Source: an uncultured Alphaproteobacteria bacterium | Lineage (GTDB): Bacteria > Pseudomonadota > Alphaproteobacteria > HIMB59 > GCA-002718135 | Reading direction: 5' to 3' | Length of the DNA stretch: 64,000 bases | Assembly: GCA_902602515.1 (NCBI GenBank) | Contig: CACKRG010000004.1 | Coordinates: 2,405 to 66,404 of the forward strand | Notes under the pieces: model-generated | Told to the model about the DNA's origin: nothing | Seen by the model: the letters and a program-made list of their open reading frames with translations, nothing else | The model's database searches: none | Shown here: in pieces, positions 1 to 64,000 of the stretch | How positions within the stretch are numbered: position 1 is the first letter of the stretch | Layout of the letters: each line of letters begins with the position of its first letter | Position numbers and translations under genes: made by a program

Positions 1-720
1 ATTATGGAGTTAGGTGGTAAATCACCACAAATTATATTCAAAGATGCTGATTTAACTTTATCAGTAAATGGAGTTGTGTCAGGTATATTTCCAGTTTCAG
101 GCCATAGTTGTATTTCAGGATCAAGGATACTAGTGCATAAAGATATAAAAGATAAATTTACTAATAGTTTATTAGAAGTTGTTAAAAAGGCTAAAGTTGG
201 TCACCCAAATGATACTGCAACACAAATAGGACCTATAGCAAATAAAGAGCAATATGAATTTATTTTATCTAAGATAGAAGCGGCTGAAAAAAGAGGTTTA
301 AAATTATTAATTGATGGAAGAAAAGAACAAAAGTCTGAAGGATACTATATTGGACCAACAATTTTTGATAATGTTCCAAATGAAGATGATTTAGCTCAAA
401 ATGAAGTATTTGGACCTATTGCCTCAATACAAACTTGGGAAGATGAAGATGAAGTAATTAAAATTGCAAACGATACTATTTATGGGCTTGCAGCAGGCAT
501 TTGGACTAAGGATACTAATAAAGCTATTCGTTTAGCGGATAAGATAGAGGCTGGAACTGTTTATATAAATAATTATTTTAATGCTTCTACTCAATCACCA
601 GTTGGAGGCTTCAAGCAATCAGGATATGGTCGTGAAAATGGATGGGAAGGGATGCAAAGTTACATGCAGACTAAATCTACTTGGCTAGCTACCAATCCAT
701 TTCAACCAAACCCATTTTAA
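1..720 (+). CDS. Aldehyde dehydrogenase family protein, C-terminal ~239 aa (5' end outside window)
   Basis: Frame is open to position 1. ELGGKSP, EVFGPI and PVGGFKQSGYGRE motifs are typical of the NAD(P)-dependent ALDH superfamily. Confidence 0.85.
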   Translation: MMELGGKSPQIIFKDADLTLSVNGVVSGIFPVSGHSCISGSRILVHKDIKDKFTNSLLEVVKKAKVGHPNDTATQIGPIANKEQYEFILSKIEAAEKRGLKLLIDGRKEQKSEGYYIGPTIFDNVPNEDDLAQNEVFGPIASIQTWEDEDEVIKIANDTIYGLAAGIWTKDTNKAIRLADKIEAGTVYINNYFNASTQSPVGGFKQSGYGRENGWEGMQSYMQTKSTWLATNPFQPNPF

Positions 721-727
721 GAAGTAA

Positions 728-1519
728 TTATTCTTTCCAATTTGGTTCTCTTTTTTCTAAAAAAGCTTCAATACCTTCCTTGGAATCATCATGTAACATG
801 TTCTCAGTCATTACCTTTGAAGTAAAAGTATATGCATCTTCTAAATTCATATCTTTTTGTTTGTAAAAAGCTTCTTTACCAATTTTAATAGTATTAGAAG
901 ATTTAGACGATATTTTTTTAGCAATTTGAAATACATTTTCTTTTAAACTATCTTCTTCAAAGACATCATTTATTAAACCAATCCTTAATGCTTTATTTGC
1001 ATCTATAAGATCCCCAGTGAGAAGCATTTCCATTGCTTGCTTTTTACCTACAGTTCTTGATAACGGAACCATTGGTGTAGAACAAAATAATCCAATATTA
1101 ACACCAGGAGTTGCATATTTTGCTCTACTACTTGAGTAAGCTAAATCACAGCTAGAAATTAACTGACAGCCTGCTGCAGTAGCAATACCATCAACCATAG
1201 CTATAACTGGTTTATTATTTTTATTAATTTTCAGCATAAGATGAGAGCACATTTGAAATATTTTTTTAAAATAGCTTTCGCCTTTATCATTTTGTAATCT
1301 TTGTAAATTTAAATCTTTTAAATTATGTCCTGCACAAAAAATATTACCTTTTGATGATAATATAATTACTTTTATATCATTATCTTTATCAGCAATATCT
1401 AGTGCTAATGTTAATTCGTTGATCATGTTTTCACTTAAAGTATTTTGGTTTTCTTGGTCATTAAGAATAATATTAAAAATATTATTATTTTTTTTAGTTA
1501 ATATTAGTTTAAAATTCAT
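728..1519 (-). CDS. Enoyl-CoA hydratase/isomerase (crotonase superfamily)
   Basis: 263 aa. VIILSSKGNIFCAGHNLKDL and MVDGIATAAGCQL oxyanion-hole-type motifs. Start codon abuts the stop of the upstream OsmC-like gene (1519/1520). Confidence 0.85.
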   Translation of the reverse strand: MNFKLILTKKNNNIFNIILNDQENQNTLSENMINELTLALDIADKDNDIKVIILSSKGNIFCAGHNLKDLNLQRLQNDKGESYFKKIFQMCSHLMLKINKNNKPVIAMVDGIATAAGCQLISSCDLAYSSSRAKYATPGVNIGLFCSTPMVPLSRTVGKKQAMEMLLTGDLIDANKALRIGLINDVFEEDSLKENVFQIAKKISSKSSNTIKIGKEAFYKQKDMNLEDAYTFTSKVMTENMLHDDSKEGIEAFLEKREPNWKE

Positions 1520-1966
1520 TTAATTGATTTGAATTTCAACATCTTTAGATAGTGAATTAGCGATAAAACAATACTTATGTGATCTATCTTTCATCTTTTT
1601 CATTTCTTCGTCAGAAATATTAAAATTATCTTCAAATACTATAGCTGGATTTAGTTCTATTTTGTTGACGTACATTCTTCCTTCTGCATTTTTTCCTAAA
1701 TACGAAATTGCTTTATCTTTATAATTAATTACTGGCCATTTCATTTTTGCAGCTAACGCTAAGAATGTCATCATAAAACAACTACTTACAGCTGCAGCTA
1801 GTTTTTGTTCTGGATTAATATTAGTTTCGCTTCCTCCATAATCTGGAGATGATCCCGCATCAATAGATACATTTTCATTAAGCATTATTGTGTGATCAGT
1901 TAAGTATTTTCCAAATTCGAGTTTTTGATCTCCTAATTCCCATTTTAATTCGATTGAATGACTCAT
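1520..1966 (-). CDS. OsmC/Ohr-family peroxiredoxin-like protein
   Basis: Trimmed to ATG at 1966 (MSHSIELKW...), because the longer track ORF overlaps the upstream gene. Two conserved Cys contexts (VSSCFMMTF and HKYCFIANS) are typical of the OsmC family. Confidence 0.8.
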   Translation of the reverse strand: MSHSIELKWELGDQKLEFGKYLTDHTIMLNENVSIDAGSSPDYGGSETNINPEQKLAAAVSSCFMMTFLALAAKMKWPVINYKDKAISYLGKNAEGRMYVNKIELNPAIVFEDNFNISDEEMKKMKDRSHKYCFIANSLSKDVEIQIN

Positions 1967-1967
1967 T

Positions 1968-3089
1968 TTAAGAATAATTAAAAGGTAGTGAGCACACTTT
2001 ACCTTTTCTCTCAATATTGTCTGGTGTTAATACGATAACATCCTGCCCATCATTCCAATAATCTCTATCAACCATTGATAGCCCAATATTGGTTTTTAAA
2101 AATGGTGAATAAATACCAGAGGTGATATTACCAATTTGAAATCTATTTTTTGAGTATACAGGAAAAGGTATTGTGCACGGAGGAGTCGGTGACCCATCAA
2201 AAGTAATTCCTTTTATTTTTTTTTCTATTCCATTTTTTAATATTTTTTTTAGTGCATTTTTTCCAATAAAATCATGAGATAAATTGTTACAATAATTATC
2301 AAATCCACATTCAATTGGATTATTTTCTAAAGTAAATTCATTGCCATAGGATAATAAACCGCCTTCTATTCTATCAATTAAATTAGGACATCCAGGTGAA
2401 ATATTAAAATTTTTTCCTGCTTCCCAAATAATTTCCCAAAGTTTTTTTCCTAAACTAAAACCTTTAAGATAAATCTCAAAACCGTCTTGTTTGCTATATC
2501 CTGATCTTGCAATTATCTGCTTTGTGCCTTCAAACTCAAAAAAAGTAAAATGAAAGAATTTTAATTTTTTTATTTTTTCACCAAATATTGAAGACATTAA
2601 TTCTTCAGATTTCGGACCTTGAATTGCTAGGGGATAAACATCTGGTTCAATAATATCAACTTTAAAATTTCTTCCTACAGCCAAACCTTTTGCCCAAAGA
2701 AGAACATCTGAATCTGCAACTGATAGCCAATATTTATTTTCACTTAATTTTAAAAGAACGGGATCATTTATCATTCCTGCATTTTCATCAATCATTGGAT
2801 AATAGTAACACTTACCAATAGGCATATCTTTTATTGACCTTGGAGACATGAGTTGTATTAATTTTGAAGCATCTTCTCCTATTATTTGAACCTGTCGTTG
2901 ACATGAAACATCCCAAATTTGAGTATTTTTAGATAAGTGCCAATAATCTTCATCTACTGTTGCTTTATATGATTTTGGAAGAAGCATATGATTAACTACA
3001 GTAAAACCACTTACACCAGCCTCAATAACTTTCTCGGTATAAGGAGTCCTCCTAATACGTCTAGACATGTTTAATCCTGAATTACTCAT
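1968..3089 (-). CDS. dmdA: GcvT-family (aminomethyltransferase-fold) THF-dependent demethylase, DmdA-like (DMSP demethylase candidate)
   Basis: 373 aa from ATG 3089 (CAT at 3087-3089). SRRIRRTPY near the N-terminus, VVNHMLLP, WDVSCQRQV, ARSGYSKQDGFEIY and PNLIDRIEGGLLSYGNE match my memory of DmdA rather than the canonical glycine-cleavage T protein. Size is close to known DmdA. Not verified by search. Confidence 0.6.
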   Translation of the reverse strand: MSNSGLNMSRRIRRTPYTEKVIEAGVSGFTVVNHMLLPKSYKATVDEDYWHLSKNTQIWDVSCQRQVQIIGEDASKLIQLMSPRSIKDMPIGKCYYYPMIDENAGMINDPVLLKLSENKYWLSVADSDVLLWAKGLAVGRNFKVDIIEPDVYPLAIQGPKSEELMSSIFGEKIKKLKFFHFTFFEFEGTKQIIARSGYSKQDGFEIYLKGFSLGKKLWEIIWEAGKNFNISPGCPNLIDRIEGGLLSYGNEFTLENNPIECGFDNYCNNLSHDFIGKNALKKILKNGIEKKIKGITFDGSPTPPCTIPFPVYSKNRFQIGNITSGIYSPFLKTNIGLSMVDRDYWNDGQDVIVLTPDNIERKGKVCSLPFNYS

Positions 3090-3090
3090 T

Positions 3091-3426
3091 TTATTTAGAC
3101 CACCATATTGAGTATCCATTTGGAGAAATAATCAAAGGTATGTGGTATTTTTTGAGAGGATCTTTCATTTTAAATTTAACACTTATTAAATTAATTATTT
3201 CACTAGTATTTCCAAAATATTTACCAGAATTAATTATCATTTCATAATCACTTTCACAATCTTCTTTCGTTAATTCAAATTCTTTAAGCATTCTTCCAGA
3301 GCTATCTGTTTTATCTTCTAGAAATACAACTTTATTATTTTTATTTACTTTATAAATAACAATTTCTACATCACTTGCATGCGTACCATCTATTGAGTTT
3401 AGTAAATGTGTAGAAAAAAATGCCAT
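3091..3426 (-). CDS. Transthyretin-like protein (5-hydroxyisourate hydrolase family fold) with atypical C-terminus
   Basis: 111 aa. N-terminal STHLLN..G and C-terminal YHIPLIISPNGYS match TLP/HIUase family blocks. The terminal tetrapeptide is WWSK instead of the HIUase signature YRGS. Confidence 0.7.
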   Translation of the reverse strand: MAFFSTHLLNSIDGTHASDVEIVIYKVNKNNKVVFLEDKTDSSGRMLKEFELTKEDCESDYEMIINSGKYFGNTSEIINLISVKFKMKDPLKKYHIPLIISPNGYSIWWSK

Positions 3427-3429
3427 AAC

Positions 3430-5172
3430 CTACTCTATAGACGCTTTATCTCTTTTATCACTAACTGCAGCAACTATAGGACTTATAACACCTTTAGCTT
3501 TAACATTTACACATGCAGTTTTACCACTTTCTAGCGCTCTTTTTAAAGCGGGGCCTAAATCTTCTCTTTTAGTAACTAGTTCTCCATGTCCTCCAAAACC
3601 TTCAAAAATTGAATGAAATGGAATATCTCTAAAATCAGTTGCAAAGTGTTTCCCACTTTCAAATAACCTTTCTTGTTGCTGAGAAATACAGTCAAGACCT
3701 CCATTATTATCTATAACAACAACAATAGGTTTTTTTTCTTGAAATGCAGCTTCAATTGATAATCCGCCAGATAAAAATGCACCATCTCCACTTATTAAAA
3801 CAACATTAGATTTAGGATTAAGATTTTTTGCTGATACTGCAAAAGGAACTCCAACACCTAACATGCTGAAAGTGCCTGGATGTAATATTCCCCCAAGTTT
3901 TTTACCTTTTGATCCAGCAATATTAATTGCAATCTCGGACCAGAAATGCGTGTTACCACCATCAATAACTAACCAATCATTTTCAGTTAATACTTCTTGA
4001 ACATCTAAAGCTAATTGAAGAGGATGAATTTTTCCACCTTCTTTTTTAGCCTCTTCAGTTTCTTTATTTAAGTCGTCTAATGTTTTATTAATCCAATTTT
4101 TTTTCTCTTTTTTATTCTTATTAAACCAATCATTGTTTAATTTCCATTTACTGTTTTTCTTTAACTCTATGAGTTTATCCAAAAAAACTCCAGGATCACA
4201 GAGTAAGTTAATATCTGCAGCTCTATTTAATTCTATTTCTTCATGCGATCCATTAATACAAACAAGCTTAGTGCTTTTTGGAAAAAGTGGAGGATTGCCA
4301 AAATTCATTTGATTATCAAGACGTGCACCAATCATAAGAACCAAATCTGATTCATTGAGAGCCATTTTTGAAGGAGGATATTGATGAATATCTGCCAGAC
4401 CCATGTATGTATCTGCTTCTTCGCCTAAAAGCTTCTGATGGTATGGTATATTAAATATTGGAATGTTTAATTCAAAGCCAGCTTGCTCTAATTTTTTTTC
4501 TGCACTAGACCACCAAACACCATGCCCTCCAATAAAAACAGGTTTTTGTGCACTTATTGCCAGATCAAATATTTCATTTAATCTCTGAGGATCGGGCCAA
4601 GCTTTGGCTAAAGGTTTCTTTTGATGAGTAAAAGGCCTTTCTTCTAAACCTGCATCATCTGCAAATGATGAAAACATTATATCTACTGGTACACTTAAAT
4701 GTACTGCACCAGGATAGCCATTTGTTGCAATTCTATATGCTTTATCTACGAACTCTCTTATTCTGTTGCCATCTGTTATACTTGCACTGTATTTTGTTAA
4801 CGGTGCTGCAATAGATACATCATCAATTTCCTTAAAACCGCCTGCTCCTTGTCTTTTTAAGCTACTTGATCCAGTTATAAAAATTACAGGTGATCTTTCA
4901 CCCCAAGCTTCCATCATTGAAGGTACAGCATTTGCAAAACCTTCTGGTCCAACAATACAAACAGATGGTTTTCTTGATATTCTTGTATGGCCATCAGCTA
5001 AATGACCAGCAATTTGTTCATGAGGACAATTAATTACATTAATTTGACACTCCATAAATCCTTCGAGTGCTGGATTACAAAAACCTCCAGAAAGTGTAAA
5101 AACATTATCAACCCCTTTATCCTTGAGAGCTCTTGCCACTAATGCTCCACCTCTAATCTTTTTATCTCTCAT
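3430..5172 (-). CDS. Thiamine-diphosphate-dependent enzyme (acetolactate synthase / 2-oxoacid decarboxylase-like family)
   Basis: 580 aa. N-terminal GGALVARALKDKGVDNVFTLSGG (Pyr domain) and C-terminal GDGAFLSGGLSIEAA...NNGG ThDP-binding motif. Confidence 0.85.
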   Translation of the reverse strand: MRDKKIRGGALVARALKDKGVDNVFTLSGGFCNPALEGFMECQINVINCPHEQIAGHLADGHTRISRKPSVCIVGPEGFANAVPSMMEAWGERSPVIFITGSSSLKRQGAGGFKEIDDVSIAAPLTKYSASITDGNRIREFVDKAYRIATNGYPGAVHLSVPVDIMFSSFADDAGLEERPFTHQKKPLAKAWPDPQRLNEIFDLAISAQKPVFIGGHGVWWSSAEKKLEQAGFELNIPIFNIPYHQKLLGEEADTYMGLADIHQYPPSKMALNESDLVLMIGARLDNQMNFGNPPLFPKSTKLVCINGSHEEIELNRAADINLLCDPGVFLDKLIELKKNSKWKLNNDWFNKNKKEKKNWINKTLDDLNKETEEAKKEGGKIHPLQLALDVQEVLTENDWLVIDGGNTHFWSEIAINIAGSKGKKLGGILHPGTFSMLGVGVPFAVSAKNLNPKSNVVLISGDGAFLSGGLSIEAAFQEKKPIVVVIDNNGGLDCISQQQERLFESGKHFATDFRDIPFHSIFEGFGGHGELVTKREDLGPALKRALESGKTACVNVKAKGVISPIVAAVSDKRDKASIE

Positions 5173-5173
5173 C

Positions 5174-6337
5174 TTAATACTTTATATCCTTAAAAATTTT
5201 CTCTGCTATAATTTTTTTATCAACTTCATTTATATCGGTTAATCCTACTAAGCCAAGATTCGTACTTAACTCCTCTTTAATTAAGTTGATAATTCTTCGA
5301 AGACCTCTCGCACCATCGGCACCAATGGCGTACATTAAAGGTCTGCCAAACATAACAAAATCAGCTCCTAGAGCTAATGCACGTAAAATATCACTACCAC
5401 TTCTAATGCCACTATCAAAAAGTATTGGAAAATCATCTCCTAAAGCTTTTCTAATTAATGGTAAGGCATTAATAGAAGCAGTAGCACTGTCTAATTGCCT
5501 TCCTCCATGATTAGATACTTGAATTGCATCAGCACCAGCCTCTTTAATTTTTAAGGCATCTTCAGAATTCATTACTCCTTTTATTATTAATTTCCCCTTC
5601 CATGCTTTTCGAATTCTTTTTAGAGTATTCCAATCAGTTGATCCTCTACTTTCTTTTCGTCTAAAAACTTTATCACCGCTTTTAGAGGTAATATAATTCA
5701 TTGGTTGCGGAGCTCCTTTTAATAAAGTCGTTAAACTCCATTGAGGATGTAGTGCAAAATCTAAAAATTGTTTTGGACCTATTTTAAATGGATAACCAAA
5801 ACCATTTCTGTCATCTCTTGCTCTTCTTGAAAGAATAGGTACATCAACAGTAAGAATTAAAACTTTGTATCCAATATTTTCTGCCCTTTTTAATAATTCC
5901 ATAATAAATTCTTCACTTTGAAAAATATATATTTGCATCCACGAATGACCCTCTGAAAAGGTAAACATATCTTCAAGTGTTGTGCTAGATGCCATTGAAA
6001 CACATGTTGGAACATTATTATAAGCACTCTCTTTTGCTATCATTTTATCTGCTTCAGGCCATGAAAGATTTGTCATTCCCATTGGAGCAAACCCAAATGG
6101 ATAATCAAATTGAAAATCAAATATTTTTTTACTTAAATTTCTATTCTCGACATTTCTGAAAACCTTAGGCTCAAGTCTAATTTGATCTAATGCTGTACTA
6201 TTAATTTCTGCAAGTTTATCATCTCCTGATGCTCCATCAATAAAATCAAAGACTAATTTTGGTAATCTTTTTTTAGATAATCTTATTGCATCATCTATTG
6301 TATGGATTTTCGTGCTTGGTTTAATGAGATCATTCAT
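5174..6337 (-). CDS. FMN-dependent alpha-hydroxy-acid dehydrogenase/oxidase (LldD / glycolate oxidase / MdlB family)
   Basis: 387 aa. VSNHGGRQLD active-site motif and DSGIRSGSDILRALALGA. The start is 1 nt from the downstream ThDP gene. Confidence 0.85.
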   Translation of the reverse strand: MNDLIKPSTKIHTIDDAIRLSKKRLPKLVFDFIDGASGDDKLAEINSTALDQIRLEPKVFRNVENRNLSKKIFDFQFDYPFGFAPMGMTNLSWPEADKMIAKESAYNNVPTCVSMASSTTLEDMFTFSEGHSWMQIYIFQSEEFIMELLKRAENIGYKVLILTVDVPILSRRARDDRNGFGYPFKIGPKQFLDFALHPQWSLTTLLKGAPQPMNYITSKSGDKVFRRKESRGSTDWNTLKRIRKAWKGKLIIKGVMNSEDALKIKEAGADAIQVSNHGGRQLDSATASINALPLIRKALGDDFPILFDSGIRSGSDILRALALGADFVMFGRPLMYAIGADGARGLRRIINLIKEELSTNLGLVGLTDINEVDKKIIAEKIFKDIKY

Positions 6338-6385
6338 TTTAATATTTGTATTCTAATATAATTTATAATTCTATTACATAATATA

Positions 6386-7615
6386 TTAGTTTTTTGACAT
6401 TCCCTTCCAAGGTATTGGGCTAGATGGAATATCTACTTTTAAACCTCTTTGTATTTCACCTTTCTCATCATACATTGGTAAAGTACAGATTTCACCTTTT
6501 TGAATGCTACCATCATCACATCTAACATCTACTACTGTGCCTGGACCAAGTTCTGCATGATTCATATGAACTATAGAAACACCACAAACTTGAAATGGTG
6601 ACCATGTACTTGAAGTTACAACACCTACTTTTTTATTATTAATAGAAATTTTAGAGTCAACTAATGCAAAACTATTTTCCACTCTCATACCCCAAGTTAA
6701 ACAATCTTTACTGGCATTAAGTAAATATTCTCTTCCAATGAAATCACCTTTATTAAAATCTATAAATTTTCCTAAACCAACTGCAAATGGAGATCTATCT
6801 TTTGTAAAATCTCTACCTGCAGATAAAAGACCTGCCTCTATTCTCCTACATCTAAATCCAGGTGAAGCTGTAAGGATCATTCCCATATCTTCACCTTTAT
6901 TGAGTATTAAGTCCCCAATTTTTTTTGAATCATTTTGTGGTCTTAAATAAATTTCCCAGCCTAGTTCATTGGTAAACCCTGTCCTGCTTATAATTACTTT
7001 TTCTGAAGCAATTGAAGTTTCAATCCAATCAAAATAATTAAAACTATCTTTTATTGGTTGATCAACTAGTGTTTCTAAGAGCTTAAGAGATTTTGGACCT
7101 TGAACTTGGCTTACCCATACGTTTGGATCTTTTATTTCGACATCTAAGTTTTTTGAATGAGCTTTGTACCAACTATATAAATGCCCATCACCTTGAGCAA
7201 ACCAAAATTTATTTTTTTCTAATCTTAATAATAATCCATCTGAAATCATTCCTCCATCATGATAGCAAGCAAATTGATAAGAACATCTTCCAATTTTAAC
7301 TTTTGAAATATCTCTAGGAAAAATTTGTTGAAGTAATTTTTCAGCATCTGGACCAGATATTTCATATGGATGTTCACCCGTATGACGTAAAATTATCTCT
7401 TGTCTAGCCTTCCAATACATTTCATCTGCTGTAGCATGTGATAGTTTTTCTAGCGTAAATCGACCATCAGCATAATTTGTATATTCAGGACTAAATGGTA
7501 ATTCTTGATAAGTTAGTGGATGTATTTTCATTGGTCTTGCCAAATCAAGCGACCTACCAATCTCTTTAACAACAGGCTTAACAACAAATCTGTAATTTTT
7601 AACTAAGTCTTCCAT
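6386..7615 (-). CDS. Second GcvT-family aminomethyltransferase-fold protein (THF-dependent demethylase-like), long N-terminal region
   Basis: 409 aa. ISGPDAEKLLQQIFPRD, VSQVQGPKS, SRTGFTNELGWEIY and RRIEAGLLSAGRDF match the GcvT fold. It is clearly distinct from the 1968-3089 paralog. Confidence 0.7.
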   Translation of the reverse strand: MEDLVKNYRFVVKPVVKEIGRSLDLARPMKIHPLTYQELPFSPEYTNYADGRFTLEKLSHATADEMYWKARQEIILRHTGEHPYEISGPDAEKLLQQIFPRDISKVKIGRCSYQFACYHDGGMISDGLLLRLEKNKFWFAQGDGHLYSWYKAHSKNLDVEIKDPNVWVSQVQGPKSLKLLETLVDQPIKDSFNYFDWIETSIASEKVIISRTGFTNELGWEIYLRPQNDSKKIGDLILNKGEDMGMILTASPGFRCRRIEAGLLSAGRDFTKDRSPFAVGLGKFIDFNKGDFIGREYLLNASKDCLTWGMRVENSFALVDSKISINNKKVGVVTSSTWSPFQVCGVSIVHMNHAELGPGTVVDVRCDDGSIQKGEICTLPMYDEKGEIQRGLKVDIPSSPIPWKGMSKN

Positions 7616-7660
7616 AAATAAACAATATTTTATGTAACATAAATAAAATAAAAAAAACTT

Positions 7661-8584
7661 TTAAAATAAGCTACTTAAAGCTTCAATATGTCGTGGTTTA
7701 ACTTCACAACATCCACCAATTAAAGTAGCTCCTTCATTTATAGAATTAGAAACAAAATTTTTATATTCCTTGACTCCATATTCTTGATCTCTTGTTCCGA
7801 GTAATTCTACGGGATCTTCATACTCAGCTTGTCCTTCAAAACCCTCTGTATTGAATGTTTTTTGATCACTAGTTGGCAATCTTTTAAATAGGTTCATTTT
7901 ATATCCAAACGGGAGTTTTTGTTTTTTTAGAATTGGAATACTCAACTCAACAATTTCTGGAGATACACAAGCAGAGATTATACCACAACAATTATACTGA
8001 TAAATAATTTTAAAAAGATCTTCAAGTGCTTCTCCTGAAGGTAATTTACCATCAAAACGTAAATGAGCACCAACTAGTATTTGTTTATTAAACTCTTTAG
8101 ATGCTTCTAAAGCGATTTGTATTTCCTTGACAGAACTTAAAACATCTAAATAAAATATATCTACGTAGTCATTTAATATTTTTGCAACCTCAAAGAAATA
8201 TTTAAACATAGTTTCTTCTGTCTCAAATTGCATAGGAGAATAAGTATTACTCTGATTGGGCAAAGAGCCCGCAACTATAGTTTTTTTATTACTTTCAAGC
8301 TTTGCCCTCTGCGCAATCTCACCTGCAGATCTAATTCCAAATTCTAATGAGTCTAATAAATTATATCTTTTTAATAACCTTCTTCTAACACTAAAATTTG
8401 CTGTAACAATTAGTTGAGATCCTGCATTAATAAAATCTTTGTGCATTTGTAGAACCATATGATGTAAATTTTTATCTATAAGCGCTTTTGCAGACCATAA
8501 ATCACCATAAGTATCTAAACCCATTTCCATTAAAGTTTGGCCAGAACCACCATCAAATAGGTATTTTTTATTATTTAAAAACAT
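7661..8584 (-). CDS. Homocysteine S-methyltransferase family protein (BHMT/MmuM-like, PF02574-type)
   Basis: Trimmed to ATG 8584 (MFLNNKKYLFDGGSGQTL...). The track ORF extends 84 codons further through an intergenic hairpin into the SBP gene. Zn-ligand contexts ISACV and GGCCE are present. Confidence 0.8.
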   Translation of the reverse strand: MFLNNKKYLFDGGSGQTLMEMGLDTYGDLWSAKALIDKNLHHMVLQMHKDFINAGSQLIVTANFSVRRRLLKRYNLLDSLEFGIRSAGEIAQRAKLESNKKTIVAGSLPNQSNTYSPMQFETEETMFKYFFEVAKILNDYVDIFYLDVLSSVKEIQIALEASKEFNKQILVGAHLRFDGKLPSGEALEDLFKIIYQYNCCGIISACVSPEIVELSIPILKKQKLPFGYKMNLFKRLPTSDQKTFNTEGFEGQAEYEDPVELLGTRDQEYGVKEYKNFVSNSINEGATLIGGCCEVKPRHIEALSSLF

Positions 8585-8607
8585 TATTGAAAATTTAATA
8601 AAAATAT

Positions 8608-8629
8608 GTGGCGCAATTTTTTGCGCCAC
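8608..8629 (-). terminator. Intrinsic terminator/attenuator hairpin between the SBP gene and the downstream methyltransferase gene
   Basis: GTGGCGCAA-TTTT-TTGCGCCAC is a perfect 9-bp GC-rich stem. On the minus strand it is followed by AUAUUUUUAUU. Confidence 0.5.
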
Positions 8630-8645
8630 AAAAAAAACTAGAGGT

Positions 8646-10274
8646 TTATGCAAACCACCAACGTTCAGAAATTTTGTTACCATCACTTTCCCAGTTTCCA
8701 GCAACATCATCTTTGTGAGCAAGTTTTTTAGAACCAGCCCCAACATATTGGTTAAATGCGTAAACAATTGCACCACCATCGTAGTTACAAAGTGCTTGAG
8801 CTTCCCAGTACATTGATTTTCTTTTTTCAAAATCAAGTTCTGATCTTGCAGATCTAACTAATTCGTTGAAACGCTTAGTTGAATCTGTTTGCACAAGATT
8901 ACCCCAAGCAGCTTCATTCCACTCAGTGTCATCGGTAAACGCAGCAGACCACATCATATCTTCTGTAGGTCTTCCACCCCAAGAACTCATACTGAATCCT
9001 TTAGTGTTCCATACGTTACTCCAATATCCATCTTCGGGCTCTTTTTTAACTCGAAGATCAATACCGCACTCTTGAGCTGAAGCAGCAATTAAGTTAGTTG
9101 CATCTGTACAACCTGCATAAGGTACTTCAGAAGTACTAATCTCAATTGGGCCACTCACACCTGATTTCTTCCAGTGATATGCAGCTTTATCAGCATCAAA
9201 CTCTCTTTGCTCTAAAGCGCTATTATGGAATGGGTGAGCAGTTGCAATTGGATGATCATTACCTAATGAACCATATCCAAGCATGATCTTATCAACGATT
9301 TCCTGCCTTTTAATTGCAAACTTCATTGCCATACGAACATCAAAGTTATCAAATGGTGGAACATTTAATCTCATTGGAGCTGTATAGTGAGCATAACCAG
9401 ATGCTGCAGTAATTTCTACATTAGGATCTCTAGTTAATAAATTTGCAGTTCTTAGATCAACACCGTTCATCCAATCAATTTCACCGTTTAATAATGCTGC
9501 TTGTCTTGTAGCAGGATCATTAATTCCGATTACCTCAACTGAATCAAAGTGCGCAACGCTATCACCTTTGAAATAATTTGGATTTCTTTTTCCAAACTTT
9601 GCACCAACACCAGGATTGAATTCATCCATAATATATGGACCAGTTCCAATTGTAGATTGTGCATCTACAACTCCATCTTTAGTTGGTTTAATCATTATGT
9701 GATAGTCAGTTGTAATTGCTGGCCAGTCTGCATTTGCGCCCTTAAGTTTAAATATAACTCTATTAGAACCATCAGCTGAGATTGTATCAATTTGTGACAA
9801 TAAACCTCCTGCTGCTGAAGCAGTGTCTGGATTCATATGATACTGATAGTTAAGTACAACATCCTCAGCAGTCATTGATTTACCATTGTGGAACTCAACA
9901 CCTTTACGAAGATTATATACCCAAGTTTGAGCATCATCTGACTCAATTGACTCAGCAAGTTCAGGTACAATACTGTGATCAGAATCCACAACTGTTAAAC
10001 AGTTTTGAAATGACCATGCTGTAGCTTGCATGAACGAGCTTTGATAAGTTGCAGGGTCAAGTGTATCTGTAGTATCAGCTGCACCATTACCCCATCTAAA
10101 ATGTCCGCCTTTATTTGGAGTAGCAGCAACAGCTTTATCAGCTAGTGACAGAGCTATTGGCAGAGTTACACCAGTTGCAAGAACAGACATCATGAACTGT
10201 CTTCTATCAATAAGCCCTTTAGTGAGCTTTGAAGACTGTTCTTTAATATATTTGTCTATTTTCTTATCTTTCAT
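8646..10274 (-). CDS. ABC transporter substrate-binding protein, family 5 (Dpp/Opp/Nik-type), Tat-like signal
   Basis: 542 aa. The N-terminal DRRQFMMSVLATGVTLPIALSLADKAVA is twin-arginine-like. Family-5 SBP length and blocks (LRKGVEFHNG, GTGPY). GGGAGGA SD upstream (10278-10285). Confidence 0.85.
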   Translation of the reverse strand: MKDKKIDKYIKEQSSKLTKGLIDRRQFMMSVLATGVTLPIALSLADKAVAATPNKGGHFRWGNGAADTTDTLDPATYQSSFMQATAWSFQNCLTVVDSDHSIVPELAESIESDDAQTWVYNLRKGVEFHNGKSMTAEDVVLNYQYHMNPDTASAAGGLLSQIDTISADGSNRVIFKLKGANADWPAITTDYHIMIKPTKDGVVDAQSTIGTGPYIMDEFNPGVGAKFGKRNPNYFKGDSVAHFDSVEVIGINDPATRQAALLNGEIDWMNGVDLRTANLLTRDPNVEITAASGYAHYTAPMRLNVPPFDNFDVRMAMKFAIKRQEIVDKIMLGYGSLGNDHPIATAHPFHNSALEQREFDADKAAYHWKKSGVSGPIEISTSEVPYAGCTDATNLIAASAQECGIDLRVKKEPEDGYWSNVWNTKGFSMSSWGGRPTEDMMWSAAFTDDTEWNEAAWGNLVQTDSTKRFNELVRSARSELDFEKRKSMYWEAQALCNYDGGAIVYAFNQYVGAGSKKLAHKDDVAGNWESDGNKISERWWFA

Positions 10275-10290
10275 TTGTCCTCCCTTTTAT

Positions 10291-10331
10291 TGAACAAAAA
10301 CCTGTGTTTTTGTTCATAATTTCTAGAAATT
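10291..10331. promoter_or_regulatory. Two adjacent perfect palindromes in the divergent SBP/permease control region
   Basis: TGAACAAAAAC-ctgt-GTTTTTGTTCA (10291-10316) and AATTTCTAGAAATT (10318-10331). They lie 17 nt upstream of the SBP start codon. Confidence 0.4.
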
Positions 10332-10465
10332 TAACAAAAAACAAACTTAAGTTAATTAACATACAAACATATAAATTATTTAAATTCAACGGATAATTTG
10401 TGAAATTTAGGTTGCATAATGGCCTAATTAAGTAATAACAAAATTAAAATATATAGGAGGATAAT

Positions 10466-11464
10466 ATTAGCCAAATTCACCCAATATTTAGAACAATTTT
10501 TTTACGAATTGGTCTTGGATTAATTACTGTATTTGCTTTTTCAGTAATTATTTTTAGTTGCTTCTCTTTTTTGCCAGGAGATTTTGCAACTGAGATTCTC
10601 GGACAATCAGCTACAAAATCCTCTGTAGAGGCGCTCAGATCAGAATTAGGCTTAGATAAACATCCCATTCCAAGATATTTTGAATGGCTATCTAATGTAT
10701 TTCAAGGAGATTTTGGAAGTTCTTTCTCAGGTAGATCTAAAGTACAAGGTGATCAAGGAGATAGATCAAGACTTGTTGTTGAACTAATAATTCCCAGGCT
10801 TAAAAATACACTCTTTTTAACTGGAGTTAGTGCTCTAGTGGCTATTCCGCTAGCATTGCTACTTGGTATTTCAGCTGCATTATACAGAAATAGTGTTTAC
10901 GACAGATCGGCTACTGGTTTTAGTTTAGTTACTGTTTCTTCTCCAGAGTTTTTTACTGGGTATATTTTTATACTTTTATTAGCTACCTTATTTCCAGTTT
11001 TTCCTACAATAGCAAATGTTAATGAAGACACATCATTAATTGATAGGTTTTATTTAACTGCTTTACCAGTTTTTACTTTAACGCTTGTAACAATGGGTCA
11101 TATGATGAGGATGACTCGGTCAGCAATAATAAATATTTTATCTAGTGAATATATTGAAATGGCAAAATTATCTGGTGCTTCCAGATATGAAGTAATTGTA
11201 AAACATGCTTTACCTAATGCTTGGGCTCCAATTGCTCAAGTCATAACTATTAATCTTGCTTATATGTTAATTGGCTCAGTTGTTGTTGAGTTTGTATTTA
11301 ATTATCAAGGAATTGGAAGACTAATGGTTGGGTCCGTTTATAATAGAGACATTCCAGTTGTTCAGGCTTGCGCCTTAATATTTGCATCGACTTATGTTAT
11401 TTTAAATCTACTAGCTGATTTAATTGGCATAATTTCAAACCCTAGACTTTTATATCCAAAATGA
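10466..11464 (+). CDS. ABC transporter permease (DppB/OppB-like), probable ATT start
   Basis: The track ORF starts at TTG 10571, inside the conserved LPGD block. The frame is open back to 10457 and encodes a typical DppB N-terminal TM helix (IFLRIGLGLITVFAFSVIIFSCFSFLPGDFA). AGGAGG at 10455-10460 sits 5 nt before ATT 10466. There is no in-frame ATG/GTG/TTG in between. Confidence 0.75.
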   Translation: MSQIHPIFRTIFLRIGLGLITVFAFSVIIFSCFSFLPGDFATEILGQSATKSSVEALRSELGLDKHPIPRYFEWLSNVFQGDFGSSFSGRSKVQGDQGDRSRLVVELIIPRLKNTLFLTGVSALVAIPLALLLGISAALYRNSVYDRSATGFSLVTVSSPEFFTGYIFILLLATLFPVFPTIANVNEDTSLIDRFYLTALPVFTLTLVTMGHMMRMTRSAIINILSSEYIEMAKLSGASRYEVIVKHALPNAWAPIAQVITINLAYMLIGSVVVEFVFNYQGIGRLMVGSVYNRDIPVVQACALIFASTYVILNLLADLIGIISNPRLLYPK

Positions 11465-12384
11465 GTGATAGTACACAATCATATTCAGCAAAAGGTGAAG
11501 TTAGTAACATAACTAAAAGAAGAACTAGATTTGAAAGAATAAAAATTGCATTTTCTAAAGCTCCCTTATCTGCTTGGTTTGGAATGATTGTACTTTCTAT
11601 CTATCTTTTTGCTGCATTCTTTGCTCCATTTATTGCACCACATGGTGAAGCAGAAGTTTTCCCAGTTGCGTACGCGCCATGGGGTGGAGAACACTTATTG
11701 GGAACAGATCAAATAGGAAGAGACATTCTCTCTAGATTAATCTTTGCTTCAAGAAATACACTAGGAATTTGTTTTTTAGCTTGTTCCATTGCTTTAATTA
11801 TAGGAACAATATTTGGAATAATTGCAGCAATAGATAGAAGTTATATTGATCAAATCTTAAGCAGATCAATTGATACTTTAATGGCAATTCCTGTAATGAT
11901 TTTTACTTTTATTCTTTTATCAGTTTTTGGACCAAGTAATTTGAATTTAATTTTAATTTTAGGGGTATTAGAATCTACAAGATTTTTTAGAATTTCAAGA
12001 TCTGTAGCTGTTGGTCAAGTTGTATTAGAATATGTTGAGGTAGCTAAATTAAGAGGAGAAAAACTTTCATATATTATTTTTAGAGAAATTCTTCCTAATA
12101 TAGCATCCCCTTTGATAGTTGAATTCGGAGTAAGATTTATTTTTATTATTTTTACAGTTTCAAGTTTAAGCTTTTTAGGTTTAGGAATACAGCCACCAGC
12201 AGCGGATTGGGCTGCTATGGTGAGAGAAAATGCAATATTAATTCAATATGCCCAATATGATATTACTGCAGGATTAACCCCACTAATTCCTGCTGCAATA
12301 ATTGCATTATTAGCTCTTGCAATTAACTTCGTAATTGATTGGTATTTATACATTACAAGCGGTTTAAAAGATGACATCAAATAA
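11461..12384 (+). CDS. ABC transporter permease (DppC/OppC-like)
   Basis: 307 aa. ATGA overlap with the upstream permease. HLLGTDQIGRDILSRL block and EAA-type loop. Confidence 0.85.
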   Translation: MSDSTQSYSAKGEVSNITKRRTRFERIKIAFSKAPLSAWFGMIVLSIYLFAAFFAPFIAPHGEAEVFPVAYAPWGGEHLLGTDQIGRDILSRLIFASRNTLGICFLACSIALIIGTIFGIIAAIDRSYIDQILSRSIDTLMAIPVMIFTFILLSVFGPSNLNLILILGVLESTRFFRISRSVAVGQVVLEYVEVAKLRGEKLSYIIFREILPNIASPLIVEFGVRFIFIIFTVSSLSFLGLGIQPPAADWAAMVRENAILIQYAQYDITAGLTPLIPAAIIALLALAINFVIDWYLYITSGLKDDIK

Positions 12385-13984
12385 TAAAAAAGAACTTCTT
12401 TTAAAAATGAAGAATATTCATATTGATGGATTTTCAGATGAGAGATGGCATAAAATATTAAAAGGTGTAGATCTAAATTTATACAGAGGTGAGATTTTAG
12501 GTTTAATTGGAGAAAGTGGTGCTGGAAAATCAACTATGGGAAAAGCTGCTATGGGTTATACTCAACCAGGTTGTAAAATTATTAAAGGTGAAATAATTTT
12601 TAATGGTAAAGATCTTGCTAAGCTCACAGAATTTGAAAAAAGAAAAATCTGGGGTACTAAAATTTCATATGTTGCACAATCTGCAGCAGCATCTTTTAAT
12701 CCTGCACACAGATTAATGGAACAAACTATTAGTGCAGCAAATAGGGCAAAAATAAATCCTACTGACGTGTTAAGAAAAGATGCAGTCCAACTTTATGAAT
12801 CACTACAACTACCAGATGCTGAAAATATTGGAGAGAGATATCCCCATCAAGTTTCTGGTGGTCAATTACAAAGAATTATGACTGCTATGGCTATGTCGCC
12901 AAGACCAGAACTTATAATTTTTGATGAACCAACAACTGCCCTTGATGTTACTACTCAAGTTGAAGTTCTGTCTGCTATGAGATCAATAGTAGATAAATTT
13001 AATACTGCTGCAATTTATATTACGCATGATTTAGCTGTAGTTGCTCAAATGGCTGATAGAATTAAGGTTCTTAGATATGGAGAAGAAGTTGAAGAGTCTG
13101 AAACAAGAGAGATGCTATCAAATCCTAAAGAAGAATATACCAAATCACTATGGTCAGTAAGATCACTAATCAAGCCTGAAGAAACAAACGATGATTATAT
13201 GTTGTCCATTAAAAATATTGATGCAGCTTATGGCTCATCAAAAGTTTTGCATGATGTTTCTGTTAATATTCCTAGAGGTAAAACTGTAGCAATAGTTGGA
13301 GAAAGTGGATCAGGAAAATCAACAACTGCTAGAGTAATAACAGGGCTACTACCTCAAACCAAAGGAGAAATTATTTTTGATGGAAAAAAATTATCTCCTA
13401 AACTTGAGCAAAGATCAAAAGAAGAATTAAGAAGAATTCAAATAATTTTTCAAATGCCTGATACCGCAATGAATCCTAAACAAACTGTTGATGAAATTAT
13501 TGGAAGACCAATTGAATTTTACCATGGAGTAAAAGGAAAAGAACGTGAAACTAAAGTAATTGAGTTGTTAAAAATGATTGAACTAGATGAAACGTTTTTA
13601 GATAGATTGCCATCTGAATTATCAGGAGGCCAAAAACAAAGAATTTGTATAGCTAGAGCTTTAGCCGCTAATCCAGATCTAATTATTTGTGATGAGGTTA
13701 CTTCAGCATTGGATCAAATTGTTCAAGAAGGAATTTTAAAACTGTTACAAAAACTTCAAAAAGATCTTGGTGTAACTTATATTTTTATAACTCACGATAT
13801 TGCCACCGTTAAAGCCATTTCGGATGAAATAGTTGTTATGTATCAAGGTAAAGTAGTTGAGCAAGGCTTAAAAAGTAAAATTTTAAACCCTCCACACCCT
13901 GATTATACTGAGTTGTTATTATCTTCAGTTCCAGAAATGGATCCTGATTGGCTAACAAATCTTTTAAATAAAAGATCAAGCTAA
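12371..13984 (+). CDS. Fused double ABC ATPase (DppD/DppF-like)
   Basis: 537 aa with two Walker A motifs (GESGAGKST, GESGSGKST) and two signature motifs (VSGGQLQR, LSGGQKQR). Confidence 0.9.
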   Translation: MTSNNKKELLLKMKNIHIDGFSDERWHKILKGVDLNLYRGEILGLIGESGAGKSTMGKAAMGYTQPGCKIIKGEIIFNGKDLAKLTEFEKRKIWGTKISYVAQSAAASFNPAHRLMEQTISAANRAKINPTDVLRKDAVQLYESLQLPDAENIGERYPHQVSGGQLQRIMTAMAMSPRPELIIFDEPTTALDVTTQVEVLSAMRSIVDKFNTAAIYITHDLAVVAQMADRIKVLRYGEEVEESETREMLSNPKEEYTKSLWSVRSLIKPEETNDDYMLSIKNIDAAYGSSKVLHDVSVNIPRGKTVAIVGESGSGKSTTARVITGLLPQTKGEIIFDGKKLSPKLEQRSKEELRRIQIIFQMPDTAMNPKQTVDEIIGRPIEFYHGVKGKERETKVIELLKMIELDETFLDRLPSELSGGQKQRICIARALAANPDLIICDEVTSALDQIVQEGILKLLQKLQKDLGVTYIFITHDIATVKAISDEIVVMYQGKVVEQGLKSKILNPPHPDYTELLLSSVPEMDPDWLTNLLNKRSS

Positions 13985-14038
13985 TTAATCTAATTAAAAA
14001 TACTTGAAAATATTTTAAATTTATTATTTAAATTTTTT

Positions 14039-14881
14039 GTGAAAAAAATTTCTAAATTAGATGAGTATTTATTTGATCTTAATGGATACTTAATTATTAA
14101 AAATGCTTTAAGTAAAAAAGAACTTATTAATTTAAATAAAATTTTGGATGATTTAAAAAACTTAGGTAATAAACAGTGGGCCGGTCATGTTCATGGTCAT
14201 AATTACGGAGGTAAGGAGGGCTTAAATCTTCAACAAATTTATGAAGCAGGAAAGCCTTTTGAAAATTTAATTGACCATCCTTCATGGATTAATCACATGT
14301 TACATTTTGTAGGAGGTAAAGACTCTTTTGACCACACTCATGGTCCATTATTTATTGATGAGAACTTTGCAAATATTAGAGGCCCAGGTGAGGCTATCGG
14401 CATACATTCTGGCAACCATGAAGGCCTACAAAGAAATCATTATAGATTTCAAAATGGAAAATTTCATTGTGCACAAGTAAATATTTTATTAGCTTTGAAT
14501 GATATTGGTCCAGGTGATGGTGGAACTGTTGTAATACCTGCATCACATAAATCTAACATAGAGCATCCAGAATTTAGAGAAAACAAAATGTTAAAAGGTG
14601 GTAAAGTATCATCAGCAGATGGAATGACTGCATCTTTTGAGGTTCATTTAAAAGCAGGTGATGGACTTTTATTTGTAGACTCATTATGTCATGGTTCAGC
14701 AAAAAGAGTTAATAATGGAGAAAGAAGAATTGTTGTATATAGGTATGGACCTTCTTGGGGATTTTTTCGTCACCCGTATCGCCCATCAGCTCAATTACTT
14801 AAAAGATTATCTAAGTTCCAAAAAAGTATTGTGATGCCTCATGAAAAGGTTTTAACTCCTTCTAATAAAAATTCTTGTTGA
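14039..14881 (+). CDS. Phytanoyl-CoA dioxygenase (PhyH)-family Fe(II)/2-oxoglutarate oxygenase-like protein, atypical metal motif
   Basis: 280 aa, GTG start. LLALNDIGPGDGGTVVIPASHKS and GDGLLFVDSLCHGS...RR blocks are typical of PF05721. No HxD/E lies upstream of the ALND block. Confidence 0.7.
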   Translation: MKKISKLDEYLFDLNGYLIIKNALSKKELINLNKILDDLKNLGNKQWAGHVHGHNYGGKEGLNLQQIYEAGKPFENLIDHPSWINHMLHFVGGKDSFDHTHGPLFIDENFANIRGPGEAIGIHSGNHEGLQRNHYRFQNGKFHCAQVNILLALNDIGPGDGGTVVIPASHKSNIEHPEFRENKMLKGGKVSSADGMTASFEVHLKAGDGLLFVDSLCHGSAKRVNNGERRIVVYRYGPSWGFFRHPYRPSAQLLKRLSKFQKSIVMPHEKVLTPSNKNSC

Positions 14882-15147
14882 TTGTGAATATAATTAAATC
14901 AATTTTAAATATTTTTCTAAGTAAAGAGAGCAAATTTAATAATCTTGAGGCAAGAAATATAATGATAGATGAAAGCGACTTTAATAAAATGAATTTAACA
15001 TTAGGAAATACTTTTAAAGTTAACGGAAATATCAAAATTAAAAATTTTAAAGAAAAAATTACAGAAGATAATCTAACGGTAGTAGTTATTAATAATAAAG
15101 GTAAAACAATTGGCTATATTACCAAAAATGAATTAATTAATAATTAA
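14875..15147 (+). CDS. Small hypothetical protein (start uncertain: TTG 14875, GTG 14884 or internal ATG)
   Basis: 90-aa ORF that exactly fills the gap between the PhyH-like and SDR genes on the same strand. The C-terminal VVVINNKGKTIGYITKNELI weakly resembles a CBS-type strand-helix. No recognisable family. Confidence 0.35.
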   Translation: MLIVNIIKSILNIFLSKESKFNNLEARNIMIDESDFNKMNLTLGNTFKVNGNIKIKNFKEKITEDNLTVVVINNKGKTIGYITKNELINN

Positions 15148-15152
15148 ATTTT

Positions 15153-15929
15153 ATGAAAATAAATTTGAAAAATAAAACTTATGTAATCTCAGCTGGTGCA
15201 GATGGTATAGGTTTTGCAATTGCTAAAAAGATTATCAGCGCAGGTGGAAAAGTATATGTTTCTGATATTAACAAAAAAAAAGTTAATGAAATAAATAAAA
15301 AATATAAGAATAAAATTTATGCAACCGCTATGGATTGTACAAATCCAGCTGAAATTAAAAATTATTTTCATAAAATAAAATCTCTAAAAAAAATTGATGG
15401 TCTAATAAATAACATAGGAATAGCAGGTCCAACCAAAAGTCTCGAAAATATAAAAATCGAAGAATGGGAAGAGACTATAAAGACAAACTTACATAGTCAT
15501 TTTTATTATACAAAGTATTCTATTCCATTCTTAAAAAAAGCAAAAAAATCATCAATAATTAACCTTTCTTCTACTGCGGGACTTTATGGTTTTGCTCAAC
15601 GTTCTCCTTATACTGCTAGTAAATGGGCAATAATAGGTCTGACCAAAACTTTAGCAATGGAACTTGGTAAATATAAAATTAGAGTTAACGCAATTTGTCC
15701 TGGATCAGTAGAGGGAGATCGAATGAAACGAGTAGTTGATGCTAAAGCTTTATTAACAAAAACTAATCCCAAAAAAGTAAAACAAGAGTTTGAATCAATG
15801 GTATCTCTACAAACATTTGTTAATAAAGAAGATATTGCTTCAATGGCTTTATTTTTATTAAGTGATGAATGTCAGAATATTTCTGGTCAGGCCATGACAG
15901 TAGATGGAAATACTGAAAGAATGAATTAG
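15153..15929 (+). CDS. Short-chain dehydrogenase/reductase (SDR)
   Basis: 258 aa. SAGADGIG cofactor motif, NNIG, catalytic YTASKWA (YxxxK) and a PG motif (ICPGSV). Confidence 0.85.
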   Translation: MKINLKNKTYVISAGADGIGFAIAKKIISAGGKVYVSDINKKKVNEINKKYKNKIYATAMDCTNPAEIKNYFHKIKSLKKIDGLINNIGIAGPTKSLENIKIEEWEETIKTNLHSHFYYTKYSIPFLKKAKKSSIINLSSTAGLYGFAQRSPYTASKWAIIGLTKTLAMELGKYKIRVNAICPGSVEGDRMKRVVDAKALLTKTNPKKVKQEFESMVSLQTFVNKEDIASMALFLLSDECQNISGQAMTVDGNTERMN

Positions 15930-17521
15930 TGTCTCAACACACTGATTATATAATAATTGGTGCTGGTTCAGCTGGTTGTGTATTAGCAAATAGACTATCA
16001 TCCTATTCAAAAAATAATGTAACTTTATTTGAAGCTGGCCCCTCTAATAATACATGGAAGGTTGATATGCCAAGTGCATTACTTTATGTAATGCATGACC
16101 CAAAATACAATTGGAAATATTATACTGAGCCTGAACCTTATTTAAATAACAGATCTTTATATTGCCCTAGAGGTAAAATGTTAGGTGGTTGCTCCTCCCA
16201 TAATGGAATGGTTTTTGCAAGGGGGCACAAGGAGGATTTTGATAGATGGGAGTCTTATGGTTTAGATCAATGGTGCTATAGTAAAGTTTTACCATATTAT
16301 AAAAAACTAGAAACATGGTCTGGGAAAAATAGTCTAAGAGGCAACAATGGTCCGTTAAAAGTAAATAAATCGCAAATAGATAAAAAGTTTCCGTTATTTA
16401 ATGCAGTTTTAAAAGCTGCAAAAGAAGCTGGCTATAATATCTTTGATGATTCAAATAGTCTTAATAATGAAGGATTTGGTACATTTGATGTAACAATTGA
16501 TAAAGGTGTTCGGCAAAGTATACCAAAAGCTTATTTAGATCCTATAAAGAATAGAAAAAATCTCCAAATAATAAAAAAAACATATGTAAAAAAAATAATT
16601 TTTAAAGACAAGGTTGCAATAGGAATAGAATATGTAAAAAATAATAAAACACATTATTTTTATGCAAATAAAGAAGTAATACTTAGTGCAGGTTCAATCA
16701 ATTCGCCAAAAATACTTCAACTCTCAGGAATAGGTAATGCTGCACATCTTAAGGATTTTGGAATTCCCATAATTAATGATTTGAAAGGAGTTGGAGAAAA
16801 TCTTCAAGATCACTTAGAAATTTATATTCAATACAAATCAAAGAAAAAAGAAACATTATATGATTTATCAACTAATTTTATTTCTCAGGCTATTGAAGGA
16901 AGTAAATGGTTTACTTTCAACAAAGGTAAATTAGCTCATTCACATTTAGAGATAGGAGGTTTTGTAAAATCAAATAAAAATTATTCACATCCAAATTTGC
17001 AATTTCATTTTTTTCCATCATTAGTAATCAATCATGGATTAATAAATCCTGAATTTGATGCTTTTCAATTTCACGCATGTCCTAACAGGCCAAAGAGTAG
17101 GGGATTTGTTAGAATAAAATCAAATGATTTTAATATATCACCTCAAATCCAATTTAATTACTTACAAAATCAAGAGGATTTAATTCAAATGAGAGAAAGC
17201 GTAAAAATAGCAAAAAATATTTGTGCCCAGAAATCACTCTTAGATTATGTAGATTACGAAGTAAGACCAGGAATTGATATAAAATCTAATGAAGAATTAG
17301 ATGAAGTTATTAGAAATACTTCTGAATCAGCATATCACCCCTCTTGTACTAATAAAATGGGAAATGATGATTATTCAGTTGTTGATCAAAAAACAAAAGT
17401 ACATGGTATTGAGAACTTAAGAGTTATAGATGCATCAATTATGCCTGATATTGTTAGCGCAAATTTAAATGCTAGTGTAGTGATGATCGCAGAAAGGGCA
17501 GCTGATATTTTACTAGATTAA
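15929..17521 (+). CDS. GMC-family FAD oxidoreductase (choline dehydrogenase BetA-like)
   Basis: 530 aa. DYIIIGAGSAGCVLANRLS N-terminal FAD motif, GGCSSHNGM, and C-terminal HPSCTNKMG...VHGIENLRVIDASIMP. GTG start overlaps the SDR stop (TAGTG). Confidence 0.9.
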   Translation: MSQHTDYIIIGAGSAGCVLANRLSSYSKNNVTLFEAGPSNNTWKVDMPSALLYVMHDPKYNWKYYTEPEPYLNNRSLYCPRGKMLGGCSSHNGMVFARGHKEDFDRWESYGLDQWCYSKVLPYYKKLETWSGKNSLRGNNGPLKVNKSQIDKKFPLFNAVLKAAKEAGYNIFDDSNSLNNEGFGTFDVTIDKGVRQSIPKAYLDPIKNRKNLQIIKKTYVKKIIFKDKVAIGIEYVKNNKTHYFYANKEVILSAGSINSPKILQLSGIGNAAHLKDFGIPIINDLKGVGENLQDHLEIYIQYKSKKKETLYDLSTNFISQAIEGSKWFTFNKGKLAHSHLEIGGFVKSNKNYSHPNLQFHFFPSLVINHGLINPEFDAFQFHACPNRPKSRGFVRIKSNDFNISPQIQFNYLQNQEDLIQMRESVKIAKNICAQKSLLDYVDYEVRPGIDIKSNEELDEVIRNTSESAYHPSCTNKMGNDDYSVVDQKTKVHGIENLRVIDASIMPDIVSANLNASVVMIAERAADILLD

Positions 17522-17528
17522 TATAAAG

Positions 17529-17552
17529 ACTTAGGCCGTTTCTAGCCTAAGT
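17529..17552. terminator. Hairpin usable as a bidirectional terminator (GMC gene on +, 59-aa ORF on -)
   Basis: aCTTAGGC-cgtttcta-GCCTAAGt is an 8-bp stem. It is followed on + by TATATTTCTGTTATTT and starts 8 nt after the GMC stop codon. Confidence 0.45.
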
Positions 17553-17630
17553 ATATTTCTGTTATTTGCTCTTAAAGGAAGGAAATGCATTTATTTAAGG
17601 AGGAAATAAACCTTAAGAAATGCCTAAGAA

Positions 17631-17810
17631 TTAGATAGATTTTCTTCTGAGTGTCCAACCGTATCTTTCACTATAATAAGCTTCAATTCCTTCAGCTAAG
17701 TTAAGATCGTAGTTGGAGTCTATGGATCCCTCAAGGACCTTTTTCTCAATAGAACTCTGCTCTAAACCTTCTTTTTGGTTTTTTATGTTTTCTGTTAATT
17801 TACTATTCAT
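17631..17810 (-). CDS. Small hypothetical protein, 59 aa (not listed in the supplied track)
   Basis: Hand translation: MNSKLTENIKNQKEGLEQSSIEKKVLEGSIDSNYDLNLAEGIEAYYSERYGWTLRRKSI*. ATG at 17810 and TAA at 17631-17633. Divergent from the XRE regulator. Composition is less AT-skewed than the flanking spacer. Confidence 0.3.
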   Translation of the reverse strand: MNSKLTENIKNQKEGLEQSSIEKKVLEGSIDSNYDLNLAEGIEAYYSERYGWTLRRKSI

Positions 17811-17919
17811 AATTTACAATATTTACATTTATATAAAAATTATTAAAAAAACTAGTAAATAACTCATTTTTAGTGTAAATATAATTACTTAATAAAATTT
17901 TAATTTGTAAATTTTGTAA

Positions 17920-19359
17920 ATGAACATTGAAGCTGATATAAACTTAGGTCCAAGGCTAAAAAAACAAAGGATTAATAAAGGTTTTTCCCAAGCTAAATTA
18001 TCCAAATCGATTGGAATTTCTCCAAGTTACTTAAATTTAATAGAAAGTGGAAAACGTAAAATACCTCTTTCGTTGTTAATAAAAGCTTCCGAAGAATTAG
18101 ATTTATCAATAAAAGACTTCTCTACAGAATCGAACAAACGTCTACTTTCAGATGTAATGGATGTTTTGAGTAATGAAATTTTTGATGATCTTAAAATAAC
18201 CAACCATGATACTAGTAATTTTATTGGATCCAATCCGAACATTGCAAAAGCATTACTAACTATAAATGATTCATTTAAAAGTTTTAAAGAGGATATGCAG
18301 AATCGTCTTGAAACAATGGATGTTAATTCTGGTGCAATAGAAAAACCAACGAGACTACCGGTTGAAATAGTTTCAGATATTTTACAAGAGAATAAAAATT
18401 ATTTTCATGATCTGGAAATAAGTTCAGAAAAATTAAGAAAAGAAATAGGGCTTAAAATAGGTCCAAATATTGGATCTGGTTCAAAATTAACCCAGTATCT
18501 TCAATCAAAGCACGGTATCAAAGTCAAAATAGTAACAATTGATCAAGATGAAAAAATAGTCAAACGCTATGATGAAAAAAGTAAAACTTATTATTTGTCT
18601 GAAATGCTAACATACACTTCAAGAAACTTTCATTTAGCGTCTCAAGTTGCTTATTTAGAAGCTACTGAAGTAATAGACAAGGTAATCAAAGATAATAATG
18701 TTGAGTCGGAGGAGGTCGTTCCTTTGCTAAAACTTTCATTATTAAATTACTATGCAGCAGCATTTATGATGCCTTACGATGATTTTTTAAAAAGTGCAAA
18801 ACTTCATAGATATGATGTAGAAATTTTAATGCACCATTATGCTTGTAGCTTTGAGCAAGTTACACATAGGCTAACAAATCTACAGAGACCAGGTCATGCT
18901 GGTGTTCCATTTCATTTTTTAAAAACAGATATTGCAGGTAATGTTTCAAAAAGATTTTCTCTTTCAGGAATTCATATTCCTAGACACGGAGGATCATGTC
19001 CAAGATGGAATGTTTATACTGCTTTCTTAAATCCAGGAAAAATTCACCCACAAATTTCAAAAATGCCTGATGGAAAAGTATATTTTTGTATAGCAAGAGC
19101 ATTTGAAAAGGGAATTGAAAAACATGGCATGCCAAAAAGTTTTGTTTCTATTGGCCTTGGTTGTGACATGAAATATGCAAAAGATTTGGTTTATTCTGAA
19201 GGAATTGACCTCACAAATAAGAAGTTACAAATGCCAATTGGTGTTTCTTGTAGAATATGTCCAAGGGTCGAATGTCAACAAAGAGCATTTCCACCAATCG
19301 ATAAAGAGTTGAAGCTTGATATTAAATATAGAGGAACATCTCCATATGTAACAATTTAG
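17920..19359 (+). CDS. XRE-family HTH regulator with ImmA/IrrE-like peptidase-fold and Cys-rich DUF2083-type C-terminal domain (ScfR/RamB/PrpR-type)
   Basis: 479 aa. N-terminal LGPRLKKQRINKGFSQAKLSKSIGISPSYLNLIESGKR HTH. The central region carries AAAFMMPYDDF. The C-terminus has GGSCPRWNV and CRICPRVECQQRAFPP cysteine motifs. Confidence 0.7.
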   Translation: MNIEADINLGPRLKKQRINKGFSQAKLSKSIGISPSYLNLIESGKRKIPLSLLIKASEELDLSIKDFSTESNKRLLSDVMDVLSNEIFDDLKITNHDTSNFIGSNPNIAKALLTINDSFKSFKEDMQNRLETMDVNSGAIEKPTRLPVEIVSDILQENKNYFHDLEISSEKLRKEIGLKIGPNIGSGSKLTQYLQSKHGIKVKIVTIDQDEKIVKRYDEKSKTYYLSEMLTYTSRNFHLASQVAYLEATEVIDKVIKDNNVESEEVVPLLKLSLLNYYAAAFMMPYDDFLKSAKLHRYDVEILMHHYACSFEQVTHRLTNLQRPGHAGVPFHFLKTDIAGNVSKRFSLSGIHIPRHGGSCPRWNVYTAFLNPGKIHPQISKMPDGKVYFCIARAFEKGIEKHGMPKSFVSIGLGCDMKYAKDLVYSEGIDLTNKKLQMPIGVSCRICPRVECQQRAFPPIDKELKLDIKYRGTSPYVTI

Positions 19360-20363
19360 ATCTTAACTAACATCTTCCCTATATTTTTTCCATTAAGTAA
19401 ATCAATGAATGCTTTAGGAGCATTTTCTAAACCCTCGTAAACTGTCTCTTTAAATTTTATTTTATTATTTTTTAACCAATCTTTCATATCGGTTTCAAAT
19501 GGTTCATTATCATTTTCATGATCAAATATTAAAAATCCTTTTATGGTTAATCTTTTCACAAGCACATGAGCCATGTTTTTTAAACCACTTTGGGGTGTTG
19601 TTACATTCATCTGAGATATTCTTCCGCAAATTACAATTCTTCCAAAGTTTTTCATTCTGAATATTGCAGACTCCAAAAAATCACCACCAACGTTATCAAA
19701 ATATAGATCAAAACCTTCTGGACATATCTCTTTAAAATATAGGACAAGATTTTCAACTTTATTATAATTAAATGCGTGATCTACGTTGAGTTCATTTTTT
19801 AACCATTTAACTTTTTCGTCAGAGCCAGTACTTGCATAAACAGTACAACCTAAATTTTTAGCAATTTGACATACTGTCGATCCAACACTACCACCAGCTG
19901 ATGAAACAAGCACTGATTGTCCAGATTTTAATTTCCCATAATTAAATAGACCTATATAAGCTGTTTGCCCTGTCATTCCTAGTGGACCTAAGTAAGATTG
20001 AATAGGCAAATCTGAAGTATGAATTTTTTTTAATTGACTACTATTACAAACAAAATTATCTCTCATTCCAAAATTACTAAAAACTGAATCACCTATTTTA
20101 AAATTATCATCATCTGACTCTTGAACTGAACCAATTGCATAACCTTCCATTTCTTCACCTAATTTAAATGGTGGTTTGTAATTTTTTCTCTCTGTCATTC
20201 TCGCTCTCATATAAGGATCAACAGAAATCCAAGAATTTAAGACGTGAATATTATTTTCGTTATTTAATTTAATTTCTTTTGTTTTTATTTCAAAATCATC
20301 TTCTGATGGCAATCCTTGGGGAATATAATTTTTTAAAGCAACATATTTACAAGTTTTTGTCAT
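19356..20363 (-). CDS. NADP-dependent MDR-family oxidoreductase (alkenal/enone reductase, YncB/CurA/PTGR1-like)
   Basis: 335 aa. VDPYMRARM, GMTGQTAY, VSSAGGSVGSTVCQIAK nucleotide-binding motif. Its start is 2 nt from the upstream dehydrogenase stop. Confidence 0.8.
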   Translation of the reverse strand: MTKTCKYVALKNYIPQGLPSEDDFEIKTKEIKLNNENNIHVLNSWISVDPYMRARMTERKNYKPPFKLGEEMEGYAIGSVQESDDDNFKIGDSVFSNFGMRDNFVCNSSQLKKIHTSDLPIQSYLGPLGMTGQTAYIGLFNYGKLKSGQSVLVSSAGGSVGSTVCQIAKNLGCTVYASTGSDEKVKWLKNELNVDHAFNYNKVENLVLYFKEICPEGFDLYFDNVGGDFLESAIFRMKNFGRIVICGRISQMNVTTPQSGLKNMAHVLVKRLTIKGFLIFDHENDNEPFETDMKDWLKNNKIKFKETVYEGLENAPKAFIDLLNGKNIGKMLVKI

Positions 20364-20365
20364 AT

Positions 20366-21295
20366 TTATAACTTATATTTTTTCTTTAATTCAATCAAAT
20401 CAATTAAAAAGTTATCTCTTATATTACTTAGTTTATTAATGGATAATTTTTTAGATTGCATAGCAGTGCCATTAATTATTTTTTGTTTTAATTCATTACT
20501 TAATTTAGGTGATTTTAATTTTGTCCAAGGAAGCTTTAAAGCTGGCCCAAACTGATCTAACATATGTTTCATACCTAATTCACCACCAGCTAAATGAAAT
20601 GTAAGAAATGTACCCATCAAGGCCCAACGCATACCAGGTCCGCAAGTGATCGCATCATCTAAATCCTCTGTTGTGCCATAGCCATCATTTATTATATGCA
20701 ATCCCTCTCTCCATAATGCTTCTTGCAATCTATCAGATAGAAATCCCGGTAGTTCTTTTTCCACCAAAAGAGTTTTCATTTTAATATCTTTATAAAATGT
20801 ATTTGCTCTATTAAAATAAATATTACTTGTTTTATTGCCTTTAACTATTTCAACTAGAGGCAAAATATAAACAGGATTAAAGGGGTGAGCAATAATAAAC
20901 CTTTGCGGATTAATACATTCTGATTGCAATTTTGAAGGTAACAACCCAGAAGAACTTGAAGCTATAATTGATTGTTTTGGTGCAAATTTACTAATATTTT
21001 TAATAACTAGTTTTTTTAATTGTAATCTTTCAGGAATATTTTCTTGAATTAGATCAGAATCCTTAACTGCCTCATCTAAATTATTTGTAATATTAAGATT
21101 TTTTAAGTTAATTTTTCTTTTATATAATTTTTGAATAACTGGTTTAGTTCTAACTATTTCTTTTTTAAGATATTCTATTTGTATTTTATTTTTATCAAAA
21201 GCTGTAACTTTTTTATTACATGCTAAAAAACGCAATATCCATCCAGTGCCGATAACGCCAGTTCCTATTACAGAAATATTTTTGATATTTTTCAA
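20366..21295 (-). CDS. lcdH: L-carnitine dehydrogenase-like 3-hydroxyacyl-CoA-dehydrogenase-family enzyme
   Basis: 309 aa. VIGTGVIGTGW, SSSGLLPS, HPFNPVYILPLVEIV, LPGFLSDRLQEALWREGLHIINDG and MGTFLTFHLAGGELGMKHMLDQFGPALKLPWT match remembered LcdH/CdhC blocks. Adjacent to BKACE. Confidence 0.7.
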   Translation of the reverse strand: MKNIKNISVIGTGVIGTGWILRFLACNKKVTAFDKNKIQIEYLKKEIVRTKPVIQKLYKRKINLKNLNITNNLDEAVKDSDLIQENIPERLQLKKLVIKNISKFAPKQSIIASSSSGLLPSKLQSECINPQRFIIAHPFNPVYILPLVEIVKGNKTSNIYFNRANTFYKDIKMKTLLVEKELPGFLSDRLQEALWREGLHIINDGYGTTEDLDDAITCGPGMRWALMGTFLTFHLAGGELGMKHMLDQFGPALKLPWTKLKSPKLSNELKQKIINGTAMQSKKLSINKLSNIRDNFLIDLIELKKKYKL

Positions 21296-21296
21296 A

Positions 21297-22187
21297 CTAA
21301 AAATGTTTTTTTAATTTTAATTTTTCTCTAACTTGTTCTGGATTAAGTATAGATGATCCTAAGTCTTCAACAATGCATCTAGCTTTTTCAACAAGTTGAG
21401 CATTAGAAGCAAAAACACCTTTTTTAAGATAAAGATTGTCCTCAAGTCCTACTCTTACATTTCCGCCTAAAATCACTGCCTGTGCTGCCATTGGCATTTG
21501 TGTTCTTCCAATACCAAATCCAGCCCAAAAGCCTTCTTTAGGAACCATGTCAGCCATTGCTTTCATTGCGGTTGTTGTAGCAGGTGAGCCCCAGGGGATT
21601 CCAAGACATATTTGATACAAAGGAGGCCCATCAATTAAACCTTCTTTATAAAGTTGATTTGCAAACCATAAGTGACCCATTTCAAAAGCTTCCATTTCTG
21701 GTTTAACCCCAAGCTCTTGCATTTTTTTTGCTGCAGATCGAAGTTGCATTGGAGTATGAACGAAAGTCATATTTGAATCACCAAAGTTGAGTGTTCCACA
21801 ATCTAAAGTACACATTTCAGGGAGCAATTCTTCTACATGCTCCAACCTACTTAAAGCGTCAATCATATCTGTATTTGGACCGACAGGATTAAGAGGATCT
21901 TTTTCTGTTCCTACTTCAAAATCTCCACCCATTCCTGTAGTAAAGTTTAGAACTACATCTGTATCTGAAGATCTAATGCGATCAGCAACTTCTTTATAAT
22001 ATTCTAATTTTCTTGATGGTTTACCATCTGGCTCTCTGACATGAATGTGCGCTATTGCAGCTCCCGCTTTTGCTGCTTCAATAGAAGCATCTGCTATTTG
22101 TTTTGGCGTTATAGGTAATTCTGGGTGTTTATTTGCTGTGTCACCAGAACCAGTAACAGCACAAGAAATTATTACTTCATTATTCAT
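21297..22187 (-). CDS. BKACE-family (DUF849) beta-keto acid cleavage enzyme, dehydrocarnitine cleavage candidate
   Basis: 296 aa. [29 protein letters not shown] and [12 protein letters not shown] are hallmark BKACE blocks. Confidence 0.8.
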
Positions 22188-22229
22188 TTTTTTAATCTAC
22201 TAGTATATTTATAATTATAAAAGAAAATT

Positions 22230-22697
22230 ATGAAAATATACTTAAATTCTGGAAAAGTTAAAAAAGAATGGACTGATTATAATGGTCACATGAATCTAGC
22301 TTTTTATATTCATTTATTTGATGCAGGTTGGGAAGTGTTACTTCAAAAGTTTAATATGGGAGAAGATTCAGCAAAAATAGAAAAGAAAACTACCTTTGCA
22401 GTTGAGTCTCACACAACTTATGACAAAGAAGTTAAAGAAGAAGATGAAGTAGATATAAACTTATTATTTTTAGATAGAGATAAAAAAAGATTAATCTATA
22501 AGTTGGAGATGACCCATAAAGAAGAAGGTTATAGAGCTGCAACAACAGAAGTATGCTCATTGTATGTAGATCTAAATATTAGGAAAGTAGTAGAAATAGA
22601 ACAAGAAAAGCAAAGTAGAATAGATAATTTTATTGAAAATAATAAAAGTAGTTTTGATCCAGGTAATTTATCCTTAATTCATAAATTAAAAAAATAA
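22230..22697 (+). CDS. Hotdog-fold thioesterase-like protein (betainyl-CoA thioesterase candidate)
   Basis: 155 aa. The N-terminal EWTDYNGHMNLAFYIHLFD is typical of 4HBT-type thioesterases. Divergent from the BKACE operon, as in cdh clusters. Confidence 0.55.
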   Translation: MKIYLNSGKVKKEWTDYNGHMNLAFYIHLFDAGWEVLLQKFNMGEDSAKIEKKTTFAVESHTTYDKEVKEEDEVDINLLFLDRDKKRLIYKLEMTHKEEGYRAATTEVCSLYVDLNIRKVVEIEQEKQSRIDNFIENNKSSFDPGNLSLIHKLKK

Positions 22698-23261
22698 TTA
22701 TAAATTTCTATAAGGAGTTCTATTAAAGATTCTTTGAACCATTGGAACAAATTCTTTTAATGGTATTGTATCGTAGTTTGGATCAAAAGATGCTTGATCC
22801 CATCTTTCACAAAAATTGATTGTATCTTGAAAGTGTTCATGTCCTTTAAATTTATCTCTAAGATTTCTATCTTTACCATAATGATGATTATAGTAATAAG
22901 CTTGAAACAAACCGTGTTGCTCGACTATCCATCTTGTTTTTTCAGAGACAAACGGTTTTAAAACTGCTGCAGCAAGTTCAGAATGATTAAGAGGTGCTAT
23001 CTCATCTCCAATATCATGCAATAAAGATGCAACTATCATTTCTTCAGAAGCTTCCTCTCGTAAAGCTCTAGATGCAGTTTGAAGTGAATGTTCTAATCTT
23101 GAAACTTGATAACCACCAAGAGATTTATCAAGGCCTTCTAAAACTCTTACTATCCTATCCGCAGTACCTTCTATGAATTTATCTTCAAAATTTGCCAGAA
23201 GTTCATAGTCTTCTTTATCGCCATGTTTCATTTCAGTGAATTTTACTTCATCTTTGGTCAT
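22698..23261 (-). CDS. HD-domain protein of the COG4341 / PhnZ-MIOX-like type
   Basis: 187 aa. Ligand-like series RLEHSLQ, LLHDIGD, LNHSE, VEQHGLF and CERWDQASFD (H, HD, H, H, D). Confidence 0.7.
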   Translation of the reverse strand: MTKDEVKFTEMKHGDKEDYELLANFEDKFIEGTADRIVRVLEGLDKSLGGYQVSRLEHSLQTASRALREEASEEMIVASLLHDIGDEIAPLNHSELAAAVLKPFVSEKTRWIVEQHGLFQAYYYNHHYGKDRNLRDKFKGHEHFQDTINFCERWDQASFDPNYDTIPLKEFVPMVQRIFNRTPYRNL

Positions 23262-23274
23262 GTTCTAATTATAC

Positions 23275-24273
23275 ATGTTTTCAATTAATATGAAACTAAT
23301 TCCTGAATGGTATGATCACCAATATTGTCTTATTGCTTGGCCATGCAATAAAGACCTTTATGGTAAAGTAATTAATAAAGCGAGAGATGAAGTTGTCAAT
23401 GTTATTAACGAAATTGTAAAAACTGAACATGTAATTGTTTTATCAAACAAAGAAGACATAAATGAAATTCAAAATAAAACTGATAATAAAAATATTGATA
23501 TTGTAGAATGTAAATTAGATGATTCTTGGATGCGAGATATAGCACCAATATTTTATTATGAAGATGAAAAATTAAAATCAATCAGTTTTGAATTTAATGG
23601 TTATGGAAAGTATCCAGATTATTTTAATGATAATAAAATATCAAAATTTATTTCTAACTATTTAAATATTCCAACAAAAATTTCTGACTTAGTCATTGAG
23701 GGTGGAGCTATCACTTATGATGATAAAAAAAATTTATTTAGTACCAAAAGTGTAATATTTAATAAAAATAGAAAACAAAAACATAGTAATGGATATATAA
23801 TTGAAGAATTAAAATTCTTGTTTGACTTAAATCATATTTTTTTGTTTGAAAATGGACTAAAAGATGACGATACTGATGGTCATGTAGATAATTTATTATG
23901 TCCTATTGGGAAAAATAAATATTTAATTGCTACAACTCACAAATCAGATCCTAATTATGAAAGATTAGAAAAAAACAAAGCTGATCTTATTAATTTTTTT
24001 AATGATACTTCTCAGACATTTGATTTAATTGAAATTCCTTTGCCTACAAGAAAGACAATTAATAATAAAAATATTATTAGCTCATATATAAATTTCTATT
24101 TTAGTAAAAATAAAATTATCTTACCTAAATTCAATGTTAAGGAAGACAACGAGGTTAAAATAATTTTTGAAAAATTATTCCCAAATCGAGAAATTATTAT
24201 GTTGCAAACTGAAAATATAAATTATGGTGGAGGAAATATTCATTGTATAACGATGAATGTTCCAAAAATATGA
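23275..24273 (+). CDS. aguA: Agmatine deiminase
   Basis: 332 aa. PEW, DSWMRDIAP, DGHVDN and the C-terminal GGGNIHCITMNVP catalytic-Cys block. The start may be the ATG at 23290 instead. Confidence 0.85.
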   Translation: MFSINMKLIPEWYDHQYCLIAWPCNKDLYGKVINKARDEVVNVINEIVKTEHVIVLSNKEDINEIQNKTDNKNIDIVECKLDDSWMRDIAPIFYYEDEKLKSISFEFNGYGKYPDYFNDNKISKFISNYLNIPTKISDLVIEGGAITYDDKKNLFSTKSVIFNKNRKQKHSNGYIIEELKFLFDLNHIFLFENGLKDDDTDGHVDNLLCPIGKNKYLIATTHKSDPNYERLEKNKADLINFFNDTSQTFDLIEIPLPTRKTINNKNIISSYINFYFSKNKIILPKFNVKEDNEVKIIFEKLFPNREIIMLQTENINYGGGNIHCITMNVPKI

Positions 24274-25127
24274 AAGTAAAAGTAGCAACATCACAATTTA
24301 AAGCTGTTAAGGGAGATTTTGATGCTAATTTAAATAAAGCAATTAGCTTAGTTGAAAAAGCTTCTAAGGAAAATGTTGATATATTGCTTTTGCAAGAATT
24401 GTTTCAAGATTATTATTTTTGTTCAACAAAAAATGATAAATTTTTTAATCTTGCAATTGATTATCCATCTAATCCAATGTTTGAAAAATTATCTAAAATC
24501 TGTAAAGAAAAAAAAATTTCATTACCAATTAGTTTTTTTCAAAAGAAAGAAAATAAGTTTTTTAATTCTTTAGTGATGATTGATTCTTTGGGTAAAATAA
24601 GTGACGTATATAATAAATCGCATATCCCTGAAGGACCTGGATATAATGAAAAGTATTATTTTGAAAAGGGCAATACAGGTTTTATGGTTTTTGATACACC
24701 GAATGCAAAAGTTGGCTGTGCAATATGTTGGGATCAGTGGTTCCCTGAATGTGCAAGAATATTAACCTTGCAGGGCGCAGATTTAATTTTATATCCATCA
24801 GCAATTGGTTCTGAACCACATATGCCTGAATTAAATTCAAAGGATCATTGGATTAATACAATGGTTGGACACGCTGCTGCAAATCAAATTCCCATAATCG
24901 CCTCGAATAGAATAGGGAAGGAGAGCGAGGCTAATATTGAATTAAATTTTTATGGTAATTCATTCATTTTGGATCATCTTGGCAATGTAATAAATCAGAT
25001 GAATGACAAAGATGAGGGCATAATAACTGCGACTTTAGATTTGTTAATTTCAAGAGAATATAGAAAATTATGGGGTAACTTTAGAGATAGAAGGCCTGAT
25101 CTATATAAAAAAATTCTCGATTTTTAA
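24270..25127 (+). CDS. aguB: N-carbamoylputrescine amidase (nitrilase superfamily)
   Basis: Trimmed to ATG 24270 (MKVKVATSQF), which forms an ATGA overlap with aguA. LLQELF (Glu), the NKSHIP Lys context and the CAICWDQWFPE catalytic Cys. Confidence 0.85.
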   Translation: MKVKVATSQFKAVKGDFDANLNKAISLVEKASKENVDILLLQELFQDYYFCSTKNDKFFNLAIDYPSNPMFEKLSKICKEKKISLPISFFQKKENKFFNSLVMIDSLGKISDVYNKSHIPEGPGYNEKYYFEKGNTGFMVFDTPNAKVGCAICWDQWFPECARILTLQGADLILYPSAIGSEPHMPELNSKDHWINTMVGHAAANQIPIIASNRIGKESEANIELNFYGNSFILDHLGNVINQMNDKDEGIITATLDLLISREYRKLWGNFRDRRPDLYKKILDF

Positions 25128-25167
25128 TTTATTTTATTTAATGTATTTTTTATTTAGGAGGGGAATA

Positions 25168-26214
25168 ATGCTTAAGTATTTTATATCTCTATTAGTTTTA
25201 ATTTCTTTTTCAGCTCAGGCTAAAGAAGAATTATTTATTTACAATTGGTCTGATTATATTGCTGAAGATACAATTGAAATTTTCGAAAATGAATTTGGCA
25301 TTGATGTAACTTATGATGTTTTCGATTCAAATGAAGTTCTTGAAGCTAAACTTTTAGCAGGTGGTTCTGGCTATGATATTGTTGTGCCTTCAGGTTCTTT
25401 TTTAGAAAACCAAATCAAAGCTGGAGTTTTTCAAAAACTTGACAAATCAGAATTATCAAATTTAGGAAACCTAGATCCTGAAGTTCTATCAAAGATAGAT
25501 GCACATGATCCAGGTGGTCAATATTCAGTAAACTACATGTATGGTACAACTGGTATTGGTTATAATACCGATAAGGTTGATGAGAATGAAGTTACTAGTT
25601 GGAGTGTTTTATTTGATCCAGCTATAGCTTCTAAATATGAAGATTGTGGTATAGCAATGTTAGATGCACCATCTGAAGTAATGGAAATTGCCTTAAAATA
25701 TGTAGGTAAAGATCCAAACACTGAAGATGAGAATGATTATAAGGCTGCTCTTTCTATGTTGCAGGAAATCAGACCTTTTATTAGGTACTTTGATTCTTCC
25801 CAATACATTGATGATCTAGCTAATGGTGAAATTTGTCTAGCTATGGGTTGGTCAGGTGATGTTTTTATAGCTGCTTACGAAGAAATAGAACCAGTTTGGT
25901 ATTCTATTCCTTCAGAAGGAACTGTAATTTGGTTTGATATGATGGCAATTCCAGCTGACGCAAAAAATGTTTTAAACGCACATAAGTTTATAAATTATAT
26001 TTTGCGACCTGAAGTTGCTGCAGATATAACTAACTATGTTTGGTATTCTAATCCAAACAAAGCAGCAAATGAGCTAGTTGATCCAGAAATTTTAGGAGAT
26101 CCAGCTATTTATCCAGACGAAGCAACTTTAAGTATGCTTTTTGCTGATACAGCTGACTCGCCTAAAAAAGCACAATTATCAACTAAATATTTTAATAAAT
26201 TTAAATCAAATTAA
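25168..26214 (+). CDS. potF: Putrescine/spermidine ABC transporter substrate-binding protein
   Basis: Trimmed to ATG 25168, which follows AGGAGG. Signal peptide MLKYFISLLVLISFSAQA. LFIYNWSDYI block of the PotD/PotF family. Gene order is SBP-ATPase-permease-permease, as in potFGHI. Confidence 0.85.
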   Translation: MLKYFISLLVLISFSAQAKEELFIYNWSDYIAEDTIEIFENEFGIDVTYDVFDSNEVLEAKLLAGGSGYDIVVPSGSFLENQIKAGVFQKLDKSELSNLGNLDPEVLSKIDAHDPGGQYSVNYMYGTTGIGYNTDKVDENEVTSWSVLFDPAIASKYEDCGIAMLDAPSEVMEIALKYVGKDPNTEDENDYKAALSMLQEIRPFIRYFDSSQYIDDLANGEICLAMGWSGDVFIAAYEEIEPVWYSIPSEGTVIWFDMMAIPADAKNVLNAHKFINYILRPEVAADITNYVWYSNPNKAANELVDPEILGDPAIYPDEATLSMLFADTADSPKKAQLSTKYFNKFKSN

Positions 26215-26230
26215 AAAATATACTTCATTT

Positions 26231-26262
26231 CAGCACTAATATATTAATATTAGTGCTGTTTT
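26231..26262 (+). terminator. Intra-operon hairpin (attenuator/terminator) between the SBP and ATPase genes
   Basis: CAGCACTAATAT-atta-ATATTAGTGCTG is a perfect 12-bp stem followed by TTTT. It lies 17 nt after the potF stop and ends 4 nt before the potG ATG. Confidence 0.5.
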
Positions 26263-26265
26263 AAG

Positions 26266-27333
26266 ATGGATAAAAATTTTCTTGTAATTGAAAATATTTC
26301 TAAAACATTTGGAGAAAACAAAGTTTTAGAAAATATTAATTTAGATATTTCAAAATCTGAATTCTTTGGACTCTTAGGATCTTCAGGCTCAGGTAAGACT
26401 ACCTTATTAAGAATATTAGGTGGTTTTGAAAAACCGGATACGGGACGAGTAATTCTTGATGGAGTCGATATAACAAATCTCGAACCTTTTGAAAGACCAT
26501 TGAATTACATGTTTCAATCATACGCTTTATTTCCTCACTTAAATGTTTTTAATAATTTAGCTTTTGGAATAAAAGAAAATTCCTCTCAAAAAGAAATTGA
26601 AAGAAATGTAAAAGATATTGCTAATCTTTTGTCGATTGAAAATTTATTAAATAGAAGAATTAAGCAACTTTCAGGTGGAGAGCAACAAAGAGTTGCCCTT
26701 GGAAGGTGCTTAATAAAAAAACCTAAATTATTATTATTAGATGAACCTCTTGCAGCACTAGATAAAAAACTAAGATCAAAAACACAATTAGAGTTAACAA
26801 CACTCCAAAAGAAACTGCAGATAACATTTGTTTTTGTTACACATGACCAAGAAGAGGCAATGTCATTGTCTGATAGGATGGCAATTATGAAGAATGGTAT
26901 TATTTTAGAATGTTCAAGTCCTGAAGAAATTTATGAAAATCCTAAAAGTCTTTATACTGCCAATTTTATAGGAATTGCTAATATAATTGAAATTTATAAG
27001 AAAGGTGAAAATTACTATTCTGATGATTTAGGTATAAATTTTAAATTAAATAAAGAACTTAAAAATATAAAAACTAATATTTTGCTAAGACCAGAGAAAA
27101 TAAAAATACAATCAATAAATAATTCTAAAATAAGTTCAATAAATTCTTTCAATGGAGAAATTTTAGAAAAATCATATTTAGGAAGTTTTACACGCTATGA
27201 AATCAAAATTAAGAATAAGATTATTTCAGTTTTAGATCAGAATTTTAACTCCAACTCAAATTATAATTTTCCAAAAGGTGAAAAAGTCATTTGCAGTTGG
27301 GAAAGTGAATCAATTAAAGTTTTAGAGGATTAA
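26266..27333 (+). CDS. potG: Polyamine ABC transporter ATPase
   Basis: 355 aa. GSSGSGKTT Walker A, LSGGEQQRVAL and LLLLDEPLAALD. Has a C-terminal TOBE-like extension. Confidence 0.9.
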   Translation: MDKNFLVIENISKTFGENKVLENINLDISKSEFFGLLGSSGSGKTTLLRILGGFEKPDTGRVILDGVDITNLEPFERPLNYMFQSYALFPHLNVFNNLAFGIKENSSQKEIERNVKDIANLLSIENLLNRRIKQLSGGEQQRVALGRCLIKKPKLLLLDEPLAALDKKLRSKTQLELTTLQKKLQITFVFVTHDQEEAMSLSDRMAIMKNGIILECSSPEEIYENPKSLYTANFIGIANIIEIYKKGENYYSDDLGINFKLNKELKNIKTNILLRPEKIKIQSINNSKISSINSFNGEILEKSYLGSFTRYEIKIKNKIISVLDQNFNSNSNYNFPKGEKVICSWESESIKVLED

Positions 27334-28221
27334 TTGAACAATAAATTATTTGAAAAATATTTTGTATTTAGTCCATACTTCTGGCTTGTTTTATTTTTTT
27401 TTATTCCATTAGCAATAATCTTTAAAATATCAATATCAGTATCTGAATGGGGTATGCCTCCTTATCAAGATATTTTTCTTTTTGATAATGGATTAAAGAT
27501 CAATACTACATTTGAAAACTATGTTTATATATTTAGTGATTATTATTATATTAGATCTTTTGTAAACTCTTTAATTTTAGCTCTAATATCTACTTTATTT
27601 TGTCTGATCATTGGTTTTCCATTAGCTTTTTATATTTCAACTTCAAATATTAGATTAAGAAATATCTTATTAGTTTTAGTAGTTATTCCTTTTTGGTCAT
27701 CATTTTTATTAAGAGTATATGCATGGAAAATAATTTTACAGAATAATGGAATTTTAAATTTAATACTTTTAAATCTTGGAATAACATCAGAACCACTTCA
27801 ATTATTATACAATCAATATGCAGTCATTATGGGGATTGTATATACCTATTTACCTTTGATGATTTTACCACTTTATGGATACTTAAATAAGTTTGATTTG
27901 AATTTAATTGATGTATCAAAAGATTTAGGACTAAATCGTTTTAAAACCTTTTTTAAAGTTATACTCCCTTTGTCTGTTCCAGGAATTGTTGCTGGATCTT
28001 TATTAGTTTTTATTCCAGTTGTTGGAGAATTTATTATACCTGAAATGTTAGGAGGTAGTGATAGATTGTATTATGGAAAAATTTTGTGGGAGGAATTCTT
28101 TGTTAATAGAAATTGGCCAGGCGCTAGTGCTTTAGCTTTTACTGGAATTATTATTTTGGTTTTACCAATTGTAATTTTTCAAATGCTTTATTCTCGTTGG
28201 AGTCAAAGAAATGAAATCTAG
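27334..28221 (+). CDS. potH: Polyamine ABC transporter permease
   Basis: 295 aa, TTG start directly after the potG stop. Multi-TM, with a DLGLNRFKTFFKVILPLS EAA-type loop. Confidence 0.85.
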   Translation: MNNKLFEKYFVFSPYFWLVLFFFIPLAIIFKISISVSEWGMPPYQDIFLFDNGLKINTTFENYVYIFSDYYYIRSFVNSLILALISTLFCLIIGFPLAFYISTSNIRLRNILLVLVVIPFWSSFLLRVYAWKIILQNNGILNLILLNLGITSEPLQLLYNQYAVIMGIVYTYLPLMILPLYGYLNKFDLNLIDVSKDLGLNRFKTFFKVILPLSVPGIVAGSLLVFIPVVGEFIIPEMLGGSDRLYYGKILWEEFFVNRNWPGASALAFTGIIILVLPIVIFQMLYSRWSQRNEI

Positions 28222-29005
28222 CATAATCAAAATCACTGTTATTTTTTTAGGTTTATTTTTTTTATATTTTCCAATCTTAGTTCTAATTTTTTATTCATTT
28301 AATGAAAATAAGAGAGTAATGGTTTGGAAAGGTTTTTCTATAAGATGGTACGCTGAATTATTTAAAAATGAACAAATAATAGAAGCATTTATTATTAGTA
28401 TGAAAATTGCAGCTTTATCTGCAACTTTGGCTACTATTTTAGGAGTTATGATAGGGTATTCACTAGTAAGAATAAGGAAGATACCATTTAAATCTTTCTA
28501 TATTTTTCTTTCTTCAACACCTTTGGTTTTGCCGGAATTAATTTTAGGCCTTTCAATGCTTCTTTTTTTTATAAGTTTAAATAATATAATTGGATTTCCA
28601 TCATCAAGAGGACAATTAACTATTTTTATATCGCATGTTACTTTTTGTATTGCTTTTGTCGCAATTATAATTCAAGCAAGATTAACTGACTTCAACAAAA
28701 ATATTGAAGAAGCTGCTATGGATCTTGGCTATAATTATACCAAGGTGCTCTACAAAATAACTTTACCGATAATTTTACCTTCTATCATTGCTGGTTGGTT
28801 ATTAGCTTTTACAATCTCTTTAGATGATCTAGTCGTTGCAAGTTTTACTACAGGACCTGGAGCAAATACACTTCCAATTGTAGTTTTTTCTAAAGTAAGA
28901 TTAGGATTGAGTCCTGAAGTAAATGCGTTATCGGCAATTTTAATGTTTGCTTTGATTATAATTGGTTTATTTTATTTTTATTTTAATAAAAAATTTAAAC
29001 ATTAA
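28211..29005 (+). CDS. potI: Polyamine ABC transporter permease
   Basis: 264 aa. Overlaps potH by 11 nt. AAMDLGYNYTKVLYKITLPI EAA loop. Confidence 0.85.
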   Translation: MKSSIIKITVIFLGLFFLYFPILVLIFYSFNENKRVMVWKGFSIRWYAELFKNEQIIEAFIISMKIAALSATLATILGVMIGYSLVRIRKIPFKSFYIFLSSTPLVLPELILGLSMLLFFISLNNIIGFPSSRGQLTIFISHVTFCIAFVAIIIQARLTDFNKNIEEAAMDLGYNYTKVLYKITLPIILPSIIAGWLLAFTISLDDLVVASFTTGPGANTLPIVVFSKVRLGLSPEVNALSAILMFALIIIGLFYFYFNKKFKH

Positions 29006-30362
29006 GTAATAAATATTCACGTTCCCAAGAACTTATTACTGATAGATATGCTTGGTATTCTACTCTTCTTATAGCAGCAATTGACCTAATAAATTTTTCA
29101 TTAAATATAGATTTTATATCTTCGTCATTTTCAAAAAGCATTAATGACTCATCTATGTTTTTTGGTAAATTAGAACTTTTATCTTTAAATGCACTATCTT
29201 TAGTCTCTGGACTTGGTTTTATATTATTTTTCATTCCTAAATATCCAGAAGCTAAATTAGCTGCAAAAACTAGATATGGATTAGTGTCTGATCCAGGAAT
29301 TCTATTTTCAATTCGCATATTTTTTTCCTCAATCGATGGAATTCTAAAACCACAACTTCTATTTCCTATTCCCCACTTTACATTTTTTGGAGTGCCCCAG
29401 GTTGCAAATAATCTCCTAAAAGAATTTATATTTGGGGCGTATATTGGCATTAATAATGGAGTATATTTTTCTAAACCACCAAGATAATTTTTCATTTTTT
29501 TTGAAATTTTTGATGATTTATTAAAAAAAATATTTTTATTTTTTTCATTATAAACTGACTGATGAATATGCATTGCGCTACCAGGCTGATTCTCCATAGG
29601 TTTTGCCATAAATGTGGCATGAAGTTTATGTTTCAAGGCTGATTGTCTAAGAGTTCGCTTAAATAAAAATACTTGATCTGCTAGATCTAAAGGATCACCA
29701 TGCTGGAAATTTATTTCCATTTGAGCTGAACCAGATTCATGATTAATTGTATCAATTTCAATATTTTGATCTTCACAATAATTATATACATCTTCAAAAA
29801 GATGATCGAATTCGTTTACAGCATCAATACCCAAGGCTTGTTTGCCTGTTTCTTGTCTACCTGATTGTCCAACTGGTACTTCTAGAGGATAATCTGAGTC
29901 AGCATTAGGTTTAACTAAGTAGAATTCTAATTCTGGAGAGACAATTGGAGTTAATTTTTCTTTTTTATAAAGTTTTAGAATATTTTTTAGAGCATTTCTG
30001 CTTGAATTTATAACCTCATCACCATTAAGATTTATTGCATCACATATAATTTGTGCAGTAGGATCTTCGTACCATGGTACTATTCTCATTGTATCAAAAT
30101 CTGGTTTTAAAATAACATCAATATCAGTTGGGTTATAAACACTTCTTGGTAAAGCACCTGCTGAGTCCTCAGTTGCATAATCCCCTGATATCGTTTGAAT
30201 AAACGTTGATTGTGGTAATCTATGACTTTCATCCTCTAGACCCTTCAGGAATTTATTAGTTGGCAAAATTTTACCTCTTGCAATACCTCCTAGATCTGGA
30301 ACTAAACATTCAACTTCTGTAATAGAATTTTCCTGAAACCAATTTTGAAATTTTTCAATCAT
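28995..30362 (-). CDS. puuA: Glutamine synthetase-family ligase, gamma-glutamylputrescine synthetase-like
   Basis: 455 aa. SPELEFYL, NHESGSAQMEINF, GSAMHIHQS and NRSCGFRIP GS-family blocks. The context (pot genes plus a PuuB-like oxidase) favours PuuA over GlnA. Confidence 0.7.
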   Translation of the reverse strand: MIEKFQNWFQENSITEVECLVPDLGGIARGKILPTNKFLKGLEDESHRLPQSTFIQTISGDYATEDSAGALPRSVYNPTDIDVILKPDFDTMRIVPWYEDPTAQIICDAINLNGDEVINSSRNALKNILKLYKKEKLTPIVSPELEFYLVKPNADSDYPLEVPVGQSGRQETGKQALGIDAVNEFDHLFEDVYNYCEDQNIEIDTINHESGSAQMEINFQHGDPLDLADQVFLFKRTLRQSALKHKLHATFMAKPMENQPGSAMHIHQSVYNEKNKNIFFNKSSKISKKMKNYLGGLEKYTPLLMPIYAPNINSFRRLFATWGTPKNVKWGIGNRSCGFRIPSIEEKNMRIENRIPGSDTNPYLVFAANLASGYLGMKNNIKPSPETKDSAFKDKSSNLPKNIDESLMLFENDEDIKSIFNEKFIRSIAAIRRVEYQAYLSVISSWEREYLLLNV

Positions 30363-30412
30363 ATTGAGAGTGTTTGTTTACTAATTATAATTAAACCATT
30401 ATTGATAAGTAG

Positions 30413-31735
30413 ATGATTACTACAAAAAAAAGGACTTTTAATCAACATGATAATGAAAAAGAAAGTTTTTATAAATTTTCTGCACCACTTTTTCCTAATC
30501 AAAATAAGTTAAATGAGAATATTTCAACGGACGTATGTATTATTGGAGGAGGGCTAACTGGAATTTCTTCTGCATTAAATTTATCTAATAATGGTTTATC
30601 TATAGCTATTCTTGAAGCAAATAAAGTCGGATCTGGGGCTTCTGGCAGGAATGGTGGTCAACTAGGTATTGGAATGAGAAAAGATCAATTTTTTTTAGAA
30701 AAAAAATTTGGTCTTGAAAAAGCAAAATTTTTTTGGAAAATTGGATTAGATGCTGTTTCAAATGTAGTAAATTTAATTGAAAAATACAAAATTGATTGTG
30801 CACTTAGACCAGGTGTTCTTCATGTAGGTAATACAAAAAAAGATTATAAATATTTTGAAGATGAAATTGAGCACATGCAAAAGAATTATAATTACAATAA
30901 CTATGAATACTTTGATCACACTTCAATAAGAGATGAAGTTAATAGTGATCGATATTTTTCAGGAATGCTTTTAAAGGATTCTTATCATTTAAACCCATTA
31001 AAATTAGTATATGGATTGGCAAAACAGTGCTTAGCTAAAGGTATAAAAATATATGAAAATTCTCCTGCAGATAAAATTATAGATAATCAAAAAGAAGTAA
31101 TAATACATTCTGGAAAAAATATAATTAAAGCAAAAAAAGTGATTATTGGTTGCAATGGTTATCTTGACAATCTTTTAGGATCAAAAAGAAATTATTTCAT
31201 GCCTATAAATAATTATATTATTGCAACAGAACCATTAGGAAAAGGTTTAGCAAAAAAATTAATTAAAAGAAATTGTGGAGTAATAGACTCTAGATTTATG
31301 ATTGATTATTACAGATTTTCAGAGGATTATAGACTTTTGTTTGGAGGTCCTGAAACAATTACTTCTCATTTTGTAAAAGATGCTAGAAGTTTTGTCTCTA
31401 AACGGATGTATAAAGTTTTCCCTGAATTAAAAAAATTCAAAATCGAATTTTCTTGGGGAGGAACACTAGCAATATCAATTAATAGATTGCCTATTTTTGG
31501 AACTAGCATGAATCAAAAGTTATATTATGCCCACGCTTACTCTGGTCACGGATTAGCTTTGAGTACTATGGGTGGAAAAATGATAGCTGAAAAAATACTT
31601 AATAGATCAAATAAATTTGACATATTTGAGCAAATTAATCATTTAAAAATTCCGGGGGGAAATATTTTTAGAAGACCTTTGTATTCCTCAGCTATTATCT
31701 ATTATAGGTTAATGGATTATTTAAATAGATTGTAG
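30413..31735 (+). CDS. puuB: FAD-dependent oxidoreductase (DAO family), gamma-glutamylputrescine oxidase-like
   Basis: 440 aa. DVCIIGGGLTGISSALNL...LEANKVGSGASGRNGGQ is typical of PuuB/DAO enzymes. Confidence 0.7.
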   Translation: MITTKKRTFNQHDNEKESFYKFSAPLFPNQNKLNENISTDVCIIGGGLTGISSALNLSNNGLSIAILEANKVGSGASGRNGGQLGIGMRKDQFFLEKKFGLEKAKFFWKIGLDAVSNVVNLIEKYKIDCALRPGVLHVGNTKKDYKYFEDEIEHMQKNYNYNNYEYFDHTSIRDEVNSDRYFSGMLLKDSYHLNPLKLVYGLAKQCLAKGIKIYENSPADKIIDNQKEVIIHSGKNIIKAKKVIIGCNGYLDNLLGSKRNYFMPINNYIIATEPLGKGLAKKLIKRNCGVIDSRFMIDYYRFSEDYRLLFGGPETITSHFVKDARSFVSKRMYKVFPELKKFKIEFSWGGTLAISINRLPIFGTSMNQKLYYAHAYSGHGLALSTMGGKMIAEKILNRSNKFDIFEQINHLKIPGGNIFRRPLYSSAIIYYRLMDYLNRL

Positions 31736-31736
31736 T

Positions 31737-32654
31737 TTATTTAATTGCTCTTTTTAATCTGTCATTTATAGTTTTGCCTAACCCTTTATTTGGTATTTCT
31801 ACTACGGCAATTTTTTTGCATTTACTTTGATCTAATTTATGTAGAAAATGATAAAAATTTTTTGCTGCTTCATTTAAGTTTTTTTTATTACTCAAATTTA
31901 AATTAAATATTTTAGATTGTAATTTGTTAGTACCAAAATTTAACAAACCTTCACCCTTAAGTATTTTCTTTGCATTCATTCTTATTGGCTTTAAGGTTGA
32001 ATAGTGTTTTTTTAAATTGCCGGGTGAAATAGAGGATTTCTCTTTTATTTTTACTTTTGCAAATTTATTTAATTCTTCAACAGTAATACTCCCGTATCTT
32101 AAAACTTCAATTTTATTTCTATTATTAATTTTTACAACTGTTGACTCAAGACCATAAGAAGATTGTCGATCTTTTAAAACAAATATCTTTTTTTCTAAAA
32201 TAGGATCAATATCCTTAATATTTGTTACTGAAGTTCTTTTTGAAAGATTAGCACTAGGAGCAGCTATAGGTAAATCAAATGAAGTAATTAATTTATTTGC
32301 TAATTTATTACTTGGAATTCTACAACCAACTAAATTTGAGTTATTTGAAACTAATTTTGATATTTTAGAATTCTTCTTCTTCTTTAATATTATTGTTAGA
32401 GGTCCAGGCCAAAATTTTGAACCTAATTTTTTTTCAAATTTATTTAAAGAGAAATATTTTTCTATTTGATTAATATTTTTAAAGTGGCAGATAATTGGGT
32501 TATTTTTTGGTCTTTTTTTTACTCTAAAAATAGATTTTACAGCTTTATCATTTGTTGCATCTGCACCTAGACCAAATACTGTTTCTGTGGGAAATATTAC
32601 AAGTTCTCCACTAGTTAATAATTTTTTTGCAAAATCTATCTTATTTTTTTTCAT
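31737..32654 (-). CDS. tsaC: L-threonylcarbamoyladenylate synthase (Sua5/YwlC-type, with C-terminal Sua5 domain)
   Basis: 305 aa. GELVIFPTETVFGLGADA, KKRPKNNPII and APSANLS motifs. Confidence 0.85.
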   Translation of the reverse strand: MKKNKIDFAKKLLTSGELVIFPTETVFGLGADATNDKAVKSIFRVKKRPKNNPIICHFKNINQIEKYFSLNKFEKKLGSKFWPGPLTIILKKKKNSKISKLVSNNSNLVGCRIPSNKLANKLITSFDLPIAAPSANLSKRTSVTNIKDIDPILEKKIFVLKDRQSSYGLESTVVKINNRNKIEVLRYGSITVEELNKFAKVKIKEKSSISPGNLKKHYSTLKPIRMNAKKILKGEGLLNFGTNKLQSKIFNLNLSNKKNLNEAAKNFYHFLHKLDQSKCKKIAVVEIPNKGLGKTINDRLKRAIK

Positions 32655-32711
32655 ATTTTTTTATAAAATGTTTCCATCTACCTTTAAAATAGTTATTATC
32701 AATAGTTCTAT

Positions 32712-33344
32712 ATGGGAAAAGTGATAGCATTTTCTAATCAAAAGGGTGGTTCTGGAAAATCAACTCTATCAGCCAACATGGCCGTTCTTTGGAGTAATAG
32801 TGGTTATAAAGTTGCAGTTATTGATGCAGACGCTCAAAAAAGCCTTACTTATTGGCTTGAGTCAAGAAAAGGCTATTATGGAGAGGATGATATTGGGATT
32901 ACAAAGTTAGAATTTGATATTAGAAATCTAATTGAAGATATTAAAGCTATAAAAAGAAAATTTGACTTCATTATTATCGATAGCCCACCTTCTATTACTT
33001 TTGAGACAATGCAAGTTGTTAAAGCTTCGGATAGAGTATTTGTACCTGTTCAACCAAGTCCTGTAGACTTAATGGCAACACTTCCGTTTTTAAAAATTGC
33101 AAAACAAGAAAGAAAGAACCCAATAATAATTTTAAATAGAGTTATGCCAAGAGCTAAATTAACTGATGCTATGATTTTAAGATTGAGATATGCAGGTGCA
33201 AAGATAGCCCGTTCAAGAATTTCAAGCAAAGTTTTGTTTGCGGAAACCTTTTCTGTTGGGAGAGGGGTAGTTGATATAAGTGTTACCTCTGATGCTTCTA
33301 AAGAAATAATTAATGTAGGAAATGAAATTTTGAGAAATTTCTAA
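32712..33344 (+). CDS. Small ParA/MinD-family P-loop ATPase (orphan, no ParB nearby)
   Basis: 210 aa. Deviant Walker A context NQKGGSGKST, AVIDADAQ and IIIDSPPS. Confidence 0.75.
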   Translation: MGKVIAFSNQKGGSGKSTLSANMAVLWSNSGYKVAVIDADAQKSLTYWLESRKGYYGEDDIGITKLEFDIRNLIEDIKAIKRKFDFIIIDSPPSITFETMQVVKASDRVFVPVQPSPVDLMATLPFLKIAKQERKNPIIILNRVMPRAKLTDAMILRLRYAGAKIARSRISSKVLFAETFSVGRGVVDISVTSDASKEIINVGNEILRNF

Positions 33345-33348
33345 ATTA

Positions 33349-34647
33349 ATGTCAGATATTACAACTGTTATACTTGCTGCAGGTAACAGCACACGTTTCA
33401 AAGCTAATACTTCAAAATTGCTTTATCCATTATGCGGATTGCCAATAATTTCTCATGTTTATAATATTGCAAAAAAAATATCTGGTAAAAAAGTATTTTT
33501 TGTTTGTAATCCAAAAAATAAAAAAGATATAAATTCTATTTTTAAAAATCCAAACATCGTAATTCAGGAAAAACAAAAAGGTACTGCACATGCCATTGAA
33601 AAAGTAAAAAACAAAATAAAATCAAAAAATATTTTAATTTTATTTGGAGATACCCCTTTAATAGAGTTATCTGATATTAAAAGACTAATTAACAAGTTTA
33701 AATTTTCAAAAGAAAAAATTTCATTGATAGCTTTTGAGACTAATAAACCTCATGGTTACGGTAGAGTTTTTTTAAAAAATAATAATGTTCAGGAAATTAT
33801 TGAAGAGATTAATTTAGAAACTAGTCAGAAAAATATCAATTTATGTAATTCTGGAATTCTATTAGCGAACAAAAAAATTTTATTTAATAATTTAAAATAT
33901 ATTAAAGAGCATAAATTAAAAAAAGAAAAATATCTTCCAGATATTTGTAAAATTCTATCTAATAAAGATATTTCAACTAGTTATATTAAATGTAAAGAAA
34001 ATAATATGATAGGAATAAACACTATTAGTGATTTTGTAAAAGCTCAAAATATTTTACAAAAAAAATACATTAATAAATTTATTAATAAAGGAGTAATTTT
34101 TTTAAAATCAGAAAGTTGTTATTTAAGTTATGATACAAAAATCGAACCTAATGTTGTTATAGAAGGTAATGTCACAATCAAAAATAATATTACGATCAAA
34201 AATGGATGTGTTATTAAAAATAATTCTTATTTAGAAGGTGCAGTAATAAATAGTAACTGTATAGTCGGACCATCTGCAAGAATTAGACCTAAATCATTCA
34301 TTGGTAAAAATTCAAAAATTGGAAATTTTGTAGAAATAAAAAATTCAAAAATAGGAAATAATGTAGCTATTTCACATTTATCATATGTGGGAGATACATA
34401 CCTTGGAAATAATGTTAATATTGGCGCAGGAACTATTACTTGTAATTATGACGGTCAGAAAAAACAAAAGACAATAATAAAAGACAACGTATTTATTGGT
34501 TCAAATAGTTCTTTGATAGCTCCTATAGTTATTGAAACTAATTCAATTATTGGTGCAGGTAGCGTAATAACGAAAAATATTCCAAAAAAATCATTAGCTA
34601 TCGAAAGAACTGATCTTAAAATATTAAGAAATAAAAGAGTAAAATAA
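33349..34647 (+). CDS. glmU: Bifunctional GlcNAc-1-P uridyltransferase / GlcN-1-P acetyltransferase
   Basis: 432 aa. ILAAGNSTRF N-terminal nucleotidyltransferase motif and C-terminal left-handed beta-helix hexapeptide repeats (NVNIGAGTITCNYDG). Confidence 0.85.
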   Translation: MSDITTVILAAGNSTRFKANTSKLLYPLCGLPIISHVYNIAKKISGKKVFFVCNPKNKKDINSIFKNPNIVIQEKQKGTAHAIEKVKNKIKSKNILILFGDTPLIELSDIKRLINKFKFSKEKISLIAFETNKPHGYGRVFLKNNNVQEIIEEINLETSQKNINLCNSGILLANKKILFNNLKYIKEHKLKKEKYLPDICKILSNKDISTSYIKCKENNMIGINTISDFVKAQNILQKKYINKFINKGVIFLKSESCYLSYDTKIEPNVVIEGNVTIKNNITIKNGCVIKNNSYLEGAVINSNCIVGPSARIRPKSFIGKNSKIGNFVEIKNSKIGNNVAISHLSYVGDTYLGNNVNIGAGTITCNYDGQKKQKTIIKDNVFIGSNSSLIAPIVIETNSIIGAGSVITKNIPKKSLAIERTDLKILRNKRVK

Positions 34648-34692
34648 TATTACTTGTTTCTGTTTAACTATGAGTTTATTAGCTCTTTTTAT

Positions 34693-36066
34693 ATGAATAA
34701 TGACTGGTCGCCAAAAAGCTGGAGAAAAAAAAATGCTCTTCATATGCCAAATTACACAAATGATCATGAATTAAAAAAAACACTACTAGATATTTCAAAG
34801 TATCCACCTTTAGTATTTGCAGGAGAAGCTAGATTATTAAAACAAAAACTTGCAGAAGTTTCTATTGGGAATGCTTTTTTATTACAAGGGGGAGATTGTG
34901 CTGAAAGTTTTGCAGATTTTCATCCAGATAATATTAGAGATACATTCAAAGTCATTTTACAAATGGCAGTCGTTCTAACTTTTGGTGCTTCGTGCCCTGT
35001 AGTAAAAGTGGGAAGAATTGCTGGTCAATTTGCAAAACCAAGATCATCAGCTACTGAAATAATAAATGATATAGAATTAGAATCATATAAAGGTGATATT
35101 ATAAATGGTATTGATTTTAATGAGAAAGATCGCAATCCTGATCCAAAAAGACTTAAGCAAGCTTATAATCAATCTGCAGCAACTCTCAATCTATTAAGAG
35201 CTTTTTCTCAAGGTGGTTTTGCAAATTTGAGTAAAATTCATCAATGGAACTTAAATTTTGTAAAAGATGAAAATGCAACAAAATTCAGAGAAATTTCTAG
35301 TAGAATTGATGAATGTTTATCTTTTATGGAAGCTTGTGGCATAAATGGAAATAGTGTTCGTCAACTTAATGAAACTGATTTTTTCACAAGTCATGAGGCA
35401 TTGCTCCTTCAATACGAAGAAGCTTTAACTAGAGTAGATAGCACATCAGGTAAATGGTACGATGTGTCTGCACACATGTTGTGGGTAGGCGATAGAACAA
35501 AACAAATAGATGGTGCACATATTGAATTCTTGAAAGGTATTGAAAATCCTATAGGAATTAAAGTAGGTCCTACAACAAAAACAGATGAGTTACTTAAAAT
35601 TTTGGATAAGTTAAATCCTCTTAATGAACCTGGTAAGATAACTCTTATTTGCAGAATGGGACATGAAAAAGTAAGCGGTATACTTCCAAAAATTATTAAT
35701 AAAGTGCATAATTCTGGAAAATCAGTGGTGTGGACTTGCGATCCAATGCATGGAAATACCATTAAATCAAATACAGGTTTTAAAACAAGGCCTTTAAAAG
35801 ATATAATTTCTGAAATTCAGCAATTTTTTCAAATTCATAAAACAGAAGGCACATATCCAGGCGGTGTTCATTTAGAAATGACAGGTCAAGATGTAACAGA
35901 ATGTATGGGAGGTCTTCAAGAAATAACAGATGAAGATCTTAAAAATAGATATCATACATATTGTGATCCGAGACTAAATGCCTCGCAGTCATTAGAATTG
36001 GCTTTTTTGTTATCTGATTATTTAAAAGACGAAAAATTATTTTCAAAGAAATCTTCAAATCTATAA
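34693..36066 (+). CDS. 3-deoxy-7-phosphoheptulonate (DAHP) synthase, class II
   Basis: Trimmed to ATG 34693 ([13 protein letters not shown]...). [30 protein letters not shown] and [10 protein letters not shown] are class II DAHPS blocks. Confidence 0.9.
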
Positions 36067-36087
36067 ATTTAAATTTATATAATAATT

Positions 36088-36828
36088 ATGAATTCTAAAG
36101 AAAAAATTAATTATATTTCTATGTGGATTAAGGATTATGCTGAGAAAATTAGTAATAAACCAAAAACACTAGTAATAGGTGTATCTGGTGGTGTTGACTC
36201 TGCACTTACAAGTACTCTGTGTGCAAAAACTGGTTTGAAAACAATAGCAGTATCAATGCCAATTAAACAAAATTTGTCTCAGCACGATTTAAGTCTAAGA
36301 CACCTTAAATTTTTAAAAGATAGTTTCTCTAATGTAGAAACTAAAACAATTGAATTAGATAATGTTTTTAAAATTTTCCAAGATACAATGCAAAACGATG
36401 ATAGTGAACTAGCTTTCGCTAATTCTAAATCTAGGTTAAGAATGGTTACATTATATCAAATAGCTCAGAGCAATAATGGTATAGTTGTAGGAACTGGAAA
36501 TAAAGTCGAAGATTTTGGTGTTGGATTTTATACAAAATATGGTGATGGTGGTGTTGACATATCACCAATTGCTGATTGTACCAAATCTGAAGTTTGGCAA
36601 TTAGCTAAAGAAATTGGTGTTGATAAAGATATCATTAGCGCTGCACCCACAGATGGTTTATGGGATGATAATAGAAATGATGAAAATCAACTTGGTTTGT
36701 CATATAAGCAATTAGAAGAAGCAATGGAAAATATGTCTAGTGAATATTATAGTAAATATGAAGATATTCGAAAACCTAATCTTCATAAGATGAGACCTAT
36801 TCCAGTTTGCGAAATTCCTAAAGAATAA
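36088..36828 (+). CDS. nadE: Ammonia-dependent NAD+ synthetase
   Basis: 246 aa. The VIGVSGGVDSA PP-loop and GTGNKVEDFGVGFYTKYGDGG. Confidence 0.85.
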   Translation: MNSKEKINYISMWIKDYAEKISNKPKTLVIGVSGGVDSALTSTLCAKTGLKTIAVSMPIKQNLSQHDLSLRHLKFLKDSFSNVETKTIELDNVFKIFQDTMQNDDSELAFANSKSRLRMVTLYQIAQSNNGIVVGTGNKVEDFGVGFYTKYGDGGVDISPIADCTKSEVWQLAKEIGVDKDIISAAPTDGLWDDNRNDENQLGLSYKQLEEAMENMSSEYYSKYEDIRKPNLHKMRPIPVCEIPKE

Positions 36829-36829
36829 A

Positions 36830-38164
36830 ATGAAATGTAGGTTTGCACCTAGCCCTACAGGAAAAATACATATTGGTAATGCCAGATCAGCTATTTTAAA
36901 CTGGGTATTTTGCAAAAAAAATAATGGTGAATTTGTTTTAAGAATTGACGATACTGATGTTAGTAGGAGCACAAAAGAGTATGAGGAACAAATAAAAAAT
37001 GATCTTAAATGGCTTGGTTTAAACTGGAGTTATACATTTAATCAATCTGCACGATCAGATATTTACAACAAAAAAATTCAACTTCTAAAAGATAATAATA
37101 GACTCTATCCATGCTTTGAAACTGAAGAAGAGCTATCCTTAAAGAAAAAATCATTATTGTCATCAGGAAAGCCACCAATTTATGATAGATCTTCTTTAAA
37201 TCTATCAAACGAAGAAATTGAAAAAAAAATTAGTTTAGGAATTAAGCCTCATTGGAGATTTAAATTAACCAATGAAGTAATAACATGGAATGATATTATT
37301 AAAGGAACAGTTTCATTTGATACAAAAAATTTAAGTGATCCAGTTTTAATAAGAGCCGATGGATCTTTACTATATCATTTACCTTCTGTTGTTGATGATA
37401 TTGAAGAAGAAATTACTCATATAATAAGAGGTGAAGATCATATAGCTAATACTGCTTATCATATTCAAATTTTTAAAGCACTTGATTCTTCCGTACCATC
37501 TTTTGCTCACCATCCTTTCTTAGTTGACGAAACAGGGAAAGGCTTTAGTAAAAGACTTGGGAGTTTATCAATTGAAAATTTTAGAAATGATGGATTTGAA
37601 AATATTACTTTACTTAATTATTTCCTTTTTCTTGGTTCAAGCAATAATATTGATCCAATAAAAGATTTAAAAGAGATAACTAATAAATTCGAAATTAAAA
37701 ATTTATCAAAATCTGCTGCAAAATTTTCAATTGAATCACTAAAAAATCTTAATCAAGATACCATTAAGTTATTTAATTACGAAGAAATAAAAGAAAAATT
37801 AAAAAATATTAAAAACGAATTTAATAATGAAAATTTTTGGATATTTGTAAAAAATAATATCATATTTGTAAAAGATGCTGAAGATTGGCAAGAGGTAATT
37901 AATAAAAGAATTAATTTTAAAGATTTTGATATTGATGAGAACTTTATTAAAGTTGCAATTGATGAATTGCCTGATGATCCTTTTGATGAAAGAACTTGGG
38001 ATAGTTGGACATCAAAAATAAATAATAAAACTGGTCTTAAGGGTAAAGATTTGTTTATGCCTCTTAGGTTAGTTTTAACAGGAAAATCTCATGGTCCTGA
38101 ATTAAAACATCTATTGCCATTGTTTGATAAAAACGGAATTTTGCAAAAACTTGGAAAAATCTAG
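36830..38164 (+). CDS. gltX: Glutamyl-tRNA synthetase
   Basis: 444 aa. RFAPSPTGKIHIGNARSA (HIGH-type) and GFSKRLGS (KMSKS-type) motifs. The IRGEDH block. Confidence 0.85.
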   Translation: MKCRFAPSPTGKIHIGNARSAILNWVFCKKNNGEFVLRIDDTDVSRSTKEYEEQIKNDLKWLGLNWSYTFNQSARSDIYNKKIQLLKDNNRLYPCFETEEELSLKKKSLLSSGKPPIYDRSSLNLSNEEIEKKISLGIKPHWRFKLTNEVITWNDIIKGTVSFDTKNLSDPVLIRADGSLLYHLPSVVDDIEEEITHIIRGEDHIANTAYHIQIFKALDSSVPSFAHHPFLVDETGKGFSKRLGSLSIENFRNDGFENITLLNYFLFLGSSNNIDPIKDLKEITNKFEIKNLSKSAAKFSIESLKNLNQDTIKLFNYEEIKEKLKNIKNEFNNENFWIFVKNNIIFVKDAEDWQEVINKRINFKDFDIDENFIKVAIDELPDDPFDERTWDSWTSKINNKTGLKGKDLFMPLRLVLTGKSHGPELKHLLPLFDKNGILQKLGKI

Positions 38165-38202
38165 CAATATTTAATTTATGCTCTATTAGCTTGCTAATAA
38201 TT

Positions 38203-39789
38203 ATGAAAGACAAAGTATATCTATTCGATACCACTTTAAGAGATGGACAACAAACTACTGGGGTAAACTTCTCAGTTAGTGATAAAATGACTATATCTAA
38301 ACAATTAGATGATATAGGAATTGACTATATCGAAGGTGGCTGGCCTGGAGCAAACCCTACTGATAATGATTTTTTTTCAAGAGATACTAAATTTGAAAAA
38401 AGTAAACTGACTGCTTTTGGTATGACTAGAAGACCGGGTAGAAGTGCTGAAAATGACCCTGGTTTAAACGCACTAATTAATTCAAGTGCAAGTTGTGTTT
38501 GTATCGTAGGTAAATCATCATCATTTCACGTAAAAAATGCTTTAGAAATATCTGAAGATGAAAATTTAAAAATGATTAGTGAATCTATTCAATTAATAAA
38601 AAATAAAAATAAAGAACCAATATTTGATGCAGAACATTTTTTTGATGGATTTAAAGAAAACAAAGATTTTGCTTTAAGATGTATAAATACAGCTTATGAC
38701 TCTGGAGCCAGATGGATTGTTCTATGTGATACAAATGGAGGTACGCTACCAAATGAAATTTACCATATTGTTACAGAAGTAGTAAAAATTATTCCAGGTC
38801 AAAATGTTGGCATTCATGCACATAATGATACAGATAATGCTGTTGCTAATGCATTAGCCGCTGTTGAAGCTGGAGCAAGACAAATACAAGGTACAATAAA
38901 TGGATTAGGAGAAAGGTGTGGAAATACAAATTTAATTTCTTTAATTCCATCTTTAGTTTTAAAAACAAAATATAATACAAATATTTCTAAAGATAAGTTA
39001 AAAAATTTAATTAGTATTTCTAGATCTTTAAATGATATTTTGAATATTCCTTCAAGAAAAAATGCACCTTATGTTGGTGATCATGCTTTTTCTCACAAGG
39101 GTGGATTACATGCATCCGCTGTAGAAAAAAATTCATCAACTTATGAGCATATTGAGCCTGAAATAGTTGGTAATTCTAGAAATGTAGTAATTTCTAATCA
39201 GGCAGGAAGATCAAATATATTAAATCGATTAAACAAATTAGACATTACTTTACAAAATAATGAAATAAATAATATTTTAGATATTATTAAAGAAAAAGAA
39301 TCTGAAGGTTATTCGTTTGATACAGCTTTAGCAAGTTTTGAACTATTAGTAAGACGTCATCTTGGTCATTTTGATGATTTCTATAATTTAGAAAAATTTA
39401 AAGTTACTGATGAAAGAAGATGGAATGCAAAAGGTCAAATTGTTACAGAATCTGAAGCAACTGTATTTTTGAAAGTTAAAGAGTCAAATAAAATGACTGT
39501 AGGAGTTGGTAATGGACCTGTTAATGCTATAGACAGTGCTTTAAGGAAAGCTTTAATTGATTATTATCCAACTTTAAAAAATTTAAAACTCACTGATTAC
39601 AAGGTAATGATTCTCTCTTCAGAAAAAGGTACTGGTGCCATTACTAGAGTTTTAATTGAATCATCTGATTCAACAAATACCCATTGGACAACTATTGGTG
39701 TATCACCTAATATTATTGACGCATCCTACAGTGCTATTTTTGACAGTATTACCTTTAAATTATTTAATGATTTAAAAAGTAAAAATTGA
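38203..39789 (+). CDS. cimA: Citramalate synthase / 2-isopropylmalate synthase-family enzyme (CimA-type)
   Basis: Trimmed to ATG 38203. LFDTTLRDGQQ, GIHAHNDTDNAVAN and a C-terminal LeuA-dimer-like domain. Length and N-terminus fit CimA. Confidence 0.75.
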   Translation: MKDKVYLFDTTLRDGQQTTGVNFSVSDKMTISKQLDDIGIDYIEGGWPGANPTDNDFFSRDTKFEKSKLTAFGMTRRPGRSAENDPGLNALINSSASCVCIVGKSSSFHVKNALEISEDENLKMISESIQLIKNKNKEPIFDAEHFFDGFKENKDFALRCINTAYDSGARWIVLCDTNGGTLPNEIYHIVTEVVKIIPGQNVGIHAHNDTDNAVANALAAVEAGARQIQGTINGLGERCGNTNLISLIPSLVLKTKYNTNISKDKLKNLISISRSLNDILNIPSRKNAPYVGDHAFSHKGGLHASAVEKNSSTYEHIEPEIVGNSRNVVISNQAGRSNILNRLNKLDITLQNNEINNILDIIKEKESEGYSFDTALASFELLVRRHLGHFDDFYNLEKFKVTDERRWNAKGQIVTESEATVFLKVKESNKMTVGVGNGPVNAIDSALRKALIDYYPTLKNLKLTDYKVMILSSEKGTGAITRVLIESSDSTNTHWTTIGVSPNIIDASYSAIFDSITFKLFNDLKSKN

Positions 39790-40502
39790 AACATATAAAC
39801 CCAAGTATAATTTTAGTAAGGCCACAACTTCCTGAAAATATTGGAATGGTTGCTCGTGTAATGCATAATTTTGGACTTAAAGATTTAGTGCTTGTATCGC
39901 CAAAAGATAATTGGTTAAATAGTAAATCAATTAACGCCTCAAAAAAAGCAAATAAAATCATAAAGAATGTAAAAGTTTATAATACCTTACAAAGTGCAAT
40001 AAGTAAAAGTAAGTATACATATGTTGTTGCTACTACAAATAGAATTAGATATTTAGAAAAAAATTCTACAAGTGATTTTAAATTTATAAAAAAAAAATTT
40101 TTATCAAATAATAAAATTGCTATCCTTTTTGGACCAGAAAATTCAGGTTTATCAAATGAAGATTTAAGTTTGTCGGATCTTATTTTTACAATTCAAACAA
40201 ATAATAGTAGTAATTCTTTAAATCTCTCACATGCTGTCACCATATTTTGCTATAAATTATTTGAATTTAATGACTTAAAAAGTTTTAAAAATATAAAAAT
40301 TAAAAAAGATATTGCAAATAAGCTTCAATTATCAAAATTTCTTAATTATTTGATTACAAATCTTGACAATAAGAATTTTTTTACTCCAAAAGAAAAAAAA
40401 GATAGTATGAAAAATAACATTTATGCTATTTTTACTAAGATACCATTTACAAAGAAAGAACTTCAAACTTTATGGGGAATAGTAAAAAATCTTACTAAAT
40501 AA
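39786..40502 (+). CDS. SpoU/TrmH-family RNA 2'-O-methyltransferase (TrmJ/LasT-like)
   Basis: 238 aa, TTG start in a TTGA overlap with the cimA stop. LVRPQLPENIGMVARVMHNFG, FGPENSGLSNEDL and NLSHAV motifs. Confidence 0.75.
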   Translation: MKHINPSIILVRPQLPENIGMVARVMHNFGLKDLVLVSPKDNWLNSKSINASKKANKIIKNVKVYNTLQSAISKSKYTYVVATTNRIRYLEKNSTSDFKFIKKKFLSNNKIAILFGPENSGLSNEDLSLSDLIFTIQTNNSSNSLNLSHAVTIFCYKLFEFNDLKSFKNIKIKKDIANKLQLSKFLNYLITNLDNKNFFTPKEKKDSMKNNIYAIFTKIPFTKKELQTLWGIVKNLTK

Positions 40503-40525
40503 GCCAAATTTTGAATATATTAAAT

Positions 40526-40553
40526 TTGACATAATTTTGTAAATCACTATATA
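40526..40553 (+). promoter_or_regulatory. Putative sigma70-type promoter of rpsD
   Basis: TTGACA (40526-40531), a 16-nt spacer and TATATA (40548-40553). It ends 12 nt upstream of the rpsD ATG. Confidence 0.35.
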
Positions 40554-40565
40554 CGCCTCATATTA

Positions 40566-41186
40566 ATGACAAAAAGACATAATACTAAATATAAAATTGA
40601 TAGAAGGTTGGGAGTTAATCTTTGGGGAAGACCAAAAAGTCCTTTTAATAGAAGGAACTCTAAACCAGGTCAGCATGGAGTTCAAGGTCAGAGAAAAAAG
40701 CTTTCTGATTATGGAAATCAGCTGTTTGCAAAACAAAAATTAAAATTTTATTATGGCGATCTCACAGAGCGACAATTTAGAAATATTTTTAAAAAAGCAT
40801 CAAACACTAAAGGTGATACAAGTCAAATTCTTATAGAGCTTTTAGAAAGAAGATTGGATGCTACAGTTTATAGAATGAAGTTTGTTCCTACAATTTTTGC
40901 TGCTAGACAACTAGTTAATCATGGGCATGTTAAAGTTAATGGTAAAAGAGTTAATATTCCTTCTTTCAGTGTAAGTGATGGTGACGAAATTTCAATCAAA
41001 GATAAGAGCAAGGAAATAAATTTAATTGTTGAATCAGTCAGTTCGCAAGAAAGAGAAATTCCCGAATATCTTGAAGTAGATGTCAAAGAACTAAAAGGAC
41101 GTTTTCTCAGAGCTCCTTTAATACATGATGTCCCTTATCCTGTAACTATGGAGCCTAACTTAGTTATTGAGTATTATTCTCGATAA
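40566..41186 (+). CDS. rpsD: 30S ribosomal protein S4
   Basis: 206 aa. [28 protein letters not shown] and the [15 protein letters not shown]4 domain. Confidence 0.95.
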
Positions 41187-42063
41187 TTTGACCTCTTATA
41201 ACATCGTAAATATATAAAATTATTCCTATCCAAATTACTATAAAAGAAATAAGTTTAGCCAAAAAAATATTCTCACCAAGTATAAACACTGAGGTTAAAA
41301 AATGAAATGAGGGTGCTAAATAAAATAATACTCCTGCAAGACCTAATTGAATAAACTTTAAGCCTAAATTAAAAAAAAATAATGGAAAAATTGTTACAGC
41401 TCCAGTTAAAATTAAAAAAATTGTTGTTCTGGGGTCTACACTCAAAAAACTACTTTGACTTGTATTATATAGATAAATTAAGTAGGGTATTGAGATTAAG
41501 GTAATTAAAAATGATTCATATAACAAACCAATTGATGGTCTAACATCAATTTGCTTTCTTAGTAATCCATATATTGCCCAAGTTGATCCAATTGATATTA
41601 CAAGATATGGTATGCCATTCATGAAAAAAAATAAAATCACAATTGCTAAAAACATTAAAATTACTGAATATATTTTTAACTTACTTAATTTTTCTTTTAA
41701 AAATAAATATCCCAAAAAAATGCTTATCATTGGAGTAATAAAATACCCCATTGATGCATCCTGAACTCTTTCCTGGCTCACTGCATAAATAAAGCCTCCC
41801 CAATTAGATGCAATTAAAATAGCTGTAATACTTAATACTAATAATTTTTTTGATGATTTAAAAATATCAAAAAATTGACTGATATTAGAAATTGAAATAA
41901 GTATTATAAATAAAAATATAAAAGACCAGAAACCTCTATGAAGTACTACCTCAAGAGTATTTATATGGTTTAATTCATTAAAAAATAGTGGTTGGGGCAA
42001 GCCCCAGAAAATTGAAGCTATGCAAGTAAATATTACGCCCTTAGAAAAATTATTTGTAAACAA
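41164..42063 (-). CDS. rarD: EamA/DMT-family transporter (RarD-like)
   Basis: 299 aa, about 10 TM helices, TTG start. The N-terminal [14 protein letters not shown] is typical of RarD. Its 3' end overlaps the rpsD 3' end by 23 nt. Confidence 0.65.
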
Positions 42064-42064
42064 G

Positions 42065-42406
42065 TTATGATGGATTAACTTCTATCCCCTTGGTATTTAG
42101 CATTTCTAAAAGTTCACCACTCTCAAACATTTCAGTTACAATATCACATCCACCAACAAATTCTTTTTTTACATATAATTGAGGGATTGTAGGCCAGTTA
42201 GAATATTTTTTAATGCCTTCTCTCATTTCATCACTTTCTAATACATTAACGGTTTCGAACTTTACTCCAACATTATTAAGTATTTCAACAACTCTTGCGG
42301 AAAAACCACACATTGGAAAAACAGGTGTTCCTTTCATAAAAAGTATAACATCATTTGAATTAATTTCGTTTTCTATATTTTGAGAAACATGGTCTAAATT
42401 ATTCAT
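42065..42406 (-). CDS. grxD: Monothiol glutaredoxin (Grx4 family)
   Basis: 113 aa with a CGFS active site (PMCGFSARV) and WPTIPQLYV. Confidence 0.9.
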   Translation of the reverse strand: MNNLDHVSQNIENEINSNDVILFMKGTPVFPMCGFSARVVEILNNVGVKFETVNVLESDEMREGIKKYSNWPTIPQLYVKKEFVGGCDIVTEMFESGELLEMLNTKGIEVNPS

Positions 42407-42409
42407 TTA

Positions 42410-42640
42410 TTACTCCGATATTGTTTTAAGCTTGAGAGCATGTAATTCACTCCCCATTTTTCCTTTAAATGCATCATATACCATTTTATGCTGTTCTACT
42501 CTAGTTTTCCCATTGAATGACTTTGATTTAACAGTAGCACTGTAGTGGTCTCCATCACCTTTAAGATCTTCAATCTCCACAGTAGAATTTGGAATAGCAT
42601 TTGTTATAAATAGTTTAATTTCTTTTTCAGACATTGGCAT
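42410..42640 (-). CDS. bolA: BolA-family protein
   Basis: 76 aa. GDGDHYSATVKSKSFNGKTRVEQHKMVY is a BolA signature. It is linked to grxD, as is typical. Confidence 0.85.
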   Translation of the reverse strand: MPMSEKEIKLFITNAIPNSTVEIEDLKGDGDHYSATVKSKSFNGKTRVEQHKMVYDAFKGKMGSELHALKLKTISE

Positions 42641-42677
42641 AACTATTAAATAGTATACTTATATTAAAAAATAAAGA

Positions 42678-43970
42678 CTATTTAATCTTATTTTTGTAAA
42701 TCCAATCAATATTTTTAAGTTCATTAATATTTTTTACAATTTTTTTTAACTCGTTTAATTTAATTAATTTGTTCAACCTTTTATTAGCAAGCAAAACTTC
42801 TGAAAATACTTTCTTATTATTCCATGTTTCCATCGCACTTTCTTGAACAATTTTATATGCTAATTGTCTACTCAAACCTTTTTCAATTAATTTTAACATA
42901 ATATTATGAGTATTATGCAAACCTCCAAGCATATTTAAATTTTTCTTCATATTTTTTGGATAAACTTTTAGATTTTGAATAATAGTATTCAATCGTACAA
43001 GCGAAAAATCGGTTGCTATAGCAATATCAGGAGCCATAATTCTTTCAACACTAGAATGACTAATATCTCTTTCATGCCATAAAACAATGTTTTCTAATGA
43101 AGGTATGACTGCACTTCTTATGTATCTTGATATACCAGTTAAATTTTCACTCAAAACAGGGTTCCTTTTGTGAGGCATCGAAGATGATCCTTTTTGATTA
43201 TTTGAAAATTTTTCTTCAACCTCTAATACCTCTGTTTTTTGTAAATTTCTAATTTCAACTGCGAATCTCTCTATAGATGAAGCCAATATACCAAGGACAG
43301 AAAAAAAATAAGCATGTCTATCTCTAGGAATAACTTGTGTTGAAATATCTTCAGAATTAAGTTTAAGCTTTTTTGCTACATAATTCTGTATTCTGGGATC
43401 AATAGAATTAAATGTTCCAACAGGACCTGATATAGCACAAATTGAAATTTCTTTAATCGCCTGATCAAGTCTTAGTAAGTTTCTTTTAAATTCAAAATAA
43501 AAAGAGGATAATTTTAATCCAAATGTAATTGGCTCAGCATGGATCCCATGACTCCTTCCAATCATAATTGTATTTTTGTGTGTCTTTGATTTGACTTTTA
43601 AGCTTTTAATACATTCATGTAGATTATTTCTTATAATTTCAGCCGTTTGTTTTAGCTGAATTGAAAAAGATGTATCTATAATGTCACTAGAAGTAACACC
43701 AAAATGAAAAAATTTTGATGATTCTCCAATATATTTACTTACATTATTTATGTAGGCCACAACATCATGCTTTGTATCTTTTTCAAGTCTCTCAATTTCT
43801 TTAACACTAAATTTAGCTTTTTTTCTTATATCTTTTGCTGCCTTTTTAGGAATAATCCCAAGCTTAGCTTGCTTCTCAGCAATTAAACACTCAATCTCAG
43901 TCCAAATTTTAAATTTATTTTCTAACGACCAGATTTTTTCAATTATAGGTCTATTATATCTTGGAATCAT
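42678..43970 (-). CDS. purB: Adenylosuccinate lyase
   Basis: 430 aa. HFGVTSSDI and GSSSMPHKRNP fumarate-lyase signature. Confidence 0.9.
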   Translation of the reverse strand: MIPRYNRPIIEKIWSLENKFKIWTEIECLIAEKQAKLGIIPKKAAKDIRKKAKFSVKEIERLEKDTKHDVVAYINNVSKYIGESSKFFHFGVTSSDIIDTSFSIQLKQTAEIIRNNLHECIKSLKVKSKTHKNTIMIGRSHGIHAEPITFGLKLSSFYFEFKRNLLRLDQAIKEISICAISGPVGTFNSIDPRIQNYVAKKLKLNSEDISTQVIPRDRHAYFFSVLGILASSIERFAVEIRNLQKTEVLEVEEKFSNNQKGSSSMPHKRNPVLSENLTGISRYIRSAVIPSLENIVLWHERDISHSSVERIMAPDIAIATDFSLVRLNTIIQNLKVYPKNMKKNLNMLGGLHNTHNIMLKLIEKGLSRQLAYKIVQESAMETWNNKKVFSEVLLANKRLNKLIKLNELKKIVKNINELKNIDWIYKNKIK

Positions 43971-43977
43971 ATTTTAC

Positions 43978-44772
43978 TTATACATCCTTTATTGGAAAAG
44001 CTGTATTATTTTTAGATAATGTAAATATTTCATTTCCCTCTTCTGTTATTCCAATAGTATGTTCGAATTGAGCAGACAAAGATTTATCTTTTGTTACAGC
44101 TGTCCATCCATCTTTTAGAATTTTTGTCTGCCATCCACCTAAATTTATCATTGGTTCAATTGTTAAAAACATTCCCGGCTTTAACATTGGTCCTTCACCC
44201 GGTTCCCCAAAGTGTAAAACACTAGGTGGAGTATGAAATTCTTTTCCAATTCCATGACCACAAAAATCTCTTACTACAGAATAACCTTTTGCTTCAGCAA
44301 GTTTCTGAATTTTATTTCCAATATCACCAATATGTTTGCCAGGTTTAGCTTCACTAATACCAATTAATAAAGATTCATAAGTTATTTTCAAAAATTCATA
44401 ATTTTTTTTGTTTGTTTTTCCTGCAACAAACATTCTTGAACTATCACCATACCAGCCATTTAATATAACAGTTACATCCACATTCACTATATCACCATCA
44501 GATAAAATTTTTCTTTCAGAAGGAATTCCATGACAAACCACATGATTAACAGATGTACAAACAGATTTTGGAAAACCTTTATAATTCAAAGGTGCTGGTA
44601 TAGCTTTACTTTTAATAATTTTTTCGTGACATATGTCATTTATTTCCTGAGTACTTATACCAGGAACAATTTTTTTATTTAAAGAATCTAAAACATCAGC
44701 AGCTAAAGAACCAGCTTCTCTCATGCCTTCAAAATCTTTTTTTGTATGAATTGGAATATTGTTGTTTCTCAT
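43978..44772 (-). CDS. map: Methionine aminopeptidase type I
   Basis: 264 aa. VCHGIP, VDVTVILNGWYGDSS, FCGHGIG and AQFEHTI metal-ligand blocks. Confidence 0.9.
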   Translation of the reverse strand: MRNNNIPIHTKKDFEGMREAGSLAADVLDSLNKKIVPGISTQEINDICHEKIIKSKAIPAPLNYKGFPKSVCTSVNHVVCHGIPSERKILSDGDIVNVDVTVILNGWYGDSSRMFVAGKTNKKNYEFLKITYESLLIGISEAKPGKHIGDIGNKIQKLAEAKGYSVVRDFCGHGIGKEFHTPPSVLHFGEPGEGPMLKPGMFLTIEPMINLGGWQTKILKDGWTAVTKDKSLSAQFEHTIGITEEGNEIFTLSKNNTAFPIKDV

Positions 44773-44829
44773 TTAAAAATAATTACTTACAATTAATAAA
44801 TAATATATAAAAAATATCAATTAATCATT

Positions 44830-45576
44830 ATGAGTTCTTTTACGGCAGGTGTTATTGTTATCGGAGATGAAATACTTTCTGGAAGAACTCAAGATACAAA
44901 CTCAAATTATATTGCAAAAAAATTATTAGAAGCTGGTATTAAGTTAGAGGAAGTTACTGTGATTCAGGATGATAAAAATACAATAATAGAGAATGTTTTA
45001 AAATATAGCTCAAAATATTCTTACGTTTTTACTACTGGAGGAATAGGACCAACACATGATGATATAACTTCAGAAAGCATATCTAAAGCCTTTAACTTAC
45101 AATACGAAATAAATAAAACGGCTTTTGAAATTCTTGAAAATTACTATCCAAAAGGTGAATTTAATGAAAGTAGACAAAGAATGGCTAAAATGCCATTCGG
45201 TTCAGAGCTTATTTTAAACCCAATGACCGCTGCTCCAGGATTTATTGTAAAAAATATTTATGTTTTACCTGGCGTGCCAGAAATAATGCAAGTTATGTTT
45301 GAGGAATTGATGAAAAAAATTAAAAAAGGTAAACCAAAACTTGTTACAACAATTAATACTAATTTATACGAAAGTAAAATTGCAAAAAATTTAAAAAATA
45401 TTCAAAACAATTATACAAATGCATCAATCGGTAGTTATCCATATTTTAATCTTGCAGCTAAAACAGGTGGTGTTAACATAGTTGTTTCATCATGGGATAT
45501 GAAATCTATCCAACCAATAGTTGATGATATAACTAAGATGATTGAATTAAATGGTGGAAAAAGTTTTATAGTTTGA
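44830..45576 (+). CDS. CinA-like MoCF-binding domain protein (no PncC deamidase domain)
   Basis: 248 aa. VIVIGDEILSGRTQDTNS and TTGGIGPTHDDIT. Confidence 0.75.
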   Translation: MSSFTAGVIVIGDEILSGRTQDTNSNYIAKKLLEAGIKLEEVTVIQDDKNTIIENVLKYSSKYSYVFTTGGIGPTHDDITSESISKAFNLQYEINKTAFEILENYYPKGEFNESRQRMAKMPFGSELILNPMTAAPGFIVKNIYVLPGVPEIMQVMFEELMKKIKKGKPKLVTTINTNLYESKIAKNLKNIQNNYTNASIGSYPYFNLAAKTGGVNIVVSSWDMKSIQPIVDDITKMIELNGGKSFIV

Positions 45577-45592
45577 TATTAGTCCAGAATTA

Positions 45593-45677
45593 GGCCTCGT
45601 GGTGGAATGGTAGACACAAAGGACTTAAAATCCTTGCCCTTTTGGGAGTGCCGGTTCAAGTCCGGCCGAGGCTACCA
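45593..45677 (+). tRNA. tRNA-Leu (anticodon UAA), CCA encoded
   Basis: Hand-folded cloverleaf. The acceptor is GGCCTCG/CGAGGCT (G1:U72 wobble). The D arm is GTGGAATGGTAGACAC. The anticodon stem AAGGA/TCCTT carries loop CTTAAAA. There is a long variable arm. The T arm is GCCGG-TTCAAGT-CCGGC. Discriminator A, then CCA. Confidence 0.9.
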
Positions 45678-45688
45678 ATCTCTAAATT

Positions 45689-46063
45689 ATGTTTGCTTTT
45701 ATTACTATTGGAACAAATAATTTAAAAAAATCATCTGCATTTTATAGTAAAATTTTAAAACCTCTAAAAATTAAAAAAGTATTATCTCATAATCGTTATT
45801 TTGGTTATGCTAAAAAAGAAACTCCTAAAAAAATAGAATTTTACTTAATTAGACCTCATAACAAAAAAAAAGCAACCATAGGAAATGGCACAATGATTAC
45901 TTTTAAAGCTAATTCTAAAAAAACTGTTAATGAATTTTATAAAATTGGAATTAGTCTTGGAGCAAAAGATGAAGGAATGCCAGGGCCAAGACATGGTAAA
46001 GATTATTATGCATATTTAAGGGATTTAGATGGCAACAAGATTTGTATTTTTAAAAAAATTTGA
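45689..46063 (+). CDS. VOC (glyoxalase/bleomycin-resistance) family protein
   Basis: 124 aa. The FITIGTNNLKKSSAFY N-terminus and the C-terminal YYAYLRDLDGNKI are typical of the VOC fold. Confidence 0.7.
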   Translation: MFAFITIGTNNLKKSSAFYSKILKPLKIKKVLSHNRYFGYAKKETPKKIEFYLIRPHNKKKATIGNGTMITFKANSKKTVNEFYKIGISLGAKDEGMPGPRHGKDYYAYLRDLDGNKICIFKKI

Positions 46064-46065
46064 TC

Positions 46066-46824
46066 TTAATAATTAAATTGCTCATTCAAAATTTTATCTT
46101 CAATAGAGTGCTTACTATCGAATAATACAGTGCATTTATTTTTATCTGAAGAAACAATATTAACTTTACTAATATCTCTAAATTCAACATTGTCTGCCGT
46201 CACGCTAGATGAGCGTTCATCATTATTTAACACTTCAAATTCAATTTTACTAATTTCAGATAACAGAGCACCTCTCCATCTCCTTGGTCTAAAGGCGCTA
46301 ATTGGAGTTAGTGCAAGTATATTTGAGTCTAAAGGTAGAATGCTACCGTGCGCGGATAGATTATAGGCTGTACTTCCAGCTGATGTAGATAACAAAACGC
46401 CATCACATATCAACTCTTCCATTTTTACTTTCTCATTTATTTTGATTTTAATTTTTGATGCCAAATGAGTCTGCCTCATAAGAGAAACTTCATTATAAGC
46501 ATACGCCTCAAAGATCTCATTATTAACACTTTGTGCAGTCATTTTTAATGGTTTAAAAGTAGATTTTTTAGCATTTGCAATCATATCATTTAAATTTTCA
46601 TTACTAAGATTATTCATTAAAAAACCAATTGAACCAAAGTTTATTCCAAAAAATGGTTTGTTTAGTTTATTAAAATTATGAAGTGATTTTAAAAGCAATC
46701 CATCACCTCCAATTGGAATAATGTAGTCGGCATTTTCAACAGAATTTTGCCCAAATAATTCTATTAGTTTTTTTTCTCTATTTTTTGCCTCAGGATTATT
46801 TGATGATAAAAAATGAAATTTCAT
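46066..46824 (-). CDS. nadK: NAD kinase
   Basis: 252 aa. GGDGLLL motif, NFGSIGFL, and STSAGSTAYNLSAHGSILP. Confidence 0.85.
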   Translation of the reverse strand: MKFHFLSSNNPEAKNREKKLIELFGQNSVENADYIIPIGGDGLLLKSLHNFNKLNKPFFGINFGSIGFLMNNLSNENLNDMIANAKKSTFKPLKMTAQSVNNEIFEAYAYNEVSLMRQTHLASKIKIKINEKVKMEELICDGVLLSTSAGSTAYNLSAHGSILPLDSNILALTPISAFRPRRWRGALLSEISKIEFEVLNNDERSSSVTADNVEFRDISKVNIVSSDKNKCTVLFDSKHSIEDKILNEQFNY

Positions 46825-47816
46825 TATCCACCTGTTACATTCATGTGTCTTTTCATATATTTATTAATTTTTTCTCCAATCATAAAATCATGTTGTTTTG
46901 GTTTAATATTAAGAGCAAACTTAATTTTTTCTTTTATATAATCATCACTATAATCTTTTCTCATTATATCTCTAAAATCAACAAAGTCATTCTGACCAAG
47001 GCACATAAAAAGTTTACCAGTGCTTGATATTCTTACCCTATTGCAAGAGGCACAAAAATTATTTGTTAAAGGACTAATAAACCCAATTTTATTAGACACC
47101 AAATCACTAGTATAAAATCTAGCTGGTCCTCCAGTACTGTAATCAATTTTAGAAAAGTTATATTTTTTATCTAATTTTTTAAAAGTCTCAGATAATGAGA
47201 TAAACTGATATTCTCTTGAGATATCTGTTTCTTCCATTGGCATTACTTCAATAAAGGTAAGATCGATTTTTTTATTATTAGTCCAATTTATTAATTCTTC
47301 AATTTCATTTTCATTAAAATCTTTAATTACTACAGTATTAATTTTAATTTTTATTTTGACATCAAGTGCTTCATTAATTCCATCAAATACTTTTTCAATA
47401 TTTCCAAATCTTGTAATTTTATTATATTTTTCAGGATTAATTGTATCTAGGGAAACATTAATCCTATTAACTCCATATAGTTTAAGTTGTTTTGCATATT
47501 TTTTTAATAGTGTACCATTTGTTGTTAGAGTTATTTCTTTTAGATTTGTTTTTTCTTTTTTTCTATTTAATTTTTCGATTAATTTTAGAATATCATTTCT
47601 TACCAAAGGTTCGCCACCAGTTAATCTAATTTTTTCAACTCCGAGTTCAATAAAATTGTCACATAATCTTTCAATTTCTTCTAAAGTTAATATGTCATTT
47701 CGTGGTAGAAATTGCATTTTTTCTTTCATACAATAAACACATCTAAGATCGCATCTATCTGTGACAGATACTCGTAGATAATTAACTTTTCTTAAATATT
47801 GATCAATTAGTTGCAT
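46824..47816 (-). CDS. moaA: GTP 3',8-cyclase (radical SAM, molybdenum cofactor biosynthesis A)
   Basis: 330 aa. YLRVSVTDRCDLRCVYC radical SAM cluster motif, RLTGGEPL, and the C-terminal CASCNRVRISSTGKLFMCL second cluster. Confidence 0.85.
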   Translation of the reverse strand: MQLIDQYLRKVNYLRVSVTDRCDLRCVYCMKEKMQFLPRNDILTLEEIERLCDNFIELGVEKIRLTGGEPLVRNDILKLIEKLNRKKEKTNLKEITLTTNGTLLKKYAKQLKLYGVNRINVSLDTINPEKYNKITRFGNIEKVFDGINEALDVKIKIKINTVVIKDFNENEIEELINWTNNKKIDLTFIEVMPMEETDISREYQFISLSETFKKLDKKYNFSKIDYSTGGPARFYTSDLVSNKIGFISPLTNNFCASCNRVRISSTGKLFMCLGQNDFVDFRDIMRKDYSDDYIKEKIKFALNIKPKQHDFMIGEKINKYMKRHMNVTGG

Positions 47817-48000
47817 TTATATTAATTATTCTTAATTCAACTTCTTTAGGGTTAATAGTTTTTTTTCCAACATTTTCAAAATTAATTGTAACGATATTAT
47901 TGATACATGATTGTACTTGACCAATTCCCCATTCTTTTTCTCTACTGACATTTACAACAAATGTACCTGGTGTAAGATCACCTATATAAAAATCTGACAT
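47803..48000 (-). CDS. Small conserved protein, DUF3553-like
   Basis: 65 aa. EWGIGQVQSCINNIVTINFENVGKKTIN resembles the alphaproteobacterial DUF3553 core (WG.GQVQS....VTVNFE.AGK). Overlaps the moaA start by 14 nt. Confidence 0.55.
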   Translation of the reverse strand: MSDFYIGDLTPGTFVVNVSREKEWGIGQVQSCINNIVTINFENVGKKTINPKEVELRIININATN

Positions 48001-48011
48001 TTAAAATAAAA

Positions 48012-48419
48012 TTAGCTAATTCTTTTTTCTGCTTTTTCATGCATTTCTTGAGCCTCTAAACTCAATGTTGCTACTGGTCTTGCTTCTAATCTTTTAATAC
48101 TAATTGGATCACCTGTTTCATCACAAAACCCATAAGTCCCATCTTCAATTCTTTGAAGGGCTGCATCAATCTTATTAATTAGTTTTCTTTCTCTATCTCT
48201 AGTTCTAAGCTCAAAAGATCTATCTATTTCTTCCGATGCTCTATCAGTTATATCGGGTTTTGCCTCATTTTCATTTTGAAGATTATTGAGGGTTTGACTG
48301 GATTCCTTTAATAAATCGTTTTTCCAACTCATTAATTTTTGTCTAAAATATTCTTTCATTTTAGCATTCATGAATTTTTCTTTCTGAGTTGGCTTGTAAT
48401 TTTTTGGTAATTTTGTCAT
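48012..48419 (-). CDS. dksA: RNA polymerase-binding transcription factor DksA (1-Cys type)
   Basis: Trimmed to ATG 48419. DRASEE...ELRTRDRERKLINKIDAALQRIEDGTYGFCDETGDPISIKRLEARPVATL matches the DksA coiled-coil tip and globular domain. Only one of the four zinc-finger Cys positions is present. Confidence 0.85.
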   Translation of the reverse strand: MTKLPKNYKPTQKEKFMNAKMKEYFRQKLMSWKNDLLKESSQTLNNLQNENEAKPDITDRASEEIDRSFELRTRDRERKLINKIDAALQRIEDGTYGFCDETGDPISIKRLEARPVATLSLEAQEMHEKAEKRIS

Positions 48420-48533
48420 ACTTCTAAATCGGTGCTGATTTATCAAATGATTTTATTAATTCAAGTAATATTAAAATATTATTAAATATAAATAATATAT
48501 ATTTATCAATAAGTTAATTTATATTTTATAAAA

Positions 48534-48574
48534 GAACAAAAATAGAACTTTTAAAATTAGAACAAAACGTGTAC
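48534..48574 (+). promoter_or_regulatory. Putative alphaproteobacterial-type LexA (SOS) boxes upstream of recA
   Basis: GAAC-AAAAATA-GAAC at 48534-48548 is a perfect GAAC-N7-GAAC. GAAC-AAAACGT-GTAC at 48560-48574 has one mismatch. They lie 59-99 nt upstream of the recA ATG. Confidence 0.45.
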
Positions 48575-48632
48575 AAGTAATCATGATTTGCAAGAATCTT
48601 AATAAAAACATAGGAAATTAATGGAGAAATAA

Positions 48633-49736
48633 ATGTCTCAAGCTAAATTAAAAGTAGTAAATAACGAAAATTCAATGGATAAAGAAAACAGAACTAAATC
48701 TCTAGAAGCTGCTGTAAGCCTAATAGAGAAAAACTATGGAAAAGGCTCAATAATGAAATTGGGCTCTAAAACAAATGTAGATATCGAAGCAATATCTACG
48801 GGTTCACTAGGTCTTGATATAGCACTTGGTATAGGTGGAGTTCCAAAAGGAAGAATTATTGAAATTTATGGACCAGAAAGTTCTGGTAAAACTACTTTAG
48901 CTACTCATATTGTTGCAGAGTCTCAAAAACAGGGTGGTAATTGTGCTTTTATAGATGCTGAGCATGCTCTAGATCCAGCATACGCAAAGAAACTAGGTGT
49001 AAATTTAGAAGAACTATTAATATCTCAACCTGATACAGGAGAACAAGGTTTAGAAATTGCTGATTCTTTAATTAAATCTGGAGGAATTGATGTATTAATT
49101 ATTGATTCTGTTGCAGCACTTGTGCCAAGAGCTGAACTAGAAGGTGACATGGGAGATTCCTTACCTGGTTTGCAGGCTAGATTAATGAGTCAGGCTTTAA
49201 GAAAACTTACAAGTTCTATCGCACAATCAAATACTTTAGTTGTTTTCATAAATCAACTTAGGATGAAAATAGGTGTTATGTTTGGTAGTCCTGAGACAAC
49301 TACAGGTGGTAATGCTTTAAAATTTTATTCTTCAGTAAGAATGGATATTAGAAGAATTGGTGCAATAAAAGATAAAGATGAAATCATTGGAAATCAAACA
49401 AGAGTAAAAATAGTTAAAAATAAAGTTGCACCTCCATTTAAAGTTGTTGAATTTGATATAATGTATGGAGAGGGTATATCTAAATTAGGTGAATTAGTTG
49501 ATTTGGGTGTTAAAGCAGAAATTATTGATAAATCAGGATCATGGTTTGCTTACAAAAATACTAAAATAGGTCAGGGCAGAGAAAACGTTAAAAACTTTCT
49601 TAAAGACAATCCCACAATAGCTAAAGAAATTGAAAATCAAATTCTTCAAAATGCCGGAATAGTTGAAAAGGCTATGATGGAAGGAAAAGTAGAGAATAAA
49701 GAAAAAGAAAAAGAAGCTGAAGAAGTAAAAGAATAG
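48633..49736 (+). CDS. recA: Recombinase A
   Basis: 367 aa. [11 protein letters not shown] Walker [27 protein letters not shown] and [28 protein letters not shown]. Confidence 0.97.
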
Positions 49737-49755
49737 TAAATATTAATTTTGATTG

Positions 49756-49786
49756 AGCGCCTATTATGAAATAGGCGCTTTTTTTA
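49756..49786 (+). terminator. Rho-independent terminator of recA
   Basis: AGCGCCTAT-tatgaa-ATAGGCGCT is a 9-bp stem followed by TTTTTTT. It starts 20 nt after the recA stop. Confidence 0.75.
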
Positions 49787-49823
49787 TTTAGACAATATAG
49801 TTTTCAAGTTATAATACCTTTTC

Positions 49824-52496
49824 ATGAATTCAAATCAGATAAGGTCAACATTTCTTAATTATTTCAAAAAAAATGGACATGAGATTATTCATTCTAGCTC
49901 TCTAGTACCAGATAATGATCCCAGTCTAATGTTTGCCAACTCTGGAATGGTACAATTTAAAAATATTTTTACAGGTAAAGAGACAAGAGATTATAATAGA
50001 GCGACTACTGCTCAAAAATGTGTAAGAGCAGGTGGTAAGCATAATGATTTAGAAAATGTAGGATATACGACAAGACATCATACTTTTTTTGAAATGTTAG
50101 GCAATTTTTCTTTTGGAGATTACTTTAAAGAACTTGCAATAGAGCTAGCATGGAAACTAATAACCAAAGAATATTCAATAAACAAAGATAAACTTTTAGT
50201 GACTGTTTATTCAGAGGATCAGGAAGCTTTTGATTTATGGAAAAAAATAGCAGGATTATCAGAAAATAAAATTATTAAAATTAGCACATCTGATAATTTT
50301 TGGTCAATGGGTGAAACTGGTCCTTGTGGCCCATGTTCCGAAATATTTTATGATCATGGAGATAAATATGAAGGAGGTCCTCCTGGTTCTCCAAATGAAG
50401 ATGGTGATAGATTTATAGAAATATGGAATTTAGTATTTATGCAATATGAACAGATATCTAAATCTGAAAGGATAAATTTACCAAAACCCTCAATAGATAC
50501 TGGAATGGGATTAGAAAGAATGACAGCTCTTCTAGATGGTTCTAATGACAATTATTCAACAGATTTATTTCAACCAATAATAAATGAATCAACAAAACTT
50601 TGTGGAAATGAAAGTTCAATTCAAAATCCCAGTCATAGAGTAATTGCAGATCACTTAAAATCTTCCTCTTTTTTAATTGCTGATGGAGTTATGCCTTCAA
50701 ACGAAGGTAGAGGTTATGTTTTAAGGAGAATAATGAGAAGAGGAATGCGACATGCACATTCTTTAGGTAATAAAGACCCTGTTTTTCACAAACTATTTCC
50801 TATATTTTTAGATGGAATTAAAAACTCATATCCTGAATTAGACAGGGCAAAAGATTTGATAATGAATACATTAATTAATGAAGAAACTAAATTCAAGGAA
50901 ACTGTTGAAAAAGGAATAAAAATTTTAGACGAGGAGATTTCTAACTCAACAAATAAATTTAATGGAGAAGTAGCATTTAAATTATACGATACCTATGGAT
51001 TTCCTTTAGACTTAACTCAAGATTATTTGAAAAGTAAAAATATTGAAGTCGACATAAAAACATTTGAACAAAAAATGTTAGATCAAAAGGAAAGAGCAAG
51101 ACAAAGCTGGAAAGGTACAGGAGATATTGAAGATGAAAGCATTTGGTTTGAAATAACTTCTAAAATAGAGCCAACAGAATTTTTAGGATATTCAGATATG
51201 GAAGCTGATTGTAAGATAATTTCTATCATTTCAGAAAGCAAGTCATTAGATAAAATTAAAAAAGATAAAGAAGCAATTATATTATTAAATCAAACACCAT
51301 TTTATGGGGAAAGTGGTGGTCAAGTTGGTGATAGGGGGTTTTTTGAAAATGATAACTTTAAGTTTGAAGTTATCAATACAACAAAAATATTTGGAAACTA
51401 TTTTCTTCATAAAGGTAAAGTAATTACTGGTGAATGTAAAATTAATGATACGATTAAAGCAAGTATTAATACTGAGAATAGAAACTTTATTAAATACAAT
51501 CATTCATCAACTCATTTATTACATGCTGCTTTAAGAAAGACATTGGGTAAGCACGTTACTCAGAAGGGTTCGCTAGTAAATTCAGAAAAACTCAGATTTG
51601 ATTTCAGTCATAATAATCCTATTGAAAAAGATCAACTCATAAATGTTGAAAAAATTGTAAATGATCAAATTCAAAAAAATGGAATTGTTGAAATTAAAGT
51701 TGTTGATCAGAAAAAAGCTATCGAAGAAGGTGCAATGGCATTATTTGGAGAAAAATATAGTGATGAAGTAAGAGTAGTAACAATGGGCCAAGAAAATGAA
51801 TCATTTTTTTCTAAAGAATTATGTGGTGGAACTCATGTTGTTAAATTAGGGGAAATAAATAAATTTAAAATAACTAATCAATCTAGTGTTGCTTCTGGAA
51901 TAAGAAGAATAGAGGCTGTATCTAATGTATCAGTAGATAAATATATCAAAGAAATAGAAAGTAATTTATTAGAAAAAAATAAGAACCAAGATAATCAAAT
52001 TGATGATTTAAAGAATAAAATCAAAAAAATTAATGCTGACTATATTTTTAAAAATCAATCGGATGATAAAGGTTTGTTAATTAAAGAATTAAGTCAGATA
52101 CATGAAAAATTAAAACAAAATGTGTCTATAACAAAAAACATTGACAATATTGTTGTTAAAAAAATCAAAGACATCAATTTTGTATATTTAATTGCTAAAG
52201 ATTATCCTAATAAATCATTGAAAACGTTTATTGATGAGCAAAAAAAGCAATATAATAAAAAAGGTGTTTCATTAATAATTTCAAATAATGAAAACAAACT
52301 ATCTGTAGTTCTAGGAGTTACTGAAGATATTACAGACGTTTTTGATGCTTCAAAAGAAATAAGAGGCATTTCGATTATTCTCGGTGGCAAGGGTGGGGGA
52401 GGAAGAAAGGATCTTGCTCAAGGAGGCGGATCAAATGTTAGTCAAATTAATGCAAGTATAAAATACGTAGAAGATAAATTAAAATCTATTGGCTAG
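49824..52496 (+). CDS. alaS: Alanyl-tRNA synthetase
   Basis: 890 aa. [45 protein letters not shown], and HSSTHLLH...CGGTHV editing-domain motifs. Confidence 0.95.
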
Positions 52497-53697
52497 TTTG
52501 AAAATTGTTTTTTATTGCGCTTAAAAAATCTTGTGTGTTTAACCATTTCTGCTCTTTATTTATTAATATTGCCAAATCTTTTGTCATTTCACCATTTTCA
52601 ACAGTTTTTATACAGATTTCCTCTAATTTTTTTGCAAAATTTATTAATTCATTATTACCATCAAATTCTCCTCTAAAACTTAAAGCTCTTGTCCATGCAA
52701 AAATTGAAGCTATTGGATTAGTTGAAGTTTCTATACCTTTCTGATGATTTCTATAATGTCTAGTAACAGTTCCATGTGCAGCTTCAGCTTCTACTGTTTT
52801 ACCATCTGGAGTCATTAAGACGCTTGTCATTAAACCTAGAGATCCAAATCCTTGAGCAACAGAGTCTGATTGAACATCTCCATCATAATTTTTACAAGCC
52901 CAAATAAAATTTCCTTCCCATTTTAATGCTGAGGCTACCATATCATCGATTAATCTGTGTTCATAAACTATATCTTTTTCTTTAAACTTATCTTTGAATT
53001 CAGAGTCAAATACATCCTGAAATAAATCTTTAAATCTTCCATCGTATACTTTTAAAATAGTATTTTTAGTAGAAAGGTAAACTGGCCAACCAAGATTAAG
53101 TCCATAATTAAAACAAGCTCTTGCAAAGTCTTTAATTGAATTATCTAAATTATACATTGATAAGGCTACACCAGATTTTTCAAATTCATATACATCTTTT
53201 ATAAATCCGTCAGATCCATCTTTAGGTTCAAAAACCATCTTAAGTGTTCCTGGTTTATCTATTAATGTGTCAGTTGCTCTATATTGATCTCCAAAGGCAT
53301 GTCTAGCAACTACAATTGGATGGTTCCAATTTGTAATAATTCTTGGAACATTCTTACATATTATTGGTTGTCTAAATATAGTTCCTCCAAGTATATTTCT
53401 TATTGTGCCATTTGGCGATCGCCACATTTTTTTTAATTTAAATTCTTCTACTCGATTTTCATCTGGTGTAATTGTTGCACATTTTATTCCTACACCATAT
53501 TTTTTCACTGCTTCCGCTGCATCTATAGTAATTTGATCATTTGTTTCATCTCTTTTAATCACTCCAAGATCAAAATATTTGATATCAATATCAAGATAAG
53601 GCAAAATTAATTGTTGTTTGATGTATTCCCAGATAATTCTGGTCATTTCATCTCCATCCATCTCCACTACAGGATTTTTAACTTTTATCTTTGCCAT
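52486..53697 (-). CDS. icd: NADP-dependent isocitrate dehydrogenase (~400-aa homodimeric subfamily)
   Basis: 403 aa. [29 protein letters not shown] and NYDGDVQSD blocks. Confidence 0.92.
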
Positions 53698-54236
53698 TTA
53701 ATTAATATATTTTTTAATTGTTCAACCGTATCTATAATGTGAAAACTGTTTTGTAAATTTTTATTTGAAAATTTCTCATCTTCAAAAAATTTAAATTGTT
53801 TAAATAGATTATCCCAGAAATTATTTTTATTAAAAAAAATTATTGGCTTATTATGTATCCCCATTATTTTCCAAGATACAACCTCTACTATTTCTTCTAA
53901 AGTTCCCGTTCCTCCGGGTAAAGCAAAATATGCATCACCTAGCTCAAAAAGTAACTTCTTTCTTTCGGACATAGTATCTACTATTTTTAATTCATCTAAA
54001 TTTTCAAATATTATTTCTCTTTCAGATAAAAAATTTGGAATTATTCCTATAACTTTATTTTTATTTTCTTTTGCTGTCTTAGCGACTATACCCATAATAC
54101 CAACTTTTGCTCCACCATAGACAATACTTATTTTGAATGATGATATTAATTTACTAATTTCTTCTGCATCTTGATAATATGTATTACTTAATTTATCTGA
54201 TGATGAACAATAGACAGTAATAGATTTAATATTCAT
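53685..54236 (-). CDS. LOG-family (TIGR00730) nucleotide phosphoribohydrolase
   Basis: 183 aa. [11 protein letters not shown] and PGGTGTLEE motifs. Overlaps the icd start by 13 nt. Confidence 0.8.
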
Positions 54237-54261
54237 AGATTTATAAATTTATTAGAATAAA

Positions 54262-57200
54262 TTAATTAGAAATTTTATTTTTATACCAATTCTTAATGTT
54301 TTCTCTAAACATTAAAGCTGATGGTGTCACAACTAATGTAAGAAATGTTGCAAAAAGTAGTCCAAATACAATAGCTGTTGATAATTGAACCCACCACTGA
54401 GTATCTGGTGAACCTCTTGTTATTTCTCTAGATATAAAATCAACATTTGTCATTGTAACCATAGGTAATAAACCTAGTACTGTTGTAGTTGTTGTAAGTA
54501 AAACTGGTCTAAGTCTTTGCGCTCCTGTTTTAATAATAGCTTCTCTTATATTAGATGTTTTAGTCTTTAAAAAATCAAAAGTGTCAATTAATATGATATT
54601 ATTATTTACAACAATTCCAGCAAGAGCAATAACGCCAACTCCTGACATAACAATACCAAAGGGCTGTGCTGTCACCATTAAACCTATAAATACACCAGCT
54701 GTGGACATTACTACTGCAAAAAGAATTAAGAATGCACTATAAAAGCTATTAAACTGCAAAAGAAGTATCATTAGCATTAAAAATAAAGCTACACCAAAAG
54801 CTCCTGTTAAAAATTTTTGAGCCTCTTTTTGATCTTCATTTTCTCCAATAAGTTCAGCCCTTACTTTACTATCTAATTCATAACGAGGTACATCTAATGT
54901 TCTTCCTCTCCAAGATGGAGCAGTATCTGAAATACCTAATACATACTCAAGTTCCCTAACTTTTCCATCAGGATATGTTCCAGGTTCTACATCTGCCTGT
55001 ATATTAATTGCATTTTTAGAGTCTACTCTAATAATATTCCCAGTTCTATTATTTGGAACAATTTCTACAAAATTTGAAATTGGAACTAAACCATTTAATG
55101 TGGTTACTCTTAAATTTTCAATTCTATCAAGTGTCCGTCCTTCATTTGGATATCGCAGAAAAAGTGGAATACTTTCATTACTATCATCCGGTCTATATTC
55201 ACCTAGCTTAAGACCATTTGTTGCAAGTTTAATAACATTTCCAATAGATGTAATATTAGCTCCAAACTTAGATGCTTGTTTTCTATCTACATTAATTTCC
55301 CATTCAATCCCGGGTGCAGGTAAATTATCTTCTACATTCATTAATTTTGGATAATTATCCATAAATTTTTTAAGTTTAATTCCTTCAGCAATTAAAAGTT
55401 GTTTATCATCACTAGTTAATTTAATATTAATTGGTTTACCGTCACCAGGACCACCCTGTTGTTCTCTTGATTCTACTTTAATACCATTAATACTTTTTGT
55501 GGCCTCTAAAATCTCTGCAAGTATTACTTTTGATTTTCTTCTTTTATCCCAATCTGTATATTCTAGACTAATTGAACCGATAAAATCCTCTGATGATTCG
55601 GATTGCTCACTAACATTTCCACTTAAAGAATAAATGTTTTTAAATTCTTTTCTTTCCGATTGTAATTTTAAAATAATATTTTCAACTCTTGATACATAAT
55701 CTTTTTTTTCTTCAACAGAAAGATTTCCTCTTGCAAATACTACAATTTTTGCAAGATCTGGTTCAACATCTGGAAAAAATTCCACACCCTCTCCAACTTT
55801 AGTGTATGTATAATTTACAGCAACTAATATTACTAAAGCGCTTATCATCACTTTTAGTGGATGGTATAATAAGTAGTTTAATATTTTAGCATATAAACCT
55901 ACAAAACCAGTTACATTTAATACTGGTTCATTTGATTCTGAAGATAAGATTATAGCATTTTTTGAAACTAATTTATCAGTAGAATTTACACTTTCTGAAA
56001 TTTTATAAACTCTAGGTATAATTTTTATAAAAACAAATATAAATAATGCAAGGCTTAATAAATATTTTCCAATTGTTAAAAATAAACTGAATTTTTTTAG
56101 TTCAAATAATCCAAATCCATAAGATAACAAATTAAAAAAGATTAATGATATTAGAAGTGGTACAACAAATTGAAGAAGTATTCTTGATACAGTATTTAAT
56201 ATAGATCCTAAAACAGGTACAAAAAGAAGTGCCATAAATAATGAAGAAATAAGGACACATATTAGTGTTATTGGTAAATACTTCATAAATTCACCAGCAA
56301 TACCAGGCCAAAATATAAGAGGGAGAAACGCTGCTAGGGTAGTTGCAGTTGATGATATAATTGGTAGTGACATTTTTTTAGATGCGTTAGCAAAAGCATC
56401 TTTTACATTTAGACCTTCTTTAATTTTTCTATCTGCATATTCCACAACAACTATAGCCCCATCAACTAAAAGTCCTACAGATAAAATTAGAGCAAATAAT
56501 ACAACTATATTAATAGTAAAGCCCATTACAGAAAGAGCTAATAAACCTGATAAAAACGATCCTGGAATAGATACTCCAACTAATAAACCTGATCTAACTC
56601 CCAGAGCTCCCAAAATAATAATTAAAACAAGAATAATAGCTGCTATAACGTTATTCTGAAGACTATTTAACATATTTTTAATACCTTTAGATTGATCGTT
56701 GCCAAAAGAAATCTCTACATTTTTGGGAAAACTTTTTGAGGTTATTGATGTGATTTTTTTTACCTCATCAATTGTATTTATAATATTTTCACCAATTCTT
56801 TTTGAAACATCAATAGTTATTGAATTCAATCCATTTACATTTGCGTAAGATTGTCTATCTTCAAATGTTCTTTTGACTTCAGCTATATCCCTAAATGTAA
56901 TAACTGAATCTCCATTTGTTTTTACAGGAGTGTTTAAAACATCTTCAATCGTTTCATATAAACCTGGAACTTTTATTTCAAAACTACCATCGCCAGTATC
57001 TTGACCACCAGCAGAAACCATCTTATTATTTTCTCTTACAATATTTATAAGGCTCTCAAGATTAATGCCATAACTTTCGACAGCCGTTGGATTAATTAAG
57101 ATATCAACTTGCTCATTTCTTTTACCACCTATTTTTGCTTCTAATACGCTAGGAATAGTTTCTATATCATTTTGTAAAATATCAGCTAATTCTTGAAGTG

Positions 57201-57657
57201 TTCTATTTGGAACATCTCCACTTAAAGATATGGAAAGAATAGGAAATGTACTAATATTAACTTCGTTAACTGTTGGCTCATCTGCTTCACTTGGAAGATC
57301 ACCCTTAACTCTATCTACTTTATCTCTAATATCTAGCATAGCCTGGTCAGAGTTAAATCCCGCATCAAATTCTAATATTACATTACCTCCACCTGAATAA
57401 GATGTTGATCTTACTTCTCTTACTCCTTCGACTGTTTTAACTTCATCTTCTACAGGTTTAACTAAAAGTCTTTCAGAGTCTTGTGCTGATATACCATTTT
57501 GATGAAGAGAAATATAAACTATTGGAATACTTACATCTGGTGATGATTCTTTGGGCATAGTAATATACGTAGAAGCTCCAGAAAAAATAATAAACAGAAG
57601 TATTCCCATAAATACTCGAGAATGAGTTATTGCATAATCTATAATATTTATTTTCAT
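54262..57657 (-). CDS. RND efflux transporter permease (AcrB/HAE1-like) with an extra hydrophobic insert between TM6 and TM7
   Basis: 1131 aa. Has the AcrB-like architecture of two large periplasmic loops and GLLVDGAIVVVE in TM4. About 90 extra residues (roughly aa 488-585) contain two additional hydrophobic stretches. Confidence 0.9.
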   Translation of the reverse strand: MKINIIDYAITHSRVFMGILLFIIFSGASTYITMPKESSPDVSIPIVYISLHQNGISAQDSERLLVKPVEDEVKTVEGVREVRSTSYSGGGNVILEFDAGFNSDQAMLDIRDKVDRVKGDLPSEADEPTVNEVNISTFPILSISLSGDVPNRTLQELADILQNDIETIPSVLEAKIGGKRNEQVDILINPTAVESYGINLESLINIVRENNKMVSAGGQDTGDGSFEIKVPGLYETIEDVLNTPVKTNGDSVITFRDIAEVKRTFEDRQSYANVNGLNSITIDVSKRIGENIINTIDEVKKITSITSKSFPKNVEISFGNDQSKGIKNMLNSLQNNVIAAIILVLIIILGALGVRSGLLVGVSIPGSFLSGLLALSVMGFTINIVVLFALILSVGLLVDGAIVVVEYADRKIKEGLNVKDAFANASKKMSLPIISSTATTLAAFLPLIFWPGIAGEFMKYLPITLICVLISSLFMALLFVPVLGSILNTVSRILLQFVVPLLISLIFFNLLSYGFGLFELKKFSLFLTIGKYLLSLALFIFVFIKIIPRVYKISESVNSTDKLVSKNAIILSSESNEPVLNVTGFVGLYAKILNYLLYHPLKVMISALVILVAVNYTYTKVGEGVEFFPDVEPDLAKIVVFARGNLSVEEKKDYVSRVENIILKLQSERKEFKNIYSLSGNVSEQSESSEDFIGSISLEYTDWDKRRKSKVILAEILEATKSINGIKVESREQQGGPGDGKPINIKLTSDDKQLLIAEGIKLKKFMDNYPKLMNVEDNLPAPGIEWEINVDRKQASKFGANITSIGNVIKLATNGLKLGEYRPDDSNESIPLFLRYPNEGRTLDRIENLRVTTLNGLVPISNFVEIVPNNRTGNIIRVDSKNAINIQADVEPGTYPDGKVRELEYVLGISDTAPSWRGRTLDVPRYELDSKVRAELIGENEDQKEAQKFLTGAFGVALFLMLMILLLQFNSFYSAFLILFAVVMSTAGVFIGLMVTAQPFGIVMSGVGVIALAGIVVNNNIILIDTFDFLKTKTSNIREAIIKTGAQRLRPVLLTTTTTVLGLLPMVTMTNVDFISREITRGSPDTQWWVQLSTAIVFGLLFATFLTLVVTPSALMFRENIKNWYKNKISN

Positions 57658-57662
57658 TCAGA

Positions 57663-58922
57663 TTAGTTTATTGTTTCACCAATACTTATATATTCTTGAC
57701 CACTTATGATTAAGTTAACTTGTTCTGGTAGTCCCGAGACCCACATTCCATCAATTGTATCTTTAATTGTTTTAGTTGGGTAAAAGGTGACTTTATTTTC
57801 ATTATCTACAGCTTTAACACCTACTGTACCATCGTCTAGTAGCGTTAAAATAGATGGCGGAATTTTGTGAGCCCTAAGCTCTGAACCTTTTATAATTATT
57901 TTTGTGGTTATACCGCTTTTATATGAAAGATCTTTGTTATCAGCTTCAATAGTTATTTCGAATGTTCTTGTGCTTGTCTCAGCTGAAGGAGAAATAAAAG
58001 ATATTATTCCATTTTTTTTTATTCCATTACCATCCTCTATTAAAGCTTTAGTGCCTACACTGACTTTATTTACATCGAATTCTGATAAATATCCTTCAAT
58101 CTTTATTGGGTCTAAATCAATTATTGTAAACAATGGAGTTCCAACTGAAATAAATTCAGTTTCTTCAACCATTTTTTTTGAAATAATTCCATCAAATGGC
58201 GCTTTAATACTAGTTTTGTTTATATCAAGTTTAATATTTTTTAAGACTGATTTAAAATTTGAAATTTGAGCTTCTAGATTAGCCAATGTTGTTTCAAACT
58301 TTATTTTAATATCTTCTCTATCAGCTTTTGCATTAGCAAGATTAAAAGATGCTAAGCTTAATTTTGATTTTGAGCTTAAGCCTTTATCAATTAGTTGTTT
58401 TGCTGAAGCATATTCAAGTTCATATAATTCAATTCTTTCAACATTTTGTCTAAGTAAATTATCTCTATTTTTTTCATTTAAAATTAGTTCTTTATTTAAT
58501 CTTTCTAAATCTTTTTGTGCACTTAAGAGTTTTTCATTTCTATCCTCGAGTGAAATTGTAATCATTTCATCCTTTTCAGATACTTTATCTCCTCGTGCAA
58601 ATTTTATCATATCAATATTTCCAGATGTTTCTGATTTAACATCAATTTTTTTGTTATGAATTGTTTGACCTTGTAATTCAATAGATTGATCAATCAGGTT
58701 TGAAGTAAATAATTTTGTCTCAACGGAAAATGTGAATTCATCATCGTCATTATTTTCTTTATATTGACTGTAAGAGTTATCTGATTCTACGATATTTTCT
58801 GTATTATCATTTTGTGCAATGACATTATTTGAGAATTGACCTGAACCTATCCACCCAACAACAGCGGCAAGAATTATGAAAGCTATTAATATTGATCTTT
58901 TCATTAAATATCGTAATGTCAT
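57663..58922 (-). CDS. RND efflux periplasmic adaptor (membrane fusion protein, HlyD/AcrA family)
   Basis: 419 aa. N-terminal TM anchor, long coiled-coil region, then beta-barrel region (IKAPFDGIISKK). Immediately upstream of the RND gene. Confidence 0.8.
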   Translation of the reverse strand: MTLRYLMKRSILIAFIILAAVVGWIGSGQFSNNVIAQNDNTENIVESDNSYSQYKENNDDDEFTFSVETKLFTSNLIDQSIELQGQTIHNKKIDVKSETSGNIDMIKFARGDKVSEKDEMITISLEDRNEKLLSAQKDLERLNKELILNEKNRDNLLRQNVERIELYELEYASAKQLIDKGLSSKSKLSLASFNLANAKADREDIKIKFETTLANLEAQISNFKSVLKNIKLDINKTSIKAPFDGIISKKMVEETEFISVGTPLFTIIDLDPIKIEGYLSEFDVNKVSVGTKALIEDGNGIKKNGIISFISPSAETSTRTFEITIEADNKDLSYKSGITTKIIIKGSELRAHKIPPSILTLLDDGTVGVKAVDNENKVTFYPTKTIKDTIDGMWVSGLPEQVNLIISGQEYISIGETIN

Positions 58923-58973
58923 ATATATTAAAGTTAATAAAAAACAATTTTTTGTTAGGTTTTGTCTACTATT

Positions 58974-59570
58974 ATGAAATCAAAAACTTGGATTTACAGA
59001 CAGAAAAATGATCAGTTTGTAAAAAAAGCAAGGCAAATTGGATATGTTAATAGAGCTGCGTTTAAGTTAGAGGAAATTGAACAAAAACACAGAATTATTG
59101 AAAAATCAACTGAAGTATTAGAATTAGGATCTTCACCAGGCGGCTGGACTCAAGTTGTAGTTAATACTAATAAAACTGTGAAACTTACATGTTTTGACTT
59201 ACAAGATATGAAAATAAAAAATGATAATATTACATTTTATAAATTAGATTTTTTGAAATATAATTTTAATAATCTTGATAAAAAATATGACTTAGTTCTA
59301 TCAGACATCGCGCCAAATACTACAGGACATAAATCTACTGATCATTTGAAAATAAGCCAAATAGTATATGAAATTATAGATAGATTAAATATAATATTAA
59401 AAATAAATGGATCATTTATTTTTAAAATCTGGAAAGGGGAGGAAGAAAAAGAAATTATAAAAAAACTAAAATCAATATTTACGAAAGTTGAATATTTTAA
59501 ACCAAAATCTTCAAGACAAGAATCAAGTGAAATATTTATAATTGCAAAAGAATTTAAATTAAATGAATAA
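58974..59570 (+). CDS. rlmE: 23S rRNA (uridine2552-2'-O)-methyltransferase
   Basis: Trimmed to ATG 58974. WIYRQKNDQFVKKARQIGYVNRAAFKLEEI, the LELGSSPGGWTQV SAM motif, VLSDIAPNTTG and FKIWKGEE. Confidence 0.85.
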   Translation: MKSKTWIYRQKNDQFVKKARQIGYVNRAAFKLEEIEQKHRIIEKSTEVLELGSSPGGWTQVVVNTNKTVKLTCFDLQDMKIKNDNITFYKLDFLKYNFNNLDKKYDLVLSDIAPNTTGHKSTDHLKISQIVYEIIDRLNIILKINGSFIFKIWKGEEEKEIIKKLKSIFTKVEYFKPKSSRQESSEIFIIAKEFKLNE

Positions 59571-61116
59571 TAATTTACAAAAAATATTAATAATAGATTA
59601 TGGATCTCAATATACCCAACTAATAGCTAGAAGAATTAGAGAATTGGAAGTATTTTGTCTTGTTTATCCTTATCATAAAATTACTAATAAATTACTAAAA
59701 GATATTAATCCATCAGCATTCATTTTATCAGGAGGTCCTAAATCTGTACTGGATAAAAATTCACCAAAATTAAATGAATTAATTCTTAATAAAAATAAGC
59801 CAATTCTTGCAATCTGTTTTGGTATGCAATTAATAACTAAAAACCTGAAAGGTAAAGTTAAAAAAGCAATAAATAGGGAATATGGTCATACTCTAATTAA
59901 TATTAAAAAAAAATCTGCTATATTCAAAGGTATCAATAAAAATAGATTTAAAGTCTGGATGTCACATGGAGATAATATCAGTAAGATACCAGTCTCCTTT
60001 TCTATTACTTCATTATCTGATAGTGAAATTATTTCTTCTATTGAAGATATAAAAAATAAAATTTATTGTCTACAATTTCATCCAGAGGTTTATCACACAG
60101 ATTATGGTTTAAAAATTATCAATAATTTTTTATTTAATATTGTTAAAATCAAAACTAGATTCAGACTTAAAAAATTTACTGAAACTAAAATTTTAGAATT
60201 AAAAAATCAACTTAAAGATAAAAAAATAATATGCGGTTTATCAGGTGGTGTTGATTCCACAGTTACTGCATATTTATTAGACAAAGCAGTAAATAAGAAT
60301 CTATTCTGTATATTCGTAGATCACGGTCTTTTGAGAAAATATGAATCTAAAGATGTATCAAAAATATTTAAAAAAAAATTTGGAAGTAATTTTATTAAAG
60401 TTGATGCATCAAAACTTTTTCTAGAAAGGCTTAAAAATATTTATCACCCAGAGAAAAAAAGAAAAATTATTGGTAAAACATTTATAGAAGTATTTGAAAA
60501 AGAGGCTAAAAAAATTACTAATGTCAAGTTTTTAGGTCAGGGCACTCTATATCCAGATGTGATTGAAAGCATACCTTTTTTTGGTGGACCAACTGCTAAA
60601 ATTAAAAGTCACCATAATGTTGGGGGGTTGCCAAAAAAAATGAAACTAAAAGTTGTAGAACCATTGAGAGAATTATTTAAGGACGAAGTGCGTGAAGTTG
60701 GAAGAAATCTAAAAATTAATAAATATCTTCTTTTAAGACATCCATTTCCTGGTCCAGGTTTAGCAATAAGAATTCCAGGAATAATTGATAAGAAAAAAAT
60801 TTCCATCTTAAAAGAAGCTGATTATATATTTATAAATTATCTTAAAGAAAAAAAACTTTACAATAAAATATGGCAAGCATTTGTAGTCTTGTTGCCAATA
60901 AAATCAGTTGGCGTAATGGGGGATGAAAGAACATACAGTTATGTTGCGTCATTAAGAGCTATAACATCTGTAGATGGAATGACAGCTGATTTTTATATGT
61001 TTAATAACAAACAGTTAAAAGAAATATCATCACTATTAATAAATAATGTTAAAGGTATAAATAGAGTATTATACGATTTTACTTCTAAGCCTCCAGGTAC
61101 AATTGAGTGGGAATGA
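59563..61116 (+). CDS. guaA: GMP synthase (glutamine-hydrolysing)
   Basis: 517 aa. ILIIDYGSQYTQLIARRIREL, the GLSGGVDS PP-loop, KSHHNVGGLP, and the family-typical PPGTIEWE C-terminus. Confidence 0.95.
   Translation: MNNNLQKILIIDYGSQYTQLIARRIRELEVFCLVYPYHKITNKLLKDINPSAFILSGGPKSVLDKNSPKLNELILNKNKPILAICFGMQLITKNLKGKVKKAINREYGHTLINIKKKSAIFKGINKNRFKVWMSHGDNISKIPVSFSITSLSDSEIISSIEDIKNKIYCLQFHPEVYHTDYGLKIINNFLFNIVKIKTRFRLKKFTETKILELKNQLKDKKIICGLSGGVDSTVTAYLLDKAVNKNLFCIFVDHGLLRKYESKDVSKIFKKKFGSNFIKVDASKLFLERLKNIYHPEKKRKIIGKTFIEVFEKEAKKITNVKFLGQGTLYPDVIESIPFFGGPTAKIKSHHNVGGLPKKMKLKVVEPLRELFKDEVREVGRNLKINKYLLLRHPFPGPGLAIRIPGIIDKKKISILKEADYIFINYLKEKKLYNKIWQAFVVLLPIKSVGVMGDERTYSYVASLRAITSVDGMTADFYMFNNKQLKEISSLLINNVKGINRVLYDFTSKPPGTIEWE
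61098..61116 (+). repeat. Direct repeat copy 1 (functional guaA 3' end: TACAATTGAGTGGGAATGA)
   Basis: ATTGAGTGGGAAT (61102-61114) is identical to 61617-61629. The extension TACnATTGAGTGGGAAT matches 16/17. Confidence 0.9.
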
Positions 61117-61541
61117 ATTTAGATATTACAAAATTATCAATTGATGAATTAAAAACATTTAAGAAATTTAATAGAGAATTTTTACCAAAAATTAAAAAAT
61201 TAGATTTTAATTTTGTTGATATGAAAAAAGGAGAATTGATGCTCATATCAACCCCAAAAGATATTATAAAATTTATTAAAAAAACTCCCTCTACCAAAAA
61301 GTATAACTTTAAAGATATTAGACTAAAGTTGGCTAAAAAAAGTAAAGCGGACAATACTTGTCCAGTAACTTTTGGTATATTTCTAAGATTGGCAATAGAT
61401 TATTCACTTATAGAAACAAAATATTTAAAACTTGAATGCCCCAACTTTCCTTTTTGGAGAGTTGAATACGATAAAAAAAGTAATGTTTATAAGAAAATAA
61501 GAAATTTTGATAATCTACTTAAGAAATATGATGGTCATTAA
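61113..61541 (+). CDS. Hypothetical protein (orphan ORF inside the guaA-flanked insertion)
   Basis: 142 aa from ATG 61113, which forms an ATGA overlap with the guaA stop (the track starts at GTG 61107). Lys-rich. CPVTFGIFLRLA...NFPFWRVEY faintly resembles an MGMT/Atl-type winged-helix domain without the catalytic Cys. Confidence 0.5.
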   Translation: MNLDITKLSIDELKTFKKFNREFLPKIKKLDFNFVDMKKGELMLISTPKDIIKFIKKTPSTKKYNFKDIRLKLAKKSKADNTCPVTFGIFLRLAIDYSLIETKYLKLECPNFPFWRVEYDKKSNVYKKIRNFDNLLKKYDGH

Positions 61542-61612
61542 ACTTACACAAAACTTATACAATTTAAAAAATGGCTTTAAAATAGTGGATAAACAATGAT
61601 ATTTTTAGCATC

Positions 61613-61631
61613 TACTATTGAGTGGGAATAG
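61613..61631 (+). repeat. Direct repeat copy 2 (displaced guaA 3'-end relic: TACTATTGAGTGGGAATAG)
   Basis: Intergenic. Reads ACT ATT GAG TGG GAA TAG = T I E W E stop, the conserved GuaA C-terminus. Confidence 0.9.
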
Positions 61632-61706
61632 TTATTTTATTATAATTCATGCTTGTAATTTTAAATCAGCAAGAAGAAATCAAGCAGAGAATTATTGAAT
61701 AATTTG

Positions 61707-62036
61707 TTAATCAAGTAATTTAAAGATTTTTCTATTTAGTGAAGATAGAAGAAGATCTAGATTTTCAAATTTATTATTTTGGTCTTTTGATTTTAAATTG
61801 TAGAAAATTCTTCTTTTTCTTTTTTCAAGCGATTTATTCAGTACGCATTCTGGACTTGCAAGAGTATGTTTAAATATATAAAAAAATGCATCGTTTTTCT
61901 TAAAATCAATAGCATAGTCTTTCCACTGACCTAAAGATACGCCTTTTGAGTAAAGTTTGAGGATTTTTGATAATTCATTTTTGGAAAAATACAAATTGTG
62001 ATTGTTTGAAGAAGAACTAGATGATACTAGGCTCAT
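61707..62036 (-). CDS. Small conserved protein, DUF2794-like
   Basis: 109 aa. FSKNELSKILKLYSKGVSLGQWKDYAIDF resembles the alphaproteobacterial DUF2794 core (F.r.EL..IL..YgrmVa.GeWrDYAid). Confidence 0.55.
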   Translation of the reverse strand: MSLVSSSSSSNNHNLYFSKNELSKILKLYSKGVSLGQWKDYAIDFKKNDAFFYIFKHTLASPECVLNKSLEKRKRRIFYNLKSKDQNNKFENLDLLLSSLNRKIFKLLD

Positions 62037-62060
62037 TATTATAGATTATATTAAAATTTT

Positions 62061-62609
62061 ATGCCTGTAAATGCCCCAAATAACAATCTTAATATGTTGG
62101 CTCCATCTTTTAAACTTCTTAATGTTGATGGTAAATTTGTTAGTTTAGAAAACTTAAAAGGCAATAATGGAACTGTAATTGTATTTATATGTAATCATTG
62201 TCCATACGTTAAGGCCATTGCTAGCCGATTAAAAAAAGAAGCTGACGAACTATTGTTAAGTTTTATTAATACAATAGCTATTATGCCAAATGACACTTCA
62301 AAATATCCCGATGATTCATTTGAAAATATGAAAATTTTTGCAAATAAATATCAGTTTAATTTTCCTTATTTATATGATGAGACACAAGAGGTAGCTCAAA
62401 AATATAAAGCTGTTTGTACACCAGATTTTTTTGGTTTTGATAAAAATTTAAAACTTAAATATAGGGGTAGGCTAGACTCTGGAACAATGAATTCTGATAA
62501 AGAAAAAATCAATAGAGAACTTTTTAATGCAATGATTAAAATTAAAAATCTAGGTGAAGGCCCGATTGAACAAAATAACAGTATAGGTTGCTCGATTAAA
62601 TGGAAATAA
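62061..62609 (+). CDS. Thioredoxin-fold redoxin (AhpC/TSA-like thiol-disulfide oxidoreductase family)
   Basis: 182 aa. APSFKLLNVDGKFVSLENLKG..VIVFICNHCPYV has a CxxC-type (CNHC) motif. Confidence 0.75.
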   Translation: MPVNAPNNNLNMLAPSFKLLNVDGKFVSLENLKGNNGTVIVFICNHCPYVKAIASRLKKEADELLLSFINTIAIMPNDTSKYPDDSFENMKIFANKYQFNFPYLYDETQEVAQKYKAVCTPDFFGFDKNLKLKYRGRLDSGTMNSDKEKINRELFNAMIKIKNLGEGPIEQNNSIGCSIKWK

Positions 62610-62610
62610 A

Positions 62611-63267
62611 ATGAGTAGTAAAAATAATATTATTAATAATTTTCAAAATTTTTTTTACAAAAATTTTAGAAATATTATTATAGTTGCTTTATTATTTACT
62701 ATTATTGTAATTGCATTTCAATCATATACATATTTTGCAATTAAAGATCTTAAAAAAACAAGTATTAATTTTTTTAATTCAATTAATTTAGATAGCGATA
62801 CTATATTAGAATTAAATAAGATTAAGAATAAAAATAATATATTTTCAACATTGTCTACATTAAAATTAATTCAAGAAAATAATGAAAAGAAAAACTTTTC
62901 AACATCTAATGAATTATACAAAGAATTAATTTTTACTAAAAAATTAGATAACCTTTATAAATCTTCAGTTGCTGTTCATGCAGCTTATACTCTGATTAAT
63001 GCATCATACATTGAAAATTCTTTAAAATATTTTGATGATTTATCTAATTATATAGAGAATATAAGTGACGAATTTGAAAACTATTTCTCTATAAAAAAAG
63101 AATTAGAGTATTTATTATTAGTTACAGAGATTGATTTAAATAAATCTATATACAAAAATGATTCTAAAGTTATAGAAATTTATAACAGCATTTATAATTC
63201 TGATAAAATTACATCTTCTGTAAAAGAGAGAGTGAAGAAAATTCATGAGTTTCAAATTTATAAATAA
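62611..63267 (+). CDS. Membrane-anchored helical-repeat protein (YfgM/TPR-like)
   Basis: 218 aa with a single N-terminal TM (IIIVALLFTIIVIAF) and a helical remainder. It sits directly upstream of a BamB-like lipoprotein gene, as with yfgM-bamB in other proteobacteria. Confidence 0.45.
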   Translation: MSSKNNIINNFQNFFYKNFRNIIIVALLFTIIVIAFQSYTYFAIKDLKKTSINFFNSINLDSDTILELNKIKNKNNIFSTLSTLKLIQENNEKKNFSTSNELYKELIFTKKLDNLYKSSVAVHAAYTLINASYIENSLKYFDDLSNYIENISDEFENYFSIKKELEYLLLVTEIDLNKSIYKNDSKVIEIYNSIYNSDKITSSVKERVKKIHEFQIYK

Positions 63268-64000
63268 GATATTAATTTTTATTTTCTTACTATTTATTTT
63301 TTCTTGTCAAAATAACATAATTTCTTCTGATAAAAATAAAGATGAACATAATTTAAAAAATGAATCTAATATTGAATCAATTGATAAAGTAGATTTATCT
63401 TTTCAAAAAAAAAATAATTTAAATGTATTAGATTACTATTCTAGTCATAAAGTTAGTCATAATTTTTTTGTAGATAAACTTAAAAGAATAAAAATAAATA
63501 ATTATGAAAAAAAATATAATAATAATAAACCAATTAATCTTGTGTATAATGATCAGAATATATATTCTTTAAATTTTGAAGGGGATATATTAAAATTTAA
63601 TTCAGAAACAGGAAAAAAAATTGACAAGATAACAATTGATATTAAATTAATTGATAAAACTCCTGTTTCATTATCATTAATTAAAAATGATTTTATAGTC
63701 GGATTTAGATCTGGTGATGTTATTCGCACAAATAAACAAGGATCCATTCTCTGGCATCATAAAAATGATGATATCTTAAATACACCTATTAAATTTTTTA
63801 ATAATAATTTAATAATCCTTTATCCAAATGAATTATTCATACTTTCACCAGAAACAGGTGAAGTAATTTTTGAGAAGTCATTTTTATCAAGTAATATAAT
63901 TCAATCTAATGGTGGTAAAATAGTTGATTATTTTAATCTGATTTTTTTCTTAATGCCAACTAGTGAATTTAAAGTAATTGATACATTTTTATATGAAGAA
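63245..64000 (+). CDS. Lipoprotein, BamB-like beta-propeller (3' end outside window; not in supplied track)
   Basis: Hand translation gives 252 codons with no stop through to the window end. Signal peptide with lipobox MSFKFINKILIFIFLLFIFSC. Repeated short beta-strand motifs (IYSLNFEGDILKFNSETGKK, FIVGFRSGDVIRTNKQG). Confidence 0.55.
   Translation, partial: MSFKFINKILIFIFLLFIFSCQNNIISSDKNKDEHNLKNESNIESIDKVDLSFQKKNNLNVLDYYSSHKVSHNFFVDKLKRIKINNYEKKYNNNKPINLVYNDQNIYSLNFEGDILKFNSETGKKIDKITIDIKLIDKTPVSLSLIKNDFIVGFRSGDVIRTNKQGSILWHHKNDDILNTPIKFFNNNLIILYPNELFILSPETGEVIFEKSFLSSNIIQSNGGKIVDYFNLIFFLMPTSEFKVIDTFLYEE

Follow-up and report, generated by a model that had tools for sequence, protein, structure and literature searches.

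What do the clustered genes at the start of this SAR11 DNA catabolize, and which of them form a unit? The window is a stretch of 64,000 nucleotides, and the initial annotation treated 16 genes in its first 17.5 kb as one "supercluster" for a methylated onium 2-hydroxy acid. All nine minus-strand ORFs (from 10274 to 728) are present, as are the seven on the plus strand (10571 to 17521), and Pfam and NCBIfam bear out the families first named (Table 1). The ALDH gene does converge on the operon 7 nt from its end (ALDH stops at 720, crotonase at 728). Junctions of 0–3 nt (5174/5172, 3430/3426, 3091/3089, 1968/1966, 1520/1519) hold with starts placed by alignment to relatives, namely ATG 3089 (not 3119) for the DmdA-like gene and ATG 1966 (not TTG 2014) for OsmC. 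As a unit, the supercluster dissolves into a mosaic: OsmC, crotonase, ALDH, PhyH, SDR, and GMC are limited to the window's clade.

Table 1. Features of the first 17.5 kb of the window.
Feature	Position	Strand	Family or basis
Betaine-aldehyde-dehydrogenase (BADH)-like ALDH, C-terminal half, convergent	1..720	+	Aldedh, 284 bits; top NCBIfam match BADH
OsmC-like protein (1520-1966) and crotonase (728-1519); window's clade only	728..1966	-	Pfam OsmC
Conserved four-gene operon FMN_dh-ThDP-TTR-DmdA; heart of the 17.5-kb stretch	1968-6337	-	uncharacterised
DmdA-family tetrahydrofolate methyltransferase, clade C (dmdA C/2-like); cassette gene 4	1968..3089	-	NF009133
Transthyretin/HIUase-fold protein (TTR), W-W-S-K tail; cassette gene 3	3091..3426	-	PF00576, 69 bits
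ThDP-dependent enzyme, narrow new family; cassette gene 2, most conserved	3430..5172	-	three TPP domains
FMN-dependent (S)-2-hydroxy-acid dehydrogenase (FMN_dh), membrane-associated MDH/LldD type; cassette gene 1	5174..6337	-	PF01070, 398 bits
Second GcvT-fold protein (GcvT2), SAR11-specific accessory adjoining cassette	6386..7615	-	GCV_T, 141 bits
Homocysteine S-methyltransferase family protein (MHT), lineage-specific accessory	7661..8584	-	PF02574, 130 bits
Terminator-like hairpin between SBP and downstream genes	8607..8630	-	ten-pair stem, 6 GC pairs, T-rich tail
Family-5 solute-binding protein (SBP) of adjacent Dpp-type ABC importer	8646..10274	-	SBP_bac_5, 226 bits
Perfect 11-nt inverted repeat TGAACAAAAAC-N4-GTTTTTGTTCA in divergent control region	10291..10316		candidate operator
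Two permeases and fused double ATPase of the same importer, divergent	10571..13984	+	BPD_transp_1 x2; ABC_tran x2 + oligo_HPY
PhyH-like dioxygenase, 90-aa ORF, SDR, choline-dehydrogenase-type GMC oxidoreductase; peripheral	14039..17521	+	not conserved with cassette

Among 80 species-representative SAR11 loci, 77 have the four cassette genes side by side, and contig ends cut the remaining three. The same order is seen again in unrelated Alpha- and Gammaproteobacteria: it is contiguous in Pelagibius (L081), Arenicellales (L082, L085, L086), L083, a Rhizobiaceae MAG (L088), and a gammaproteobacterium (L092). Conservation beyond the window's genome had been set in advance as a test of the grouping, which it survives, as the order is kept far outside that genome. 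The FMN dehydrogenase, the ThDP enzyme, and the DmdA-like gene are functionally linked. This much of the proposed mandelate-pathway-like module stands; the ALDH that it needs lies outside the conserved set. The partners of the cassette change, with TRAP or one of two Dpp-type ABC systems as importer and a LysR regulator, orthologous in three lineages, beside it. The pair that is invariant across contexts is the ThDP enzyme and the transthyretin-like protein.

Both the FMN and the ThDP enzyme miss all NCBIfam equivalog cutoffs, which places them outside the families of proven specificity, in line with the first proposal. The FMN dehydrogenase reaches 231 against a cutoff of 550 for LldD. Aligned to the Pseudomonas putida mandelate dehydrogenase (6BFG), it retains the 2-hydroxy-acid catalytic residues (equivalents of Tyr131, Arg165, His274, and Arg277) and the membrane-loop segment, whereas Tyr26 is Phe in the window's enzyme and, across all cassette copies, either Phe or Ala. 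The ThDP enzyme (top NCBIfam score 271, cutoff 587) is 81–98% identical within SAR11 and 72% identical to that of Pelagibius, and in a library clustered at 50% only three full-length representatives rank above generic ThDP enzymes. Its nearest PDB matches (164–189 bits) are 2-hydroxyacyl-CoA lyases (HACL), oxalyl-CoA decarboxylases (OXC), and benzaldehyde lyase (BAL); it is not the benzoylformate-decarboxylase-like enzyme expected on mandelate logic. Compared with ApbHACL/S, the acyl-CoA-binding R260 and R400 are D261 and E413, and the ADP-binding R156 is Y153. Loss of both CoA-binding arginines points to a free-acid substrate, so that the enzyme probably acts as a decarboxylase on a free 2-oxo acid; Asp and Glu at these positions would also be compatible with a cationic substrate.

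No gene accompanies the ThDP gene more faithfully than the transthyretin-like one, initially taken for a passenger: it comes after the ThDP gene in every context, even where FMN_dh and DmdA are missing. Its product scores 69 on the HIU hydrolase model (cutoff 87) and keeps the His/Arg/His of HIUase, but in all 80 SAR11 and 10 non-SAR11 copies the C-terminal active-site Y-R-G-S has given way to W-[WYM]-[SA]. A Trp-rich tail is a feature that might be expected for onium binding. The protein is possibly a small subunit of the ThDP enzyme or the next catalytic step.

The DmdA-like protein passes the equivalog cutoff for DMSP demethylase (NF009133, 532 versus 410 bits) and shares 48% identity with the DmdA of P. 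ubique (3TFH). Its first assignment was correct as to family, but clade C is a separate lineage, 43–49% identical to the characterised SAR11 enzyme. Cassette copies share 52–78% identity. The window's protein lies within the range spanned by ratified DmdAs, certain pairs of which share only 35–40% (PMC10746254). The published C/2 qPCR primers match the window's gene at 2765-2790(-) with two mismatches and at 2599-2621(+) with three, and match at least 14 other loci with 0+0 mismatches. Judged by sequence, cassette gene 4 is dmdA clade C.

The remaining genes vary by lineage. GcvT2, whose best NCBIfam matches (TMAO-demethylase C-terminal part, 183 bits; DmdA, 180 bits) are far under cutoff, is found in the majority of SAR11 loci from both clades and is absent from L053, L079, and all non-SAR11 cassettes. 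The PF02574 protein misses every NCBIfam equivalog and, outside the window's clade, occurs only in L033, L034, and L079. The mechanical ORF (7661-8836) is too long for it, as the Pfam match starts at residue 93; a start at ATG 8584 gives 307 aa and thus no overlap with the SBP gene. In most sister genomes this protein is 64–76% identical and its flanking genes 92–95%. The crotonase exceeds the NF006008 cutoff (364 versus 313), and Pelagibacter Ia carries a thiolase in the OsmC/crotonase position, alone or together with a class IV aminotransferase. ALDH is confined to L001-L032, sometimes parted from crotonase by a 948-nt insert. Besides the window, only L030 and L032 carry PhyH; L001 stops at the ATPase gene, and the remaining sister loci extending this far pass from the ATPase directly to the small ORF, which has no Pfam or NCBIfam match, and SDR. 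The GMC protein reaches 695 bits against NF002550 (choline dehydrogenase subfamily; cutoff 605), and an ordinary reading would make it a choline dehydrogenase and the ALDH a betaine-aldehyde-dehydrogenase-like enzyme. The onium-compound setting first proposed is borne out by the surroundings, since MTTB, PF02574, GcvT2, BetA-like, BADH-like, a carnitine-type module, and TauD lie near the cassette in several lineages. MHT, OsmC, crotonase, ALDH, PhyH, SDR, and the BetA-like GMC belong to an onium-compound catabolism island as lineage-specific neighbours of the cassette.

A Dpp-type importer does adjoin the cassette, and its permeases and ATPase are kept there in L001-L032, but it is a different paralogue from the cassette-linked importer elsewhere. 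The Pelagibacter Ia importer is orthologous (56–59%) to that immediately upstream of the L083 cassette, whereas the window's SBP is only 29–31% identical to the cassette-linked SBP of either; a search for a close solved homologue of the window's SBP found none. The strong terminator-like hairpin makes it probable that the nine minus-strand genes are not one uniform transcript.

The best concrete hypothesis for the cassette is a route from 4-dimethylsulfonio-2-hydroxybutyrate (DMSHB) through DMSP to methylmercaptopropionate (MMPA). A zwitterionic 2-hydroxy acid with an S-methyl sulfonium group, for which DMSHB is to our knowledge the sole natural candidate, would enter through the adjacent importer. 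The membrane-type FMN dehydrogenase would oxidize this compound to its 2-oxo acid and deliver the electrons to the respiratory chain, and the ThDP enzyme with the transthyretin-like protein would decarboxylate the free 2-oxo acid. A BADH-type ALDH, encoded next door in the window's lineage and presumably elsewhere in others, would convert the one-carbon-shorter aldehyde to DMSP, from which clade-C DmdA would move one S-methyl to tetrahydrofolate, yielding MMPA and 5-methyl-THF. We infer the substrate, the step order, and the transthyretin-like role; the step order follows the arrangement of the genes and the pattern of which ones are dispensable. L084 has FMN_dh-ThDP-TTR with TRAP and LysR and without DmdA, which fits demethylation as a final, optional step, and the extra D-2-hydroxy-acid dehydrogenase immediately upstream of the Arenicellales cassette fits entry via a chiral 2-hydroxy acid. 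Conversion of DMSHB to DMSP is an open problem apart from one rare enzyme (PMC11306096).

Taken whole, with onium genes around the operon, the scheme is possible rather than probable. The cassette has no conserved aldehyde dehydrogenase alongside it, and the transthyretin-like protein is given no reaction. PF01070 enzymes are L-specific, whereas algal MTHB and DMSHB are reportedly D-enantiomers, which counts against DMSHB. Pelagibacter Ia strains presumably hold a clade-D dmdA too, so if DMSP were the cassette's only product, they would seem to have no need of a second DmdA dedicated to it. Nor does a SAM, THF, or glycine riboswitch mark the operon as being under sulfur or C1 control, which also tells against the scheme. 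Alternatively, the ThDP-TTR pair may act on a more general 2-oxo acid (glyoxylate or pyruvate, for example), since the pair exists without FMN_dh or DmdA beside glcDEF-like genes (L087, L090), behind three TauD genes (L089), and with a cupin (L091).

The gene dmdA-C, which routinely serves as a marker for DMSP breakdown in the sea, always ends an uncharacterised four-gene operon in SAR11, the ocean's most abundant bacteria. That constant last position makes it probable that dmdA-C belongs to an undescribed pathway acting on a related algal sulfur compound.

The cluster lies in DNA of ~29% G+C whose nearest relatives are Pelagibacterales single-cell and metagenome genomes. The initial annotation described nine minus-strand genes running from 10274 down to 728 and seven plus-strand genes at 10571-17521; this map matches ORF calling, and every family named in it is upheld by Pfam and NCBIfam. 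The incomplete ALDH gene does end 7 nt from the stop of the convergent crotonase gene, and the junctions of 0-3 nt hold when the DmdA-like gene is taken to start at 3089 and the OsmC gene at 1966, both ATG codons supported by alignment. The PF02574 methyltransferase gene (MHT) most likely starts at 8584 rather than 8836. A strong terminator-like hairpin separates it from the gene for the solute-binding protein (SBP), and therefore the nine genes probably do not form one uniform transcript. A bidirectional terminator-like hairpin directly after the GMC gene marks the right-hand end of the plus-strand set. The divergent control region between the SBP and permease genes contains a candidate operator, a perfect 11-nt inverted repeat (TGAACAAAAAC N4 GTTTTTGTTCA); despite it, the SAR11 cluster has no regulator gene, and LysR is present in cassettes outside SAR11. 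Rfam at gathering thresholds found a tRNA alone in the whole window, and a permissive scan of 6200-10700 gave no credible riboswitch or other RNA control. Consensus promoter matches were fewer than in shuffles, the scan being uninformative in the AT-rich DNA of the window.

Coordinates in the window of the features discussed in the text
Feature	Coordinates	Strand	Remarks
ALDH	1-720		incomplete
DmdA-like gene (DmdA-C)	1968-3089	-	fourth gene of the cassette
Transthyretin-like gene (TTR)	3091-3426	-	third gene of the cassette
ThDP enzyme gene	3430-5172	-	second gene of the cassette
FMN_dh	5174-6337	-	first gene of the cassette
GcvT2	6386-7615	-	second GcvT-fold protein
MHT	7661-8584	-	PF02574 methyltransferase
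Terminator-like hairpin	8607-8630		between SBP gene and MHT
Inverted repeat	10291-10316		candidate operator
Permeases	10571-12384	+
PhyH-like gene	14039-14881	+
GMC oxidoreductase	15929-17521	+
Bidirectional terminator-like hairpin	17529-17552
Carnitine-type module	17920-22697		just beyond the cluster
RamB/ScfR-type regulator	17920-19359	+	beside the carnitine-type module
MDR oxidoreductase	19356-20363	-
Carnitine-dehydrogenase-like 3HCDH protein	20366-21295	-	323 bits, below the cutoff of 414
BKACE	21297-22187	-
Thioesterase	22230-22697	+	matches the C-terminal part of fused carnitine dehydrogenases
Polyamine block	23275-31735

Scanning the ThDP protein against species-representative genomes yielded at least 600 stretches and at least 555 confirmed relatives, and all window proteins were mapped onto the best 80 of these loci, which include the cultured Pelagibacter strains HIMB1709, HIMB1695, and Uisw_090. 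The ThDP, TTR, and DmdA genes are contiguous in all 80 loci, and the FMN dehydrogenase gene (FMN_dh) lies directly upstream of ThDP in 77, the contig ending there in the other three. The neighborhood check proposed in the initial annotation comes out in favor of this core, which keeps its order in 77/80 SAR11 species genomes and also, outside SAR11, in at least five lineages. The 80 loci form two groups. In the window's clade (L001-L032), ThDP is 95-98% identical, with SBP-MHT-GcvT2 upstream of the cassette and OsmC-crotonase-ALDH downstream. In Pelagibacteraceae, ThDP is 81-87% identical to the window protein, and the order is a different Dpp-type importer (on the other strand), GcvT2, an S51 peptidase, the cassette, and a thiolase with or without a class IV aminotransferase. 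Since the flanks differ between the two groups, OsmC, crotonase, ALDH, MHT, PhyH, SDR, and GMC fall outside the conserved unit, and the single supercluster initially proposed does not hold as one unit across the 80 loci. Near-identical ThDP sequences are recovered by the thousands from marine metagenomes, in which the cassette is extremely abundant.

Variation around the core takes several forms. The MHT gene is 64-76% identical in the sister loci that carry it, except in L030 (97%), between flanks of 92-96%, and the permeases are 80-90% identical in sister loci and 98-100% in L001, L029, L030, and L032 (window against L001-L029). This allelic mosaicism points to recombination within the cluster or to alleles that have diverged. 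The PhyH-like gene is polymorphic for insertion/deletion, being present in the window, L030, and L032 only; L001 ends at the ATPase gene, and in the other sister loci extending this far, a 90-aa ORF and the SDR gene come immediately after the ATPase gene. At the crotonase-ALDH junction, L008, L009, L014, L016, L018, L025, L027, and L029 carry a 948-nt segment in place of the short gap of the window; compared with all window proteins, this segment gave no match. In nearly all Pelagibacteraceae loci, the gene immediately before FMN_dh encodes the S51 peptidase (dipeptidase E/cyanophycinase family); some of these loci also have a family-3 SBP gene on the opposite strand (L046 8156-8845 and 7372-8100 serve as examples for this region), and the peptidase neighbor hints at an amide conjugate as the imported compound. 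In L047 (~1000-3160), the first cassette gene has been duplicated locally: two tandem FMN_dh copies, sharing 60 and 73% identity with the window protein, stand upstream of ThDP.

Outside SAR11, a library clustered at 50% identity contains three full-length ThDP representatives above the generic 30-33%, at 68, 48, and 36%. The representative at 48% (P0123) was rejected as evidence, being a paralog in an unrelated context; on a contig of JGI metagenome 3300056388, it sits in an operon of SDR, ThDP, 4HBT thioesterase, and E1 alpha/beta genes, a second, uncharacterized use of the same ThDP lineage. True orthologs were found by searching with the 48% representative and then with the Pelagibius ortholog; they occur in Pelagibius (72% identity with the window ThDP protein), Rhizobiaceae, Hyphomicrobiaceae, Arenicellales, and other Gammaproteobacteria, and in none of the 72,556 plasmids searched (best match 30% identity). 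Their contexts fall into three classes. The full cassette stands with TRAP and LysR genes in Pelagibius, after a D-2-hydroxy-acid dehydrogenase in Arenicellales, directly after a Dpp-type importer in L083, with LysR and a divergent acyl-CoA synthetase in a Rhizobiaceae MAG, and alone amid housekeeping genes in a gammaproteobacterium. FMN_dh-ThDP-TTR without DmdA is found in L084, which keeps TRAP and LysR and has at the DmdA position (12179-13318) a 379-aa protein with a signal-like N-terminus and without a Pfam or NCBIfam family. ThDP-TTR alone is found in L087 and L090, next to convergent glcDEF-like genes, in L089, with three TauD genes before it and a formate dehydrogenase downstream, and in L091, with a cupin. 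Pelagibacter Ia and L083 have orthologous importers (SBP 59%, permease 58%, and ATPase 56% identical), and the importer of the window is a different paralog, 29-31% identical to that type. These context classes and exchanged importers make the unit a modular one, in which ThDP and TTR are invariant, FMN_dh and DmdA usual, and importers exchanged. The LysR regulators of three lineages are orthologous (64-79% identical). Comparison with the PDB found no close solved homolog for the window SBP, the Ia-type SBP, or the Pelagibius DctP, and a survey of SAR11 transport proteins has no coverage of the family-5 SBP.

The first enzyme, FMN_dh, matches the family model PF01070 (398 bits) and aligns over its full length, membrane-binding segment included, with the mandelate dehydrogenase (MDH) of P. 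putida, its best single-domain match in the PDB (237 bits). Tyr131, Arg165, His274, Arg277, and the catalytic Lys (MDH numbering) are kept, and WMQIY, SRRARD, IKG, and SNHGGRQLD, which align to MDH motifs, are invariant in 74 sequences. The carboxylate-contacting Tyr26 (Tyr24 of glycolate oxidase) is absent, the position being Phe in the window and all SAR11 copies and Phe, or Ala in one copy, outside SAR11. The curated LldD and L-lactate oxidase models are missed, with scores below the cutoffs of NF033901 (231 vs 550), NF008398 (275 vs 376), and TIGR02708 (163 vs 646).

The nearest solved relatives of the ThDP enzyme are 2-hydroxyacyl-CoA lyases (HACL, 189 bits), oxalyl-CoA decarboxylases, and benzaldehyde lyase. 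In ApbHACL/S, acyl-CoA is bound by R260 and R400 and ADP by R156 and R276 (PMC11271303). Transferred through the 8VZC alignment, R260 and R400 become D261 and E413 in the window enzyme, and of the ADP-binding arginines of the middle domain, R156 becomes Y153 (GYPG) and R276 is kept as R284. From SAR11 to Gammaproteobacteria, the replacements of R260, R400, and R156 do not vary, nor does a C-terminal [KR]RDKASIE; among ten non-SAR11 copies checked, GLAD[IV]HQYPPS is present in seven and THFWSE in all. Because both acyl-CoA-binding arginines are replaced, a CoA-dependent lyase was rejected; the HACL and OXC cutoffs are also missed (NF058623, 243 vs 600; NF006721, 201 vs 557; TIGR03254, 187 vs 739). 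The acetolactate synthase models also score below their cutoffs (best, NF004516, 271 vs 587; TIGR00118, 234 vs 538; AlsS, 208 vs 510), and glyoxylate carboligase (Gcl) chains score 96 bits against the 189 of HACL. The canonical ThDP-activating Glu, replaced in Gcl, is kept here in PHEQ. No benzoylformate decarboxylase (MdlC) is among the best 60 of 66 PDB matches. Firm clustering with Gcl, acetolactate synthase, or oxalyl-CoA decarboxylase, which the initial annotation had named as an outcome against its reading, was found for none of them, all cutoffs being missed. For an enzyme that follows a 2-oxo-acid producer, the substrate would most simply be a free 2-oxo acid.

TTR has the fold and length of 5-hydroxyisourate hydrolase (HIUase; PucM, HiuH) and keeps its His, Arg, and His active-site positions. 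The YRGS tail of HIUase, however, is replaced by W-[WYM]-[SA] in all copies (YSIWWSK in the window), and with the TIGR02962 score at 69 against a cutoff of 87 this identity was rejected; TTR differs further in always having a ThDP partner and no purine-catabolic genes nearby. Its unbroken pairing with the ThDP gene suggests that TTR may be a small subunit of the ThDP enzyme or catalyze an immediately coupled step. The arrangement resembles ilvB-ilvN and alsS-alsD, in that a ~580-aa ALS-superfamily gene is followed within a few nt by a ~110-130-aa gene in every ThDP-TTR context; unlike the small partners there, TTR has a transthyretin fold rather than an ACT domain or an acetolactate decarboxylase fold. 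An invariant pair of ThDP enzyme and transthyretin fold is enzymologically interesting whatever the substrate.

The last protein of the cassette scores 532 bits on the NCBIfam equivalog NF009133, above its cutoff of 410 (536-580 for other cassette copies, 637 for P. ubique DmdA), and is 48% identical, end to end, to the solved P. ubique DmdA. Cassette copies, those of Pelagibacter Ia isolates included, are 43-49% identical to this clade D enzyme and 52-78% identical to one another, and constitute a separate ortholog group. With the enzymes of P. ubique and R. pomeroyi, ratified SAR92 DmdAs share 35-40% identity (PMC10746254), and the identity of the window protein to P. ubique DmdA falls in the range spanned by ratified DmdAs. 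Of the dmdA qPCR primers that Varaljay et al. designed for individual subclades (Table S4, PMC6309047), the C/2 forward and reverse primers have 0+0 mismatches in at least 14 Pelagibacteraceae cassette loci and 2+3 in the window (at 2765-2790 and 2599-2621, with a product of 192 bp), whereas the D/1 and D/3 pairs have no usable match, one primer having no match (D/1) or 4-6 mismatches (D/3) and the other 2-6 mismatches at the cassette gene. On these primer matches, the cassette gene is assigned to dmdA clade C, and its product, DmdA-C, would be a candidate for the THF-dependent demethylation of DMSP to MMPA. To our knowledge, no clade C enzyme has been assayed so far. DmdA-C shares family and equivalog with the DMSP demethylases SAR11_0246 of P. 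ubique and SPO1913 of R. pomeroyi, but follows FMN_dh-ThDP-TTR and not dmdB/dmdC (80 SAR11 and five non-SAR11 loci). In HTCC1062, the neighbors of dmdA are mhpC, fadD, and mmgC (PMC3160333). Full-text literature on SAR11 and dmdA yielded no account of the cassette as an operon context.

The surroundings of the cassette are rich in genes for onium compounds. With 695 bits, the GMC oxidoreductase exceeds the choline dehydrogenase subfamily cutoff (605), and betaine aldehyde dehydrogenase (BADH) is the closest match of the ALDH; the two are read as an ordinary choline-to-glycine-betaine pair flanking the cluster. The carnitine-type module lies just outside the cluster; on a speculative view, the algal sulfonium gonyol would yield DMSP-CoA if it passed through such chemistry. 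Outside SAR11, three loci have MTTB genes close to the cassette. The cassette thus tends toward islands for methylated onium compounds, which is circumstantial support for an onium substrate and explains the one large cluster seen in the initial annotation. Farther along the window, the polyamine block contains an agmatine deiminase (PAD_porph), an N-carbamoylputrescine-amidase-type CN hydrolase, a PotD-type ABC importer, a glutamine-synthetase-like gene, and a DAO-family oxidase.

The chemistry can be read from these predicted activities with some confidence: an organic acid would enter through TRAP or Dpp-type systems, a membrane-linked oxidation would convert the 2-hydroxy acid to the 2-oxo acid, the ThDP-dependent enzyme would decarboxylate the free 2-oxo acid, and the DmdA-type enzyme would move a methyl group from a sulfonium to THF. 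DMSHB is the one natural compound we know of that combines a 2-hydroxy acid with a dimethylsulfonium group, and a sulfonium 2-hydroxy-acid route from DMSHB to DMSP to MMPA is a tentative reading of the cassette, though the best of those considered. Oxidation and decarboxylation before demethylation are favored because of the gene order, the versions without DmdA, and the BADH-like ALDH next door in the window's lineage; BADH-type enzymes oxidize DMSP-aldehyde. Against DMSHB, no ALDH is conserved with the cassette, TTR has no reaction in the scheme, a second DmdA seems redundant in strains expected to carry clade D, and the pair-only loci beside glcDEF or TauD fit glyoxylate or pyruvate equally. 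A stereochemical mismatch is also likely, PF01070 enzymes being L-specific and algal DMSHB reportedly D.

Known pathways resemble the cassette in part. Like the mandelate pathway (MdlB-MdlC-MdlD), it has a membrane FMN (S)-2-hydroxy-acid dehydrogenase and then a ThDP enzyme for the 2-oxo acid, but the latter is not benzoylformate-decarboxylase-like, and TTR and DmdA are extra. Nor is a mandelate-type unit conserved together, as had been envisaged: ALDH adjoins the cassette in L001-L032 and is absent from Pelagibacter Ia and most non-SAR11 cassettes. The observations of the initial annotation are confirmed, and its interpretation is supported in part, for the linked FMN dehydrogenase, ThDP, and DmdA-like genes and not for the supercluster or the ALDH step. 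HACL/OXC enzymes and alpha-oxidation (PhyH-HACL1-ALDH) offer the nearest ThDP relatives and the removal of C1 from a 2-oxygenated acid, and PhyH-like and ALDH genes occur in the window; however, the cassette has no conserved CoA ligase or transferase alongside it, the preceding FMN dehydrogenase needs a free carboxylate, and PhyH is limited to the window and two sister genomes among those reaching the region. The homarine operon homABCDER, recently shown in SAR11, was rejected, having other enzymes (flavin reductase and oxygenase, peptidase, ALDH).

An ordinary 2-hydroxy acid is an unlikely substrate, although several neighborhoods point to one. FMN_dh would oxidize glycolate or L-lactate, ThDP-TTR would act on glyoxylate or pyruvate, by carboligation or decarboxylation, in the manner of gcl-hyi or alsS-alsD, and a plain DmdA-C would be co-transcribed for regulation or C1 balance. 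SAR11 are glycolate users, and glycolate is the sole substrate common to FMN-type and GlcD-type oxidases; ThDP-TTR lies beside glcDEF-like genes for glycolate/D-2-hydroxy-acid oxidase in two genomes and after dioxygenases of the TauD/TfdA type, a family able to release glyoxylate. The 2-Hacid_dh of Arenicellales belongs to the family of hydroxypyruvate and glyoxylate reductases, and the succession of a large ThDP gene and a small one is reminiscent of ilvBN and alsSD. Such a substrate nevertheless leaves unexplained the tight coupling to DmdA-C (1-nt gap), which is conserved across orders, and it sits badly with a ThDP enzyme far closer to HACL than to Gcl that keeps the canonical Glu and misses all ALS and AlsS models by wide margins, with the loss of Tyr26 from all cassette FMN enzymes, and with TRAP or Dpp-type importers and onium-compound neighbors. 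It is quite improbable that demethylation comes first, with DmdA-C turning DMSHB into 4-methylthio-2-hydroxybutyrate and FMN_dh producing 4-methylthio-2-oxobutyrate, which transamination would convert to methionine or the ThDP enzyme to methional and then MMPA, a form of sulfur scavenging in sulfate-reduction-deficient SAR11. This order accounts for a separate DmdA lineage traveling with the cassette and for the class IV aminotransferase often found two genes downstream in Pelagibacter Ia; animal FMN-dependent L-2-hydroxy-acid oxidases oxidize the methionine hydroxy analog, and SAR11, which depend on reduced sulfur, are able to use the keto analog. But its first step is absent from L084, which has importer and regulator without DmdA, and from the pair-only loci, DmdA is last in the gene order, most loci have no aminotransferase, and the role of TTR is again unexplained.

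A nitrogen onium in place of DMSHB is very improbable. In that case, a betaine-type 2-hydroxy acid, such as 2-hydroxylated butyrobetaine or a beta-alanine-betaine derivative, would be shortened by one carbon, and GcvT-fold, PF02574, and MTTB proteins would remove N-methyls; MTTB in L081, L083, and L088, a BBOX-like TauD in L082, and the BetA-type GMC, BADH-like ALDH, and carnitine-type module of the window agree with it, and PhyH and TauD dioxygenases could make the 2-hydroxyl. However, the fourth gene is firmly of the DmdA family, the betaine neighbors are not conserved with the cassette, the GcvT-fold enzymes known to pass a methyl group directly to THF use only sulfonium and aryl-methyl-ether donors, and we know of no such 2-hydroxy betaine as a common metabolite. 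Barely credible is C1 capture, a "glyoxylate cleavage" resembling glycine cleavage in which the ThDP enzyme would decarboxylate glyoxylate to a ThDP-bound hydroxymethyl that the GcvT-fold protein would convert to methylene-THF. The GcvT-fold domains of TMAO demethylase and dimethylglycine oxidase (both PDB matches) do capture formaldehyde equivalents, the ThDP enzyme has its nearest structural relatives among enzymes acting on C1 units (formyl-CoA, formolase), and formate dehydrogenase adjoins the pair in L089; yet no enzyme of the DmdA family is known to perform such chemistry, DmdA-C resembles DmdA (48% identity) far more than it does formaldehyde-capturing domains, and the pair-only loci have no GcvT gene. 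Chance co-location of unrelated C1, lactate/glycolate, and acetolactate-synthase-like genes has a negligible probability: OsmC, crotonase, ALDH, PF02574, PhyH, SDR, and GMC do behave as a variable neighborhood, but the order and tight spacing of the core recur in the 77/80 SAR11 genomes and at least five non-SAR11 lineages in otherwise unrelated surroundings, so that chance is contradicted for the core and holds for the periphery only. Beyond the sulfonium route, an ordinary glycolate or lactate substrate, and demethylation first, in falling order of likelihood, the remaining weight lies with betaine-type substrates, C1 capture, and ideas not thought of.

The main fate of marine DMSP has dmdA as its standard marker gene. 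In the sea, C/2 and D/1 are the most prevalent dmdA subclades (PMC13360808), and in a field study C/2 grouped apart from the others and the counts were read as SAR11 DMSP demethylation (PMC7370799). The C-type gene always closes an uncharacterized operon of three enzyme lineages without assigned function, and therefore the biology of the marker is incompletely understood: either an upstream pathway supplies DMSP to DmdA-C, or the substrate of DmdA-C is a relative of DMSP. For the decarboxylation of DMSHB, the literature names one rare enzyme, the DsyD domain of DsyGD, and describes the step as otherwise unidentified (PMC11306096). If the sulfonium route is right, the cassette would bring about the same net conversion of DMSHB to DMSP; DsyD differs in being a ureidoglycolate-lyase-like single domain, biosynthetic and without sequence relationship to the cassette, whose route would be oxidative, catabolic, and made of two or three enzymes. 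It is doubtful, though conceivable, that the cassette would be the missing widespread catabolic route from DMSHB to DMSP in SAR11 and other marine bacteria, with a new two-component ThDP-TTR decarboxylase for sulfonium 2-oxo acids, and that dmdA C/2 would mark the turnover of DMSHB or another relative of DMSP rather than of DMSP alone; if true, part of the ocean's "DMSP demethylation potential" would be mis-assigned. The question of DMSHB decarboxylation is now testable in cultured cassette-bearing SAR11 strains, and in R. pomeroyi as a host without the activity. Composed of known superfamilies yet undescribed as a unit, the cassette alters the reading of an established biogeochemical marker gene.
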